Source of the DNA: Okamejei kenojei
Taxonomy: Eukaryota
Direction: 5' to 3'
DNA length: 64,000 nucleotides
Assembly: GCA_035221665.1 (NCBI GenBank)
Contig: CM069140.1
Span: 52,142,001-52,206,000, forward strand
Part shown: piece by piece, positions 1 to 64,000 of the stretch
Layout: each line of letters opens with the position of its first letter
How positions within the stretch are numbered: the first letter of the stretch is position 1
Translations under genes and position numbers: made by a program
The notes under the pieces: model-generated
Told to the model about the DNA's origin: nothing
Databases searched by the model: none
The model's input: the letters and a program-made list of their open reading frames with translations, nothing else

Positions 1-392
1 TGACTACCTACGTCCACCCGCGGCATGCTACGACAAGGTAAGACAATTCAGTCGCCGGTACCTGCCGCCGGTTGACGTGGGTAGTCGCCAATGGAATTCA
101 CCAAAGTCAGCACTGGCGACAACCTACGTCATCCTGGCATCAACCAACGTCATCATGGTGACAACCTACGACCGCACCTACGTCAGGAGAAGACAAACTA
201 CGATCATTGGCGTCAAGCCCACTGTCGCCGAAAAGTTGTGAACATTTCAAAATCCAGCGGCAACCAGAAAAACGCTGCGACTCTTTGGGCAACTTGAAGA
301 GACTACTGACGACCGTACAGGTGTCACCCCGCAACCATGTGCCTAGTCGTCTGTAGTCGCCTAAGAAATTGCCTAAGTGAGACACGGTGGCA
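1..392. mobile_element. Right part of a CpG-rich non-autonomous DNA transposon, PIF/Harbinger-like (truncated by window start)
   Basis: CpG-rich island with internal repeats (gacaacctacg/acctacgtc) and sub-terminal gcctaag repeats. It ends immediately before TTA followed by a Penelope-type repeat fragment (ttactccagcactttgtgtcta). A TWA target is typical of Harbinger; the family call is inference. Confidence 0.45.
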
Positions 393-1104
393 TTACTCCA
401 GCACTTTGTGTCTATCTCTCCACCTGTGGTCCATATGGTGAGGATTTTCTGAATTCACTGTGCTGTTGGGAGAAATCTGGAACCAAACTCAGCCAGTATC
501 ATTGCAACTCCTGTGTTTGTGCAGCAGGTGGTTCAAATGTACCAGAAGGGCTGTGGACTGTAGGTTGGTGGTGGGACATTTTGGCACCATATTGCTAGCA
601 TTTCCTAGCTCGTTCCAGGAAAATTAATGTCACTAAACACAGTGAGTAAACAGCTGATTTCACATGTACATTAATTTCCCAAATTGTGCATTCCTTTTTC
701 TATGCACTTCAAACTGCTGGCAAGGATGTAGTTCTTGTTCTTGCCACAGAAAAGTTACATATGGTATCAGGGCAGAACATGCTGGTAACAGTAGCTGCAG
801 ACAACCAGTTCCTACCTGACAGCAATATAATAGTGTATGGCTGCGTTTCCAACAACAAGAGTAGGTAATAACACCCAAAGATAAATGGGTAAATGTATAC
901 ATACAGATATTGTTGGACACTTTGCTGTATATTTCAAGAAATCTTGTTAGACTTACAAAAGAGCATTAATGACAACACTTCATTTTATTTGATATTAGTT
1001 TTGTTGTTTTGAGGGTTTTAATCATTAGCTAACAGTTTGCTACTTCCCCCACTGTTTTTAGATTCTTAAACAACCTTTTATATGTAAGGGATGAATTCCC
1101 AGCC

Positions 1105-1199
1105 TGTCTGAAGAAGGGTCTCAACCCGAAACGTCACCTATTCTTTCTCTCCAGAGATGCTGCCTGTCCCGCTGAGTTACTCCAGCTTTTTGTGTCTAT
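1105..1199 (+). mobile_element. Short Penelope-like terminal repeat copy with intact hammerhead-like core
   Basis: CTGAAGA-AGGGTCTCAACCC-GAAAC-GTC at 1108-1135, followed by the family body gagatgctgcctgtcccgctgagttactccagc. Confidence 0.75.
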
Positions 1200-1884
1200 T
1201 TCCAATTAGCTTTGTTGTGCTTTATTTTATCTGCAATACTAGCTGTAATACTACCTTCCGCACTTTACTTATTTTCCCTTTTGAGCTATACCAATACGAA
1301 TCGTTTCAGTGTAGAATACTGATTGATTTTTCCTGATATTACCGGTTGTAGTGCCAGACTACTGTTTTAGTAGAGATCAACTCACTCGTGGATTGAAAAT
1401 TGATACTTCTGTAAAGTTCAGTAAAACATTAGGCAATGTTTTTACCAGCTGCTTAGACTGATTTGTGCCATTACATAAATATTCTTTCCTCAGTGTGACC
1501 AATATTTAAGAAGCCTCTTGGCTTAATACACTGAGGGAAAAAAATCAATGATAATTGAGATATGATAATTGTGACATGATACAGTTTTAACGTATCTGGA
1601 ATACGATTCTTTATCCCCTTTTGATACATTTCAACCAACTATCCTTAGTTTAAGCTTTTTCAGCATAGAATGATAGTAATATAATTAGAAAGTTGTGAAT
1701 TTCTGTTCACAATCAAGGAAAACATTGAGTTCAACAGCTGACATTAAGATGAATAATTCCTCTTTGGTCACTAGTCTTAAACATATACCATTTCTCTCCC
1801 ACTGATGCTCCCTGACCTGCTGATTAGTAGACGTCTAATGTGTTGCTCAGACTAACGCTGTCTAACTCAGTTTCGATTGGATAG

Positions 1885-2200
1885 GTTTAGATTTTATTAT
1901 TGTCATGGCTACCAATATACAGTGAAAAGTTTTTTTTTTGCATGGTATCCAATCAAATCAGATAATACCAGACACAAATACAATCAAGTCAAACTCAAGT
2001 ACAATAGGGAAAGATATAGAGCGCAAAATGCCATTCTCAGCGTTGTAGTGCAACAGTTATAGAGAAAAAGTCCACAATGAGGTAAATGAAAATGGACTAT
2101 ACCCTTGTTTATGGAGGGACCATTCAGAGGCCTGATAACAGAGGGGATGAAGCTGTTCCTAAGCCTGGTGGTGCATGGTTTCAAGCTTCTGTATCTTCTG
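1885..2200 (-). mobile_element. Rex1/Babar-type LINE 3' end fragment
   Basis: Minus-strand peptide TTRLRNSFIPSVIRPLN resembles the C-terminus of the RT element at 31455-32622 (TTRFRNSYFPKAIRLLN). Ends in AATAAA plus a short-repeat tail. Confidence 0.6.
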
Positions 2201-2318
2201 CACGATAGTGAGGTCAGAACTGACAGTCTTAAGTAGTGTTTTGTCTGTGTGTTACATTCGGCAACATGCAGAGAGAAAAACTGAATAGAGGGTAATAAAA
2301 GATGATCAATCAGGTATT

Positions 2319-2500
2319 AGAACACAAAGTATTGCAGTAACTCAGCGGCATCTCTGGAGGTTGTGGATAGGTGACGCTTCGGTTTGGGACACCAGTCTGT
2401 CACCTGTCCGTGTCCTCCAGTGATGCTGCCTGACCGCTGAATTACTCCAGCACTATGTGTTTTATGCACGATTCCACCATCTGCAGTCCCACGTGTCCAC
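2319..2500. mobile_element. Fold-back (inverted pair) Penelope-like terminal repeat, degraded
   Basis: A minus-oriented copy (about 2319-2390) is followed by a plus-oriented copy (about 2398-2500). Imperfect flanking repeat aggtattag/aggtagtag. Confidence 0.65.
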
Positions 2501-3054
2501 AATAGGTAGTAGTGCTGGCAATGTTCTGGTGTTTGACATTGTTGGTTAAGTATAAGATGTTTGAGGGTAAAAGGAGGAAAGGTTATCGGAGGAAGGCATT
2601 TGCATCTCTATCGTAGAGTTGTGAATTACTTAACTCACTTTACATTAAAAATAATAATTTCTTACAGATATATGTAGAAGTGGATTTAGCAAAGTTTACA
2701 ATGTTGATTACTGATTTCTTGTGTTTTATCTTTAATATATGTTGGGTGATTTCAAATTAGCTTTTAATTCATTGCTGTGTGAGTAGCTGTGGCCTAGAAG
2801 TTGTTCAACACTGCAGTTCTGCATTAAGAAAGAGTTGTGGGTCACCTTGAAGCTGACTGAAGTTTTGTATAAAGAGGGAAAACTTTGTTTGTGTGGTTCA
2901 TAGTTTTTCCCGCGTAATACTTCTCAACAGACATTATTGTTTCCAGCATGGTGTTCCCTCTTCATTTCCAGTTTTCACAATCCTTAGCATCTTGCTTAAC
3001 AATACAGTTCCCAACGTGTTGCTTAGCTGGTGCATTGTATGCAGAGTGCTTTCT

Positions 3055-3337
3055 GAAGGACATAGGTTCAAAGGTGAAGGGGAAAAGATTTAATAGAAAT
3101 CTGAGGGGTAACTTTTTCACACAAAGGGTGGTGGGTGTATGGAACAAAGGAGCTGGTTGAGGCGGGGACTATCCCAACATTTAAGAAACAGTTAGACAGG
3201 TACATGGATAGGACAAGTTTGGAGGGATATGGACCAAGCGCAGGCAGGTGGGACTAGTGGAGCTGGGACATGTTGGCCTGTGTGGGCAAGTTGGGCCAAA
3301 GGGCCTGTTTCCACATTGTATCACTCTGACTCTATGA
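3055..3337 (+). mobile_element. CR1/HER1-like LINE 3' end
   Basis: Encodes GHRFKVKGKRFNRNLRGNFFTQRVVGVWN (CR1 ORF2 C-terminus, frameshifted), followed by the gggccaaagggcctgtttcc 3' hairpin and a short-repeat tail. Confidence 0.85.
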
Positions 3338-4544
3338 CAGATTACAATGTAACCAACAGTAATACAGCTGCTGGGGAATCTAGCTGTTGAATTGTTGAAA
3401 TCTGAATGTCACTGTTTCTGGAGTGGCAAGACGAATGACACCTAACTGTTCATCGATAAATAAGAACTAATTGAAGTTCAAAATATCGCAGCTGAAGAGC
3501 TTTTCTGAACTTTGTTGAACTTGGATGATGGAGTTCAACACCAGAAAACAATTAAGGAAATGACATTTTTTTCAAAAGCATCACAAGACTGATCCCAGTG
3601 CCAGAGCCAAATTATGATTTGAGAGGAAGTCACTGGAAAATAACCTTAGTTAGGATTGTATACGTTCGTAAATGATGTGATGAAATAAATTCAGGATAAT
3701 TTCTAATTAATTACAAAAATAAATCAAGTGACCCAAGTTCAAATTAGTAAAAGGTAACTTTTAGGCTGATATTGGAAAGTTTTCACACGAGAAATGATCA
3801 GTACGTGGCATGGATTTTACAGTAGTCTATGCATATGGAAATCCTGAAATTAATTAAGGAGCAATATTGCAAAAAGGGTTGACTTGGTTGGATGAATTAA
3901 ACTAGGCTACATTACTTTGTAGATTTATCACAAGATTTGGATAATGAAATTTTCAGAGTCTTGCGTTATATAATATTTGTTTCAGTTGTGGAGGATGTGG
4001 CGGAGTAGGATTTATTATTTTCTCATATATCTGAGGGCTTTAAGAATAAACCATGTGGTGTGTACATATAGGACAGATTGGGAAATAATTCAGCTATTCC
4101 ACACGTGTTATGGCATTCCAGCAACAATCGTGGTCAGTTTTTGGTACTAACTAGATTTTTAAATCATTTTCCAACTAAATATGTTTTGCATTTACAATTT
4201 CAATAGTACAATATAGTATATAACTTGATTTTCAAAGCAAAATTACATTTTTCTTGATATCCGCAACAGTTCAAATGTTTTGTTTTGGGTGAGTGGCTAG
4301 GTATATGACATAGCAAATAGTTATTTATTTTTCCTGCCCTTAATTCACATGACCTTTACCTGTATAGAGCCATCTGTCAAACATTTGTGGGTGGAGCAAA
4401 GATAGTGAATAGCTGTCAAACCCTAGCCTAAGGCAGTGCTTCTTAAACTGGTGAATGAAATTAGTTTGGGGTGCATTAAACTAGTGGGGTGAATGACAAA
4501 TGATCTAGATATTTATATATTTTTTTCTACACTTAAAAAAGGCA

Positions 4545-4818
4545 TTGCCATTAAGGGACAGAGGTTTTGGGGTAACGTGAGGGGGAACTTCTTTACTCAG
4601 AGGGTGGTGGCTGTGTGGAATCAGCTTTCAGCAGAAGTGGTGGAGGCAGGATCGATTTTAACATTTAAGAGTAAAGTGGGTAGGTATATGGACGTGAAGG
4701 GGATGGAGGGGTATGGTCTGAGTGCAGGTAGATGGGACTAGGGGCAAACAAATGGTCGGCACGGACTGGAAGGGCCGAGAGGGCCTGTTTCCGTGCTGTA
4801 ATTGTTATATGGTTATAT
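4545..4818 (+). mobile_element. CR1-like LINE 3' end
   Basis: KGQRFWGNVRGNFFTQRVVAVWNQLSAEVVEAG plus the conserved 3' UTR. Confidence 0.85.
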
Positions 4819-7258
4819 TAAAGTGGTTAGTAAGCTCTTATTGGTTTTAATGGCAGTGGAAATGTGATATGTTTTTTTCTCTCTACCTATGGTTTTCTAA
4901 TTTCAAAGTAGCAGGATATTTCCCAAATTTACTGTAATATAACCTTAGAGGTTAGAGGAAGACCAGACGAGCTAGTGGGATCATTAATGTATAAATGGCG
5001 ACACTGGAGGATTGCTGTAGGCAACTGTTGAACTGTAACTTTACTTTGTGTAAAATTTAGCTACCAAAGTTGATACTTGGTGGTATTGTGAGCTTTCGTC
5101 GGGGAGAGTTATAGAAAGTTATATTAGTTGGATACTAATATATTAAATCACATATTCCATGGTTTTTTTTAGCTAGTTTTCCAAGAAAAAAACTGCAGTA
5201 ATCAATGCCTGAAAGGGTAGGATGAAGCTGAAGTACAGTATTTATGTTGGAATGGTTTTTTATCATACAGAATGATTTTCTAACTCCAATGGTAATTAAA
5301 CTATTTTTTTCACTCCTAGTTTTCTTTACATTTTTAGGATGTTCAAAAAGTGGAATAAAATAAACACTTAAGAAATTAGTTAATTTATATTTTTTGCTCA
5401 TGTGACAAAATAAATTAAGTATAAAATTATACACAAGGAAGAATAAGACAAAAATTACCAAAAACCATAAGAAAATTTAGTTGAGGGTGAATGAAATTTT
5501 GTGATAAAGACACAAGGGTGAATGATACTGACATCGTTTAAGAAGCACTGGCCTAAGGCACACTCGTGTGGTTTGACAATTCTAAAATTCCCAAAACACA
5601 CCAAACCTCAAAAATTTACAGGGAATTGAAAGCATGATTTTTTTTTTTGGATTATTTAAAAAAATATCCCTGGATTAAATATCAAACATATTGGTGTTTA
5701 CACCTCTGTCAATTGGTCTGAGATATGATGAACTCAGTGGAAAGTTCAATTTTGGGGGACAAATGTACTCAGTATGGTCCACTTGATAAATGTATTTACT
5801 GAGTAAATGATCCTTTAGTTTGGACCTGATGAAACCACTTCTCGCACCCTTCCAGGCCACCCTATGTTTTGCTGAATTTTGGCTTGGATTATCAGCAGTG
5901 CTCCATTTAATAGGAATTATTTTATTTCAATGGGAAATTGTGGGTCCTGCACATAAATGGTATAGATACCTTTTATTACTCATATAAAAATTATAATGTA
6001 GGCACATGACCTGCAAAGTTTGCGCCTCCAAAGATGCAAAATCTAGGATTTTGTAATCCCTGGAGATAATCTGGCTTCAAATATGATTTGAAACTTGCCT
6101 TGCAGCAATCTTCCAAGCATGAATTCCTAGGAACTGCTGGACAAAATCTTTAGCAATGAGGTATAACATTTGATCATATCTAGCTCTATCCATAGAGAAT
6201 TTGACAGCCAGTTTTACATTGTCTCCTATTTAGCCAGTTGTAAAGGATCCATGTAGAAATAGGAGTGGCATGATCCAACGTTAGAGTGAGACTGCTCCTT
6301 TTAAGGGCTATTATGGGGACGATGGAGTAATTGGCCTCTTGTACTGTAAGATTTCTTCGATTCTATGATATTTTATGATATCAGGCAGCTTATTCGATTT
6401 TCTAAAATACCTTCCCACCATTTTACCCTGATCTGCCCTGTCTCTCTACTTCACAATATGAGGATTGCTGTTTTGCTTTAGCAGGAGTAGTGCCGCGGAA
6501 TGTCGACTCACTATCCTCATTTCATGGGCTACAACTGCTGGCCTTGTCAGCAATGCCCAGATTCTAATAAATAAATAAATAAATGCCTGCACGCAATCCG
6601 TCAACTCTCCTTCTAAGTGGTTTCTGCTATCGTGCACTCAAAAGGGGCAATGACTGGAGGCCTGTTGGAAATCAGCTGCTGATGATTTGGAAAGAGAGAG
6701 GACAGGAGAAATCAGGAGGAATGCAGTAGCAGCAGGGTAATCTGTTCCAGGGTCTGTACTCTTGTGAGATGAAGCATATGTTCACGCTCATGACTCTACT
6801 CTTGAAGGCCCTGCTGGTTACAGTCTGATCAATGACCCATGTAATCTGCCCTTATGTTCTGAAGAACTGGATTAAAAGGGTCACATTGGAAGCTGTGCTT
6901 GGAATCCTTTAACTGCTTAATTTGTGGCTGTGAAGCTGATAGATTCTCCAGTCTGTTGTTAGAAAAGGAAACATTTTGGCATATCCTTGCAAACACCAAT
7001 AATTGAATCTGGTCACATTTAAACTAGATTGAAACATACTTCTTATCCTTCATATGCCAAAGTATGTGAGCTATACAATTGGAGATCAATCAATTTCATA
7101 CTGGCAGCATTGAAAATCTTTTTTAAAAAAACATCAAATATACTGTATAGGGTATCAGAGTTGTATGTGTCTACATCTATCTAGGATCAAGCCTGAATGA
7201 AACAGGCTCCAATTTACTGTGGAGGTTTAGTTACTGAGTATATTCAACATAATATTGG

Positions 7259-7391
7259 AAAGATTTCTGGACCCAAAACGTCACCCATTCCTTCTCTCCA
7301 GAGATGCTGCCTGTCCCGCTGACTTACTCCAGCATGTTGTGTCTATCTTAACATGCATCTGCAGTTCTTTCCTACACAAAAGATTTCTGGA
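7259..7391 (+). mobile_element. Penelope-like terminal repeat copy with 13-bp TSD
   Basis: aaagatttctgga is duplicated at 7259-7271 and 7379-7391 around the family body. Confidence 0.85.
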
Positions 7392-8059
7392 TGTTAATTA
7401 AGATGAACAAAGTTAAAATAGCTAAATGGCAATGAGAAAGAACATTAGCCATAAACCTAAAGAATGATGGAGCAGACAGGAGTGGTCATATAGCCATCTA
7501 GTGCTTATGTTTTTTCTGTTCTGAGAGTCTTGTGATCTACATAGGATTCTAACTTCTGATTCTAACTGAGGATAACTGTAATTTTATTTTTTGTTCTTTT
7601 GCCTTTTGCCCAACACTTTGCCATATACATGGTCTTAAAATAAAACTCTAGCAGATCACCAACCATGTAACAAGTAAAAAAAGATTATTGCATTGGAGCA
7701 TATTAATGGGAGCAACAATCACTTATACTGTCACAAATAGTTACGGTAAGACCTTTTTGTAGTTGAGATCATCCAAAGGGAGAGATTAATCCAAGTAATA
7801 GAAAAACACAGTATAATTAGAAATCCAAAACGAGTTTGGTATTATTTTTTATTTATTTATTTGTTTGAGTGTAATACAATGTTATTCAAAAATGGTTACA
7901 AACATTTTAAGGGGAACATTTTGGAATCGGTAGCATTTGTTTGATTTGGATATAAAAAAAAGCTCTTGGGGAGGTCTTGGTGAGGGCTGTAATATTTATA
8001 AATTGTATGCCCTTTTGAACTAAACAGACCCATATCGCTCCAAACCTTGCCCATCAATT

Positions 8060-8240
8060 TAACCATATAACAATTACAGCACGGAAACAGGCCCTCTCGG
8101 CCCTTCCAGTCCGTGCCGATTTATATAGATAGGAAAAGTTTGGAAGGATATGGGTCGAATACAGGCAAATGGGCCTCGTGTAGATGGGTATCTTGATTGA
8201 TGTGGACGAATTGGGCTGAAGGGCCTGTTTCTGTGCCATA
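8060..8240. mobile_element. Two abutting CR1 3'-end fragments in opposite orientation
   Basis: 8060-8119 is the exact reverse complement of 4756-4815. 8120-8240 is a plus-strand CR1 3' UTR. Confidence 0.8.
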
Positions 8241-10734
8241 TGAACCAGCAGCTAATCAGCAGATTACTCTGCAATATCCATCTTATGCCAGTGCTGCCAT
8301 AGATATGTCAGAAGAGATTTCTGGTAGGTTAATAACCAAACTGAGCCAATTACCCACTTGGTAGGATGTGACTTTTGCTGTGCATTTAACCTCTTGTGCA
8401 TTGAGATTACTGATCTACTTTGTATGGAGGTTCTTAGATCCATTTCGGGGATATCAGTTCTCACTATTTATCTGGAGACTCTTCTGTCTTCTTGAACATC
8501 TCTCCTTTCTGATCATTGCAACAAGGCTTCCAGTCAAGCCTGCTCCTTCTCATGATGTGCTGTTCATCACAATTTCTCACAGCCGCTGAAGCTGCTAGTT
8601 AAAAGCTTACAAGCACCTGCTCCAACCAAGCTGCATCTTCCTTTTAAGAGGCATAGAGCACAGTACACTACGTTTCTTGGGAACTACTCAAGATATTGTT
8701 TACTTACTGATTGGTCCAGCTACTCAAACACAAAGCAATGCTGGTTGGATGTTACAATCATGGAAATGAGCAAACGGCTCAAAACTGACGTGCTGCTTGT
8801 ATTCCACTCGACGGGTGGAGATGACAGCATATCTTCTTCGTCACTGCTGCCCCTTCTGGGCTTTTAAGTTCAGACATAGTAACACTGCTCTATGGAATTA
8901 ACTATACTCAGCATCCAACCACTTTGAGTACAATTAGGCTTTTTATTACATTGAGATAATGTTGCTGAAAGAAGACATCCCTCTGAGAGACAAAAACATT
9001 CCCTCTTTCCATTCATTTCTCCAAAATAAGCGGTACAGGTTTAATGGAGACTGTGTAAGTCTTGCATAATATTTTTCTTTCATTTTATTGTATCATGTTC
9101 TGTAAGAAATTGCCGAGGGAAGACTTTACTTGATGAATACGACTTTTTATTTAGGAATGTTAGACTTAATTCCAAATGTGCTGCGTGTGCAGGGTCGCAT
9201 TCAGTAAAGATTTGTCTTCTAATCCCACTTTGTGTGTTTTTTTTCCCCTTTCAATTATTTGCACAAACAAAGAAGGTTGTTGTTGAGAAGAGACTTATCT
9301 GCTACACCCAGCAGAGATTTGAAGCAGGCATACCACAGAGCACCCAGCCAGCGCCATGGTGAATGATACAATGTAGGCTGGCATTGGAAACTCAGCTGAG
9401 TGGGCAGGAAGAACAGTGGACTCTTTGTAAAACTCAGAACAATGATATTTCTTTTAGAGACTGTTCCCCTTCAGGCTGTTGTGACCCCTTTTAGTATTTT
9501 GTTCACACATTGCCAGTCTTTTTTTTTAAAGATTTGAAGTGGAAATTGTCCTTATTCATAGTAAATTGTCATTGCACTGGCTTGAAACCTGAATGGTGCA
9601 TATCGTATTGGTAAATAATTGGGGAATAAAGAGCAAAGCATAGTCTGTCTTTTTTTCTGTTGCATTCTGTCTACTAATCCCTGTTGTGTGCAGCTTTTTC
9701 CCATGTTTCAATTCCGTTAGAGAAATGAGCAGTCAATTCCCAACAAGTTTGGCTTTTAAGTTTACTTTGTCCAATTTTCATGTTTTCAATTGCTTTTGCA
9801 TACACAAGGATGCATTACACAGAACTTAAGGGACCAAGATCTTCCAGTAAGATATATTTATATATAAGGGTTGGCAAATCTCCCACAGCTTTGCTTTGTA
9901 AATTAGCAGATGTTCAGTGGTGTTTTTATTGTCAAATGTGCAAAAGCACAGTGACATTCTTTTCTTACATACAGTCCAGTACAGTATTGCCATATCTGAG
10001 CACATCCTCGATTAGCAAGTGTGCAGAAATAATCTACTGAGACTGCAGGCAAGAGGCGCCATGTTTTGGTGCCATTTTCAATGTCCAGTTCATTCTCTTG
10101 TTCTCATGAGCAGTGCCAGGCAAGTCCCAGGCTGCCAGCCATCATCTTTCTTGGGTGCGACGTCCACCTTTGTGCCCCCTGGACGCCTCCCGCAGCCGAC
10201 CTAGAGGGCACGGTAGGGCACACCCCGGTTCCCTCTCCTTCCAGTCTTGGGTTATATGTTGGCCTAAGAGAGATGACCCTTCTTTCTGCACGTTAACACA
10301 TTCTGGTGCAAGTTACGCATCCCAAATTCGCATCTTGCTGCAGTTTACCGGTTGCTAGTGTAGAAATTTCAACTGGTTCCGCCACTGAGATGGCTGACAT
10401 GTTATGGGATGCAGCATTGATGGTAGATAGGGCAGACCTGGATTACCTGTCTCACAGATTATTCCACTTCTTCCTTGCCCCAGGATAGGAAACAATTTGC
10501 CACTAATTATTAAAGTTGTCTGCTTAGAGTAATTTTCCTCCTGAGTGTAGTAATTTTGCCTGTAAAATTGAAGTGGTTGTATTAGCAGCTTCTGGACCAT
10601 AAAATTTGTTCCTCAGTGGACCAATAAGTGCTTAGATCATTGAAAGTTTGGCGATTGAAGAGCTAATTTCATCATTGATATTACACAGTAACTATAGGAT
10701 TGTGACAAATTAGCTGTAGTCCATTGACTGCGTC

Positions 10735-10884
10735 ACGTTGAATTTCAGTCTGAAGAAGGGTCTTGACCCGAAACACCTCCTATCCATGTTCTCTGGTGAT
10801 GCTGCCTGATCTGCTGAGTTGCTCCAGCGTTTTGTGTCTTCCCCTGGTAAACCAACATCTGCAGTTCATTGCTTCTACGTTGAA
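10735..10884 (+). mobile_element. Penelope-like terminal repeat copy with 8-bp TSD
   Basis: acgttgaa at 10735-10742 and 10877-10884. ctgaagaagggtcttgacccgaaac core starts at 10750. Confidence 0.8.
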
Positions 10885-11223
10885 GACGTCACTTTTCGCT
10901 CTGCTGCAAATCTGATCTGATAGGGTAGTAGTCAGCAAACAACATGACAGCATGTAAAGATTTATTCCTCCTTTATCATGGGGACGTCTGCTGATAGAAA
11001 GCCACATGGTTTCCAATGGTTTCCCAATGCCCAAGAGACAACTCGGGACTATAAGACTGAAGGAGATTGCAAAGAGGGGCAAGCGAGTGGACACGTTTGA
11101 ACTCATGGGTGGAAATTTTAAATGTATCATTTGAGGTTCTAGAAGCGATGTTTTCCTTTGGAGTATTTATACTGTCCATGAAAATATTCATGCTGCAGTT
11201 AATTTGAGAATATTAAAAAAAAT

Positions 11224-11523
11224 CTTTAGACTTTAGATATACAGCATGGAAACACACCCTTCGGCCCACCGAGTCCACACCGACCAGCCATCACTCCATA
11301 CACTAGCACTATTCTACATATTAAGGACAATTTACAATTTACAGAACCCAATTAACCATCAAACCTGCATGTCTTTGTGTCTGTGAGTGGAAACTGGAAC
11401 ACCCAGAGAAAACCCACATGGTCACAGGAAGAACGTAAAATCTCCGTACAGACAACGCCCGTAGTCAGGGTCGAACATGGGTCTCTAGCGCTGCAAGTCA
11501 GCAACCCTACCATTGCACCACTG
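11224..11523 (-). mobile_element. tRNA-derived SINE (HE1/V-SINE-like)
   Basis: The minus strand shows a tRNA-like head with A/B boxes, the central ...gtgaccatgtgggttttctctgggtgttccagtttcc domain and a CR1-like 3' tail. Homologous to 30090-30392 and 40550-40846. Confidence 0.8.
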
Positions 11524-13679
11524 TTATTATTCATTTTTTTCTATTCATGATTTATTTTTCAGTTGTTCAACAGCTCTGTTGGTCACAGGGAAATTTTCAA
11601 GCTGCACAATTGGGGCCTGGCTATTTGAGCTGAGTCCTCCATGCAGACACTCAATGGCCTTACTTTGGCCATATGCATGCTTAGGAGTTAAATCAGCCTT
11701 CATTTATTCTGAGATCTGCTTCAGTTTTAAGACCTCACAGTTTGACGTGAGCTATTACTGAGGATTTTTACTGCTGTTGCCATTCCACTGCTTGTCATAT
11801 GATGGCTTTTAATTTAAAGCAATTAGTGCACTCTGAAATGACATGATCCACGGAGTGGTCATAATAGGTATCAGAAAAAACTCCCCTGGTCTCCAAACAG
11901 CTCTTCAGTTACTGGGACTCATGTATAGTATTTTTGCAGCTGGCAAATAAGACTTTTGCATATTTACCTTTTGTAACAGAATTGATGCGAATAGCTTGGA
12001 AAGTGAGGAAGAAACATTAGCAATCAAATGCATGACAAATAGGCATTCCCGAGTCTGAGGCATTTTTCACTGCTTCAAACCATCACATAAGCTCTCTGCT
12101 TTTGAAGTTAGTCAGTCAAACAATGATAATAAACACTATCAGCTTAACATAGGATGCGGCTCCATTTAACATAGGTCTCAGTCTTTAAATCAACTTCATT
12201 TGCATTTTACAAAAGCCGACTGATTTTTCTTGGCTATTGATCGCACTCACCACTTTATCTTTATTTTCCGATGGTGGGCAATATATCGATGAACAAAATG
12301 AAATGCAAATGTCAGGATTACAAAGGGTGAAATTGATCTTTGATGGCATTGCAGAGAGGACAATGACAAATTGTTTGCCCTTTTTTTACCAATCAGTCGC
12401 TTATCTTTTCCAGAGACTGTAATATAAAAGAAGATTGCAAAAGCTATAAAATAAGAAGCAAGGCTGCTATAAGTTTTTTTTTTCTTGCCACTGGTATATA
12501 CTAATTTTGACCCCAGCATTTTTTACTGTCATTTCGCATCTCTAACATGTATTTAATTTTCTGATGACTAGTAAATGAGAACTATAAATGGTGAAAGTAT
12601 TCAACAGATCAGACAGCGTCTGTGTGGGTAGGGTTAATTTAATATTATTATTCAGACCCACTGTCCTTGTTCTTTATAGTGCATGGAGAAAAATGTCAAT
12701 GAATCTTACAGTTACTAAAGTAATTTGCAGTATCAAGTAAATCGTTCACTGTAGATCTGACTGAAGAATGAGCACTCAGGAATGAATATGGACAAAATAC
12801 ACAAACTTGATTTCTTATCAAAGAAAATAGTGGCTTTTTTAAGCTGCAAATTGCTCTCTGCCAAGATTCTCAGAGGAAATGAGAAAATAATCGGAAATAT
12901 ATGGTCTAATGGCAAGCCAACATTGAGCTATGAGAGGGTTAAAGCGTTTGGTGAAGTAAATACATGAGGTTTACTGCAGCTGAAAACATTATGTCTTTTC
13001 CTTCCAAACCAAAGTAGGCTGCTTGAGAACAGGGACCCTCCACATATCAGCAGTATTTGTCAACTGACTTACAAAGACAATTTTGGACAATAGTAACTTT
13101 AATTATTTGATTTAAAAAAAAGAAAGTTTTTAATATGTTGAGATACTTCCAGAATAGTGTCATTATTTGATCTTATGTCAGCAGCTAAATTTGACTTTGG
13201 TGTAAAATGATCAGCTAATTGATAACCTAATTGACTTTAGAGGCTCATAAACCAAATTAAGTTTTTACAGAAGTTAACAATACATTTGTTTAAACTTATG
13301 GGTTAATCATGGATTAACCTCTTTTAAGATGGGGGGGGTTACCAGTTAGAGAAAGTAATTTTTCTCAGGTCTATTTCTTTGCACCCTTTGAAGTTTCTGT
13401 TCATCTTATGTCATCCCATCTCTGGGAGTAGAAGTAAGGGTAAGGATCTTCCTCATAGGCTCATTCAGGCCTATTGAAATTACTGGCCACAGAACATGTG
13501 GGCTCTCTGTAAAGAATGCCAACATTGAGTGGGTAAAATGCCGTCGTTGGGAGACACCAGGATGTGTGCCTGAGCAACCCATTCATATCAGGAGGTGATA
13601 CATTATCCAGATCATCTGAATGGATGAGTTCATAGTGGTGCAGGAACTGGGGTGAGAGAGTAAGATCAGTGATGCAGAC

Positions 13680-14125
13680 ACTGCTGGGGCGAGATTGGAG
13701 TATCATGGCCACTGTGTCCGAGCCAGAGAGTCGTGGGCACTAGGGGAGGCCACAGTGCTGCTTGCGGGCACTAGCGATGAGCCCAGAGTGTCGCGGGCAC
13801 TGGGTCCGAGCCCAAAAGTGTTGCGGGCACTGGGGATTAGCGTGGAGTGTTGTAAGCTCTGGAGCCAAGCGCAGTTTCGCGGATACTGGGGGCGAGGTCA
13901 GAGTATCGCAGCCACTGGGGTCTGAGCTCAGTGCACCACTGTAGGCGTGCGCAGTATCCAGGGCACTGGGTCTGAACCCAGCATATCGCAGGCACTGGGG
14001 TAAGCTTGAGCATCATGGGCACTGGAACAGAGCGCAGTATCACAGGCACAAGGGGTGAGGTCAGATTGCCCCATCCACTGGGGTCCAGTGGATCACAGGC
14101 GAACTTGAACGTTGCAGGCACTTGC
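13680..14125. repeat. Degenerate GC-rich minisatellite, about 15 units of 24-31 bp
   Basis: Recurring gggCACTGGggt..gagc.cagagt.tcgc unit, with CACT recurring every ~27-30 nt. Confidence 0.8.
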
Positions 14126-14389
14126 CCCACCCTCCCTCCCAGTCCACATCCTACCCTTCACAACTCACCCTTCCATTAATAGTGGATTTGAATTGGACAC
14201 CCCATGTAGACACCTTTCCAAATATACTGTAACTGTCAGAGAACGGTACCTGAATTTCTTGGACCAAGTCTTTGTCATTGTCTGTGCATCCAGCACTAAC
14301 ATCCAAAGGTAAACTATTACCTCCACTCTTCAGCTATATAATGTACACTAATGAGCAGAAGCTAATTAGGTTGTCCCAATGTTCTTTAG

Positions 14390-14505
14390 TTTGGCCCACC
14401 GAGTCCGCACCGACCAGCGATCCCCGCACATTAACACTATCCTACACACACTAGGGAAAATTTACACTTACACCAAGCTAATTAACCTACAAACCTGTAT
14501 GTCTC
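14390..14505 (-). mobile_element. HE1-like SINE 3' fragment
   Basis: ggcccaccgagtccgcaccgaccagcgatccccgcacattaacactatcctacac matches the reverse complement of the 3' part of the SINE at 40550. Confidence 0.7.
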
Positions 14506-16044
14506 AGCAACTCTTTCACGTAATATTTGTTTTGAAATTTCTGATTTTTTTTTTTAAAGAAGTACAAATTTAAAAAAAAGTGTTTATTTTCTTCCTGAGG
14601 TAAAAGCCTTGCTCTGAAACTAAGAGGCAAACACAGGCCACTTCAGTTATGTTCACCACATGAGTGCAAGCTCAGCACAAAGTGTCCTCTGCGCTCCCTC
14701 AGGCAGCCCTGGAAAACCAATCCCTGTTTTTCTAAAGTGTTCTTAAGTACAAAAATCTGAGGGAGTAATAGTTCAAAGAATTCTGACACAATACTGACTT
14801 CTTTGTGAGGCCTTTGATTTTTTTTACTCCCTTTTAACATTACAAATTGATCAAACTAACTAAAAAGGTTTTAAAAAACTACTCCTTTCCTTCCCCCTTA
14901 AATCAAAACAGTCCTTGAAATGAGCACAGTCTGTGCAAATGGAAGTCCTTTTGTTTAACCACTGAGTGAACTTAAGTAAGCAGCATAACCAATGTCCTGT
15001 CACTCGTGTGGGCATTTACACTCTTTCTACTCGTACATTTAATACAAGTACAATTACCTGAAATGTAAGTGCCAGCATTTAGTGACTGCAACCTGTTGTT
15101 GGCATCCACCTGTGTGGATTTGGACTGGATTTAGTCTGAATTTTCAAACAGGCTGTCCGGAAAAATGTTAAATGCATGCCAGATGCCAAAAGGCTGTTTG
15201 TTAAAAGAGAGGGGAAATTTCACATTTACTTCTATATTTTTGCATGAAAGTCTCGGCTTGCATATTAGTACCTCAATGAATTTCCATCAGTGAGAATGAA
15301 AAGTAAAACTGTGATGTTTACCTGTACCTCCACAGCTTTCCACCACTTACTGTTTTATGGCTTATGAGTTGTGACTGGGGTTCTTGCGATGTTATTCTTT
15401 GATAGGGCTGGATCAGTATTTGGAATCTGGATTTGGAGAATCAGTATTTGGGGAATCTACTGATGGAAAGTTATTTTTGTTGATTTTCAGAACATTATCT
15501 CTGCATCGATTTGCAGAGAGAACTGAGTGAAAAGGATTCCTTTCATCCAATGAATTTATTTTTTTTTCTCCAGAAGGACATATTCTGGCTGCAGATTTTG
15601 GGATGTCAGGACCAATGACTTAATAGTACTCAGCCATTTGAGGGGTAATATGAATCAAAATTATTTCAACCTAAAGAAAACCAAGAGCTTCTGAACACAC
15701 TCCTATATACTCCCACATGGTGTACATGGCAATAAACTAAACTAAATCTGATCTGAAAATGCTGGAAACACTCAGCATCAGTTGAAAGAGCCGCAGTTAA
15801 CATTTCAGTTCCTTTGCCCATCACATTTAGCTGGATGATGAATTTAGCACAACACAGAAATTGATGGTGTATGCTGAAGACCATGTTACTGGTTTTTGTA
15901 CGCTCTGATTGCGATTGCAGGATTTTGTACGCCTGCTGACATAAATACAGAAATAATGCTTGAATTAGCATAGTGGCACTCAAGCTATGCAAAAACAAAA
16001 TATCATGGTTCTTCCGTTAAAACAATTGGAGCCCCTTACTACTT

Positions 16045-16325
16045 TGTGTGTAGGAAGGAACTGTCAATGCTGGTTTAATCCAAAGACCGACACAACAAAC
16101 TGGGGTAACTCAGCGGGTCAGGCAGCATTTTTGGAGAAAAGGAATAGGTCACTTTGCTGGAAATAAGCTGAAGCCTATCTCCAGAAACACTCCAACATTT
16201 CAGATCAGAACAAAACAGATCAGTCTAAAGGAGGGTCTCGACCCAAAACGTTACGCATTACTTCCCTTCAGAGATGCTGCCTGTCCCGCTGAGTTAATCC
16301 AGCATTTTGTGTCTACCAACATTTC
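16045..16325. mobile_element. Two Penelope-like terminal repeat copies in opposite orientation
   Basis: Minus copy at about 16047-16155. Plus copy at about 16221-16315, flanked by ccaacatttc at 16192-16201 and 16316-16325. Confidence 0.75.
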
Positions 16326-17184
16326 CATACCTAATTTATGAATGAAAGCAGAGGAAATAATTTTACTTTTCGGTCTTTTTTGGCTTAATGAGTGAACCAA
16401 CTTAATTTACGTGTTCTCAGATCCAAAGGGTTTATGGCTTTTTCTCATTGCTATTTTTTCCCCCTCTACTTAATGTTACTTGACTGAGGTAAATTTACAC
16501 AATAATCGCCAACCTTCCACACCCTGGATGTTAAAACTAAATGATGATTCTGGGTGGCCTTTTTGACTGTGTGAGGCTGAACTCGTTTTTCCCAACCTAG
16601 TGTCCTGAAGCACAATTTCCTATCGGGACTATTGGATGGTGGCCAAAAAAATAAAGAAAACTGCACAATTTCTCCCCCTCTGAAGTGAACGAGTGCTGAA
16701 TCTAATTATAAAAAAAACAAATATTGATATAGCTCCCTAGGTTCATTGACCTGGATTTAGATCAATCAGTTCGGCATAATCCAGGAATGAATGTGAGTGT
16801 TGTGTGCTACTGCCCTTAACGCCAGCCCATCAGGCAAGTGTGTTTACTTTTAGAAAGCTTTTTTTTCGGTGTTTTGTTGATGTTTCTCTTTGTATTTTTA
16901 CAAGCCTGAGACCCCATCCCTTCCAGAGATTTCACAGAGTCAAAGACCTTTTTGCCATTCAACGGTCCGGGTTGATTGACTCCCTGAGAGATCAATTTCC
17001 CAGCAAATGAACCAGCAGCATTGATGTTCCAGGAAGGTGGGAACTTTCTAATGCTAGATGCTTGTGCATACCAGTAGTTGTTGTTGCAACCACTTGTGGT
17101 GATGGATCAGACTATGCAGCCTTATGACTGATGGACCAGTTACTGGCACACATTACTCCAGACAGTCTTCATCCACTGATCTTT

Positions 17185-17460
17185 AAATTTCTAACCTCTC
17201 ACATTATACCTATACCTTCTAGTCCTAGATTCTGCTGCCTTGCGAGAAGGACTCTGACCCTCCAACCATTTCTATGCCTCTTATAATCTTATAAACCTTA
17301 AATAAGGTCACCCGCAGCCTCCTACATTCAAGTGAGAATAAATTTATCCCATCCAATTTTTCATTGCAGTCCAGGTAACATTCTTGTTAACACATCCTTC
17401 CTACAGTATGGCAACCAGAACTGTACACTGTATTCACAGTGTAGTCTAACCAATGTCTTC
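17185..17460 (-). mobile_element. CR1 LINE fragment (near-duplicate of 18800-19057)
   Basis: Minus-strand peptide KTLVRLHCEYSVQFWLPYCRKDV is a CR1 ORF2 motif. Confidence 0.8.
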
Positions 17461-17484
17461 ACCCACTGCAGTTTGCCCATGTCG

Positions 17485-17708
17485 CAACAGGCCATGGCAG
17501 ACACCATCACCCTGGCCCTACGTTCATTGCTGGAACATCTCGATAACAAGTACACCCATGTCAGACCCCTATTTATTGACTATAGCACCCCTTCAACGTC
17601 ATTTCTCCCATCCAAAGTCATCTCCAAACCCGTGGACCTCAGTGTCGCCACCCCCCTCTGCCACTGGAGCATTGACATCCTTACCCTTAGACCGTATTCA
17701 GTGAGGCA
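17485..17708 (+). mobile_element. Rex1/Babar-type RT fragment, degraded
   Basis: DTITLALRSLLEHLDNKYTHVRPLFIDYS...SKVISK...PLCHWSIDILTLRPYSVR is homologous to the start of the RT at 31457. Confidence 0.75.
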
Positions 17709-18547
17709 ATTGGTGTCCATCACCTCAGGGGCATTTAGCAATGGCCATTTAATACTGGTCATGATTTCCACATCAAGTGAAGAAGGAATCTCTAACATAA
17801 TTTATCGGAAGATTATCTTCTGGACCAGCCAGAGTATTGACCTAGTATTTAAATCTACTGTTGATTTATTTGCTTCTTCGCTATTCTTTTCTTATTGTTC
17901 AACTTTATCACTCCAGTTCCTTGGATCGAACTATAATAAAGATTAAAATAGACCTTTTTGATGAGGTCTGTGCTTCATAAGTAAAGAAGATGTGATGCAT
18001 TCATAAACGCTTTATTGTCGGGTAAAAATAATTTAGTATTAAAATTCATCTGTTATTTCCAAGTTGCTGACTTATTTTTATTGGAAGCATAATTTTGCAG
18101 TCGGAATTGTCTTGAAGTTGTTTGTCAATGTCGGCCAGTTTGAGACATGAGGCAAACATAAATGTGATCCATTGAACAAGTCAAGGTCGTCTAAAGGGCA
18201 CTTTCAGGTGCAAGGTCATGCTCCCTATAACTTAAGAAAAAGACAACATGTGACCTACATGTAATCAAACTGCTCTTTTTAGGTCGCAGGTTTCTCAGCT
18301 AGAAATTTATTTGCTTTTAAAATTTTGTTCAAAGAATCCTTACATCTGAGTATGTTCATTGGCATTTTGCCTGAGAGGTCAGATTTAGAAACCATGATTA
18401 ACAAGTTCAGGAGTTCATCAAAGGTAAAAGTTGCATTGAAATTGTGCTTTTAGGAAGCTTTGCGGGGGTGAATTTGTTGAGATAATGGAATATCGTAACG
18501 GTTAGTTTTCAAATTGCTAATCTTTATCTAGTTTAATAAACAGTCAA

Positions 18548-19592
18548 ATCATAGAATCATGTAGTGCACAAAATGGTCCCTTTCAGCCCACCTTGTCCAT
18601 GCCAAGCATGATGCCTATGTTTGCTAATCCTTTTTGCCTGCATTAGGCTCATATTTCTTTATGCCTTTCTTATCCAGGTACCTATCCAAGTGCTCTTTAA
18701 ACACTGTAATTGTGTCTGCCACATGCTCTGGCAGCTTGTTCCAGATAACCACCACTTTCTGTGTAATAAACTTACTGTTCAGATGTCCACTCTAATTTCT
18801 AACCACTCACATTAAATCTGTACCTTATAGTTCCAGATTCTGCTGCCTTGCGAGAAGGACTCTGACTCTCTATCCTATCTATGCCTCTTATAAACTTAAA
18901 ATAAGGTCACCACACAGCCTCCTACATTCAAGTGAGAATAAATTAATCCTATCGAATCTCTTATTCCAGTCCAGGTAACATCCTTGTTACCACATACTTC
19001 CTACAGTATGGCAACCAGAACTGTACACAGTTTTCAAAATGTAGTCTTAACCAATGTTCTGCATTTGCAACAGGGCATCCAAGCTCTTGTACTCCATGCG
19101 TAGGCCTATGAAGACAAGCATACGAAATGCCTCTTTCACTACTCTACCCTATTCACCTGCCTACCTTTTCAGGGAGTTATGGACTTGGCCCCCAAGGTAT
19201 CTCTGTACTCTCCTCAGTGCCTCTGTGTTCAATCAGAAATTCACTTACCGATGTGTATAACCTCACACCTGTCTGGACTAATTTCCATCTGCCACCACTC
19301 CACCCAATTTTATTTTTAATCTATGTCTCGCTGTATTTTTAAACAACCTTTTATGTTATCTACAATGGTGTCATTTTTCATGTCATCTGCAAACTTGCTG
19401 ATCATACCTCATATATTATGCAAATCGTTTATATATATATATTACAAACAAATGTCTTAGCACCGATCCCTGTGGTGCCCCACTTGTTACACTTCCAGTC
19501 AGAAAAACACTCATCCATTACCACTCTCAGCCTTCTATCACTGAGCTAATTTTGGATCGAGTTTGTCAACATACCCCAGATCCCTCGTGCCT
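18548..19592 (-). mobile_element. CR1 LINE 3' ~1 kb, degraded
   Basis: The minus strand contains SKFADD (tgtcatctgcaaacttgct), a PQGSVL-like region (gcaccgatccctgtgg), a VQFWLPY motif and a CR1 3' tail at 18548. Confidence 0.8.
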
Positions 19593-20829
19593 TTGTAGCC
19601 ACAAATACATTTTAAGTCAACCAGCATCTTTTCCTACTGCATCATGGCCTGTGTGAATTCTATTGAGGGCTGTCCACTGACTTCAAGGGCAGTTGCACCA
19701 GTGGCTTCCACCATGGAGTCAGTGATAAGACAGTTATTTCTTGCATTGGACATAACTTCTACCATCTGAAAAATAGGTTCTGTCCAAAGCACAGATGTAC
19801 ATTGCTGCTTCCCTGAATGACCAACATGATTATAGTGTGTTTTTGACGGTTTTGTTAAACCTTTGTGAATTGTGAATTTAGTGTTGCCCATTCAAGGAGG
19901 AAGTTAAAATCATGCGAATGGCAGAGCGGGACATGTGATTCAGTACCGGTACCATTTGGATATATATTTTGCGATCTTTGTGTGGTCATTACCAGCCAGA
20001 TATGCATTCTGCTTCAGAGTATACAAGGGCTAAGTATTCTGGCCGAGTTCCCAAGGAAAACAGTGGTATGCGGATTTTTTGTGTGCAAATTGAAGTTGGG
20101 ATCTGGAATGCGGATTATTGGTGAGTAGTTGAGACAGAATTAATTGTGGCCTTCAAAAGAGAACTGGATAAATAATTGAAAGGAACAAAAAGGAATGCAG
20201 AACCGTTAGAAAAGAATAAAGGAGTGGGGACAGGTGGATTGTTCTAGAATAGAACTGGCATGGACACATGGTCTCTTCAAATTGGAATGAAATACTATTC
20301 AGTGGGTTCAGTAGCCTAACCATATGTTGTTCTTTTGCCAATCACTTTCATGTTACATCCCCTAGTTCTTTATCCCTCAGCGGTTTCTCTCTATCCACAT
20401 TTTCTATGACCTTCATGTTTCTAAATGCAGCTATCAGATCTCCTCACAGCCTCCTCTGTTCCAAGAGAATAAGCCCAGATTCTTTGGAATCATATAGAAC
20501 TGAATAATTTTGGTGAATCTCTTCTGAACCATCTCCAAAATGTTCAGTTCTGGTGTGTAGAAGTAGTCCACTTCGGGATGAACCGGGGTTTACAAAGGTT
20601 CATCATGACTTCTCTGCTTTTGTCTATAAAGGTATCCCTTATATATTTTCTGATCATTTTCTCAAACCGCCCTATCACCTTCAATGAAATTAGATAAGTT
20701 TTATGACAACGCTGCCTTCCATTGAAATCAACAAGTTCTTTTCTGCCCTAATATTGATTTGAACTACTTCAGTGCTAAGGCAGAATTTATTATGTGATCC
20801 AGGAAAGTATTCTTAAGCAAATTGTAGAT

Positions 20830-21705
20830 GGCGCTACTAGAGAGCGAGCTACACTCGACTTTCTCTTGGGAAAGGAGTTTGGGAAGATGTCCATCAGCCG
20901 GCGGGGAACACTTTGGGACCAGTAATCATAGTTTTATTAGTTTAAAGAGTTATGGTAAAAGATGGGACTGGTCCATTAGTTAAAATCCTCGATTAGAGCA
21001 AGATTAATTTTGATTTCATTGGACAGAAACTAGCTGTGGAGAGTGCTAGCAAGTAAAGGGATGTCTAGCAAGTGGGAGGCTTTTAAAAGTGAGATAGTGA
21101 AAATTCAGGGTCAACGTGTTTCTGTTAGAGTTAAGGGCAAGGTTGACGGGCTTAGGGAACCATACCTAGTTGGTGAAGGATGTTGAGGCTCTGATTAGGA
21201 AATAGAAGGCGGCATATGTGATGAATCGAATAAAACCCTTGAGGATTACATGGAACGAAGAATATAGAACAGGTGTACATGGAACATAGAACATAGAATA
21301 GTACAGCTCAGGAACCACCCACAATGTCAATGCTGAACGTGATGCCAAGTTATGCCAATCTCCTCTGCCTGCACATGATCCATACCCCTTCATATCCATG
21401 CACAAAGTGCATCTTAGGACCTCGATGGAATCAAGGAGAGACACTGCTGGAGACGTGGCAGAGATTTTTCTTGGTACAAGAGACTGCAGATGCTGCAATC
21501 TGCAGCAAGAAAAATTGCTGGAGGAATTCAGTGGGCATGACAGATCAATGGAGGGAAATGGACAGTTGACATTTCAGGTTAACCACTGGTAAGGTACCGG
21601 AAGACTCGGAGGGTGGATAATGTTGTGACTTTATTGAAGAAGCACTGCAAGGACAGGCCAGGGAACTTTAGGTCGATGAGTCAAAGATTAGTGATGGGAA
21701 AGTTT
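20830..21705 (+). mobile_element. Degraded CR1 internal fragment with nested CR1 3' end (-, ~21285-21405) and Penelope-type repeat (-, ~21470-21580)
   Basis: Remnants of TLDFLL..GEHFGTSNH (endonuclease end), WEAFKSEI and the W..ANV..L.KK..KD.PGN.R motif. Confidence 0.6.
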
Positions 21706-22517
21706 TGCGTTTGTTGTCATATTTATGGTATCTATCACTATCGCATATGCTTTATGAGCTTCAAGTGAATTAGTAATTTCATTATACACTGGTGTATATG
21801 ATAATAAACTAATCTGAATCTGAGCATTACTGCTTGCAATATCATCAATTTATGGGATTCAGGGTGAGGCACGTTTATTGTGTAAATGCACAGGTTGAAA
21901 AGGGCTGATGTGAGCACTGACACTGGTGGTAATGGATTGTTCTTGTTCAGCTGCTCTTATCGCCAAGATAATTTGCTAGTGTTTGCTAGTATAAATGTAT
22001 TTGTCTTTATACTTGGAGCAAAGTTGATAATTAAGCTCAGCTTCAATTACCTATGGAGTTAAAAAGAAAAGCTTAAAAGTGCTTGTTGTAGCAAAGCCAA
22101 ACAATGGGTGATTTTTTTATGACGAAGTCTGCAATTTTCAAACCTTTGAATCAAACACAGGAATTGGAATGTGTGGGTTTTTTACATAGGTCAATTATTT
22201 CGGCTTTGTTCTTTTACCTTTTATTTTAGTTATTTTTCTGATAGATCTATATCTATTTATTATTATTACACTGATTAATGGAAGCAATCTCCCACTAGCT
22301 ACTTTATCAAGACTTATCAAAACCATTAAGACCGCCACAAGATTATCTGTAAACATTTTCAGTTCTGGTGAAACCATTGTAATGTTGAAAGTCGTCTTCA
22401 TAATTGCAAATTCCCATTCCTCATCCAATTCCAGTGAACAACTGTTTGCCTTTGACACTGAATTCATAACTTTATATAATTAGATATTCAAAAGCATACA
22501 CTAAACTTTGTCTAGAT

Positions 22518-22630
22518 TGTGTAGGAAAGAACTGCAGATGCTGGTTTAAATCGAAGGTAGACACAAAATGCTGGAGTAACACAGCGGAACAGGCAGCATC
22601 TCTGGAGAGAAGGAATGGGTGACGTCGAGA
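22518..22630 (-). mobile_element. Penelope-like terminal repeat copy
   Basis: tgtgtaggaaagaactgcagatgctgg...ggagagaaggaatgggtgacgt is the reverse complement of the family consensus. Confidence 0.8.
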
Positions 22631-22804
22631 TTCTTGTCTAAATGTACTATTAGTCCCTTGTTCATTTATACTGTATACTGAGGTCAAAATCAATGGTACG
22701 TTTGCATTTTTAAGCTGTTTCTATTTCCTTACAATTTTGAAGTCATGCATCTCTATGTTGCACTTTTTATATCTTCATTTCATCTTAGTTTCTTTTTTAA
22801 TTGA

Positions 22805-23111
22805 TTGAAATATACAGCATGGAAACAGGGCCTTCAGCCCACCAATTCTACATCAATCATCAATCACCCGTTCAGACCAGGTCCACGTTATCCCACTTTT
22901 GTGTTCCCAACACATTTTCGGGACACTTCCAAAACCCAATTAAGCTACAAACCCGCACATCTTGAGGATGTAAAAGATATCCGGAGCACCCAAAGGAACC
23001 CCACATGGTCACAGGGAGAATATGCAAACTCCACACAGACAGCAGTTAATGTCAGGATCGAGCCTCAGTCCCTGGCGCTGTGAGACAGCAGCTGCACCAC
23101 TGTGCCGCCCA
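22805..23111 (-). mobile_element. HE1/V-SINE-like SINE, diverged
   Basis: Ends in gcaccactgtgccgccc (reverse complement of the tRNA-like head) and has a CR1-like tail at 22805. Confidence 0.7.
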
Positions 23112-23524
23112 ACCGCTGAACACATAAAACATATCTTTACGCTTACTTAAATATTATGCCATACTTTGGGTTGAGCTTCATTTGCCACCTATTCCCTTCC
23201 TACAGGCCATAGTATTTTGTAATCTTTCACAACTTTCTGCACAGCTTGTTAATCCACACCATATTGGTGTCAAGAAGGGTAAGTGATTTATAAGGTGAAT
23301 ATTTCTCAATATTCAGGAGATTTGGTTACTGTCGAGATGCATCATTATTTGAATTTTTTTTTATTGTATGTTTGGTGTGCTTTGATTAGGTGTACTTCAG
23401 CAATTCCAATAAGCTTCTTACATAAATTCTCAGTACTTGCATTAGTATTTCATTCCAATTTGGAGAGCCTTTAATTAACTGTTGATAATTAGACACTGGA
23501 ACTCCTGTATTATTTACCTTGGTG

Positions 23525-24302
23525 GCATCTTTGGCTCAGAGTGAAAGCACACAGTATTTTTCCAGGGTTGGGGCAATCAAGAACTAGAGGGAATAAGTTT
23601 AAGGCAAGAGGGGAAAGATTTAATTAAGAACCTGAAGGGATATATTGTCACATAAAGGGTGGTTCGTATATGGAACGAGCTGCCAGAGCATGTGGTTGAG
23701 GCAAGTTCTATAACAACATTTACGGGACATTTATATAGCTATAGGGATAGAAAAGGTTTAGAGGGATATGGGTTAAATGCAAGCCAATGGTTTAGCATAG
23801 ATGGACAGTTTGGTTATCAAGGATAACTTGATCCAAACAGCCTTTTTCCACACTATATAATTGACTATATAATTGTATTCTTTGTTCTGAGTTAGAAGAT
23901 TGTATGTTTAAGTCCCAGTTCTAAAGTTTCAACAGAGAAAACATCCTCGACTAATGCTTCAGTACAAAACAAGCATGTGTGTTACTGAAGGTGATGTGGT
24001 CTTTTGAATGATAAGTTCGACTGTGGCCCTCTGCTCACTCAGTTGGATCTGCGATGTCCCAGGGCATTATTTTCAAATGGAAAAGGAGAGGTATCTGTAG
24101 AGTTTTAAGTAGTATTTATCCTGAAAAAACAATCATGATGGTCATAATCAAATTGCTGTTTGTGAAGACTTGCCGTTCTCTCATTGCAGTGCTTTATCAC
24201 TTATATTTCAACACTTCAAACCAATTTCATTTACTGTAAAGCACTCTGAAATGTCCTGCTTTGCAAAAGGTGGTGCATAAATCTGTGCCTGTTTCTTTCT
24301 TT
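23525..24302 (+). mobile_element. Ancient DeuSINE-like element interrupted by a CR1 3' end (~23560-23865)
   Basis: Head tggctcagagtg, Deu-like core (gaaggtgatgtggtcttttgaatgataagttcgactgtggccc...tggatctgcgatgtcccagggcattatt) and L2-like tail (ctgtaaagcactctg...aaaggtggtgcataaat). Related copy at 29720-30080. The family call is recalled similarity. Confidence 0.5.
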
Positions 24303-24856
24303 TGATCTATAAGGTGCAGTTTAACTACGTTCACAAGTGTGTCATTGTATAATGGCATCTCACAAAACACATACAAATTAAAATTAATTAAAATGGTTTT
24401 ATTTAGTGGAACAGTGGCAACTCCTTGTTAGAATTCTGTTGGCCAGTCTTCTGGCATAATTAGTAATATGGGAAGAGCAGAGAATATAAAAGGATCAGCT
24501 CCATCATACAATCCTTTCTACAGAAAAGCTTTCATAGTTTGTTGTACAATACTACTGTAGTTATTGGTATAGGATGCCATTTAAATTATTAGTTCTCAGC
24601 ATTTTATTAACATATTAAAGATCTTGTGCCAAGAATAAATTTCTGTTGATGATGTATCTGTATTTTTGTTTCTTTGCTATAAAGTTAAATATAATGTGAT
24701 TTTTATTTTGAATAAAAGTTCAGTATTTTGCTAATATTACAGCGTTAATTAAGAAAAAAAATCATGTTACAAATCTATCCTGAACAGATTTCTTTGTCAG
24801 TCTGGAATCTGATCAGCAGATTAGTAATATTTACATTTATTTCTTTATTCATTCAG

Positions 24857-25011
24857 TTATTCTTCCAGCTGCAGTTATAAATGTTGCAGGCATCTCTCCT
24901 TATCAAAGAGGGTTTTACTGCGATGACAACAGCATCAAGTACAGCACTAAGAAAAGTGTGGTATCCAGTCTCCTGCTTTTAATAGTGGGAACACTACTGC
25001 CAATTGCTTGT
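24857..25011 (+). CDS. PLPP3: PLPP3 alternative exon 2A (duplicated, putatively mutually exclusive; LPP1a-like)
   Basis: Acceptor ttctttattcattcAG and donor GTAAGT at 25012. Length 155 nt, phase 1->0, no stops: (V)ILPAAVINVAGISPYQRGFYCDDNSIKYSTKKSVVSSLLLLIVGTLLPIAC. Carries the LPP-family PxxRGFxCxDxSIxY motif and is homologous to the exon 1.3 kb downstream. Confidence 0.85.
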
Positions 25012-26291
25012 GTAAGTTTATATCTGTTGGTGCATGGCCAAGCCAAGACAAAGTAAAATGCGGCATTTCCTGACAGTAATTATTTTCCTTATGGGGTCTC
25101 TGAGTCTTGACAGTTCACTTTTCCACGTGGACTGTGTTCTGTGTATTTTTGGGAGCATCTTAGAAAATCTTCTAAAAGATAGTGCCAACGTCTAAATATG
25201 TACTCTCATTGATTTACGTTCTGGGAAATTAAAAACATTAAAAAAAAATTCCAACAACAATCATTCTCAAACTAGAGAAAGGGAAACCGTGATTTCAGAA
25301 CAAAGCTGGTTATTGCATATACAAAAGTATTTTTTTAAATCATTGCGCACTGGCTCTGAGTTTTCCATTCATCTGCGACCAAATTGCTTTGCTAGTTGGT
25401 CTGAGTGTGAGTTATAAGGGACTGCAGGGATGATGGGAGGCTGGCTTATCATTCTTTGTATCTCTGTTGAACTTAGGTCCCAGAGATGAAAGGGCAGTAT
25501 TCCTTTCTGACATATGTATGATATTAAGCAGATCTTTACAAAAGCAAGTGGAGCCCAGAAGAAATGCAGCACAAAGTCTAATAAAAAGTCATTGCCAAGA
25601 AAACAAGAGGAGGTGGGGATAAAATGAAGAACATAAGAAACAAAAATCAGAAGCGTTTCAAAGAGTAATGAAGGGATTATGTGATTAACCCAATAGTTAG
25701 GCCAAATCATATACTGATACATTTTGTAAATCCATGGGATTAATTATAATGCTAAATACATGATAATAGCTGTTAAATTATTTACATATTTATTGTCGTA
25801 AAATGGGATCCTTCTTAGATCTCAACAAAATAAGGGGAATAACTAGTTAGAGTTTTAGACCTTTAAAAATCTAAAAATAATTTGCACCTTAGAAGTGACT
25901 AAGAGATTTATTAATGTGAATTTTTGAATATGAATCACTTTTTTTTTAAGTGCTAAATTAAAATAATTAAAGTAGGATAATCTTTTGTCTCACCCTAAAA
26001 TTTATCATGGCTTTTCCTCTTTCCTAACATTGAGATTAAACTTTTTTGCAAGTAATTTTGATAAATTTGGCTATCTAAATGTCACTATTTTGTTTGTGTA
26101 AGGGTTGTGCATTTATCATTGCACTGTGAGGGGTGGAGAGGGGTATGTGAATAATGCCACAGAATATATTTTTTCTATTTGTCCTCTAATGCCACACTTT
26201 ACTTTGTTGAAGCAGTTATGCCCCTCAGCTGTTTGTTGTCTATGTTACTTACCCTTGCTTTGTCTGTATCTGTTGTTGTCCTTTCTATTAG

Positions 26292-26449
26292 CTGGCCTCC
26301 CTTTCCTGGTTATCGAAACTAGCACCATCAAACCTTATAAGCGTGGATTTTACTGCAATGACGAAAGCATCAAGTATCCCTATAAGAATGGAGAAACAAT
26401 CAGTGATGCTGTGCTTTGTGCGGCTGGTATTCTAATCACCATCCTCTCT
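26292..26449 (+). CDS. PLPP3: PLPP3 (phospholipid phosphatase 3) canonical exon 2 (2B)
   Basis: Acceptor tcctttctattAG and donor GTAAGT at 26450. Length 158 nt, phase 1->0: (A)[52 protein letters not shown]. Closely matches recalled vertebrate LPP3 ([30 protein letters not shown]). Confidence 0.95.
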
Positions 26450-26958
26450 GTAAGTTTCCAATCACTTTGATCAAAATCAATTGTGCCTTTTTGTCTGCCA
26501 TTTGCAGAATTCCTTAGCAAAGATTGTTTATTTAATTAGAACATTTCAAAACTAATAAGCATTACAAAGTAAGCAAATCAGTAGTAAACAAATGTGTAAA
26601 ATTTGTTCCAATTTTGTTTTGTAACTAGATATACAGAGGACCTGATATTCTGCATTCTTTATGGGGTAGTCTATTTGTATCAAGTAGGCACAGAAAAAAA
26701 AATGATATTCCAGTGTTTCTCTTACTTTAAGAAATAATTGTCTGATCCATTTCAAAAGAGTGCTTGTGACAACACCTATGGATTACTTGTAAACAAATGT
26801 TTACACCAATTGTGACTTTTGAGATAAACGGAGTGAGAGAAATTGGAAGGTGCACCTGTCCCCCAAACAAAGAAGGTTTGTGAATATCAGGGCAAGAAGG
26901 CAAACTCGACTGTCTGCAGATTGCCCCAGTCACCCCTGAAAATAACCTCAGCTGAAGT

Positions 26959-26979
26959 TGTGTGTGTGTGTGTGTGTGT
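26959..26979. repeat. (TG)n microsatellite, about 10 units
   Basis: Read directly from the sequence. Confidence 0.9.
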
Positions 26980-27444
26980 CATGAGGCCAAATCAAGTATT
27001 AGTTGTGTTTCAAAGATTTGAAAATCCACTACTATTAAACCAAAGCTATGATTGGGCCATTAGATAGATCCATTTTCACTCTCTGCTGGGAGTGCATCCT
27101 TAAGCAAACCTTTCAGAATTTTCGAAGAGGAAATTGTTAAAGGTCCCAACCTTTCATCATAGACCCCTTTCATGAGGCTCGCTGTCGTGTTTTAGTTAAA
27201 TTCTCATGATGGATTCAGAACTGAAGAGGGAGGGGGTGGAAATTACAGAATTGAACAGGATTAAATTGCACCAAATGAGAAGAATCATTAGGAAGAAATC
27301 CTGATCCAGAGAATTCCCTCCAGAATGCATTAGAAATCTGCTTAAGTAGGTGGTTAAGGAAGTAAAATAGGAACTATTGTAACTCATTGAAAACTGACAC
27401 TCAGACATATATTAAAAAAACAGGAATGAATAGATCTGGTAAAA

Positions 27445-27790
27445 GAATGACCTCTTTTCTGAGGGACATAGATAGCGTAGATAGTCGCAACCATTTGCCC
27501 ATGTTAGAAGTGTCCAAAAGAAGAGGGCATAATTTTAAGACAAGGAGTAAGAAATTTAAAATAGATCTGAGGGGAAAAAAAATCACCCAGAAGGTTAGTT
27601 GCAACCTGCAATGCCCAACCTGAGGAGCTGGTGGAGATAAATACTCTCACAACTTTTAACAACCACTTGAATTGCCAAGCATAATAGCTACGATCCAAGT
27701 GCTGCTAAATGGGATTAGTATAGAAAATTGCTAGTGGTCGGTATTAACATGGTGGGTCAAAGGGCCCGTTTCTGCACTGTGCAGCTCCAC
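27445..27790 (+). mobile_element. CR1 3' end, degraded
   Basis: SKRRGHNFKTRSKKFKIDLRGKKITQKV plus the 3' hairpin gggtcaaagggcccgtttct. Confidence 0.7.
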
Positions 27791-29154
27791 AAATAGCTGA
27801 TTCCCAAGGATTTCCAAACTATTTCACGAAATGATTTTGAGTAGGCATGTTTATGAAACAAAATCTTCTGTGAACAATTGCTTTCTCCTTGACGATCCTT
27901 CTATGAGCACTAGAATGAAATTCTCCCTTTAGTTGTAAGAACTTGGAAGTACTGCTGGGATTAATACAACACTATAATTAATCCAATCTATTTTTATATT
28001 CAATAATTCTACTTCAATCTAAAATATATATTTTTTTGTACATGCTTGCTGGGCAAGAAAAACCTAATTGAAAGTCTAATTAAATGAAAGTGACTGTCCC
28101 CAAAGTTACTTACCTTGAAGTCAGTGCCAGAAATATCTCTACTTCAATGGCAATATATCAAAAAGTAGTTATTTCTGGTGAGTCTGCTACATTTTTGTTT
28201 CTATAGCAACACCGTTGCTTTGTGAATTGACTGCTCTTGTCAGGATTATGTAGGGTTGTCATTTTCAGTTTATGCCGGGTTGAAGAGGCCCTCAGGATTT
28301 ACGAATGCTCGGTTAACCAATGATACTAAAGTGTTTAAAAAGAAAAAAAAGTTATGATTAATAAAGTAAAGAAGAGCGCTTTAATACAAATGTGACAACT
28401 TTGGAAGGCCTAGGCTAATCAAAAGGGCTTAACACGAGAAAATGTAGTTACCTTTAAGCTTCGGATGATAAAATGTCCACATTGCATTGAGCAGATTTCA
28501 TAAAAGACTTAGTGATTCTATTTCTCTTTCCAGTCCACAATGTTCCAGTTGTGGAAGTACCATTGTGCTTCAGTCTCCAGGGTAGTTTCAATTTCTGTTT
28601 AGAATGAATGGCTGGGAGCACGGCATAACGGACTGAAATGGTTCTGAGGTAATTTCTTGTCTACGCCTACCTATTTCTGCAGGGATGAAATATTCATTTG
28701 TAGCTTGCAGCGCCAACAAATATTTTATTGCTCGTATACTTTAATTTACCTACTGGGTCACAACCAGCCTACAGTCTGGATAGTAAACAAATGGTACAAC
28801 TGATATGGAAAATAGCAAAATAATGCCAGAGACTGGCCCCTCAAAGGCCTCTTTACCATAATTTCTCTCAATAGATAGATCATGTGCAATTGTGGACCTT
28901 ACATCTTTAGATGTAAATTCGGATTTTGGACAAATGGGATGAAAGATTCTGTTGCCTGTGAAATTAGATTTCCCGCCTTATACTAGGTCCAATTGTTCAG
29001 GGCCTGAACTAAGCAGCATCTCAAAGATCCTTGTGACATTTGAGATGTGGCAAACACAGCAGAAGAGAGATGCCCCCCTATCTGTATTTCTATGTCCTCT
29101 GGAACTGTTTATTCTCCCTGATGTATTTCCTCTCCTATATGTTAAGTTTCTGTG

Positions 29155-29306
29155 AGACGTTAAAAGACATTTGGACAGGTATATGGATAGGAAATGTTTA
29201 GAGGGATATGGGTCAAACACGGACAAGTGGGACTAGTGCAGATGGAGCATTTTTGTTGGCATGGGAAAGTTGGGCCGAAGGGACCGTTTCCATACTCTAT
29301 GACTCT
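29155..29306 (+). mobile_element. CR1 3' UTR fragment
   Basis: ttggacaggtatatggatagg...gggccgaagggaccgtttcc...ctctatgactct. Confidence 0.8.
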
Positions 29307-29719
29307 GAAATTCTTTAGAAATTTAGTTGTGAGCTTTCGGGCATAGATTAGCAACGTGAAACTGACCATATATCAGCACATTTTGTCAGAATACGGGCAA
29401 TCCCATTCGGAAAAGCCACAGATGTCTGGTTTGAGAAACAGTGAACAGTCTTTTACAGAATATAAGTGTTCTCATAAAACGGGTTCATTTATATCTGTTT
29501 TGTACTTTGCCAGACCCAGGAGTCCTTGACATTTATTCAAAGTGGATAATTGTTTCAATCTGACCAATCGGCATCCTCATTTAATGAGCAAAAGTCTGAC
29601 CAAATTATATAAATTAAAATTCTGTGAGCAAACCTGACATTCTACTCCACTGATCCAATTTATTGGATATTTGCAAATCAAAAACATCTGTAGCTGAATT
29701 TATAGGGGACTTTTGCTTC

Positions 29720-30080
29720 AGGTGTGGCTCATTTGGTTATAATGTCACCTGTGCGTCTGAAAGTTGTAGGTTTAGTCCAAAGATTTAAGCAGGGAGAAGT
29801 CTTTAGTTATGTGGATATAAAACATCTCACAATAGTGTTTTGAAGGAGAACTGGGTGGTTATCAACTGTGCCCTAATATTTATTTCTAAATCAATATCTC
29901 TATTAAAAAAAAACAGATCATCAAATTATTGCCAATTTACTATTTTGGGAGCTTTGGAATTGATTGTTTTTCTTACATTGTGGCAGTGCATACATACACT
30001 TCAGAAAGTCTTTCATTGAGTGCGAAGTGCTTCAAGATGTCTGAGATCACACAAACCTTAATATAAATCCAAGTCTTTTA
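29720..30080 (+). mobile_element. Ancient DeuSINE-like element, highly diverged
   Basis: Same order of motifs as 23525-24302 (gtggctca head, gtggat..aaa.atc.ca core, cacttca..aag tail, tataaatccaagtcttt end). Confidence 0.45.
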
Positions 30081-30089
30081 ACAAGATGT

Positions 30090-30392
30090 GGGCAGCACAT
30101 TGGTGCAGTGGTTGAGCTGCTGCCTCGTAGAGTCAGAAACCCGAGTTCAATCCTAACCTCGGGTGCTGTCTGTGTGGTGTTTGCACATTCTCCCTGTGAC
30201 CTTGTGTGTTTCCTCCGGATGTTCCGGTTTCCTCCCAGATCCCAAAGACATGTGGGTTTGTAGGTTAATGGGCCTCTGTAAATTGCCCCTAGTGTATAAT
30301 GGGATAACTAGTGTGAATGGCTGATCAATTGTGCGTATGGGCCAAAGGGCCTGTTTCCATGCTGTATCTCTAAACAGTGATCTAAACTAAAC
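30090..30392 (+). mobile_element. HE1/V-SINE-like SINE, near full length
   Basis: A box tggtgcagtgg, B box gagttcaatcc, central tccggtttcctccca domain, CR1-like tail ending in (taaac) repeats. Confidence 0.85.
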
Positions 30393-30679
30393 TGTGAAAA
30401 GATAATACTTTACATGGTGATTCAGAGGAGTTATCAAGTAAAATTATTACTGAGGCACATTGGACATTACAGCAGATAAACAAAATCTTAGTTAAAGAGT
30501 TCGAGTTTTAAAAATTGACCTAATTTCCTTTGAGGGTTGTATTAGAAATTGATTTGTGTGCCCAACTTGAAGTGGTGAAATTTTGAGCCTTGTCCAGCAC
30601 CATTCATAAACACTCTTTGTGAAGCAATTAAAATCAGGATGCTCAAAAGCCCAGAATTGGAGGAGTCTTGAAATTCAAT

Positions 30680-31070
30680 AGGTGCACGCTGAGGGGTGAC
30701 CTTATAGAAATATATAAAATCATTAAAGGTGAATAGATGAGGTGAATGACCATAGTCTTTTTCCCAGCTTAGATGATCAAGAACTAGAGAGCATATGTTT
30801 AAAGTGCGAGTAGAATGATGTAATAGGAACCTGAGGGGCAACAGTTTTATACTGAGGTTGATACATCTATTGAAAGAAATTCCAGTGGAAGAGGTTGAAG
30901 CAGCCACATTAACAATATTTAAAATACATTTTGGTACGTACATAGATAAGAAAGGTTTAGAGGGGTAGGGTCAAATATTGGCAAATGAGGCAAGGTTAGA
31001 TGGGCATCTTGGTCGGCATAAATTAGTTGGGCCAAAGGACTTGTTTCAATGCTGTATAACTCCATAACTT
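30680..31070 (+). mobile_element. CR1 3' end
   Basis: LRGDLIEIYKIIK, gaacctgaggggcaac, and the 3' hairpin. Confidence 0.8.
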
Positions 31071-31454
31071 GGTTTAACTGGGAGTTAATATTGGTCAAGG
31101 AGCACAGGGGTGAGTGGTGAATTGGGCTTGGTTATGATAAAAAGCAAAAGAGTTTTTAAGGACCTTAATTTCATGGAGAGTAGACATGGGAGGGTAGCCA
31201 GGAACGCATTGGAATTTTCAAATCTTGTTGAATAACAAGATTATCAACAAATTAGTTGAAGTAGGATAGAGTTTGTGGTGTCACCAAGATCGAAATAAGG
31301 AGTCGTAATGATATTATGGATATGTGATCAGATGCATATCTCAGAGTTAAATATGCCACCAAGTTTTGAAGTTATGAATAGTGGATAGATTTTTTTTGGC
31401 ACAGAACCAAAGATAATGATTGTTAAGGGAGTAAATTTCAATAAATCTCAAAGA

Positions 31455-32622
31455 TCAGGCTGTTATTTATCGATTACAGCTCGGCATTTAACACGATCAT
31501 CCCCTCCAAGCTGGTTACCAAACTCGCAGAACTGGGTCTCTGCGCATCCCTCTGCAATTGGATCCTCGACTTCCTCATTCACAGACCACAGTCTGTTCGT
31601 ATTGGTGGAAATGTGTCAGCCTCGATAACAATCAGCACGGGAGCACCTCAAGGCTGCGTGCTCAGCCCCCTGCTGTACTCACTCTATACTCATGACTGCG
31701 TAGCCGGTCACAGTGCGAACTCCATCATCAAGTTCGCTGACGACACCACTGTTGTGGGACGTATCACTGATGGGGATGAGTCGGAGTACAGAAGAGAGAT
31801 CGAGCAACTGTCCGTGTGGTGCCAGCACAACAACCTGGCCCTCAACACCAGCAAAACCAAAGAACTCATTGTGGACTTTGGAATGAGTAGGATGGTGACC
31901 CACAGTCCCGTTTATATAAACGGGTCGATGGTTGAAAGGGTCAAGAGCTTCAAATTCCTGGGCGTGCACATCTCTGATCTTTCCTGGTCCGAGAACACTA
32001 ATGCAATCATCAAGAAAGCACATCAGCGCCTCTACTTCCTGAAAAGATTATGGAGAGTCGGTTTGTCAAGGAGGACTATCTCTAACCTCTTCAGGTGCAC
32101 AGTAGAGAGCATGCTGACCGGTTGCATCGTGGCTTGGTTTGGCAACTTAAGTGCCCTGGAGAGGAAAATACTACAAAAATAGTAAACACTGCCCAGTCCA
32201 TCATCGGCTGACTTTCCTTCCATCGAGGGAATTTATCGCAGTCGCTGCCTCAAAAAGGCTGGCAGTGTCATCAAAGACCCACACCATCCGGGCCATACAC
32301 TCATCTCCCTGCTACCTTCAGGTAGAAGGTACAGGAGCCTGAAGACTGCAACGACCAGGTTCAGAAATAGCTACTTCCCCAAAGCCATCAGGCTATTAAA
32401 CCTGGCTCGGACAAAACTCTGATTATTAATAACGCATTATCTGTTATTTGCACTTTATCAGTTTATTTATTCATGTGTGTATATATTTATATTATGATAT
32501 ATGGACACACTGATCTGTTTTGTAGTAAATGCCTACTATGTTCTGTGTGCTGAAGCAAAGAAAGAATTTCATTGTCCTATCAGGGACACATGACAATAAA
32601 CTCACTTGAACTATTGAACTTG
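31455..32622 (+). mobile_element. 5'-truncated Rex1/Babar-clade non-LTR retrotransposon (RT C-terminal half plus 3' UTR)
   Basis: Frame open from about 31457: [19 protein letters not shown]...[22 protein letters not shown]...[11 protein letters not shown]...[15 protein letters not shown]...FKFLGVHI...KAHQRLYFL. Frameshift near 32175. 3' AATAAA plus cttgaa repeats. Confidence 0.9.
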
Positions 32623-32709
32623 AGATAAGCGGGTGGGTCAAGGAAGCAAGTAGTCAAAATTTGGGAAGATCAATGCACATGTGAAGTCTGTGTCTGATGA
32701 TATTGAATG

Positions 32710-32996
32710 TTTAGTTTGGAGATACAGCATGGCAACAGGCACTTCGGTCCACCATGTCTGCGCGATCCCACACACTAATGCCATCGTACACACACTAGGG
32801 ACAATTTACAATTATACCAAGCCAATTAACCTACAGACCTGTATGTCTTTGGAGTGTGGGAGGAAACTGGAGAAACCCACGCAGGTCATGGGGAGAACGT
32901 ACAAACTCCATGCAGGCAGCACCCCTAGTCAGGATCAAACCTGGGTTTCCGGCGCGGAAAGGCAGCAACTCTACCACTGCGCCACCGTGCCGCCCT
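32710..32996 (-). mobile_element. HE1/V-SINE-like SINE
   Basis: Ends ggcagcaactctaccactgcgccaccgtgccgccc (reverse complement of the tRNA-like head). Confidence 0.85.
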
Positions 32997-33884
32997 TAGG
33001 CATGTTAGTGAAAACTAGGAAGAGCCAAATAAGAAGCATCTGGGATACTGAAAGTAATTTAGGGGATGTACTTTCTAGTACATATAGTGTTGCATTTATG
33101 GTTTATCTCAACTGTATTCTTAACATACCTCATTTACAAGGGTAGATTGATGCAGATGTATTACTTTCAGGATTTTGATAATGTGCAATTGTTTGCTTGG
33201 GTCTATCTTGGCTTCCCTTATATTTTATCTTCCTACCCCATAATTAAGGGCTTGATCTATTGTTGGGGCCTCTTCTTACAGCATTGTGGAATTTGAGAGA
33301 TTTGCCTGTGTTGAAGAGCACATGACTGACTCTGTGACAAGGATTAATCTGAATGAGTGCACACACTGGGTCCATTGTGCATAATTATAACATACTTAAA
33401 GAGAAGGTAAAAGTCTAGATTATAGTGCAGCTGTAAAGAGCAATGCAAGAAAATGGCAACTATCAATAAATGATTTTTAGCAGTATATTATCCAGATTTT
33501 AAGATTTTAAATAAGTGTCTGAAAACAATTTTCAGTGTGGACTTGTTCAATATATTTTGTATGGAAATTCTTACTGTGTACAAAATTGTTGCAATAAAAA
33601 GGAACTGCAGCTGCTGGTTTTTTACCAAAGATAGACTCAAAATGCTGGACTAACTCAGGAGGTCAGGAGCAATAGAATATTGTTGTTGTGGATCTGGATT
33701 ACATTGATAGTTCTCACTATTTTGATAATGAGTTTATCTTCTGGCTATGCACCAGATCATAACATGCATCTTGAGATAGCAGGCTGTTTAGTCTGAGGTA
33801 CTTAACCAACGTAGTACACTCAGATTGCAGATCTCATTTGCATGAGGGAATCTAGGTACCAAGTGAATGAACCAACATTAAGCA

Positions 33885-34508
33885 CGCAGGTACAGCAGGC
33901 AGTGAAGAAAGCTAATGGTATGTTGACCTTCATAAAAAGAGGAGTTGAGAATAGGAGCAAAGAGGTCCTTCTGCATTGTGTGCAGTTTTGGTCTCCAAAT
34001 TTGAGGAAGGACATTCTTGCTATTGAGGGAGTGCAGCGTAGGTTCACAAGGTTAATTCCCGGGATGCGGGACTGTCATATGCTGAGAGAATGGAGCGGCT
34101 GGGCTTGTATACTCTGGAATTTAGAAGGATGAGAGGATATCTTATTGAAACATATAAGATTATTAAGCATTTGGACATGCTAGGGGCAGGAAACATGTTC
34201 CCGATATTGGGGGAGTCCAGAACCAGGGCCCACAGTTTAAGAATAAGGGGTAAGCCATTTAGAACGGAAATGAGGAAACACTTTTTCACACAGAGTTGTG
34301 AGTCTGTGGAATTCTCTGCCTCAGAGTGTGGTGGAGGCCGGTTCTCTGGATACTTTCAAGAGAGAGCTAGATCGGGCTCTTAAAGATAGCAGAGTCAGGG
34401 TATATGGGGAGAAGGCAAGAACTGATTGTGGATGATCAGCCATGGTCACATTGAATGGCGGTGCTGGCTCGAAGGGCCGAATGGCCTACTCGTGCACCTA
34501 TTGTCTAT
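33885..34508 (+). mobile_element. CR1 LINE 3' ~620 bp
   Basis: QVQQAVKKANGML..CVQFWSPNLRKDILAIEGVQRRFTRLIPGM / ERLGLYTLEFRRMRGYLIETYKII...TRAHSLRIRG plus the 3' hairpin gaagggccgaatggcctactc. Confidence 0.9.
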
Positions 34509-34751
34509 ACTTCTATTATCCTCTCCTTTGGCATATATGGGATAACGCATTAACCTTTTATATCTTTATGTAGAATTATAGCTTGCATTAACTATTTCTA
34601 GTATTGAATTAGCGTAAGAAGGAATTTCAAACTGATCGCACAAAACTTCCATTGAAGCCACCCGCAAACAAAAGCAGAGAGGTTTCAAGTCACATGAATA
34701 AAATCATGACCTCCAACATCAATGTTGGGGTATTTGGGTATTGTCGGCGGC

Positions 34752-35090
34752 CAGGGGCAGCATAATTGCTAAGTTATAGTAGGTAGTGCAGGTTTCTTAG
34801 ATTTCTAATGACCCAGATTCGATCCTGATCTCCAGGGTTGTCTGTATGGAATTCACATATTCTCCTCATGACCATGTGGCTTTTGCTTTCGGTGCTCCAC
34901 TTTCCTTTCAAGTCGCAAAGACTTACTGGTTGGTAGGCTAATCCTTTACCCTGAATTGTCACTGGCATAGGTATATGACAAGAGAATGATGGGGGAATTG
35001 AAGGCATGTGAGAGAGTAGGTTATAGGGAAATACTTGAGGGATTGAACCTGAGGGTTGGCATAGTCTTGATGGGCAGAATAGTCTCCTGA
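34752..35090 (+). mobile_element. Diverged V-SINE-like SINE
   Basis: B-box-like gattcgatcct and the central tggaattcacatattctcctcatgaccatgtgg...tccactttcct domain. Confidence 0.55.
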
Positions 35091-36684
35091 GTTGTCGGAT
35101 GGCATAATACAGTAATGGAGTACAATAATGGAGTAAACATAATACCTGTAATCTAACTTACTGCTTGATATCTTTAAAGTTTGCTTTATTTGGCAGCATT
35201 TCCACCTTTTGCAATAATTACTGCAACAAATGGAAAATATTTGTTTATTCGTAATGTGATTCCATGATTATGATAATCCAGACTGATGATCAAAAGTACT
35301 ACATGAAATAACATAAATATAAGAGATGTAAAAGAATGAAAGTGAAGAGGCAATTAACTTGGAAATGTCTAATGCAAAACACAGCTTTTAATAAGTAGGA
35401 GTAAAGGAAGGAAAGGAAATGATTTTGTATTCTCTTTAGAGGCTAGTGCAAAATGATTTGAGGAATAAATAACTGTACATCAAATCTTTCACTGATAAAT
35501 CAAAAAAATCTATTTGTATTATATGTGAAAGTACGCAAATCAAATTTTGCATGTGTTAAAGTGCAAATTGCATTGAAGTGTAACAGGCACGCTTATAGTA
35601 TGTTTGATTCCAAACTTTCTCCAAAAGAAACAGCAAGAGCTTTGCTGAAGGCAGCTGCTGATCCTCTTAGTTTTTATTGGAAAGCCGAGAAATAATGGAG
35701 ACCTTGGAGGCCCTCAGGGTTGCTATGGAGAATATATATCTTAGACTGAAGTTGAATCCACAAAAATTAAGAAATGTTAATAAGATAGTCAAGTGAATTA
35801 AGGATGTTAACAATGACATAACTAGCACAGGGTAAATGTTTTGTGAAGGTGAAAAGCATTTGCTACAATTCACAGAAACTTATAACATGTTTATGTAGAG
35901 TTTATTAAAAACATATCATCGCTGTAAATGGGTCCTTTGAGTTCTAAGACTGAAACTTCAGTTTTATTCCAGCTGTGCTGAATTACTATGTTTCAATTCC
36001 TCTGACATTTGAGATCTTGCTGTAAATTATTGGCCCTCATTAAGGTCCTGTATGTTCCCAATTAAAACAGGGGTAGACTATACACGCACCTGTGGTCTTT
36101 TGGGTAAACTATTGCCTGATGATGAGATATGATTCTCTTAGAGAGATCTCTCAGGTCTTCAAAATTGCAAAGACCATGTGCAGACAATATAATGTGAATA
36201 AGTGTAGGCTTATTATCCATTTAAATGTTATACTGTTGAACTTAACACATCTTCAAGGAATACTGCAGGAATTGACATCACTCTACTAGCCCGTGACAGG
36301 ATATTCTGAAGCTCTCCTACTCTTTGGCAAAGCCATCAAACAATTCCCTCCAGCTGTGAATGGAGCCTCTGGATTATACACCTCTCTGTTAACTGCTCTA
36401 CATTTATTCTGTTTTTGTCCAACAGGAGGCAAAATTCAAGATCCAATAGCATAAACTTATCTGACTTTTTAAGCTGAACTACAATTTTTATTTCCACAAG
36501 ACTCCATTCAAAGCACAATATTTTTGTGGTAATGGGCAGTATCTTTTACATTTCTCCCTGGTTGAAGCCAATAGAAATATGACCTCTGAATTTCCTGATG
36601 GTATGTCAATGACTTGGACCTTGTGTAATTCAGGGTCCTGCCCTTCCTCCCTTCCAGATTTCTTCCCTTGTGCCCTACATCAAT

Positions 36685-36778
36685 CAGTCTGAAGCAGGAT
36701 CCTGACCCGAATCATCTAATATCTATGTTCTCCAGGGATGCTGCCTGACCTGCTGAGTTACTCCAGCACTTTGTGCCT
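36685..36778 (+). mobile_element. Penelope-like terminal repeat copy, degraded
   Basis: cagtctgaagcaggatcctgacccgaa...gatgctgcctgacctgctgagttactccagcac. Confidence 0.7.
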
Positions 36779-38383
36779 TAAATTCTCTTTTTTGCATAGC
36801 AAGCTTGGGGCGATCTCCTTTCCCTTCAGTTGCCACAAAATATTTACCTGGTGATGCCAGTAGTCTCAGTTTGAAATTGAATCAAAACATTGACTGACAT
36901 TTGGGGCACTCGTACCTTTCTGCGTGTTGGTATGTTCCTTCCCTTATATTCCCAGTGAAAATCCCACTGAGAATCTGATGTGCAGTCAGGAAACATCCCA
37001 GTTCAGGGGAAATGGATTGATTTGTGAGGCAACTCTGAAGCAGCAGAAATCCAAATCCACATCATTTTCCCACCTGCCTGTCCTGAGCAGTGCTCAGTTT
37101 GGCTCCGCGGATCAGCAATGAAAGAGTGTTTCATCCATGGTTAGATGAGATGATCAATTTCGTTCCTCATAATCCATTGACATGCATTTAGCGATCATAT
37201 CACAGATCATGTTTTGTATAGATAACCGACCTTGAGACCAAAGACATGTAACTTGCAGATTTGGTTATTTGCCTGGCTGGGAAGATCTTTCCTCTTTTTC
37301 TTCAAAATTCAGGACTGAGGGAAACCAAATCATGCAGAGATGGGTTCCCTGAAAAACAAATTAATTATCTCCCACCCTTTAACACCATTGCAGTTCATAA
37401 CAATAGATTATAGTAGGAACATACTTTGTCTGGTATTATTGGCAGGACATAGATTGTATAATATATATTTATGTTCCTTATGTCTCATTCTAAAGTACTA
37501 GTCCATTTTTAGGCATATGCATTCAATAGTTATTGTAATGTAAAACCCTGGAGGCGAACATCCATTTCAATTCATAAACGAGATACTGAAGAGGTGATGA
37601 ATGCTAGGAAGAAAAATCAAATCCAATGTGTTTAAAGAACTACTGTGAATAATGAATGCGTTTAAAATATAGTTATTTTCACATGGATTTGAACAGCTCA
37701 CAATTAAGCAAAAAATAATTTTCACTCAGTTGGTCTTAAAGTTTAACACTATGAAATAAAAAAAGACTATTAAATAATGTACTTTCTCAATAGATAGTAT
37801 TTTTAATTCTTGAATTTATGTTGATTTCTTATGCAAGGATGGTGGTGCGATTAGGAACTGGCCATAACTTTGCAAAATAATATTTTATGTTATCTGATGC
37901 GCACAATGGGGTTCACAAGAGAATTATTCACTTTTGCTCATAATCTTGGGAAGCAACTTGGGGGTAACGATTATGTCAGGCAATTAAAATAAAAAGAATA
38001 ATTTCAAAACTAACCGATTAGCTGTATTGTTTTTGATCTGTCAGGATTTGCACTGCAGCAGCTGTGAAATATCTGCTGCTGCATAAAGCTGCCAATGTGG
38101 TGATAAGCCAAGTGAGACTTCCTAGCCAGTTGTGTTGGGAACTGGGTGTACTCCAAAAATTCTTCTGATGTAATAGCACCCGTTCATCTTCAGCTGAAAT
38201 AAGAATTTTGGATCGTTACTTTTAACCTTTATTTGCTCTTCCCATTGGGATGAAAAGATCATTGTTATTGGTCATTCAAGATGGGAAATGGCCATTTGTA
38301 CTACATCAACATAATAATTGAATGGTCACCAAACTCTCCCTAATTTGGTGCTGTGGCATTTGTTGCATCTGAGAGAAAGAAAA

Positions 38384-39008
38384 CTAACCTAGTTCCTCTA
38401 ACCTCCTCCAACCTCATCTACTGTATCCGGTGCTCCAAGTGTGGGCTCCTATATCGGCGAGACCAAGTGTAGATTTGACAATTGTCTCGCAATATCTCCC
38501 TGTTGCCAAACATTTTAACTCCCCTTCCCATTCCCACACTGACCTTTCTGTTCTGGGCCTCCTCCACTGTCAGATGGAGCCCACGTGCAAATTGGTGCAA
38601 CAGCACCTCATATTTCACTTGGGCAGCTTACAAACCTGAGGCATGAACATTGATTTATCGAATTTCAAGTAACTCCTGCAATCCTTCCCCCCTTCCCCAC
38701 CCTAGTCATTGTACAAGCTCTATTGTTTGCCTCCTTGTATCCCTATTGTTATCACATCTACTCCAACCAACAGTGAGCCATTGTGGACTCCACCCTTCCT
38801 GAGGTCATCTGTTACTGGCCCTGTTTTGTTCTAGCCTTCTCTATTTTAAAGCTTTTCACTGTACCTCGGTACAAGTGACACTAAACTAAACTTAATCTTT
38901 CAGTCTGAAGAAGGGTTCCACCCCACAATGTCACCTATTCCTTTTCTCCAGAGATGCTGCCTGACCCGCTGATTTACTCCAGCATTTTGTGTCTAACCTA
39001 GTTCCTCT
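38384..39008 (+). mobile_element. 5'-truncated Penelope-like element: GIY-YIG endonuclease fragment plus terminal repeat, 16-bp TSD
   Basis: Frameshift-corrected TSSNLIYCIRCSKCGLL(Y)IGETKCR...LPVAKHFNSPSH...QHLIFHLGSLQ..GMN. Terminal repeat at 38900-38995. ctaacctagttcctct at 38384-38399 and 38993-39008. Confidence 0.88.
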
Positions 39009-39841
39009 TCTGATTATAATCTTGTGAGGTAGGTGAGGCAGTTTTGAACATGGCATTTTAAAGGGGATATGAGGCCAGGTGGATTGCTCTTGCATATAGA
39101 GCTGGAACACAATGGGTAAAATACTTTCTTCAGTGCTGTAATTTTTAATGAATCTGTAATTTGGTGGGTACGTCCAAAGAGTTCCACAGTTCTTGAAATC
39201 AGATTTACACAAGGAATTTATGTTTTTTGGGGACACATGAAAAGGACTTTGAATTTTCTTTTTGAGGACAACCCAGTTTTATTTTTCATGATGTAAACAA
39301 AATGTATATGGCACTTGTATCTAAATATCACAAGATGCCTCGGTAAAGTGCAATCAACTCTGAGCCTAATTGAGTTATTAGGTAGTGATTAAAAAAAATT
39401 GGCTGCAGTGTGGATTTGAGAAAGGTATTGAAGGTAGAGGGGAAAGAGAGGGGGGAGAGGAGAAGGACTGTGATATCAGATAAATAATTGCAGAGCCCAG
39501 GGTCCATATGGCTCAAGGCAAGTTTGTCAATAAGTAGGAAATAGCGTTTTAATTCCAGATTTGGAGGATGTCAAAATTTCAAAAATAAGGCTTCACCTTG
39601 CACAGTGCAATACATATAAGTATGTTCTAACATAATATTTCTCTTTTTGAAAGACAGCACATATTTCACAAAAAGAGTCAGAGGCTGAGAAATAGAACAA
39701 AACAAATGACGTGGATAAAGTAAGGTTTTAATGCTCTCTGGTTTGGTCTTAACTGGGAAAATCTGAATTTCATTAAATCGACTTTAAAGATTGCCAGATA
39801 AATGGACTTCAGCCCAATATGTGACTGAACTGATTATATTA

Positions 39842-39991
39842 GATGCTGAGTGTTTAAGAAAGAACTGCAGATGCTGGAAAAATAGAAGGTAGACAAAAAT
39901 GCTGGAGAAACTCAGCAGGTGAGGCAGCATCTATGGAGCGAAGGAATAGGTAACGTTTTGGGTCGAGACCCTTCTTCAGACTGATGCTGAG
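39842..39991 (-). mobile_element. Penelope-like terminal repeat copy with 9-bp TSD
   Basis: gatgctgag at 39842-39850 and 39983-39991. Confidence 0.85.
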
Positions 39992-40202
39992 GTCAGTCAC
40001 AGAGAAAGAGTTGCACAAAGACACAGATGCTGTGATACTTCAAGGAAAAAAATGAATTTAAAAAAAAATGTTGTAGGTGAAATAAACCCCGGTGTGAAAG
40101 TTATCTATTTTGTGTTTACTTTTTAAGATAACCTTCCACCTTCTTTTCAAAAATCTATCTATCTCTGCCTTAACAAAATTCAAAGGCTCTGCTTCCTCCA
40201 TT

Positions 40203-40530
40203 TAGAGTCAGTGTTTTACAGCACAGAAATGGGTCCTTTGGCTAATTGCGTCCATGCTAACCATTTTGCCTACCTACACTAATCCATTAAACATTGTAAT
40301 TGCATCTTATTCTACCAACTCTGACAGAATATTTCAGTTATCAACTACTCTGTGTGAATTTTTTTTTTTTTTTGCCAGACCTTAAAATAAACATTCCCGA
40401 TTTTGATATCCTGATCACTGGAAAAAGATTTTGACATTCGCCTTATGCCTCTATTAATCTTATATATTTTCATCGGGTCACCCCTCAGTTCTCTTCGTTC
40501 TAGGATAAACAGGCCAAGCCTATCCAATGA
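40203..40530 (-). mobile_element. CR1 3' end, degraded
   Basis: DRLGLFILERRELRGDPMKIYKINRG on the minus strand. Confidence 0.75.
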
Positions 40531-40549
40531 GAACGAGTTCCAAAGACAT

Positions 40550-40846
40550 TCACGGTGGCACAGCGGTAAAGTTGCTGCCTTCCAGCGAATGCAGCGCCAG
40601 ACACCCGTGTTCGATACCGACTACGGGTGCAGTCTGTATGGAGTTTGTATGTTCTCCCGTGACCTGCGTGGGTTTTCTCCGAGATCTTCGGTTTCCTCCC
40701 ACACTCTAAAGACGTACAGGTTTGTAGGTTGGTAAATGTAAAAATTGTCCTTCGTCGTTGTAGGATAGTGTTAATGTGCGGTGATGGCCGGTCGGCGCAG
40801 ACCCGGTGGGCCGAAGGGCCTGTTTCCGCGCTGTATCTCTAAACTA
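40550..40846 (+). mobile_element. HE1/V-SINE-like SINE, relatively young (CpG-rich)
   Basis: cacggtggcacagcggtaaagttgctgcc head, gttcgatacc B box, central domain, tail gggccgaagggcctgtttccgcgctgtatctctaaactaa. Confidence 0.85.
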
Positions 40847-41009
40847 AGGACCCAGAGAAGAAGAATTTCACCTAATTTCTGTGTTAAGTGGGTGGGCTCT
40901 TACCTTTAAACAGTTATTTCTTGTTCTAGATTTTCCCACAAATGGAAATGTCCTCCCCATATTCATTATGTCAACAATTCTCAGAAGCTTGTCTGTTTCA
41001 GTGAAGTTG

Positions 41010-42347
41010 CAGTGTCCTCCATAATGTTTGGAACAAAGACTCGTCATTTTTTTATTTGCCTCTGTACTGCACAATTTGAGATTTGTAATAGAAAAAATCA
41101 ACATGAGGACCAAAGTTGTGTCAATGAAAGTCAAATAAGCCATTATGAGACTGAGAAACAAGAATAAAACTGTAAGAGACATTAGCCAAACCTTAGGCTT
41201 ACAAAATCAACTGTTTGGAACATCATTAAGAAGAAAGTGAGCACTGGCGAGCTTACTAATCGCAAAGGGACTGGCAGGCCAAGAAAGACCTCCACATCTG
41301 ATGATAGAAGAATTCTCTCTATAATAAAAAAAAATCCCCAAACACCTGTCCAACAGATCAGAAACACTCTTCAGGTGTGGATTTGTCAATGACCACTGTC
41401 CGCAGAAGACTTCATGAACAGAAATACAGAGGCTACACTGCAAGATGCAAACCACTGGTTAGCCGCAGAAATAAGATGGCCAGGTTACAGTTTGCCATGA
41501 AATATGTAAAAGAGCAACCACGGTTCTGGAAAAAGGTCTTGTAGACAGATGAGACAAAGATGAACTTATATCAGAGTGATGGCAAGAGCAAAGTATGGAG
41601 GAGAGAAGGAACTGCCCAAGATCCAAAGCATACCACCTCATCTGTGAAATACAGTGGTGGGGGTGTTATGGCCTAGGCATGTATGGCTGCTGAAGGTACT
41701 GGCTCACTTATCTTCATTGATGATACAGCTGCTGATGGTGGTAGCATAATGAATTCTGAAGTGTATAGACCCATCCTATCAAGTTCAAACAAATGCCTCA
41801 AACTCATTGGCCTCATGTCTGCTAAAGCAACAAAGGAGTTTTTCAAAGCTAGAAAATGGTCAATTCTTGAGTGGACAAGTCAATCACCCGATCTGAACTC
41901 AATTGAGCATGCATTTTATATGCTGAAGAGAAAACTGAAGGGGAATAACTCCCAAAACAAGCATAAGCTAATAGTTGGCTGCAATACAGGCCTGGCAGAG
42001 CATCACCAGAGAAGATACCCAGCAACTGGTGCTGTCCATGAATTGTAGACTTTAAGCAGACTTGCATGCAAAGGATATGCAACAAAATACTAAACATGAC
42101 TACTTTCATTTACATGACATTGCTTTGTCCCAAACATTATGGTGCCCTGAAATGGGGGACTATGTATAAACACTGCTGAAATTTCTATTTGGTGAAACCA
42201 AAATGGATAAAAATTGCCTTTGTTCAAATCTGACAATGTGCACTTAAACCACATGTAATTTTTTCTATTACAATTCTCAAATTGTGGAATACTGAGGCAA
42301 ATAAATAAATTGATGGGTCTTTGTGCCAAACATTATGGGGTGCACTG
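41010..42347 (+). mobile_element. Tc1-like DNA transposon (IR/DR type) with pseudogenised transposase
   Basis: TIRs cagtgtcctccataatgtttggaacaaagac... / ...gtctttgtgccaaacattatggggtgcactg followed by TA. Transposase remnant from ATG 41103: MRTKVVS..KSTVWNIIKK..GRPRKT..TDETK..SVKYSGGGVM..SQSPDLNSIEH, with stops and frameshifts. Confidence 0.92.
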
Positions 42348-43552
42348 TACCTCTCAATCTTCTAAACTGGAGCTGATTTAACCCTCGCTGGATAGTACGC
42401 CAAATACAGCTGTTCACTGAATTGCTTCCAGAAGATTGGTGTTATCAATGCCCTTTACAATTGAAGCATAATCTCCCTAATTTTATATTTAATTCTGATT
42501 TCAAATTGAATAATATTCTGTTAGCATCCCTAAAAACCTTCTATACCTTCATGCTAGCATGATTTTTGATTTGAACATCTGAACATGGAGGTCCTTCTGC
42601 ATTGCAGCCACTCAGTATATAGATAATGGGTTTTTTTCCTGCTAAAATAGACAATTTTCTATTTTCCCACGTTACACTCCATTTGCTAGATCTTTGACCA
42701 TTCAATTAACTTATTTACATCCCTTTGTAGTCTCCTTGTGTGTTCTTTATTTTCCTGCTAGTCAACAATGTTTCTTCAGCTGCTGGTATTACCTCAGCCC
42801 TTAATCCTTAAGCTCAAACGTTCATATCAGTTGGCAGTTTTGTTCTGTTGAGATCTGTTGTGTTTCTCTTTCCTTGCATTCTTTGATAGTGAGGTTGTAT
42901 TATAGATTCAGGATCTACAATAACTTGGGTTTTCAAGGAAATATTTAAAACTGCAACATCTGAGACTGTTGTTTCTTGACACGTGCTTTCAGACTTGCTG
43001 CCAGTCTTCAGCCTTTTCTGTAGCTGTTTCAGAGTTTCACCCTCTGTCGTGTTCTGATTTTTGACAGCATTGTCCAATTAACAATGTTAACCTTACTGAG
43101 ACTTACGATGAGAACAAAATATAATATTTTCACTTCACAATTCAAATGCATTCTCGATTTCAATATTCCTTGATCGTTATACTGGAAATAACTTGTCAGC
43201 AATCGGGGAATAATCCAAATTCATCTTGAAATATTGGCAAGCAGTTTCCCTTTTCTTCCTGATTTCGTTTTTGACTTTAGATTTCTTTTGACAAGATTTC
43301 CACAGCAATTAATTGACTTTAAGGATCAGGTGAAATTTATCTTCTGACCTTCCATTCTGCCACTAAAGACAATGATTTGTGTGAAAATTATATAACAAAA
43401 TTCAAGTTTACAGTATTAATAAGTGTGAAGCACCGAAATAGCAATTTTGTGCGGTGTTGGTGTTAGGGTGGAGTTTCGCTTCTGCATTAACAAAGAGTAA
43501 TGATCGAGATATTCACAACATTCTGAGTAGGCACAACTGGAATAAAATGGTA

Positions 43553-43980
43553 TAAAAAGGAACCGTAGATGCTGATTAATACTCAGCGCGACCAAGCGTA
43601 GACTCTGACCGTTTCGCTGAACACTTGCACTTGGTCCACATAGACCTACTGGATTTCCTAGTTGCTAAACGCTTTAAATCCCCTTCCCATTACACCACTG
43701 ACTTTTCGTCCTGGATTTGCTCCATTGCCAGAGTGAGGTCACGCGCAAATTGGAGGAACAGCTCCTCATGTTTCGCTTGGGTGCCTTATAACCCAGCAGT
43801 AAAGAACATTAAATTATTCAATTTTAGGTAACCTCTATAAACACTTCCCACCCACCCCCATCACTTCCTCCACTAAAAGTCGGTTAACCAGTTCCACAGT
43901 TTGCGATGATGTATTCCGCTTGGGATCACCCAATCCCTAGCCTGACCGGCTGAGTTGCTCCAGCATTTTGTGTCTATTTT
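43553..43980 (+). mobile_element. Second Penelope-like GIY-YIG fragment with inverted 5' piece and terminal-repeat remnant
   Basis: TKRRL.DRFAEHL...VAKRFKSPSH...KLEEQ.LMFRLG.L.P is homologous to 38400-38670. Degraded flanking repeat tggaata(aa/c)atggt. Confidence 0.75.
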
Positions 43981-44149
43981 TGGAATACATGGTGGTCCTT
44001 GGAATATCAGTGGAATCACCATCTACTCACGGCTCAGACTCCTTTCTCATAGGATTATAGTGTAAACTTTGAAAAAGTGATTTGCCTTTCTGAAACACTT
44101 AACATCAAATACATTAAGTCAAATGGCATCTCATAATTTGACAATCTGT

Positions 44150-44548
44150 TTAGAGTCATAGAGTTCTACAGTGTGAAAACGGGCCCTTTGGCCCAACCTT
44201 CCCACGTCGACCAACATATCCCATCTACACTAGTCTCACCTACCTGCCTCAACTACCTCCTCCGGCAACTCATTCCATATGCCTACCATTCTTTGGGTAG
44301 AACAAAAAGTTGCCCCATAGATTCCTGTTAAATCTGTCCCCCCTCACCTTAAATCTATGTCGCCTGGTTCTCTATTCCCCTAATCCAGTAAAAGACTAAA
44401 TAGCATTTACCCTATCTATTCTCATGATATTATACATTTCTATACGATCGCCCCTCATCCTCCTGCTCTCCAACGACTAAAGTCCTACCCCGCTAACCTT
44501 TCCCTATAGCTCAGGCCCTCAAGTCCTGTCATCATCCTTGTAAACTTT
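44150..44548 (-). mobile_element. CR1 3' end
   Basis: KFTRMMTGLEGLSYRERL on the minus strand. Tail agagtcatagag at 44152. Confidence 0.8.
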
Positions 44549-45844
44549 TTTCTTGACTGAAGAATGCAGTGAAGATTTAATGGCATTGAATACTTTACAC
44601 AACCACACACCATTTGTAATAACCTACATAGAATCAGTGTAGTGTTAATTAATTGTAACATTTCCTCTCTTGATGAGGAGTGTACATTCATTCCTGGAAA
44701 GGCTCTCTGCTTTTTCAACCAAGCAATAAAGGGGATTAAATTGTCAACATATTTACTGAAAAATCAGAATATGAACAAAATGTTAAATTTTGTTTTATAG
44801 TGCTCTAACTTGTTGTTTGTTAAACTGGCAGTATGCTGGGAATCCCACCGTTTCAATTGTATTAGGTTGTATACCACGAATGACCTTAGAGATGCATGTT
44901 ATCAATTTCACTACGCTAATTGGTAAATTACAGCAACGTTAATATGGTATTTGTAATTTAATCATATGTCTTTGGGTTTCGCAAACTTCCGGAATCTTAT
45001 CACTATTTAAAGGGGTACTGCAAATGTGCAATATTTAGCAAGAAAATAATAGTGATTGATGTTGCTGCAGATTTACCAATGAAATATGCCAAAAAGCATT
45101 GACATCTCAGCTGCTTTCTTACCTGCTTGTGTGAAAGGTTTTCTTCACAGAAGTTGTGCCAAAACGAAATTTGACACATTTGGAGATTTGTGTATTTGAT
45201 TGTTATCCTGGAGCTCTGATGTATCAGATTAGCATGAGTACCGTTTACGCTGTGTCACTTGGGGGCCTCTGGTAAAGACTTGGGTGACTGGGAACCCACA
45301 CCGCAGCAGTAGCACTGGGAGGAGCAGTTCCAGCATTAGTGGAAATAGGAGCCTAATGGGCAGCATTAGTCAGAGAAGCAGGAGTCTGATCTACACAGAT
45401 TTACTACCCCATAGGAGAGAGGATCAGGAGAATGCAGTACCCAGGAGGTTTTACCTACCACACGAGGTCTACTGGCAGAGGATACACTCCTATGACAAGT
45501 TATAACAAAAGTATTTCAAGAGTCTTATGGCCGCGTAACAGATGGAGGCTCAGCCTTTAAGCATCAGGGCTCCACTTTGCCAATTCCCTTTGCTGAATTC
45601 CCAGCACAAAATCCGTATGTTGCATTTTAGAGTGTGCCTTCAAATACTGGAATTGAATTATAGGAGTTGACCGCACGTGGACTGTCACCCTGTCAGTTCA
45701 GGTAATTGGCCAGGAAATCTGAAAATCATATGGCAATGCAGCAACTGGATTTAAAAAGACAATGTCATTTGTGTTGTATTTACTTCCCTCACTCCAGTGT
45801 AAGCAGTCTCTCTGTCAGCAAATTAGTAACTTTACACCTAATTT

Positions 45845-46195
45845 GGTTTTGTTTATTGTACCGAGGTACAGTGAAATGCTTTTGTTACGTGTTAACCAGT
45901 CAGCGGAAAGACAATACATGATTACAATCAAGCTGAAGATAGACACAAAAAACTGGAGTAACTCAGCGGGGACAGGCAGCATCTCTGGAGAGAAGGAATG
46001 GGTGACGTTTTGGGTCAAGACCCTTCCATTTACAGTGTACAGATACATGATAAGGGAATAACATTTAGTGCAAGATAAAGCCAGTAAAGTCCGATCGAAT
46101 ATAGTTCGAGGGTCTCCAATGAGGTAGATAGTAGTTCAAGACTGCTATCTAGTTGTGGTAGGATGGTTCATTTGCTTGATAACGGCTGGGAAGTT
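45845..46195 (-). mobile_element. Rex1-type 3' end with nested Penelope-type repeat (~45935-46027)
   Basis: Minus-strand FPAVIKQMN terminus and a gtacaataaacaaaac tail. The nested repeat matches the family consensus. Confidence 0.6.
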
Positions 46196-46259
46196 ATAAG
46201 GATGGATTTTAAATCTATTATAATCTTGGTAGGAATCCGAGAGTGGTGTTGGAGCAAAC

Positions 46260-47133
46260 AAAGACACAAATTGCTGGATTAACTCAGCGGCTCAAGCAGT
46301 ATATCTGGAGGACATGGAAAGGTGTCAATTTGAGTCGAGACCCTTATTTAGACTTTGACCCTTCTTTGACCCTTTGGGTCCCGACTTAACAACTTCAACA
46401 AGACAATGTAATTTGTGTTGTATCTACTTCCCAGTGCAAGCAGATTCTTTCTCAGCAAATGAAGAACTTTACATCTAATTATCAGGGTGGGTTTATATCT
46501 GTTGACTGATATCTATAAAATCAAGGCCCATCAATGATTAGCTACTGGGTGGGGTATTACTTGACTCTTAAAATGCCATCTTCCATTGATTTATGAGATT
46601 ACCTGCATGCTAAACGGATTTATATTGTTGAAGTTATAAATTTGTTTTGACTGTAGCATTATATAATCCATTCACTTAGCTATCATATCAACTTGCTATC
46701 CAATCATCAAGTCTGAACAAGTGTCCCGACCCAAAACATTGCCTATCCATGTTCACCAGGGATGCTGCCTAACCTGCTAAATTACTCCAGCACTTTGAAT
46801 GGTTTTTTGTAAACCAGCACCTGCGATTCCTTGTTTCTACTGATCAAAAACTTAAGTACTTCACTAATTACTACAGTAAAATAATCCTAAATTTAGGTAA
46901 AGTAAGTTAATGGCAATTTTAGTTTGGTTTAAGGAATGTATTCATTGACATTTTAATGTAATGTGCACTTTGTAGGCAAATTAAGTCAATATTACCAGCC
47001 ATTACTTTTTCCTAATCTATTTGACACTCCGACCCAAATAGGTGGTGAAGGGTTTCGACCCGAAACGTTGCCTATCTCCTTCACTCCTTAGATGCTGCTG
47101 CACCCGCTGAGTTTCTCCAGCTTTTTGTGTACC
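46260..47133. mobile_element. Cluster of three Penelope-type terminal repeat copies (~46260-46353 -, ~46710-46840 +, ~47045-47133 +)
   Basis: Each carries the gaccc(g/a)aaac...gatgctgc...ctgag..tccagc motif. Confidence 0.75.
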
Positions 47134-47826
47134 CCCAGTTAATAGCAGACTTTGCTTTAAGAAACAAAAAAAGTAGTGGGGTGTGCAAGCCTTGGATTCC
47201 AGATTTGCTTTTAATTACTGCATTGCTGGAGGGAAAGGTTGCACTACTGCTTGAAGCTTGGATCTGCTGCCATCTGTTTAGAAGATATATGGGCTTAGTG
47301 GGCAATGCAGGCAAATGGGACTAGCTTAGTTGCCAATGTGGTCAGCATAAACAAGAGCCAGTTTCTGTGCTCTCTAACTCTACGACTGTGACCCCTCAAA
47401 AACATAACATTAGTTTTCTGACCTTGCAGATGAGCACTTCATCTCCAATCTCTCTTTCCTCAACTGAGCTATTGCCTCCCAAAGTAATGTCCATCATATC
47501 CAACATTCTTTGTGGAAATCAATCCAATGAATTCTGCTCCATTTTGATATGTTGTCACATCAGCCAACATTTTAATTTGAGAGCTTGGCCAAGTAACCTA
47601 CCCCATGATCTTGGGAAAATTCTGGAATTTTTTTCTATGTCAAGGGTGCTCTAAAATTGTAGGTTGTTAATGTTTGCTCCTGTTTTAACTAAAAAATGTT
47701 GGATTATAAAAGCTGCTGAAATGGCTGCAAGGGCATTCTGAAGTGAATAGAGTTTGAAAGCCCCAGCTTATTGAATAATGGCCCTTTAATTTGTTAATGT
47801 AAGGAAAAATGAATTAAATAAAACAG

Positions 47827-48031
47827 TTGTACAATATTGTAGGTACACAAAAGGCTGGAGAAACTCAGCGGATGCAGCAGCATCTAAGGAGCGAAGGAGA
47901 TAGGCGACGTTTCAGGTCGAGACCCTTCTTGTAAACATGCTTCTGCTGCACCCACTGAGTTTCTCCAGCCTTTTGTGTACCCTCGATTCTCCAGCATCTG
48001 CAGTTGCTTCTTTAACATTTTGTACAATATT
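47827..48031. mobile_element. Fold-back Penelope-type repeat (subfamily B) with 12-bp TSD
   Basis: ttgtacaatatt at 47827-47838 and 48020-48031. Inverted arms tacacaaaaggctggagaaactcag / ctgagtttctccagccttttgtgta. Confidence 0.85.
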
Positions 48032-48975
48032 ATAAATAGGTGCAAAGTGCAACTTGACTGTGATTGGGTTTCTTTTTTTGGCCAAGTCCTTCCGCCACTC
48101 ATATTGCTGAATATGACAAAAAATATTGTAGATTATCCTCTAGTGCTGAGCTATTGGCAGACCCAGTTTCTAGGGAGAATGACTTAGTTTTTGACGGTAT
48201 CTTTCTTGTGCTCGATTCTTGGTAGCTAATTACACACATATTGCAGGTAGCCCTGCCATCATCACTTCATTCTGCCTTGGTACTTTCTTTATGTTAGTAT
48301 GGAATTCATATTAAAATTACCTTGAAAAGAATATCTTCCAGTTAGTCTAGTTTACATGTTTTGCACCTGTAATATTTAAAAAAAAATCAAGATCAGGGTT
48401 ATTTTTGCTGAACTGCGAGTATTTTATATCTTGGAGACCAAAATTAAATTTTCATCAATGTCATAACTGATCTTGGTTATAAAATTTGGCGAAATCTATG
48501 CATTTTTGAACACCATGTCAATGCATTCTACTGTATTACTAATAAACAGTATTGTATTTTCTTTCTCTCTCGCTGTTTTCTAGTACAGTGACACAGACTG
48601 TTGTCCCCACTCCCTCTCTTTATGAGCCATGCTGGATGGACCTAGGCTGAGAAATTTGACAGGACAGCAATTATAAGCATACAACCAAATTGTGCAAATA
48701 TGTTTTCCTATTAATATTTAAGCTTCTAATTGAGGGATTTGACAAGTTTATCTAGCTCCATACTTTACTCCTTTCTCGTTTGTTTTCAACTGCTGCGGCA
48801 AATATTTGTTCTAACAGTTTGGTGAATGCGCTTCTCGATCTGCATAAATAAGTTGTCAGCTAGTTGTACTCTAATGCTAAGCATAATTCTGTTCCATCCA
48901 ATTCTATAAGGCATTGTTCATACATAGAAGAAAACTAAATGATCTCAGTAATAATTTTGTGTGTTTTGTTAACAG

Positions 48976-49256
48976 ATAATATCTGGAGAATGCTACCGGA
49001 TCCATTACATGAAGGAGCGTTCCAAGTCCTTTATACGCAATCCATATGTAGCTGCTCTGTATAGACAAGTCGGCTGCTTCATCTTTGGCTGTGCTATCAG
49101 TCAGTCCTTCACTGACATTGCAAAAGTGTCTGTCGGCCGCCTGAGGCCACACTTCCTAGATATTTGCAATCCAAATTTTTCAACCATCAACTGTTCCCTG
49201 GGTTACATTGAGAACTTTGAATGCAGAGGCAATGAAAGCAAAGTTCAGGAAGCAAG
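48976..49256 (+). CDS. PLPP3: PLPP3 exon 3 (contains PAP2 catalytic motif C1, KxxxxxxRP)
   Basis: Acceptor ttttgttaacAG and donor GTAGGA at 49257. Length 281 nt, phase 0->2: [94 protein letters not shown]. Confidence 0.96.
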
Positions 49257-50087
49257 GTAGGATTTTCTTTTTTGCCTGACAATATATGAAATAGGTCGAC
49301 AAATCATGTCTCCTCTTAAAATTGCCAAACACTCCTTTCATTAGTTATGATACAATTTTATTAAAAAGTGATGTATTTTTATGTAAAGCAAGGCATACAA
49401 TTTCAAAATGTTATAAAACACTGCCGATTACAAGGCGCAGTGGAGTCTACTGATTATAATTTATGTTGTTATTGCAAAATGTTCATGTTATATTGATTAA
49501 CAGTTGAATTTCTTAACATTGTTTGCCTTTGTGAAATACTTTATGTGATTTTTGTTAACGTTAAGGCTTCATTGCAATTTTTTAATGTAAATGTGTGACT
49601 CCTGTTTCAATTTCTGATTTAATGAACAAGAACATTCAAAGGGAAACTAAATTTAGTGTGAGTAGATCATATGAATGCTTTCCATAGAATTTCATCCATG
49701 ATGTAAAATGACTGAATATTGCTAAGTCTGTACTGCATACTGGGGCAGAAGAGGCACTTTAGTGTGTAAAACATCATGACACGGGTCCTGTCTCAACATA
49801 TCTGGTGCTTTTTTAGTAATAGAGCCACATAAGCCTGGAATAGAATCATAGAACTCCAGAAAGGTTACAACATTAATACGATAGAACTATAGTATCATAG
49901 AACTTTATTTATCCCAGAAGGGAAATTGAGAAGGCCATTCTGCCCACTAAGTGTATACTAAATCCATGCAAGTTCAGTTCGCTTTCTCACCCTCTTTCCA
50001 TTGCCCTTATCTTTGTTTCCTTTCTAGTATGCATCCAGTTCCTCTTTGAACACCACAACTGTCTCTTAGACTCTGATCACCTCTAAA

Positions 50088-50625
50088 CACAAGAAAATAG
50101 GAGTATGAGTAGGCCACACACCTAAGCCTGTCCTGCCATTTTTTATGATCCTGGCTAACTATGACGGCCTCAATTCTTCTGAGTTAATGCTTATCCCGAA
50201 GTTATGGATTTGACTTTGCCGACTTCCCTCGCTTACATAGTTCTAGAATGCTTGAGGTTGTTCATCTATCAAATATTTATCTATCCCCACGATAAATATA
50301 TGAAATGATCTACCTCCACCGCACGCGGGCAGAGAATTCCAGGCATCCACAACCCCCTGAGAGAAGACATTTCTGCGCATCTTGGATTTAAATAACTGCC
50401 CCCTATCTTGTACTTGTGATCTCTTGTTCATGACTCTTCCACTAATGGAAACAAATCAACATCTACCCTGCAGGCTCTTTTGAAATCATGTATGTTTTAA
50501 TAAGATCATTCCTCGTCCTTCTGAAATCCAAAGAATGCAAACTCATGATGTCTAACCTCTCTTGATTAGACAGTTCTCTGAAACCCAGGTTTTAGTCAGG
50601 TGAATCTTCTTTGGCCACCTTCAGT
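50088..50625 (-). mobile_element. CR1 3' end, degraded
   Basis: RGQLFKSKMRRNVFSQGVVDAWNSLP on the minus strand. Confidence 0.75.
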
Positions 50626-50867
50626 GCACTATCTTGAAGTTCCTTTCAAAAAGGCAGATTCTGTTTGTGGGCAACCATAAAGAGAAGGGGAACATTTTTT
50701 TTTTTAACATTGTATCCACAGTGAGACTAATCTAGCTAGGTTGATCTTTGCCGGAGTGAACTTTGAGCTTTTGGGAATTAAAGTTTTGCCATGTTGTGTG
50801 CTTAGCTTATGCCGTATTGCTTAAAAAGGTCTGATCATTAAATAATTATTTTTGTTTTGTTTTCCAG

Positions 50868-50925
50868 GAAGTCGTTCTTTTCAGGACATGCCTCCTTCTC
50901 ATTATATACCATGTTGTATTTGGCA
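50868..50925 (+). CDS. PLPP3: PLPP3 exon 4 (catalytic motif C2, SGH)
   Basis: Acceptor tttgttttccAG and donor GTAAGT at 50926. Length 58 nt, phase 2->0: (R)KSFFSGHASFSLYTMLYLA, in frame with exon 3. Confidence 0.96.
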
Positions 50926-53900
50926 GTAAGTGAATTACTATTTCATTTGCCCTTCTACAGTCTGTATTTTAGCCTTCATTTTGTTGCAGGTGAAATGCAC
51001 ATCAAATCTAATGTTTATTTGGTGACAATAAATTTGCGGTTTACATTATGATCACTAGTGAACAGCACTGTATGACTGGGGGTTGCAGATCATTATTGCA
51101 ATATATGGATGGCATATTGTTAGTGGTGGACATGACACTGGCATATGTGACAAAGATATTCAGAGTAAATATATTGGCCATTCTTTTGTTCATCCATGCC
51201 TGCATTTGTGCTTCACATGACTCTTCTCTTACCCCTCCCTCTTCATCTTATCTCATTAATTTATTCTTTAAATTCCTTATACCTCCTCATGTTTTTTTTC
51301 AGGCTTCCTCTTGCCTCAACAACTTTGTGTACATTCTAACCTTTTTGTAAATAAAATACATTTCTTATGAATTCCCATGGTCATCAAAGTAATGACCTCT
51401 GGCTTCTGGCACCACTTGTAAGTGCCTGGTGGGCTTATGCTGAAGTTACTTGTGTTTTGACACATCCCAATTTGATGTATTTAACATGTGATTTATGTGG
51501 TAGATAAGACCCCTCTGTGCCCATTTCCAAATGAGATGGCAATGGATGGCAAATTCTCCACTGCAGCAGTCAGAAGGCTGAACCATTTCAAGTTCCAATG
51601 TAAAATTATTGTTATGTATCTACTGTCTTGTTTCATTTTTTCCCTTGTATGGGCCTAGTAACAGCGAGCCATTCAGGAAGAGCATCTTGCTGTGTTTTGT
51701 TTCCTATTGCACAGATCCTTGTTCACATGGCCTCAAGTCATATTTTGTAGTGTTTAAACTTACATGTTTTAAGGTTGCAGCAATAAATTGTTATGTGTAT
51801 CACAAATACTAGGATTCCTGAACATCGAATTTTGTATAATCCAGTGAACTTCATAACACTCTACACTTTGTAACTTTAACAAATCATGTTCGCCTCTGGT
51901 CTTTGGGTTTTAAGTGATATCAATAACTTTTAAGGAATACGGTAACTTTGAGCATTTAATCGGCAGTGACCAGCATAATAAATAGATACTATAGAGACAT
52001 AAGGTAGACTGCCTAGGTCACAGAGGGAGATGTTGGTTGGGTTCCAGGATAAACACAGTGTAAGTTACAGAAGACAAGAATGCATTAGCCACAGAAGGGA
52101 CTTGTATAACTGACGGGAAAGTAAACCAAAACTGAACTTTGAGAAGCTGCTGACAGTTTTGGATTCACAATCTCCTCATAGTTCTCTGATGAAAATCCAC
52201 CTCCAAAACTGCATGGCTTTAGATATAATAAATAAAACTAAAAGGTTCATGTATCTTTAAACTTGTATCAATCAGAAATGAAACACTTACCTGAGTTACA
52301 GTGTAAATAGGTTACGCTTGTAGGATGGGAAACTATCTTACATCATCTGTCCAAATTGCTTTTGTTTTCCACATCTTTTGAGGTTCATTGAATCTCAATA
52401 GATTTTACATTCCTCGCTGCCAATAGCGCACATGTTTACATATCTTTCTTTGTGTTGCAAGTTTAAAAATTTCTTTCAGGAAAGGCAATTTCTAAATAAT
52501 GTCTGTGATCCCATATACCTGCTGAAAAAGAACTTTAATCCACTGTATTATAAATGAGACTAAATTGCCTTAACAATAATTGAATTTGGAAAATAGTAGT
52601 TTTAAGATTAGTTTAACTTATTCTTTATTTTAAAAATAGTATTCAAATCCTAGTTTCATTTTATGTTGACTTTTGATAATTGACAAACCCAGGCTCCTGA
52701 AAGCACACAATGTTATGGCTGACCAAATGAGGTTCCTGATTACTAACATCTTTTGTTTGTCTTGCACCAATACTCTGGATACCTCATATCCATATACTTG
52801 CACATAGCTTTATAGTTTATGGATCCAGCTAAGCATTCGGAATAGAATAAACGTAATTCCCATCACGTCTACCCACACTCCTGAATAAACCATTACAGGG
52901 ACAAATGACACAAATGGTCATGCTTCACAGCTCATTTGCCTTCAATTATACCCAAACTGCAAATTTCTGTCCAATCTGCTAAATAGAATTGCAATCCACA
53001 AATTTACATTATTTATCAGAATTGAATATGGACTAAACTGTGTGTTTATACAATATATACACTTCTGAAGGCAATTGTCATTTGGAAATAGTCTTATTAA
53101 AATAACAAAAAAACTTTAATTTCTTTAAATATTAAACAACATTTTTGTGAGGCTGTTTTTTGTAACTCAAATTCTCTGAATGAATGTTTTTATTCTTTTA
53201 TTTAAAATAATCCTCACCACAGAAAATTCCCTCAAGACCAAAAACTGTTAAACAGAATTAGCCATATACAGTTGCAGGCTTAACTGCTTTCCTTTTATGA
53301 TGCGAGGTTAAAGATCACTGGAATGTAGGAAAAAAAGTTTGACCCTACCTCCAGATTAGGTTTACTGATGCTGCCCAGATACTGGGCTTCACATGGTTTG
53401 ATTTATGAAGCTTCTCAAATTGGGGTCAGACTCTTGCCAGTTCAGAGCAATGGCATTGCAATAACTCAAATGCCTTTTCTCATTATAATATGTTTTAATG
53501 CATAGTAGCTTGGCGATTCTAAGCAATAGAAGCATTCTTCCAAGACTGTAGCAATAAAATGGTCAATTGTTCTTGTAAATCCTAAACACTAGAAAGGGCT
53601 TACGCAACTAATTCCCAACACAATGCTCTTTGTCTGCGGATATTCCATTATGCTCCCTGACGTTAGCAATAGCAGAGCAGAATGAGACCCTGAGTTGCAT
53701 TGAGAACAGAATACTGAATGACATCCAGCACTCAACTGACAGGCCTCAAAACAAGTGAAAAAGGTTGTAGGAAAATATACAAAGAGGTACTCATGGGGAG
53801 GCACAGACTACTGGGCTGGGACTTAAATTACTTCCATAGGGATTTGCTTTGATTTAAAAAGGGTTAAGTCCCAGAATGTGGAAATGTAATTGAAAGGAAA

Positions 53901-54689
53901 GCCCCTTTCCTTTAATGTTAGTAAAATCTTAAGAACTGAAGATGAATTTTAGTGTAGAAATTCATATCTGTTGTTTAGGCAATACAGGAGCAGCTGCGAC
54001 AGACATACACTTTCCAAATTCAGGTTCATTGAAGTTGGTCAAACTGAATTTCATTAGCAGCCATGCTCTACTGTTCTGTGATCATTCTGCAATTTAACAC
54101 AATGACTGGGAATGAATTTCTGCTCCACAGTTCCCCAGTGATGTATTAGAATGATGCAAGTGTGTTGATCCATTGCATTAAACTTCAGTTGCAACTGAGG
54201 CCAAAAGTTTTAGAGACTTGGCTTGCACTGGGGGAATGGGTGAGGGAGAGGTGCCACTATAAATCAGATAGCTCTTGTTGCCTGTCATATGCTGGGGTCT
54301 GTAGGGGGGTCTGTGATTGGAGGCCATTAAGGAGACTGGCCTTTGCAATGTCTGTGGCAGATGGGCAAAAGGAAGACTGGGTCTCAAAATTGGAAGGGAG
54401 CAGGGTTTCATGGGAGGGTTCGCAGCGGCAGTGAAAGCGGCGAGGAAAATTGCAGTTCTGAGAGGGTATAGATTAGAGGTAATAGGTTGCCTAGCGATCA
54501 GCAAGTGTAGGAGGGAGTTGGCTTCAAAGCAGCTGATTGATAAGGTGAGGGGTCATGGCTGGGTGGTGGCCAAGGTCATCATAAAGTAATTTACTCTTGC
54601 AAGCTTCTGCATGTCAATACTAGGAGTGTTCAATAATGCACAACCCCAAAACAATATGCTCCAAAAGGAGTATTTCATGAGGAACAATA

Positions 54690-55082
54690 TCAAGTCAAGC
54701 CAGCTTTATTTGTCATACACATACAAAATGTGCAGTGAAATGAAAGTGGCAATGACTGCGGATTGTGCAAAAACTACAGAACAGAATGGAACAGAATCAG
54801 TATTTACATGTTAGAAAGTAGTTTTTTTACAAAAGACACTACACAACAGTAAATTAGTACAGTAAATTAGTCCCTGGTGAGATAAGAGTTTACAGTCCTG
54901 ATGGCCTGTGGGAAGAAACTCTGTCTCATCCTCTCTGTTTTCACAGCATGACAGCGGAGGCGTTTGCCTGACCGTAGCAGCTGGAACAGTCCGTTGCTGG
55001 GGTTGTAGGGGTCCCCCATAATGTTGCTGGCTCTGGATCTGCACCTCCTGGTGTATAGATCCTCAGGGGGACGAGTGTAGTT
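54690..55082 (-). mobile_element. Rex1/Babar-type LINE 3' end
   Basis: EDLYTRRCRSRASNIMGDPYNPSNGLFQLLRSGKRLRCHAVKTERMRQSFFPQAIRTVN, with a 3' AATAAA plus cttga tail. Confidence 0.85.
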
Positions 55083-56004
55083 CATCATCCTGTAAACCCC
55101 TGATGATGAAATTGTGTTTGTAGTCATAAGCGAAGCTCTTCACAGGAAGTGATTGATTACATTTTTTGAATAGCGTGAAACAAGCTGACAATGGTTGTTA
55201 TCGTACATAGCTTGTGAAATAAATTGATCTCCAAATACATAAGGCTGAAAAGTGTTCTAGAATTGTAATTCCACACATGTGAATTTTAGGTTTTCAAGTA
55301 TTTTGCTCATGAAGGATATAAGAACGAGCTGATAATTGCACACTGTGGGCAACAAGCCATCCGTGAGCTTGATGTTTAATGGATCTAGTCTTGACAAAAG
55401 TGCTTTAAGGTTTGCAAAGTAAATAGAGCAGGAAGCTGAGAAATGTGAAATCAGTGTCCAATCAGGTACAAAAATAATCAGAAAAAGGACAGAAATGTTA
55501 AATTAAGAGCAAGAAGGAGAGGGAATGTGTATAAAGTAGAAATAATTAAAATTTGACATTAAAATACATTCATAATAAAGATTTGTAGCTTTAAAGGGTA
55601 AATATTTATAATTATTTAATTTCTGGGCAAAAAAAAAGTTGAATCATGGCATTTGTTGGACCACTTTTAAGGTAATGCAAGCTTTGCCTATACAGCTTCC
55701 ACAAATAATTGATCTCTTTTAGCACAAAGTTGTTCTGTCAAAACTGCACCTTGCTTCTCCAAGGTCAATATCTCCATTGTGAGGTGCACTGTCCAGAACT
55801 GGACAAAGTATCCAGATAGGAAGGACCCAGTCCAGAAACCAGTGTAACTGTAGCTCAAATCACAATATAGATCAATGAATGGTGGTGCTGGCTAGAAGGG
55901 CCGAATGGCCTCCTCCTGCACCTATTTTCTATGTTTCTATCAAACACAAATGATCACCTTATTATTGAGCATGTGTTTATTAAGTGGAAGAGTACCACCT
56001 TTGT

Positions 56005-56095
56005 GAGACACAAAATGTTGGAGTAACTCTGAGTTACTCCAGCATTTTGTGTCTATCTTCGGTTTAAACCAGCATCTGCAGTTCCTTCCTACACA
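56005..56095. mobile_element. Minimal fold-back Penelope-type repeat
   Basis: agacacaaaatgttggagtaactc-t-gagttactccagcattttgtgtct forms a near-perfect palindrome, followed by the family 3' tail. Confidence 0.8.
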
Positions 56096-56186
56096 AACCA
56101 CTTATTATTGTTAGTTCATGTAAAACATCAATCTATATCAATCTTAAAATTAATATGTTATAGGTTTTATTTTAACTGGACCCCAG

Positions 56187-56676
56187 AAAGCCTTGGATAT
56201 CAGGAACCACTAGAGCGTCCCTTGTAGCCAAGGTCCGGAGGGCAAGGCGCACCGCCACTCCACCTTGGGTCCGTAGGGGGAGGAGCGGTTCTGTTGTCAG
56301 CAACCGGATGCTGGTGATGGGATCTAGGGAGTGGGTACGGCCAAAGATGTTCTGGTTGGGTTGCTGCTGGGCCTGGCCAAGCTGGCCATCCGCGAGTCAC
56401 GGCACCGGGCGGAAGAGTGCTTTGCCCGAACCAGATGCTTGCCCCTTTTCAGGAGTTACGTCCTCGCCCAGTTGGTGTTAGAGAGGGACATAGTTGTATA
56501 GTAGTTATTTAGTATATTTGTAAAGATTGTGACATAGTTGTTTGAAAATTGACTGTCTCTAGATAGTTTGGTGATTTTGTACTATGGTGGTGGGTGTGTT
56601 ATCACAGTTTGGTTTTCGTATTGTGATTGTAATTAAATAAGTTATTTTTGCTACAAAAAAAAAAAAGCCTTGGATA
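56187..56676 (+). mobile_element. 5'-truncated L1/Tx1-type retrotransposon with poly(A) tail and 13-bp TSD
   Basis: aaagccttggata at 56187-56199 and 56664-56676, with a poly(A) run before the second copy. Peptide DVLVGLLLGLAKLAIRESR...CLPLFRSYVLAQLVLER resembles recalled Tx1 ORF2 C-termini. Confidence 0.75.
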
Positions 56677-57834
56677 GTAATGGCTTCTGTAGACTTACCT
56701 AGTCATTTATTTCACATATCTCAAATCCTGCATAAACAAAAGTTTTTGTTTTTAACAGTAAATTTTAACAAGCAAATAGTAAACATTAAAGGCTTCAAAG
56801 CTGTCTGTGAAATGTATTCAGCCCAAACACTTATTTTCTGGGAGCTATGCACACCAACCATGTGGTGTGACGGCAGAATGATTCTCTTATACCCACATAT
56901 TCATAACATGTTTTGAAAATAATTTACTGTGTAATTTATGTCCCAGTGGTGTTGATCCTTTGTATTACACTTAGTGATGCCAAATAGCTCTAGTCTCCAG
57001 TGAATACTTTACATGGTTTGGCATATGTACAACAGTTGCTGTGTATTAGGCCATGTGCATTTGTTTGAACTTTGCTCTTTATTTACAGGAGATACCATCA
57101 GCTACCTCATTTGTGTACATTGCCCTACATATGGAAACATTCTCCTATCGGGCAGCAGCAAATCCATAATTTTCCTTGATATGAAAAACTGGAATATTGA
57201 TAATTTTCTAGCCTTTATTATCTGTGAGGGTTATCACGATCACTCATTTGTATGTTGCATGCAAATGTTTTTTGTGCATGAAAAATATTTTAGATCAATA
57301 GCAGAAAATTCAAATTTCTGCTATTAATCTATAGAATTTATTTTTCCGTAGGTATCCTATTTAAATGCACACTATCGATCAGGGTAAATGAGCTCAGCAT
57401 TAGTCAGAACTTATACAAGCAAGCATTTTCTGGCATTTACAAATACAAATCAGTTCCCTCTTGTCGCTTATTATCATGTTCTGCTAAATCTGTAAATGAA
57501 TTGAAACAGGCATTGGACAACAGTTCCATTTTATGCTGATGGATTAACAGAAATAAATAACTTTCATTTATGTAATTCCTTTCACAGCCTCAGGATCTCT
57601 CAGTCCTTCTTTGTCAAAGGAGTACTTCTCCATTGTGTTTGCTTTTGTAATGCAGGAAAATATAAACAGTAATGCATGGTTGAGTTGCACAAACAACAGT
57701 GTAAGAAACTATCTGAAAATCTGTTTTGGTGATAACGGATGAGGGATTTTGTCTGCACACATGGAGAAATTATTACATATTTTCAAATGGTATCAAAGTA
57801 CATCTTGCTTGATCTTACCAAATGCTTGATTTAA

Positions 57835-57925
57835 TGAAGGGTCTCGACCCGAAAAGTTACCTATTCCTTTTCTCCAGAGATGCTGTCTGACCCGCTGAGT
57901 TACTCCAGCTTTTTGAGTCTATCTC
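57835..57925 (+). mobile_element. Penelope-like terminal repeat copy
   Basis: gaagggtctcgacccgaaaagttacctattcc...ctgagttactccagc. Confidence 0.8.
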
Positions 57926-59533
57926 ACATCCCAAGAGTTGGGACTGTTTAGCACTCTGATATTCTATCAAGAGGCCGTCAGCCTACTTTATATGATAAAT
58001 CTTTGGAATAAAATAGAGAGAAAATGTTTCTGTTTGACCTGTGTATTGGTAAAAGTATTGATAAAATAGAATATTAGCTAAATACTTTCATGGAAGCATT
58101 AGTTTAGTTAGCTGCCTGATTTCAATAGTCCATACATAATTTTTGATGCACGCATAATCACTGTTAAGAGTTTATTTAATCTCTTGAAGGCAGATAAATC
58201 AGTGCTTGGACTATAAACAGATTAAAAAAATGGTTGGAATTTCTCCTAACAACCAATGTATTCTTTTAAAATCAATATCTGCTTTTGTGTATCTGATTGT
58301 TCTAATCCATTTGAATCACTTTGTAACCAATTAATATTCAAACTTAAATCAATAAATGGCAAGGAATTCTTATACCAGTTATTAGCCATCTCTGACAAAC
58401 AGAGTCTAACTACATCCCAAGACATTCTTTGCTTCCATTTACTTTTGTTTAGCTTAATATTTTCCCTTAAAGTTTTATCGTGGGTAAAATTGACCCTCAT
58501 TGATAAATGCATGAGATTAAAATGACTCAGATGCAAAGAAGTGGGATTGTGGTTTGGTTAAGAACGGCATTTATCAAATCTCTTGAAGATTTGCTCCAAA
58601 GTAAGATAATTTACTTTGTTTGAGTTTGAAAGAGGGTGGGGAGATATTATCCCTTCCTTAAAAAAAACAAGAAGTATGATACTGTAGTAATTGATTCATG
58701 GATACATCATGAAAAATGTTAGAAAACCATTTCCTTATTCTGCCATGGCTTTTTCTGTGACTTCGTCAGAGTACAGGTTTTGGCTGAAACAAATAATGAT
58801 TGTGTGAGCTTGGCAGCATGTTTTTATTTAGTCTCTCTGTGCATTCTGTTGCATAGTATCACAGTTGATTATAAATCGCTTATTTAAAAAATCATTGTCT
58901 TTGTTCAGTAGAGTAACATTGAATTGAGTTGGGGGTCATGTAAAGGTAAACCCAATTATTAAGGAGTTAATAACATTGCTGCAAAACCTTTCATTGAGAC
59001 ATTTTTAAGGTACAGAGTCTCTTTATCTTCGCTGCTTGGAGTTCCAAAATGTGCAAAAGAAAATCTTTTCAGGATCTTTAGGGCAAACAATTATGGTAAT
59101 TGTTGGTTGTGGGTGTTAAGGGTTGTGTGGAGAAGGCAGGAAAATGGGATTAAGAGGCAGAGGTCAGCCATGATTAAATGGCGGAGCAGACTCGATGGGC
59201 TGAATGGACTAATTCTACTCCTATAACTTGTGAACTCTCAGTGGCCTGTGGTCTTAACATATCTCTTACTCATTATATCTGCCTTATTCACCCATGGCTG
59301 TGCAAGATGAGACCTGAAAATAAACTCAGAATTACGCAGAAAGTAGTTAATATTTGTAATGGTTTTCTCACAAGTGACCGTGTGTGATTAAAATATAAAT
59401 AGTATAAATTGGCAACTCATGGCTTTTAGTTTGAATTTGTGACTGTTTGAATTTATTTGTAGCTGGTATAGAAAAGAAAGTTAAGGATTAAATGATATGG
59501 CCAAAAATAGTCGTCATTAATATCACAAGCACA

Positions 59534-59679
59534 ATCTGATTCTCAGAATAGACACAAAAAGCTGGAGTAACTCAGTGGGACAGGCAGAGATGCTGCCTGT
59601 CCTGCTGAGTTACTCCAGCTTTTTGTGTCCATCTTCGGTTTAAACCAGCATCTGCAGTTCCTTCCTACTCATCTGATTC
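59534..59679. mobile_element. Fold-back Penelope-type repeat with 9-bp TSD
   Basis: atctgattc at 59534-59542 and 59671-59679. Arms gacacaaaaagctggagtaactcag..ggacaggca / tgcctgtcc..ctgagttactccagctttttgtgtc. Confidence 0.85.
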
Positions 59680-59754
59680 CGAGTGCCAGCCTGGGAGAGA
59701 AAACATTTCCCTTGCATTTGCGGTGACAGTGAATTCCTGCATGCAAACTACTAT

Positions 59755-59893
59755 GGATAGAAACATTGAAACATAGAAAATAGGTGCAGGAGGACCTTCG
59801 AGCCGACATCGCCATTTATTGTGATCATGGCTGATCGTCCCTAATCAATAACCCGTGCCTGCCTTCTCCCCATATCCCTTGATTCCACTAGCC
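59755..59893 (-). mobile_element. CR1 3' UTR fragment
   Basis: atagaaacattgaaacatagaaaataggtgcaggagg tail. Reverse complement of the 3' ends at 34440-34508 and 55875-55940. Confidence 0.75.
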
Positions 59894-60790
59894 TGGGCTG
59901 GATGACTGGAAGATATTTGTTAAAAAGGAGTTTTACAATATTACCTTAAACCAGCAAGAAGCTTGATGTGTAAATCCTTAACATTTTTCCGGAATGTTTA
60001 TGGTGTCCTTAAATCCCCTTTTTTGTTGCTCTTTTCCAGTAGCTGATTTTCTTTTTCATTTTTGGTCATTTCCATGGTAGCTGTGAGGTTGGAATTCCAT
60101 CTTTTGTATATAGGACTAGTGATTTGTGGTTCACATAATGATGGTGTGTAAAATGAAGGGAAACTTACTTATCCCACCTGTGATGAGAGAGTCCATGAGA
60201 TTGCCAAACTGCTGTAGACCCCAGCAATGGCCTGCACTCAGCACACCAAATGCAAAGCAGCCCCAAACTCCACATCTCATCGCTGAGTGGCAGGGTTGCT
60301 TATACCAGTTCGCCCAGCACCAGCTCTCGCAGGCAGCCTCTCCACACCAAGCTGTTAGTGATTCATTGCTACAAGAGTGGCAGTGGACGACACAGGTATG
60401 CGGCAGGGTCCAAGGACCCAGGTTCCCAGCTCAGCATTTGGGAAGCAAGGGTGTCGGGGGTTTGGCAAGTGGTTCACACCAGGTTCTTGGTGAAGTACCA
60501 GCCACGGCAGGGACAGTCTAGCACAGGTTTCCTTGTCGCCTATTCCATTAGCAGTCTTGATCCTGGCAGTTCATTCCGAATACCTTGGAAGGCAACAGTG
60601 CTCGGATGAAATATTTCTCAGCTGCTAAAGGATGTAAGAAAGGAAATGGCAGATACTCTGACATTCTTGGGTATGAGAACCAAATTAGTGGATGCCAATG
60701 AATCAAGAATCTGATAGATAAATTAGATTTTCTTTCCTGTTGTTTAATGAACAAGCTGCCACTTACAGTATAGTTTGAAAGTTCAGGTAA

Positions 60791-60927
60791 ACAATAATTA
60801 TTTAAAGATGACACAAAGTTCTGGAGTAACTCAGTGGGTCAGGCAGCATCTCTGAACAAAAAGGATGGGTGACGTTTCGGAAATGGACCCTTCTAAACCA
60901 GCATCTGTGGTTCATTGTACAATAATT
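60791..60927. mobile_element. Inverted-junction Penelope-type repeat with 9-bp TSD
   Basis: acaataatt at 60791-60799 and 60919-60927. A minus-oriented body is followed by the plus-oriented tail aaaccagcatctg. Confidence 0.8.
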
Positions 60928-62347
60928 TAAGTTTATCAGCAGATTTAATTAAGATGCAAAATATATTCAGACAAAAGCTGTTGCCATTATCTCCAATATT
61001 CTATATAATATAGTTGGAATATTTTTAACTCGTTAGTTTCCAGGCCAAGCAGCAACTGTGGAGAGAGAGTTAATTTTTCAGATTTATAATTAGTTATCCA
61101 TTATCAGATTAAAGGTCATCAATCTGAAGTGTTAACATTGCTATTATCTCCATAGATGTTGCTTGATAACTGAATATTTTCTTGTTTTATTTCACTTCTC
61201 CAGTATGTGCATTTTTTTGCTTTTGATTTCACTGCTGTTTCCATTCTATTTTCTGTTTTACAATAGCCTTCAGCCATCTGGTCATTGGATGTATGTTGGT
61301 CATATGCAGCAGCACAAAACAAGCCAATGTAAACCAGTGGGTGGCTGTACATTCGACCAGATTTTCTACTGTCATTGGATCAAATAATATCTTATAGGCT
61401 GATTCTTAATTGTGTGCTTTCTGCTGCTGCCCAAGACTAATTTCATTTTTACTGCATCACTAGTCGATATTTTAACATACCAGGAAATTAATCATATTCA
61501 AGCAATTACAACAGGTAGATATTGCTGTGCAGTAATAGTTGAATGAGATCTGCTTTGGAAGAGCCTAGATGAGTTTGTGCAATTTGTTTGGCTATAAATG
61601 TTAATTAACAAAAAAAAGTTTTATTAATACCTAAAATCACTTTAAACCACAATTAAACAGTTAATGTTTGATGGCGCACTTGGAATTCATTCTTCCTAAT
61701 ATCCCAGTCATAAAGATGTATCGACTAATTTGAAACTATTAATGTATGCAAATGACTGACTGATTTATGATCAATGAAGCAATTGCATTATTCTTTTAAG
61801 GCAATGGTTACTGAATTTCTGTGATTTTCCAGAGCTTTTGTAATGAAACCTGATATGGGGGGAACTGGCCTGAGTTATTTGTATGCTTTAGTACTCTCGA
61901 CACTTGACAATGATCACAAAACAAATTAAGTTTCCAGTGCCTATAATTGCATGCCTTTCAAACAATGAAATATAAAAGAAGCAAACTACAGCACTTCCTG
62001 TCAAAGACAAAAGCTGTAGGTTCTCGTCTGGCATTTTATAAAGCACAGATTTGACTAATTCCCTGGTTTATGTTCTGCTTCAACAGCTGATGACAGCCGT
62101 CAGTTCTATATAACAACGGCCCTATGGGGAAACATTTACTTTGATGTCACGGATGTTAGATTGTATTTGCAATAAGATTAAAGATGAACCAAATCACTGC
62201 TATACCATAATGGACTGTTAACTTGAGTTATTCTGCTATCGCCAATCTCTGTCATCCACTTCTGCGATAGTTCCCCCTTCGGATTTTGCTTCTACAGATG
62301 TACTCTCTCTACTACAATCTATGTCTAATTTACTCTCCCCACTACTA

Positions 62348-62430
62348 TCAGTCTGAAGAAGGGTCCCGACCCAAAAACGTCACCCGTCCATTTTCTCCGC
62401 TGAGTTACTCCAGCACTTTGTGTCAATCTT
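62348..62430 (+). mobile_element. Penelope-like terminal repeat copy (internally deleted)
   Basis: cagtctgaagaagggtcccgacccaaaaacgtcacc...ctgagttactccagcactttgtgtc. Confidence 0.75.
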
Positions 62431-62489
62431 AACCATTTCAAATAGTTAGTTTTCCTTGTTACTTTTAGTTAACTTCACAACTCGAGTCA

Positions 62490-63582
62490 TGGACTGTTAT
62501 TGTTCATGTTTGAGGTATTGTAGATAGCTTATGAGCTTGTCCAAGGCTACAGAAGGACATAGATCAGGTGGAAAGTTGGACAGAGCATTGATACATGCCG
62601 AGCAGTGCAGTAATGCATTTTGAGAAGTGAATTAGGGGCAGGACAAATAGAATAAATAATAGGGCAATAAGGAATATTGATGAACAGAGACTTAGCGGCC
62701 CAAATCCATAGTTCCCTGGAAGTGGCAACCCGGGTAGATAGGGTAGTGACGACAGCATATGCCATGTTTGCCTTTATCGATCAGTGCACAGAATTATAAA
62801 AGTTATGTTGCAACTTTATAAAACACTGGTCAATCTACCCTTGGAATATTGAGTCCAGTTCTGGTTGCCATCCTATAGGAACAATGTAATTGTGCTGGAG
62901 GGAGTGCAAAGGAAGTTCACAAGATGTTGCTTGGATTGGAGGGCTTTTGGTGGGCTTTTGTAAAGAAGAGAGATTGGAGAGGCTGGGCTTATTTGCCTTG
63001 GATAGAAGTAAACAGGCGATCTGATATAAATAAATTAGGTTATGAGAGGCATAGATGGAATAAATAGGCAACATCTTTGTCCCTTTTATCAAAAACAAGA
63101 GAGCGTAGGTTTAAAGTGAGAGAAAGGAGCTTTAAAGGGAAAATGACGTTTTTTTTTGTTGCAAAGAGTGGTTGGTATCTGGAGTGTACACAAAAAGCTG
63201 GAGAAACTCAGCGGGTGCAGCAGCATCTAAGGAGCGAAGGAGATAGGCGACGTTTCGGGTTGAGACCCTTCTTCAGACCCTTTATCTCCTTCGCTCCTTA
63301 GATGCTGCAGCACCCGCTGAGTTTCTCCAGCTTTTTGTGTACCCTCGATTCTCCAGCATCTGCAGTTCCTTCTTTAAAAAAAAAAGGTTGGTATCTGGAA
63401 CTTGCTGCCAGAGGAGATAGTGAATCTGATTACAATTGCAATGCTTAGCAGGCTCTTAGACAGACATTTCAATAGGCAATGCATAGAAGGACATGGCCTT
63501 AATGCAGACAAAATGGTGTAGATCGGCAAAACGGTCAGCATTGTTATGGTCGACCAAGGGGCCTCTTCCTGTGCTGTATGAC
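62490..63582 (+). mobile_element. Degraded CR1 3' ~900 bp, interrupted by a fold-back element
   Basis: Remnants of EQRDL..VH.SL.VA..VD.VV, YKTLV..LEY.VQFW.P, ERLERLGLF.L and a CR1 3' hairpin. Confidence 0.75.
63170..63399. mobile_element. Fold-back Penelope-type repeat (subfamily B) with 14-bp TSD and intact hammerhead-like core on the - strand
   Basis: ggttggtatctgga at 63170-63183 and 63386-63399. About 59-bp inverted arms (63187-63245 / 63283-63341, one mismatch). Core at 63249-63276 on the minus strand. Confidence 0.88.
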
Positions 63583-64000
63583 TTTATGATATTGATTTGG
63601 CCGTTCAAAGTCTATGGATTGTTTTAGCAATGATTTCTTTTTTATTTTATTATTGCCAGAAACTTCCTCAAAGTATCTAAAAAGTTGTTGGTATACATTT
63701 AGTATTTTTTTCCAATGAGAATAAGGTGCTAATAATTGTAAGCTGATATCCAAACAGAAAATGCTGATAGAAGGTAGTTGATCAGTCAATAACTGTAAAA
63801 TATGAGGACACTCAACATTTTAGTACAACTGATTTTTCTGTTCTGAATAAAAAACAATCAATTATCCTGTCCTCTTCATCATTTACATGTTACACTCCAA
63901 TGATTTACAAAAATCCAAGGTTAGCTATCACATGTGTGATCTGAAGACACTTCATTGAGTAGCCAGTTTAAAGTTTTTCTGTGATCAGTAGTATTGTTAA

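Follow-up and report, generated by a model that had tools for sequence, protein, structure and literature searches.

Dispersed short repeats in a cartilaginous fish as probable 3' ends of a Penelope-like element carrying a minimal hammerhead motif

Introduction

The window analysed here, a stretch of 64,000 nucleotides, contains a short repeat with a hammerhead-ribozyme-like motif scattered over both strands, which raises the question of where this repeat comes from and whether its copies are truncated ends of a larger element or a SINE-like family. Cervera and de la Pena (2014, PMC4209133) described dispersed single minimal hammerhead ribozymes (HHRs) that stem from truncated Penelope-like elements (PLEs), and a tail, 5' truncation and an inverted 5' copy are described hallmarks of PLEs (Craig et al., 2021, PMC8557442; Arkhipova et al., 2013, PMC3846280). 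The integration of PLEs remains poorly understood.

Census of the repeats and their target sites

The initial annotation counted about 25 dispersed repeats on both strands, some 2.5 kb apart, and this was borne out by a census of 31 segments in 26 loci (five inverted pairs being merged), or one per ~2.5 kb (Table 1). For a profile search, 15 of the segments were combined; the window gave 37 matches at E<=1, 31 of them at E<1e-3, and a reversed-window control gave none; BLAST with one repeat copy as query returned 32 HSPs at E<=1. Both subfamilies named initially are present, and a third was also found. That annotation was right about the repeat itself but overlooked the endonuclease-bearing long copies, an optional tail of ~40 nt and the inverted pairs; the quoted hammerhead motif, moreover, is not the usual start of the repeat, 10/28 aligned segments reaching C3. 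Exact-pattern scans for the core gave no match in viral contigs and none in metagenome contigs.

All eight target-site duplications (TSDs) listed initially were recovered, at 7259 (13 bp), 10735 (8 bp), 16192 (10 bp), 39842 (9 bp), 47827 (15 bp, 1 mismatch), 59534 (9 bp), 60791 (9 bp) and 63170 (14 bp). Among 300 random position pairs, a best score of at least 9 was reached in 7, of at least 8 in 38 and of at least 13 in none, so that the 8-bp duplication at 10735 is weak taken alone. A long-range TSD search succeeded for 3/16 queries, with one further 9-bp match at null level, and no empty-site joint was present among the 15 of 2,891 joints listed from sequencing contigs.

Table 1. Copies of the repeat and associated features in the window
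Positions	Strand	Feature	TSD or other evidence
392..419	+	28-bp remnant, tail-less end	profile E 2e-4
1106..1200	+	tail-less, subfamily A, intact minimal hammerhead, core 1108-1135	
1779..1825	+	old remnant	profile E 5e-4
2321..2490		inverted, subfamily C, old	TSD search: none found
7271..7378	+	tailed solo, start inside stem II	13-bp TSD
10743..10876	+	tailed solo, subfamily C, catalytic boxes intact, stem III and cleavage triplet broken	8-bp TSD
16047..16150	-	tailed solo	weak 6-bp TSD
16202..16315	+	tail-less, G5A and G12A, ~16 unassigned 5' nt within 10-bp TSD	
21481..21581	-	old tailed copy, 38% from majority sequence	
22518..22633	-	tailed solo	10-bp TSD, 1 mismatch
33592..33672	-	short tailed copy	7-10 bp TSD
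36682..36779	+	tail-less, subfamily C, broken core	
38384..38399	+	16-bp TSD of long insertion, left copy	
38400..38672	+	decayed PLE GIY-YIG endonuclease C-terminus, own stop codon at end	tblastn E to 1e-21, PLE proteins
38673..38995	+	pseudo-LTR of long copy, tail-less at its 3' end, with pyrimidine-rich part and hammerhead region without G12 (C3 at 38905)	
39851..39982	-	tailed solo, G12A	9-bp TSD; tail junction bridged in organism B too
43552..43980	+	second long locus with endonuclease remnant, tail-less end	
45938..46026	-	tail-less, start at G8, within another repeat	
46262..46353	-	tail-less, subfamily C, broken core	
46706..46838	+	tailed, subfamily C, broken core	
47047..47131	+	tail-less, subfamily B, start at G8	
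47843..48018		inverted: tail-less arm (minus, without C3-G5) and tailed arm (plus)	15-bp TSD
56005..56096		inverted, two very short arms	10-bp repeat, left copy 37 nt off
57833..57925	+	tail-less, start near G8	
59543..59670		inverted, hammerhead gone	9-bp TSD
60805..60918		inverted: tail-less arm (minus) and tail-only arm (plus, E 0.079)	9-bp TSD
62346..62430	+	tail-less, G12A, internal deletion	
63185..63278	-	subfamily B, tail-less arm; core (63276-63249) of minimal hammerhead intact	
63284..63374	+	tailed arm of the 63185 inverted locus	14-bp TSD 63170-63183 / 63386-63399

Origin from a Penelope-like element

The proposed origin from a PLE terminus is confirmed by two copies that run upstream into a GIY-YIG endonuclease. 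The first, an insertion of ~600 bp at 38400-38995, passes from a decayed GIY-YIG C-terminus into the terminal repeat and the hammerhead inside one 16-bp TSD (null best score 10 in 40 trials), whose right copy, 38993-39008, shares 3 nt with the end of the element. Its endonuclease remnant includes the CxxC region and is disrupted by frameshifts, an internal deletion and one in-frame stop. The second long locus joins an inverted tail (~43552-43587, minus strand; a weak match, E 0.81) to an endonuclease remnant (43590-43831) and a terminal repeat from which the hammerhead region has been deleted, and is flanked by an imperfect TSD recognised by eye (43538-43551 / 43981-43993). tblastn with nine PLE-type proteins gave matches at 38386-38669 and 43604-43828, and the CCHH motif of the endonuclease is represented by CxxC in the first remnant and by the two His motifs across both. 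Read along the sequence, the stop codon of the endonuclease is followed by the pseudo-LTR, the minimal type I hammerhead and then the two 3' ends in turn.

The endonuclease homologues are Penelope-like reverse transcriptase (RT)-endonuclease proteins, named matches being from the skates Leucoraja and Rhinoraja, and Pfam GIY-YIG is found in homologues with E values of 1e-4 to 3e-2, matches that mostly do not rise above the cut-off. Homologues P0107 and P0123 combine an RT, a CX4CXXC linker and GIY-YIG, a CX2-5CxxC linker zinc finger is present in the close homologues P0009 and P0011, and the finger lies upstream of the endonuclease motif in 14/142 retrieved proteins; the window copies begin downstream of it. 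Assignment to a clade rests on these homologues, because the 64-kb window holds neither a PLE-type RT nor a full-length element. The repeats are very probably what remains of the 3' terminus, a pseudo-LTR to which the tail may or may not be attached, of an endonuclease-containing PLE of Neptune/Nematis type that is very abundant in a cartilaginous fish, probably a skate or ray, and the verdict on the copies is that they are 5'-truncated, mostly dead PLE ends.

The hammerhead motif and its decay

The hammerhead reading was upheld position by position against the published minimal-HHR consensus, including an extra nucleotide after A9 and a loopless palindromic stem III. The majority sequence fits CUGANGAH / stem II with G10.1-C11.1 / GAAAN / palindrome / NUH, with a short stem II of 4-5 bp. 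The exact core pattern occurs three times in the window against 0.35 expected, and an intact core with the ACGT palindrome is found in only 2/10 core-spanning copies (1108+ and 63276-). The core has decayed after insertion, G12 being mutated in 8/17 copies versus 13/144 for the other core positions, and this loss of G12 is CpG decay. As a separate matter, loss of sense-strand hammerheads from host introns was considered and rejected, as 7/10 core-spanning copies lie on the strand of the host gene, with no depletion.

There is perhaps one chance in several that the motif is, in this lineage, a non-catalytic hairpin, a protein-binding signal or a chance look-alike that never cleaves. This reading is consistent with a stem I of 2 bp (85% of alignment cells paired), which is predicted to be unformed in the 1106 copy (probability 0.00-0.01), with an ACGU duplex predicted at merely -1.7 kcal/mol, and with reports that published minimal HHRs are poor cutters (PMC4209133) and that insertion by the anole PLE can proceed in vitro without its HHR (Frangieh et al., 2024, PMC11167929). 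The 1080-1200(+) copy, initially put forward as a cleavage substrate, appears to be a poor one, its core being predicted to pair away and its stem I not to form. The covariation test proposed at the outset gave no significant signal (score 0.119, reached by 38/500 shuffles); two pairs have two-sided changes, and 38-123/500 shuffles attain the observed measures, in an alignment of 16 closely related copies that has little power. An Rfam search likewise gave no hammerhead among 8 matches at E<=1 in the window and none among 4 matches at E<=10 in 1060-1220; matches to miRNA and 3'UTR hairpins fell below gathering scores, mostly on inverted arms, and were dismissed.

Against a non-catalytic motif, the majority sequence retains each of the 11 conserved core positions as well as the extra nucleotide, and the motif sits where PLEs usually have it. 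The hammerhead region is also conserved across subfamilies and in three organisms: in organisms A, B and C the core is intact in a consensus of loose ends drawn from 1,071-1,727 contigs per site, and subfamily majorities differ at 1-2/28 hammerhead positions versus 8-16/~61 downstream positions, a difference significant in one of three subfamily comparisons (Fisher p 0.008, 0.08 and 0.32). The anole HHR, furthermore, did cut when protein was present, and C3G and G8C changes had an effect on it (PMC11167929).

In the inversion at 63185-63345, the 63284-63374 arm is predicted to give the intact core a long stem I on minus-strand RNA.

Two 3' ends and inverted pairs

The copies end at one of two sites about 40 nt apart, ~63 and ~100 nt past the cleavage site, which bound the PLE 'tail'. 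All seven inverted loci combine one tailed with one tail-less arm, and in 5/7 pairs the arms overlap on the template, an arrangement that would need two RNA templates or strand displacement. A conserved structure joining the tail to the upstream part was also sought with RNAalifold in 12 tailed copies and was not supported (3 pairs, no covariation).

Animal retrozymes derive from PLE pseudo-LTRs, with one chondrichthyan case reported (Li, Clavereau and Pollet, 2026, bioRxiv 10.64898/2026.07.22.740005), so the elements could in principle be non-LTR retrozymes, tandem HHR repeats spread via circular RNA. This is extremely improbable, as no tandem array of the repeat unit is present among 6 TRF rows in the window and the copies occur singly or inverted and differ in their 5' ends, rather than forming units that run from one cleavage site to the next.

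Truncation and the 5' ends

The initial annotation left a choice between extreme 5' truncation and a SINE-like family. Truncation of a PLE is favoured because boundary-defined 5' ends are scattered from about -500 to +100. The cleavage site is spanned by 13/24 boundary-defined segments. A pile-up of ends at that site was considered and set aside (3/24 within 4 nt, p 0.10-0.15), as was upstream sequence common to the stubs (1/66 pairs at p<=0.02, not significant after 66 tests).

It is rather improbable that part of the population is instead a SINE-like non-autonomous family, in which PLE protein acts in trans to mobilise an RNA of ~95-140 nt whose start is the hammerhead's 5' edge, the RNA coming from short copies or from a pseudo-LTR transcript that has been processed or spliced. 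What points in this direction is that 7/24 defined 5' ends fall within -5..+12, above smooth truncation models in a scan with hand-set coordinates (p 0.036 and 0.049), and that homology is also lost at the core edge in 6/9 segments without a boundary, which were excluded from the 24; the other 17/24 ends, however, lie outside the cluster, and the upstream pseudo-LTR is pyrimidine-rich and cannot be aligned between copies, which mimics a pile-up. Unassigned 5' sequence lies inside the TSDs of two copies, 16202 and, if its possible 14-bp TSD (1 mismatch, 99 nt upstream) is real, 1106, and TCAG stands immediately 5' of U2.1 in 6/10 core-spanning copies, which may be set beside the Drosophila virilis Penelope intron that ends at helix I (PMC4209133). 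It has also been shown that a short RNA stretch suffices for priming by the anole PLE (PMC11167929), and that rotifer pLTRs mobilised other sequence in trans (PMC8557442; PMC3846280). Long copy 38903, on the other hand, has subfamily A-type 3' sequence and differs by 8.4% from the majority, much as the stubs do, and no places with many molecule starts or ends were seen in the contig data, which are weak on this point. A SINE would have a fixed 5' end and a head with an internal Pol III promoter; here the 5' ends are scattered, no tRNA gene was called in the window, and the copies lack a poly(A) end.

A possible insertion mechanism

For truncated PLE ends, a route may be drawn by analogy with the anole PLE PAc, for which it has been reported in vitro that both strands are extended and that uncut RNA is used (PMC11167929). 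The PLE protein would nick both DNA strands, and reverse transcription would be primed internally at either of two RNA sites, giving the two 3' ends, with synthesis mostly aborting at about 100 nt. A solo stub would result when one strand is primed, and a head-to-head pair when both are, once at each site. The hammerhead would be a hitch-hiker in the stubs, probably kept by selection in master elements only, where it would cut as an ACGU-palindrome dimer or with the help of the element's protein; copies that span the cleavage site would come from uncut template.

A more speculative picture, to which we give little credence, is that skates and rays carry perhaps 10^5-10^6 hammerhead-tipped stubs, a SINE-like swarm without a promoter. 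Short copies that begin at the core edge, which may be a 3' splice site, would be the source of their remobilisation in trans, and 5' inversion of PLEs would supply the missing half of the minimal hammerhead. An inverted arm ending at the cleavage site, as on the minus strand of 63185-63345, would build a long stem I, and insertion would create competent ribozymes, many of them in introns. If inversion can complete a hammerhead, two unexplained PLE features would together have a role.

Comparison with known systems

With this window, cartilaginous fishes join the animals with PLE minimal hammerheads, at very high density. Thousands of such short insertions would form a data set recording where reverse transcription starts and stops, and the pairing of a tailed with a tail-less arm in every inverted locus, mostly overlapping, allows the model of two start sites and two strands, derived from the anole PLE, to be tested on genomic data.

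The minimal HHRs of metazoan PLE pseudo-LTRs (PMC4209133) have the same core, with an extra nucleotide between 9 and 10.1, G10.1-C11.1 and a loopless palindromic stem III; stem I is short in both, the published set including 2-bp examples, and most are dispersed single motifs from truncated PLEs, as here. The repeats differ in their short stem II (4-5 bp); the 56 motifs of Figure S3 in that work include no cartilaginous fish, and 26 loci in 64 kb is seemingly far above its maxima of ~4,000 in coelacanth and 9,000 in Xenopus, where intact motifs only were counted. The non-LTR retrozymes (bioRxiv 10.64898/2026.07.22.740005) are non-coding and PLE pseudo-LTR-derived and have the type I hammerhead in common with the repeats, but are defined by tandem units, of which the window has none.

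Neptune and Nematis PLEs (PMC8557442; PMC3846280) share the C-terminal GIY-YIG with CxxC, the linker zinc finger (seen here in homologues), 5' truncation, an inverted 5' copy, a 30-40 bp tail at one end and TSDs of ~8-10 bp, whereas a microsatellite bias is mentioned for Neptune and no microsatellite targeting by the repeats is evident in the window. PAc, from Anolis carolinensis, belongs to the Poseidon clade, which is without the linker finger (PMC8557442; PMC3846280), and its ORF starts at stem II (PMC11167929), where the window copies have no start codon. In PAc too, two RT start sites delimit the tail and the hammerhead lies shortly upstream of them, the main start being 85-92 nt past the cut (PMC11167929) as compared with ~100 nt here.

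Repeat family and parent element

In the window, short dispersed copies of a Penelope-like element (PLE) 3′ end occupy 26 loci in 64 kb on both strands after merging of five inverted pairs, which bears out the roughly 25 copies of the initial annotation. A profile from 15 segments of the window, which match it by construction, gave 31 repeat segments at E<1e-3 and 37 at E<=1, with 0 matches in the reversed window, and BLAST with one copy as query gave 32 HSPs. Copies diverge from their own majority sequence by 0-38% (median 13%). All of the TSDs named initially are present (8/8); the quoted hammerhead motif does occur as an exact pattern, but just 3 times (0.35 expected).

A ~600-bp insertion has the copy at 38903-38995 as its 3′ end and is flanked by a 16-bp TSD, of which one copy lies 504 nt upstream of 38903 and the other directly downstream (best null score 10, 40 trials). 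The 5′ part of this insertion (38400-38672) translates, with shifting frame, into the end of a GIY-YIG endonuclease, and the enclosure of endonuclease remnant and hammerhead copy by one TSD supports the proposed origin from a PLE terminus. A 47-residue stop-free piece of the endonuclease matched 13 proteins among 16 candidates and a 58-residue piece 135 proteins at E<=0.001. The homologues with a named source belong to Leucoraja erinacea and Rhinoraja longicauda, which makes a skate or ray the probable host. Among the homologues read, P0107 and P0123 combine the endonuclease with an RT and a CX4CXXC linker; in the available text, such a linker finger is assigned to the Neptune and Nematis clades (Craig et al., PMC8557442). 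The parent PLE would belong to this Neptune/Nematis group, as judged from homologues because the linker falls outside the window copies.

When nine RT-endonuclease-type proteins were compared with the window by tblastn, matches were obtained at 38386-38669 and at 43604-43828, the latter on the upstream side of the 43940 short copy; the remaining two matches came from an N-terminal RT portion of P0001 that is unrelated. P0001, P0005, P0009 and P0013 are annotated skate proteins ending in a PLE endonuclease remnant, and these ends are probably gene-model artefacts or exonised repeats. The pseudo-LTR of the long PLE copy also contains a short piece of another repeat (38855-38895); a longer copy of that repeat, at 45840-46100, holds an inserted stub (45938-46026).

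Alternative 3′ ends and inverted loci

Two alternative 3′ ends are found, ~63 nt or ~100 nt downstream of the predicted cleavage site, and the ~40-nt gap between them matches the optional PLE tail. In the available text of the sources, this tail is optional and its occurrence at a single end is known (PMC8557442, PMC3846280), and in PAc, a Poseidon PLE of Anolis carolinensis, it is situated between two RT start sites (PMC11167929). TSDs were found for 6/8 tailed and 3/11 tail-less solo copies (p 0.07). Joints that lead from the tail-less end to a point 52 nt before it (38944-38995), seen in 15, 15, 21 and 5 contigs, may be partial tandems elsewhere in the genomes or mapping artefacts at 80% likeness.

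At seven loci a tailed arm faces a tail-less one in a head-to-head inversion; two tail arms are weak matches (E 0.079 and 0.81). The TSDs of these loci are clean in four, offset in one, imperfect in one and absent in one. The two arms cover a common 25-65 nt of the template in 5/7, whereas simple twin priming of the LINE-1 type on one RNA leaves arms without overlap, so that overlapping arms would need two templates or strand displacement. A protein dimer is predicted for the anole PLE, according to the available text (PMC11167929). Searches by title or abstract, with most subscription papers outside their coverage, returned nothing on twin priming in Penelope.

5′ ends and templates

The 5′ end is fixed by a TSD, inversion junction or surrounding repeat in 24/33 segments, with coordinates set by hand; nine segments without such a boundary (392, 1779, 21481, 36687, 46353, 46711, 47047, 57836, 62351) were excluded. 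These 24 ends spread from about -500 to +100 relative to the hammerhead core, and 13 of the segments span the cleavage site, so their templates were uncut. Between the 5′ truncation and the SINE-like family initially offered as alternatives, truncation is preferred, and the repeats are very probably 5′-truncated PLE ends of a known type. At the cleavage site itself 5′ ends are not significantly enriched, three of 24 lying <=4 nt from it (p 0.10-0.15). A SINE-like subfamily is hinted at by one result, a cluster of 5′ ends near the core edge: seven of 24 lie inside -5..+12, and the best 18-nt window holds eight, for which two fitted models give scan p of 0.036 and 0.049.

Host gene and other repeats

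Three exon-like stretches belong to a PAP2-family phosphatase gene on the plus strand, and copies with such stretches on both sides are therefore intronic. The gene is presumably PLPP3-like. Two paralogous exon-2-like stretches at 24859-25010 (+) and 26290-26450 (+), with 60% identity over 30 aa and a GT donor at the end of each, have the appearance of mutually exclusive exons. Such exons are known for mammalian PLPP1, whereas the rest of this gene reads as PLPP3-like. A second dispersed family resembles the tRNA-derived SINEs of sharks and rays, presumably HE1, and a third, resembling a LINE 3′ end, is presumably CR1-like.

Features of the window by position
Feature	Positions	Strand	Remarks
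Head-to-head inverted loci (n=7)	starts 2321, 43552, 47843, 56005, 59543, 60805, 63185	both	one tailed and one tail-less arm each
TCAG sites	10743-10748, 16218-16223, 36682-36687, 38898-38903, 39981-39986, 62346-62351		before U2.1
PAP2-family exon-like stretches	~26290-26450, 48976-49240, 50860-50925	+	Pfam E 0.001 and 0.04, below cut-off
Second dispersed family	11221-11524, 22810-23102, 30090-30375, 32706-32995, 40551-40847		~300 bp, 68-74% alike
Third family	3080-3343, 23541-23778, 29160-29308, 30742-31062		LINE 3′ end-like
LINE reverse transcriptase fragment	31445-32182	+	Pfam RVT_1 E 3e-20
LINE reverse transcriptase fragment	17302-17946	+	
Candidate Tc1/mariner transposase remnant	41677-42048	-	reads like one

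Abundance and age

For each of three organisms, a DNA run gives ~280,000-310,000 contig records that match a 1.85-kb stretch with two copies, which shows a very large family, these totals not being copy numbers. One contig of organism B runs across the tail junction at the 39851 copy (47 letters inside, 31 differences/919 letters), and this insertion is therefore shared with organism B and old; other junctions, reached by <31 letters, were left uncounted. No report of this PLE family in sharks or rays was found by title or abstract, with Repbase, Dfam and most subscription papers outside coverage; chondrichthyan retrozyme families may be named in the supplements of a preprint (bioRxiv 10.64898/2026.07.22.740005).

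The hammerhead and its known relatives

The majority sequence has 11/11 core positions plus an extra A after A9. In it, stem II is 4-5 bp long and includes G10.1-C11.1, stem III is a loopless ACGU, stem I has 2 bp, and the triplet at the cleavage position is GUC. Majorities of subfamilies A, B and C differ at 1-2/28 hammerhead positions, 8-16/~61 downstream and 11-20/~41 in the tail (hammerhead against downstream, Fisher significant in 1/3 tests), and the intact core is also the loose-end consensus of contigs from the three organisms (agreement 0.56-0.61), which together suggest constraint on the hammerhead in master elements. In inserted copies the core decays: it is intact in 2/10 core-spanning copies, and G12, part of a CpG, is A in 8/17. 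The hammerhead stems gave no significant covariation signal, and Rfam hammerhead models gave 0 matches.

Folding was predicted for two intact copies. The copy at 1080-1200(+), initially put forward as cleavage substrate, would be a poor choice for that role, since its predicted fold lacks stem I and pairs the core (z -0.36). At 63185-63345(-), the inverted arm is predicted to pair with sequence downstream of the cut; the pairing probabilities are 0.84-0.99 for stem II and 0.67-0.78 for the first stem I pairs, with a largely open core. This geometry is seen in 1/7 inversions, lies antisense to the host gene and may be chance.

TCAG, preceded in some cases by a pyrimidine-rich stretch, stands immediately 5′ of U2.1 in 6/10 core-spanning copies and is a possible 3′ splice site, by analogy with the Drosophila virilis Penelope intron, whose 3′ boundary is placed at helix I in the available text (PMC4209133). 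Cartilaginous fish, the host group of the repeat described here, are absent from the 56 min-HHR motifs listed in the accessible part of that paper (Cervera and de la Pena, PMC4209133). Stems I of 2 bp occur in the same list, and the majority hammerhead of the repeat is the published min-HHR consensus.

Follow-up and report, generated by a model that had tools for sequence, protein, structure and literature searches.

PLPP3 is a coronary-disease locus and encodes an essential LPA and S1P phosphatase. In the skate Okamejei kenojei, two versions of its exon 2 lie within the window (the whole 64,000-nucleotide stretch of DNA that was analyzed), which raises the questions of how one version is used at a time, when the pair arose, and what the upstream version means for the protein. 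The reading that we regard as probable is that PLPP3 contains a tandem exon-2 pair that remains open when one member is used at a time, and that the pair stems from a single early-vertebrate duplication predating the genome duplications that led to PLPP1, PLPP2, PLPP3, and a fourth PLPP3-like gene.

The exon pair, its splice products, and its distribution

The layout of the locus is given in Table 1. The window corresponds to G000:C10:52142001-52206000 of a 2.76-Gb genome, and the proteins it encodes are most similar to skate proteins. The constant exons are orthologous to PLPP3 (LPP3); exons 1, 5, and 6 are all on C10 outside the window, and the gene extends over more than 110 kb of the skate genome. 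Exon 2A, which codes for the second half of TM1, extracellular loop 1, and TM2, is separated from exon 2B by an intron of 1280 nt, and the two are adjacent homologous exons of similar length and identical phases, as tandem duplicates are. The coordinates, splice sites, and both stop codons that a sequence-only reading of this DNA had given for the pair were confirmed.

Table 1. Features of the skate PLPP3 locus (positions in the window unless a contig is named)
Feature	Position	Strand	Remarks
Exon 1	G000:C10:52120012-52120138		127 coding nt; ends in phase 1; ~47 kb upstream of 2A
Exon 2A, alternative, LPP1a-type	24857..25011	+	155 nt; phase 1->0; AG..GTAAGT; open frame
2A donor GTAAGT	25012..25017	+	predicted pairing with ACTTAC at 26247-26252 (-45 to -40)
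TGCATG	25031..25036	+	20 nt after 2A donor; 22 copies in 64 kb
Arm S1, 5' side of predicted stem	25048..25067	+	18/20 Watson-Crick pairs; no substitution in related-skate contigs
Arm D, 3' side of predicted stem	26188..26207	+	104-85 nt before 2B acceptor; positional match in L045 and L046
Branch-point-like TACTTAC, A at 26251 (-41)	26246..26252	+	motif prediction; inside 61-nt AG-free zone of 2B
Exon 2B, canonical	26292..26449	+	158 nt; phase 1->0; AG and GTAAGT ends
Second possible S1 partner in exon 2B, codons D-A-V-L-C	26405..26419	+	predicted in skate only
Exon 3, constant	48976..49256	+	281 nt
Exon 4, constant, SFFSGH catalytic motif	50868..50925	+	58 nt

The four possible splice products were joined in silico. 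The 1-2A-3 and 1-2B-3 joins were both open through exon 3. Inclusion of both exons (1-2A-2B-3) led to a TAA at 26433-26435, inside exon 2B, and omission of both (1-3) led to a TAG at 49062-49064, inside exon 3, so that either/or splicing alone is productive, as had been proposed. The phase assumed earlier for the product that skips both exons holds because the exon 1 located on C10 ends in phase 1. By established rules, a stop codon more than 50 nt before a later junction triggers nonsense-mediated decay; the TAA and the TAG are each more than 50 nt upstream of later junctions, and decay of the double-inclusion and double-skip RNAs is therefore expected. Full-length 2A proteins and full-length 2B proteins are both present in relatives.

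Exon 2A had been described as hidden, which is wrong, as RefSeq and UniRef already carry the isoform. The corresponding exon 1-2A-exon 3 proteins stand there under pipeline labels only (PLPP3 isoform X2 of sharks, teleosts, and amphibians): isoform X2 is the 2A form in sharks, gar, bowfin, zebrafish, and salamanders, and the 2A form has other labels in coelacanth (X4) and frogs. Because pipelines already annotate 2A across anamniotes, the novelty of the isoform is lowered. A search with the 2A peptide returned 11 chondrichthyan proteins named PLPP3 isoform X2 among 76 candidates. For the full-length search, the best 120 of 1249 matches comprised 97 proteins with 2A only, 20 with 2B only, and 3 gene models with both, and the named 2A carriers included gar, bowfin, zebrafish, many teleosts, coelacanth, axolotl, newts, and several frogs including Xenopus laevis. 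The 87 further cluster members all had 2B; most were amniote, and 14 rows were chondrichthyan and 2 coelacanth. The earlier proposal that an LPP3a isoform survives in this lineage thus stands as to the isoform and was understated as to its range, which covers anamniote jawed vertebrates.

All amniote PLPP3 proteins seen carried 2B and none carried 2A, on evidence that consists of protein records, with amniote intron 1 read over at most 470 nt (L050). In axolotl and two gars (the same or close species), 2A scored above 2B with the query used, so an annotated amniote 2A should have ranked among the listed matches. On the basis of these records, PLPP3-2A was apparently lost in reptiles, birds, and mammals. 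The proteins listed also contained no 2A from sturgeon, caecilian, or chimaera. The Leucoraja, Amblyraja, and Hypanus records show 2B without an isoform label, which suggests that annotation may overlook 2A.

Two teleost loci from metagenome contigs (L045 and L046, 2 of the 11 loci returned) contained the exons of 155 and 158 nt, set 351 and 401 nt apart, respectively. A second teleost plpp3-like gene, in which exon 3 begins IIIGESYR, also has A-type and B-type isoforms (P0340, P0502, P0503, and P0343), and the pair therefore seems to have been retained in both copies after the teleost genome duplication.

A predicted stem between the exons

Neither a U12/U2 incompatibility nor a linear distant branch point applies to the exclusion of one exon by the other, because both donors are U2-type GTAAGT in skate and teleosts and the AG-free zone of the 2B acceptor is just 61 nt. 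Arms S1 and D form an inverted repeat and are predicted to pair as a stem. Such a stem, running from after exon 2A to before the 2B branch point, would pull the 2A donor to within ~35-80 nt of the branch point; the shortened distance would hinder 2A-2B joining, and nonsense-mediated decay would clear the double-inclusion and double-skip RNAs. With branch points that are motif predictions (41-88 nt from the acceptor), the effective donor-to-branch distance was 49 and 55 nt in the teleosts and 35-78 nt in skate. For comparison, the parts of PMC5740500 and PMC7969005 available to us place the steric limit on this distance at ~50 nt. The OGDH exons 4a/4b, for which the available part of PMC7969005 reports a threshold of ~50 nt close to the PLPP3 effective distances, achieve the effect by distant branch points in the linear sequence, whereas in PLPP3 it would be a stem, looping out 0.2-1.1 kb, that shortens the distance.

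By the first statistic, 18 of 200 shuffles equaled the skate stem, which is not significant; by a later, gapless statistic that is post hoc, 0 of 500 did. When windows were tiled over the 64 kb, only 1 of 528 equaled D in its pairing with S1. When the whole of 2B was folded, S1 paired inside 2B (MFE -384.7 vs -384.3 with S1:D forced), a partner that is not preferred in teleosts. In the intron alone, the predicted stem extended outward to a pairing of the 2A donor with ACTTAC, which had a probability of 0.85-0.89; the value was ~0.65 with 2A and part of 2B included, and the pairing was lost with whole 2B. Under the statistic fixed before teleost DNA was seen, the teleost stems were equaled in 9 of 200 (L045) and 0 of 200 (L046) shuffles, and the folding z values of the introns were -1.7 and -3.3, respectively. 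In both teleost loci, the stem begins 13-20 nt past the 2A donor and closes 126-116 nt upstream of the 2B acceptor, and its pair probabilities are near 1. Near the base of all three PLPP3 stems (skate, L045, and L046), ACAA-R-G is paired to UUGU. The alignment of L045 with L046, the only two alignable sequences, contained double changes in 4 of 65 pairs and none in the basal helix. Intron sequence of skate PLPP3 could not be aligned to that of PLPP1 or of the teleosts, and the stems are thus homologous by position only. The corresponding stem of skate PLPP1 was not significant (9 of 100 shuffles under the first statistic and 71 of 500 under the later one).

On these folding predictions, a role for the predicted stem in exon exclusion stands at about an even chance. 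A little short of even, in our estimate, is the alternative that the exon pair is old and real, that its exclusivity is achieved only via frameshift, nonsense-mediated decay, and splicing factors, and that the stem is incidental. It would be in keeping with the stop codons of both wrong products, with the dependence of the skate stem on the folding context, and with the failure of a competition between exon 2A and the intron, seen in skate, to replicate in teleosts; such frames are found in 60% of human mutually exclusive exon clusters, according to the part of PMC5740500 that we could consult. It fits less well with the prediction of a donor-to-acceptor stem at corresponding positions of three loci, of which two were out of sample, or with the z values of L046 and L045, and nonsense-mediated decay did not explain exclusivity in the SCN genes in the portion of PMC12772994 at hand.

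SCN-alpha exons 5a/5b (Chernyavskaya et al., PMC12772994, available in part) resemble the PLPP3 pair in a mutually exclusive duplication older than the paralogues, unannotated distant copies, intronic RNA structure, and Rbfox motifs; they differ in that their intronic elements are alignable across paralogues and minigene-tested, whereas the PLPP3 stem is predicted, positional, and not significant in PLPP1. For the stem-plus-steric model of PLPP3, the compact teleost intron (350-400 nt) is suited to inexpensive testing. For Dscam exon 17, "steric hindrance with RNA secondary structures" has reportedly been described. The TGCATG that follows the skate 2A donor, which we take to be an RBFOX-type motif, is absent at the matching place in the two teleost loci and in skate PLPP1.

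Several other candidates were discarded. Docking/selector competition of exon 2A (24946-24964) with S1 for D reached 1 of 300 in skate, post hoc, and 31 of 150 and 43 of 150 in the teleosts, and a shark ST-to-SV change covarying with D was dropped along with it. The S2:D pairing had a probability of 0 in the full fold, and five identical codons (D-A-V-L-C) in 2B were unremarkable as a signal, their base rate being about one half. Two further observations concern intron ends. The translation of 26214-26291, the end of the intron before 2B, is nearly identical to the mis-annotated N-terminus (AVCCLCYL...) of bamboo shark P0218, and ~70 nt of intron, including the branch-point-like site, are thus apparently conserved between skate and shark. 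After the A donor of skate PLPP1 (G000:C1:130840265-130840290), a 13-nt stretch with the ACAA/UUGU base of the PLPP3 stems can pair at -122 to -110 of the B acceptor or, alternatively, with the B branch-point region directly; it is not significant alone.

Paralogues and age of the duplication

The skate genome contains four classical PLPP genes. PLPP1, on C1, has A followed by B, 22 kb apart, and the PLPP2-like gene on C28 and the fourth, PLPP3-like gene on C36 have the B-type exon only. No second exon 2 was detected in the 70 kb upstream of the C36 exon or the ~100 kb upstream of the C28 exon (the exons 1 of both being unlocated), and two genome-wide searches yielded no further exon 2 copies for these genes. 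PLPP3-2A and PLPP1-2A were reciprocal best non-self matches in the genome (52.7 vs 36.1 bits in one direction, and 53 vs 48.9 and 38.8 in the other) and fell into one clade, which supports 2A as the PLPP3 equivalent of the LPP1a exon. The human LPP1a peptide quoted in the sequence-only reading agrees with the section of the PMC8373072 supplement that was accessible (155 nt, upstream of the LPP1 exon), and its gap-free alignment to 2A held, with 24 of 51 residues identical by hand count. Of three motifs that had been listed as shared with LPP1a and absent from 2B, two do not discriminate: QRGF is found in many 2B exons, and sharks have DDSI in place of DNSI, which is particular to skate.

The fourth, PLPP3-like paralogue (C36:10851568-10883830) contains a one-base frameshift in the C run of exon 3 near C36:10863975, which is either an assembly error or the mark of a pseudogene. 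Relatives of this paralogue occur in teleosts and a monitor lizard (P0347 and P0394). Weak exon-3-like matches of 30-35% identity at G000:C10:64365636-64596376 and C36:2775431 are presumably PLPPR-type relatives.

A tree of 77 vertebrate exon peptides (51 columns) separated PLPP3-A, PLPP1-A, and hagfish P0348, with support of 99/98, from all B exons, PLPP2, the fourth paralogue, and the lamprey exons, so that 2A groups with the LPP1a exons and apart from 2B, as the sequence-only reading had anticipated. Duplication histories were then compared by constrained tests on sets of 32, 34, and 46 rows chosen by hand from 99 extracted, all over 51-53 columns only. The quartet of PLPP1 and PLPP3 exons (32 rows) gave AA|BB as the best arrangement, with AU values of 0.29-0.41 for the alternatives; an earlier rough quartet run had a best tree that differed by model. 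With PLPP2, the fourth paralogue, and cyclostomes added (34 rows), late duplication was rejected (AU 0.004/0.012) and two duplications after the first genome duplication were not (0.065/0.077). A further 12 invertebrate rows (46 in all) gave AU values of 0.011/0.014 and 0.09/0.20 for these two histories, respectively. A grouping of the A exons apart from the B exons was the best arrangement, or tied with it, in all three sets. In simulations under the two-duplication null, the observed gain was reached in 1 of 40. Indels did not discriminate between the histories. The invertebrate rows intermixed with the A exons in the free tree. The B exons are marked by F at column 4 and loss of P at column 50, and the A exons by N at column 8 and Q at column 17; the A-type residues S35 and P50 are common to invertebrate exons. 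Part of the likeness between 2A and LPP1a is, on these residues, ancestral.

On the basis of the peptide comparisons, we favor a single exon duplication before the PLPP1 and PLPP3 paralogues with fair assurance. The earlier proposal that the duplication predates the PLPP1/PLPP3 split is upheld insofar as the pair is older than the present genes (AU 0.004-0.014), and one single event is not fully shown (AU 0.29-0.41 and 0.065-0.20). An unlikely alternative is that tandem duplication happened twice, independently, once the first genome duplication had taken place: in the ancestor of PLPP1 and PLPP2 and again in that of PLPP3 and the fourth gene, the upstream copies being alike through ancestral residues that both kept. 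The AU values for two events and the partly ancestral nature of the A-type residues leave room for such a history, and convergent tandem duplication is common, fly wunen having one in a different region (PMC9741552, in the part available). Against this, the two-event trees are 6-10 log-likelihood units worse and the best of them collapses to a zero-length branch, the simulations matched the observed gap only in the 1 of 40 noted above, and the F at column 4, loss of P50, N8 of the A exons, A-then-B order, and 155-nt length would each be needed twice. Very improbable are late, gene-specific duplications in which PLPP3-2A came from PLPP3-2B within PLPP3 and converged on LPP1a, for although the alternatives survive in the set limited to PLPP1 and PLPP3, and the 158-nt and 155-nt exons of PLPP3 share an extra N-terminal residue that PLPP1-B is without, this history is rejected once PLPP2, the fourth paralogue, and cyclostomes are included.

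Cyclostome PLPP3-like proteins cluster by their constant exons, with an A-type exon in hagfish P0348 and B-type exons in lamprey P0354, P0362, and P0479; cyclostome genes may, from these proteins, hold both A and B exons.

Among the closest known systems is the LPP1/LPP1a pair of PLPP1 (event 163 of Martinez Gomez et al. 2021, PMC8373072, available in part), which is like the PLPP3 pair in exon position, A-then-B order, and the 155-nt A exon, and of which the A peptide aligns gap-free. The two pairs differ in that PLPP1 keeps both exons in amniotes, where PLPP3-2A seems absent, and in the A-B intron, which is 1.3 kb in skate PLPP3 and 0.35-0.4 kb in teleosts as opposed to 22 kb in skate PLPP1. 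The portion of the PMC8373072 supplement at hand assigns the human PLPP1 event to Gnathostomata; the gene-duplication cell of this event is empty, and PLPP3 has no row. If the earlier origin is true, the LPP1/LPP1a switch, placed at Gnathostomata in the published dating, becomes older than the PLPP1/PLPP3 split, and one more family is added whose members inherited an exon choice through genome duplication and later lost it bit by bit. Searches of the open literature yielded no description of a second exon 2 in PLPP3 or of how it arose or was lost, and the supplements of PMC4417111 (file 1 excepted) and PMC8052449 gave no match for such an exon. New here are the tie to LPP1a, the earlier dating, the likely loss in amniotes, and the candidate stem; the mutually exclusive kind of splicing and the annotated protein are known.

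Predicted protein, transcripts, and selection

Human structures indicate what the exon exchange would alter. In the parts of PMC13500480 and PMC13745504 available to us, the residues encoded by exon 2 include F51 and I93 in the lipid cleft of PLPP3, C68, the tetramer contacts of loop 1, and, in PLPP1, five of the six tunnel residues listed. Exon 2 accounts for most of the acyl-tunnel residues in these new cryo-EM structures. Aligned by hand and in human numbering, 2A retains Y62, Y67, C68, Y75, and K78 and alters F51, E55, N69, E71, and I93 (F51->A, E55->N, and I93->T). An AF2 model of the 2A isoform of a relative (P0001) had a pLDDT of 82 and an rmsd of 1.2 Å to human LPP1, and showed the six-helix PAP2 fold, the catalytic motifs, and the loop-1 cysteine; K144, R149-P152, S193-G194-H195, R241, H247, D251, and C64 were invariant. 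A single-sequence structure model was poor (pLDDT 45), and the ESM Atlas returned the family name only. Because exon 2 lines the lipid cleft, the exon switch likely tunes substrate preference. LPP1a is more active than LPP1 on FTY720-phosphate and S1P, according to the accessible portion of a review (PMC7564803). By analogy and from the model, the 2A isoform is likely to be enzymatically active and to differ in substrate preference, as LPP1a is reported to do, because the catalytic motifs are in constant exons, most tetramer contacts are kept, and cleft residues differ. The A/B pairs in two paralogues amount to a natural experiment on substrate choice.

The widest form of this scenario is tentative: the first vertebrate LPP gene would have had a cleft-wall exon-2 switch locked by a stem (GUAAGU:ACUUAC in skate), both would have lasted for more than 400 million years in fish and amphibian PLPP3, amniotes would have lost 2A, and zebrafish and Xenopus would make an unstudied LPP1a-like LPP3 isoform that mammals lack. 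Work on zebrafish and Xenopus PLPP3 involves a second isoform apparently missing from mouse and human.

Transcript use was examined in assembled contigs. Run X1 contained a spliced exon 1-2B-exon 3 contig at a depth of 79; its sole 2A contig, of 404 nt and a depth of 5.8, begins at 24857 and reads through the 2A donor. The run X1 contigs, which as contigs cannot show absence, contained no 2A joint and no 2A-2B joint, and no splice junction of 2A was observed in RNA of this skate. Full-length 2A proteins P0104, P0174, and P0207, of fish and newt type, are encoded on Logan contigs of 2.0-3.2 kb, which are most simply spliced transcripts because they are far shorter than the gene.

Contigs of a related skate differed from the window by 47 substitutions over 24710-26600 (40 of the 47 sites itemized, with the X1 counts spanning both exons), and none of these fell in 2A or 2B; for 2A, the Poisson probability of zero is ~0.01. 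The dN/dS check that had been suggested for 2A gave dN 0.092, below dS 0.196, in the teleost pair L045/L046, the estimate consisting of this one pair plus saturated skate-teleost values. The 2A peptide is 45-49/51 identical across the 7 shark and skate proteins compared; with this conservation and the 11 chondrichthyan carriers, the open frame of 2A is not due to chance. A status of exon 2A as a pseudo-exon, silent or decaying in this skate, is scarcely credible, since the missing 2A joint of run X1 and the skate and ray records that list no 2A isoform are set against an intact frame and splice sites, zero substitutions relative to the related skate, the residues conserved across sharks, and teleost and amphibian orthologues on transcript-sized contigs.

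Exon 2B of the teleost pair (L045:666-823 and L046:635-792) differed by 1 synonymous change, with a dS of 0.026 vs 0.196 in 2A, and identity over the locus was ~76%. The low dS of 2B in this pair suggests an extra constraint at the RNA level.
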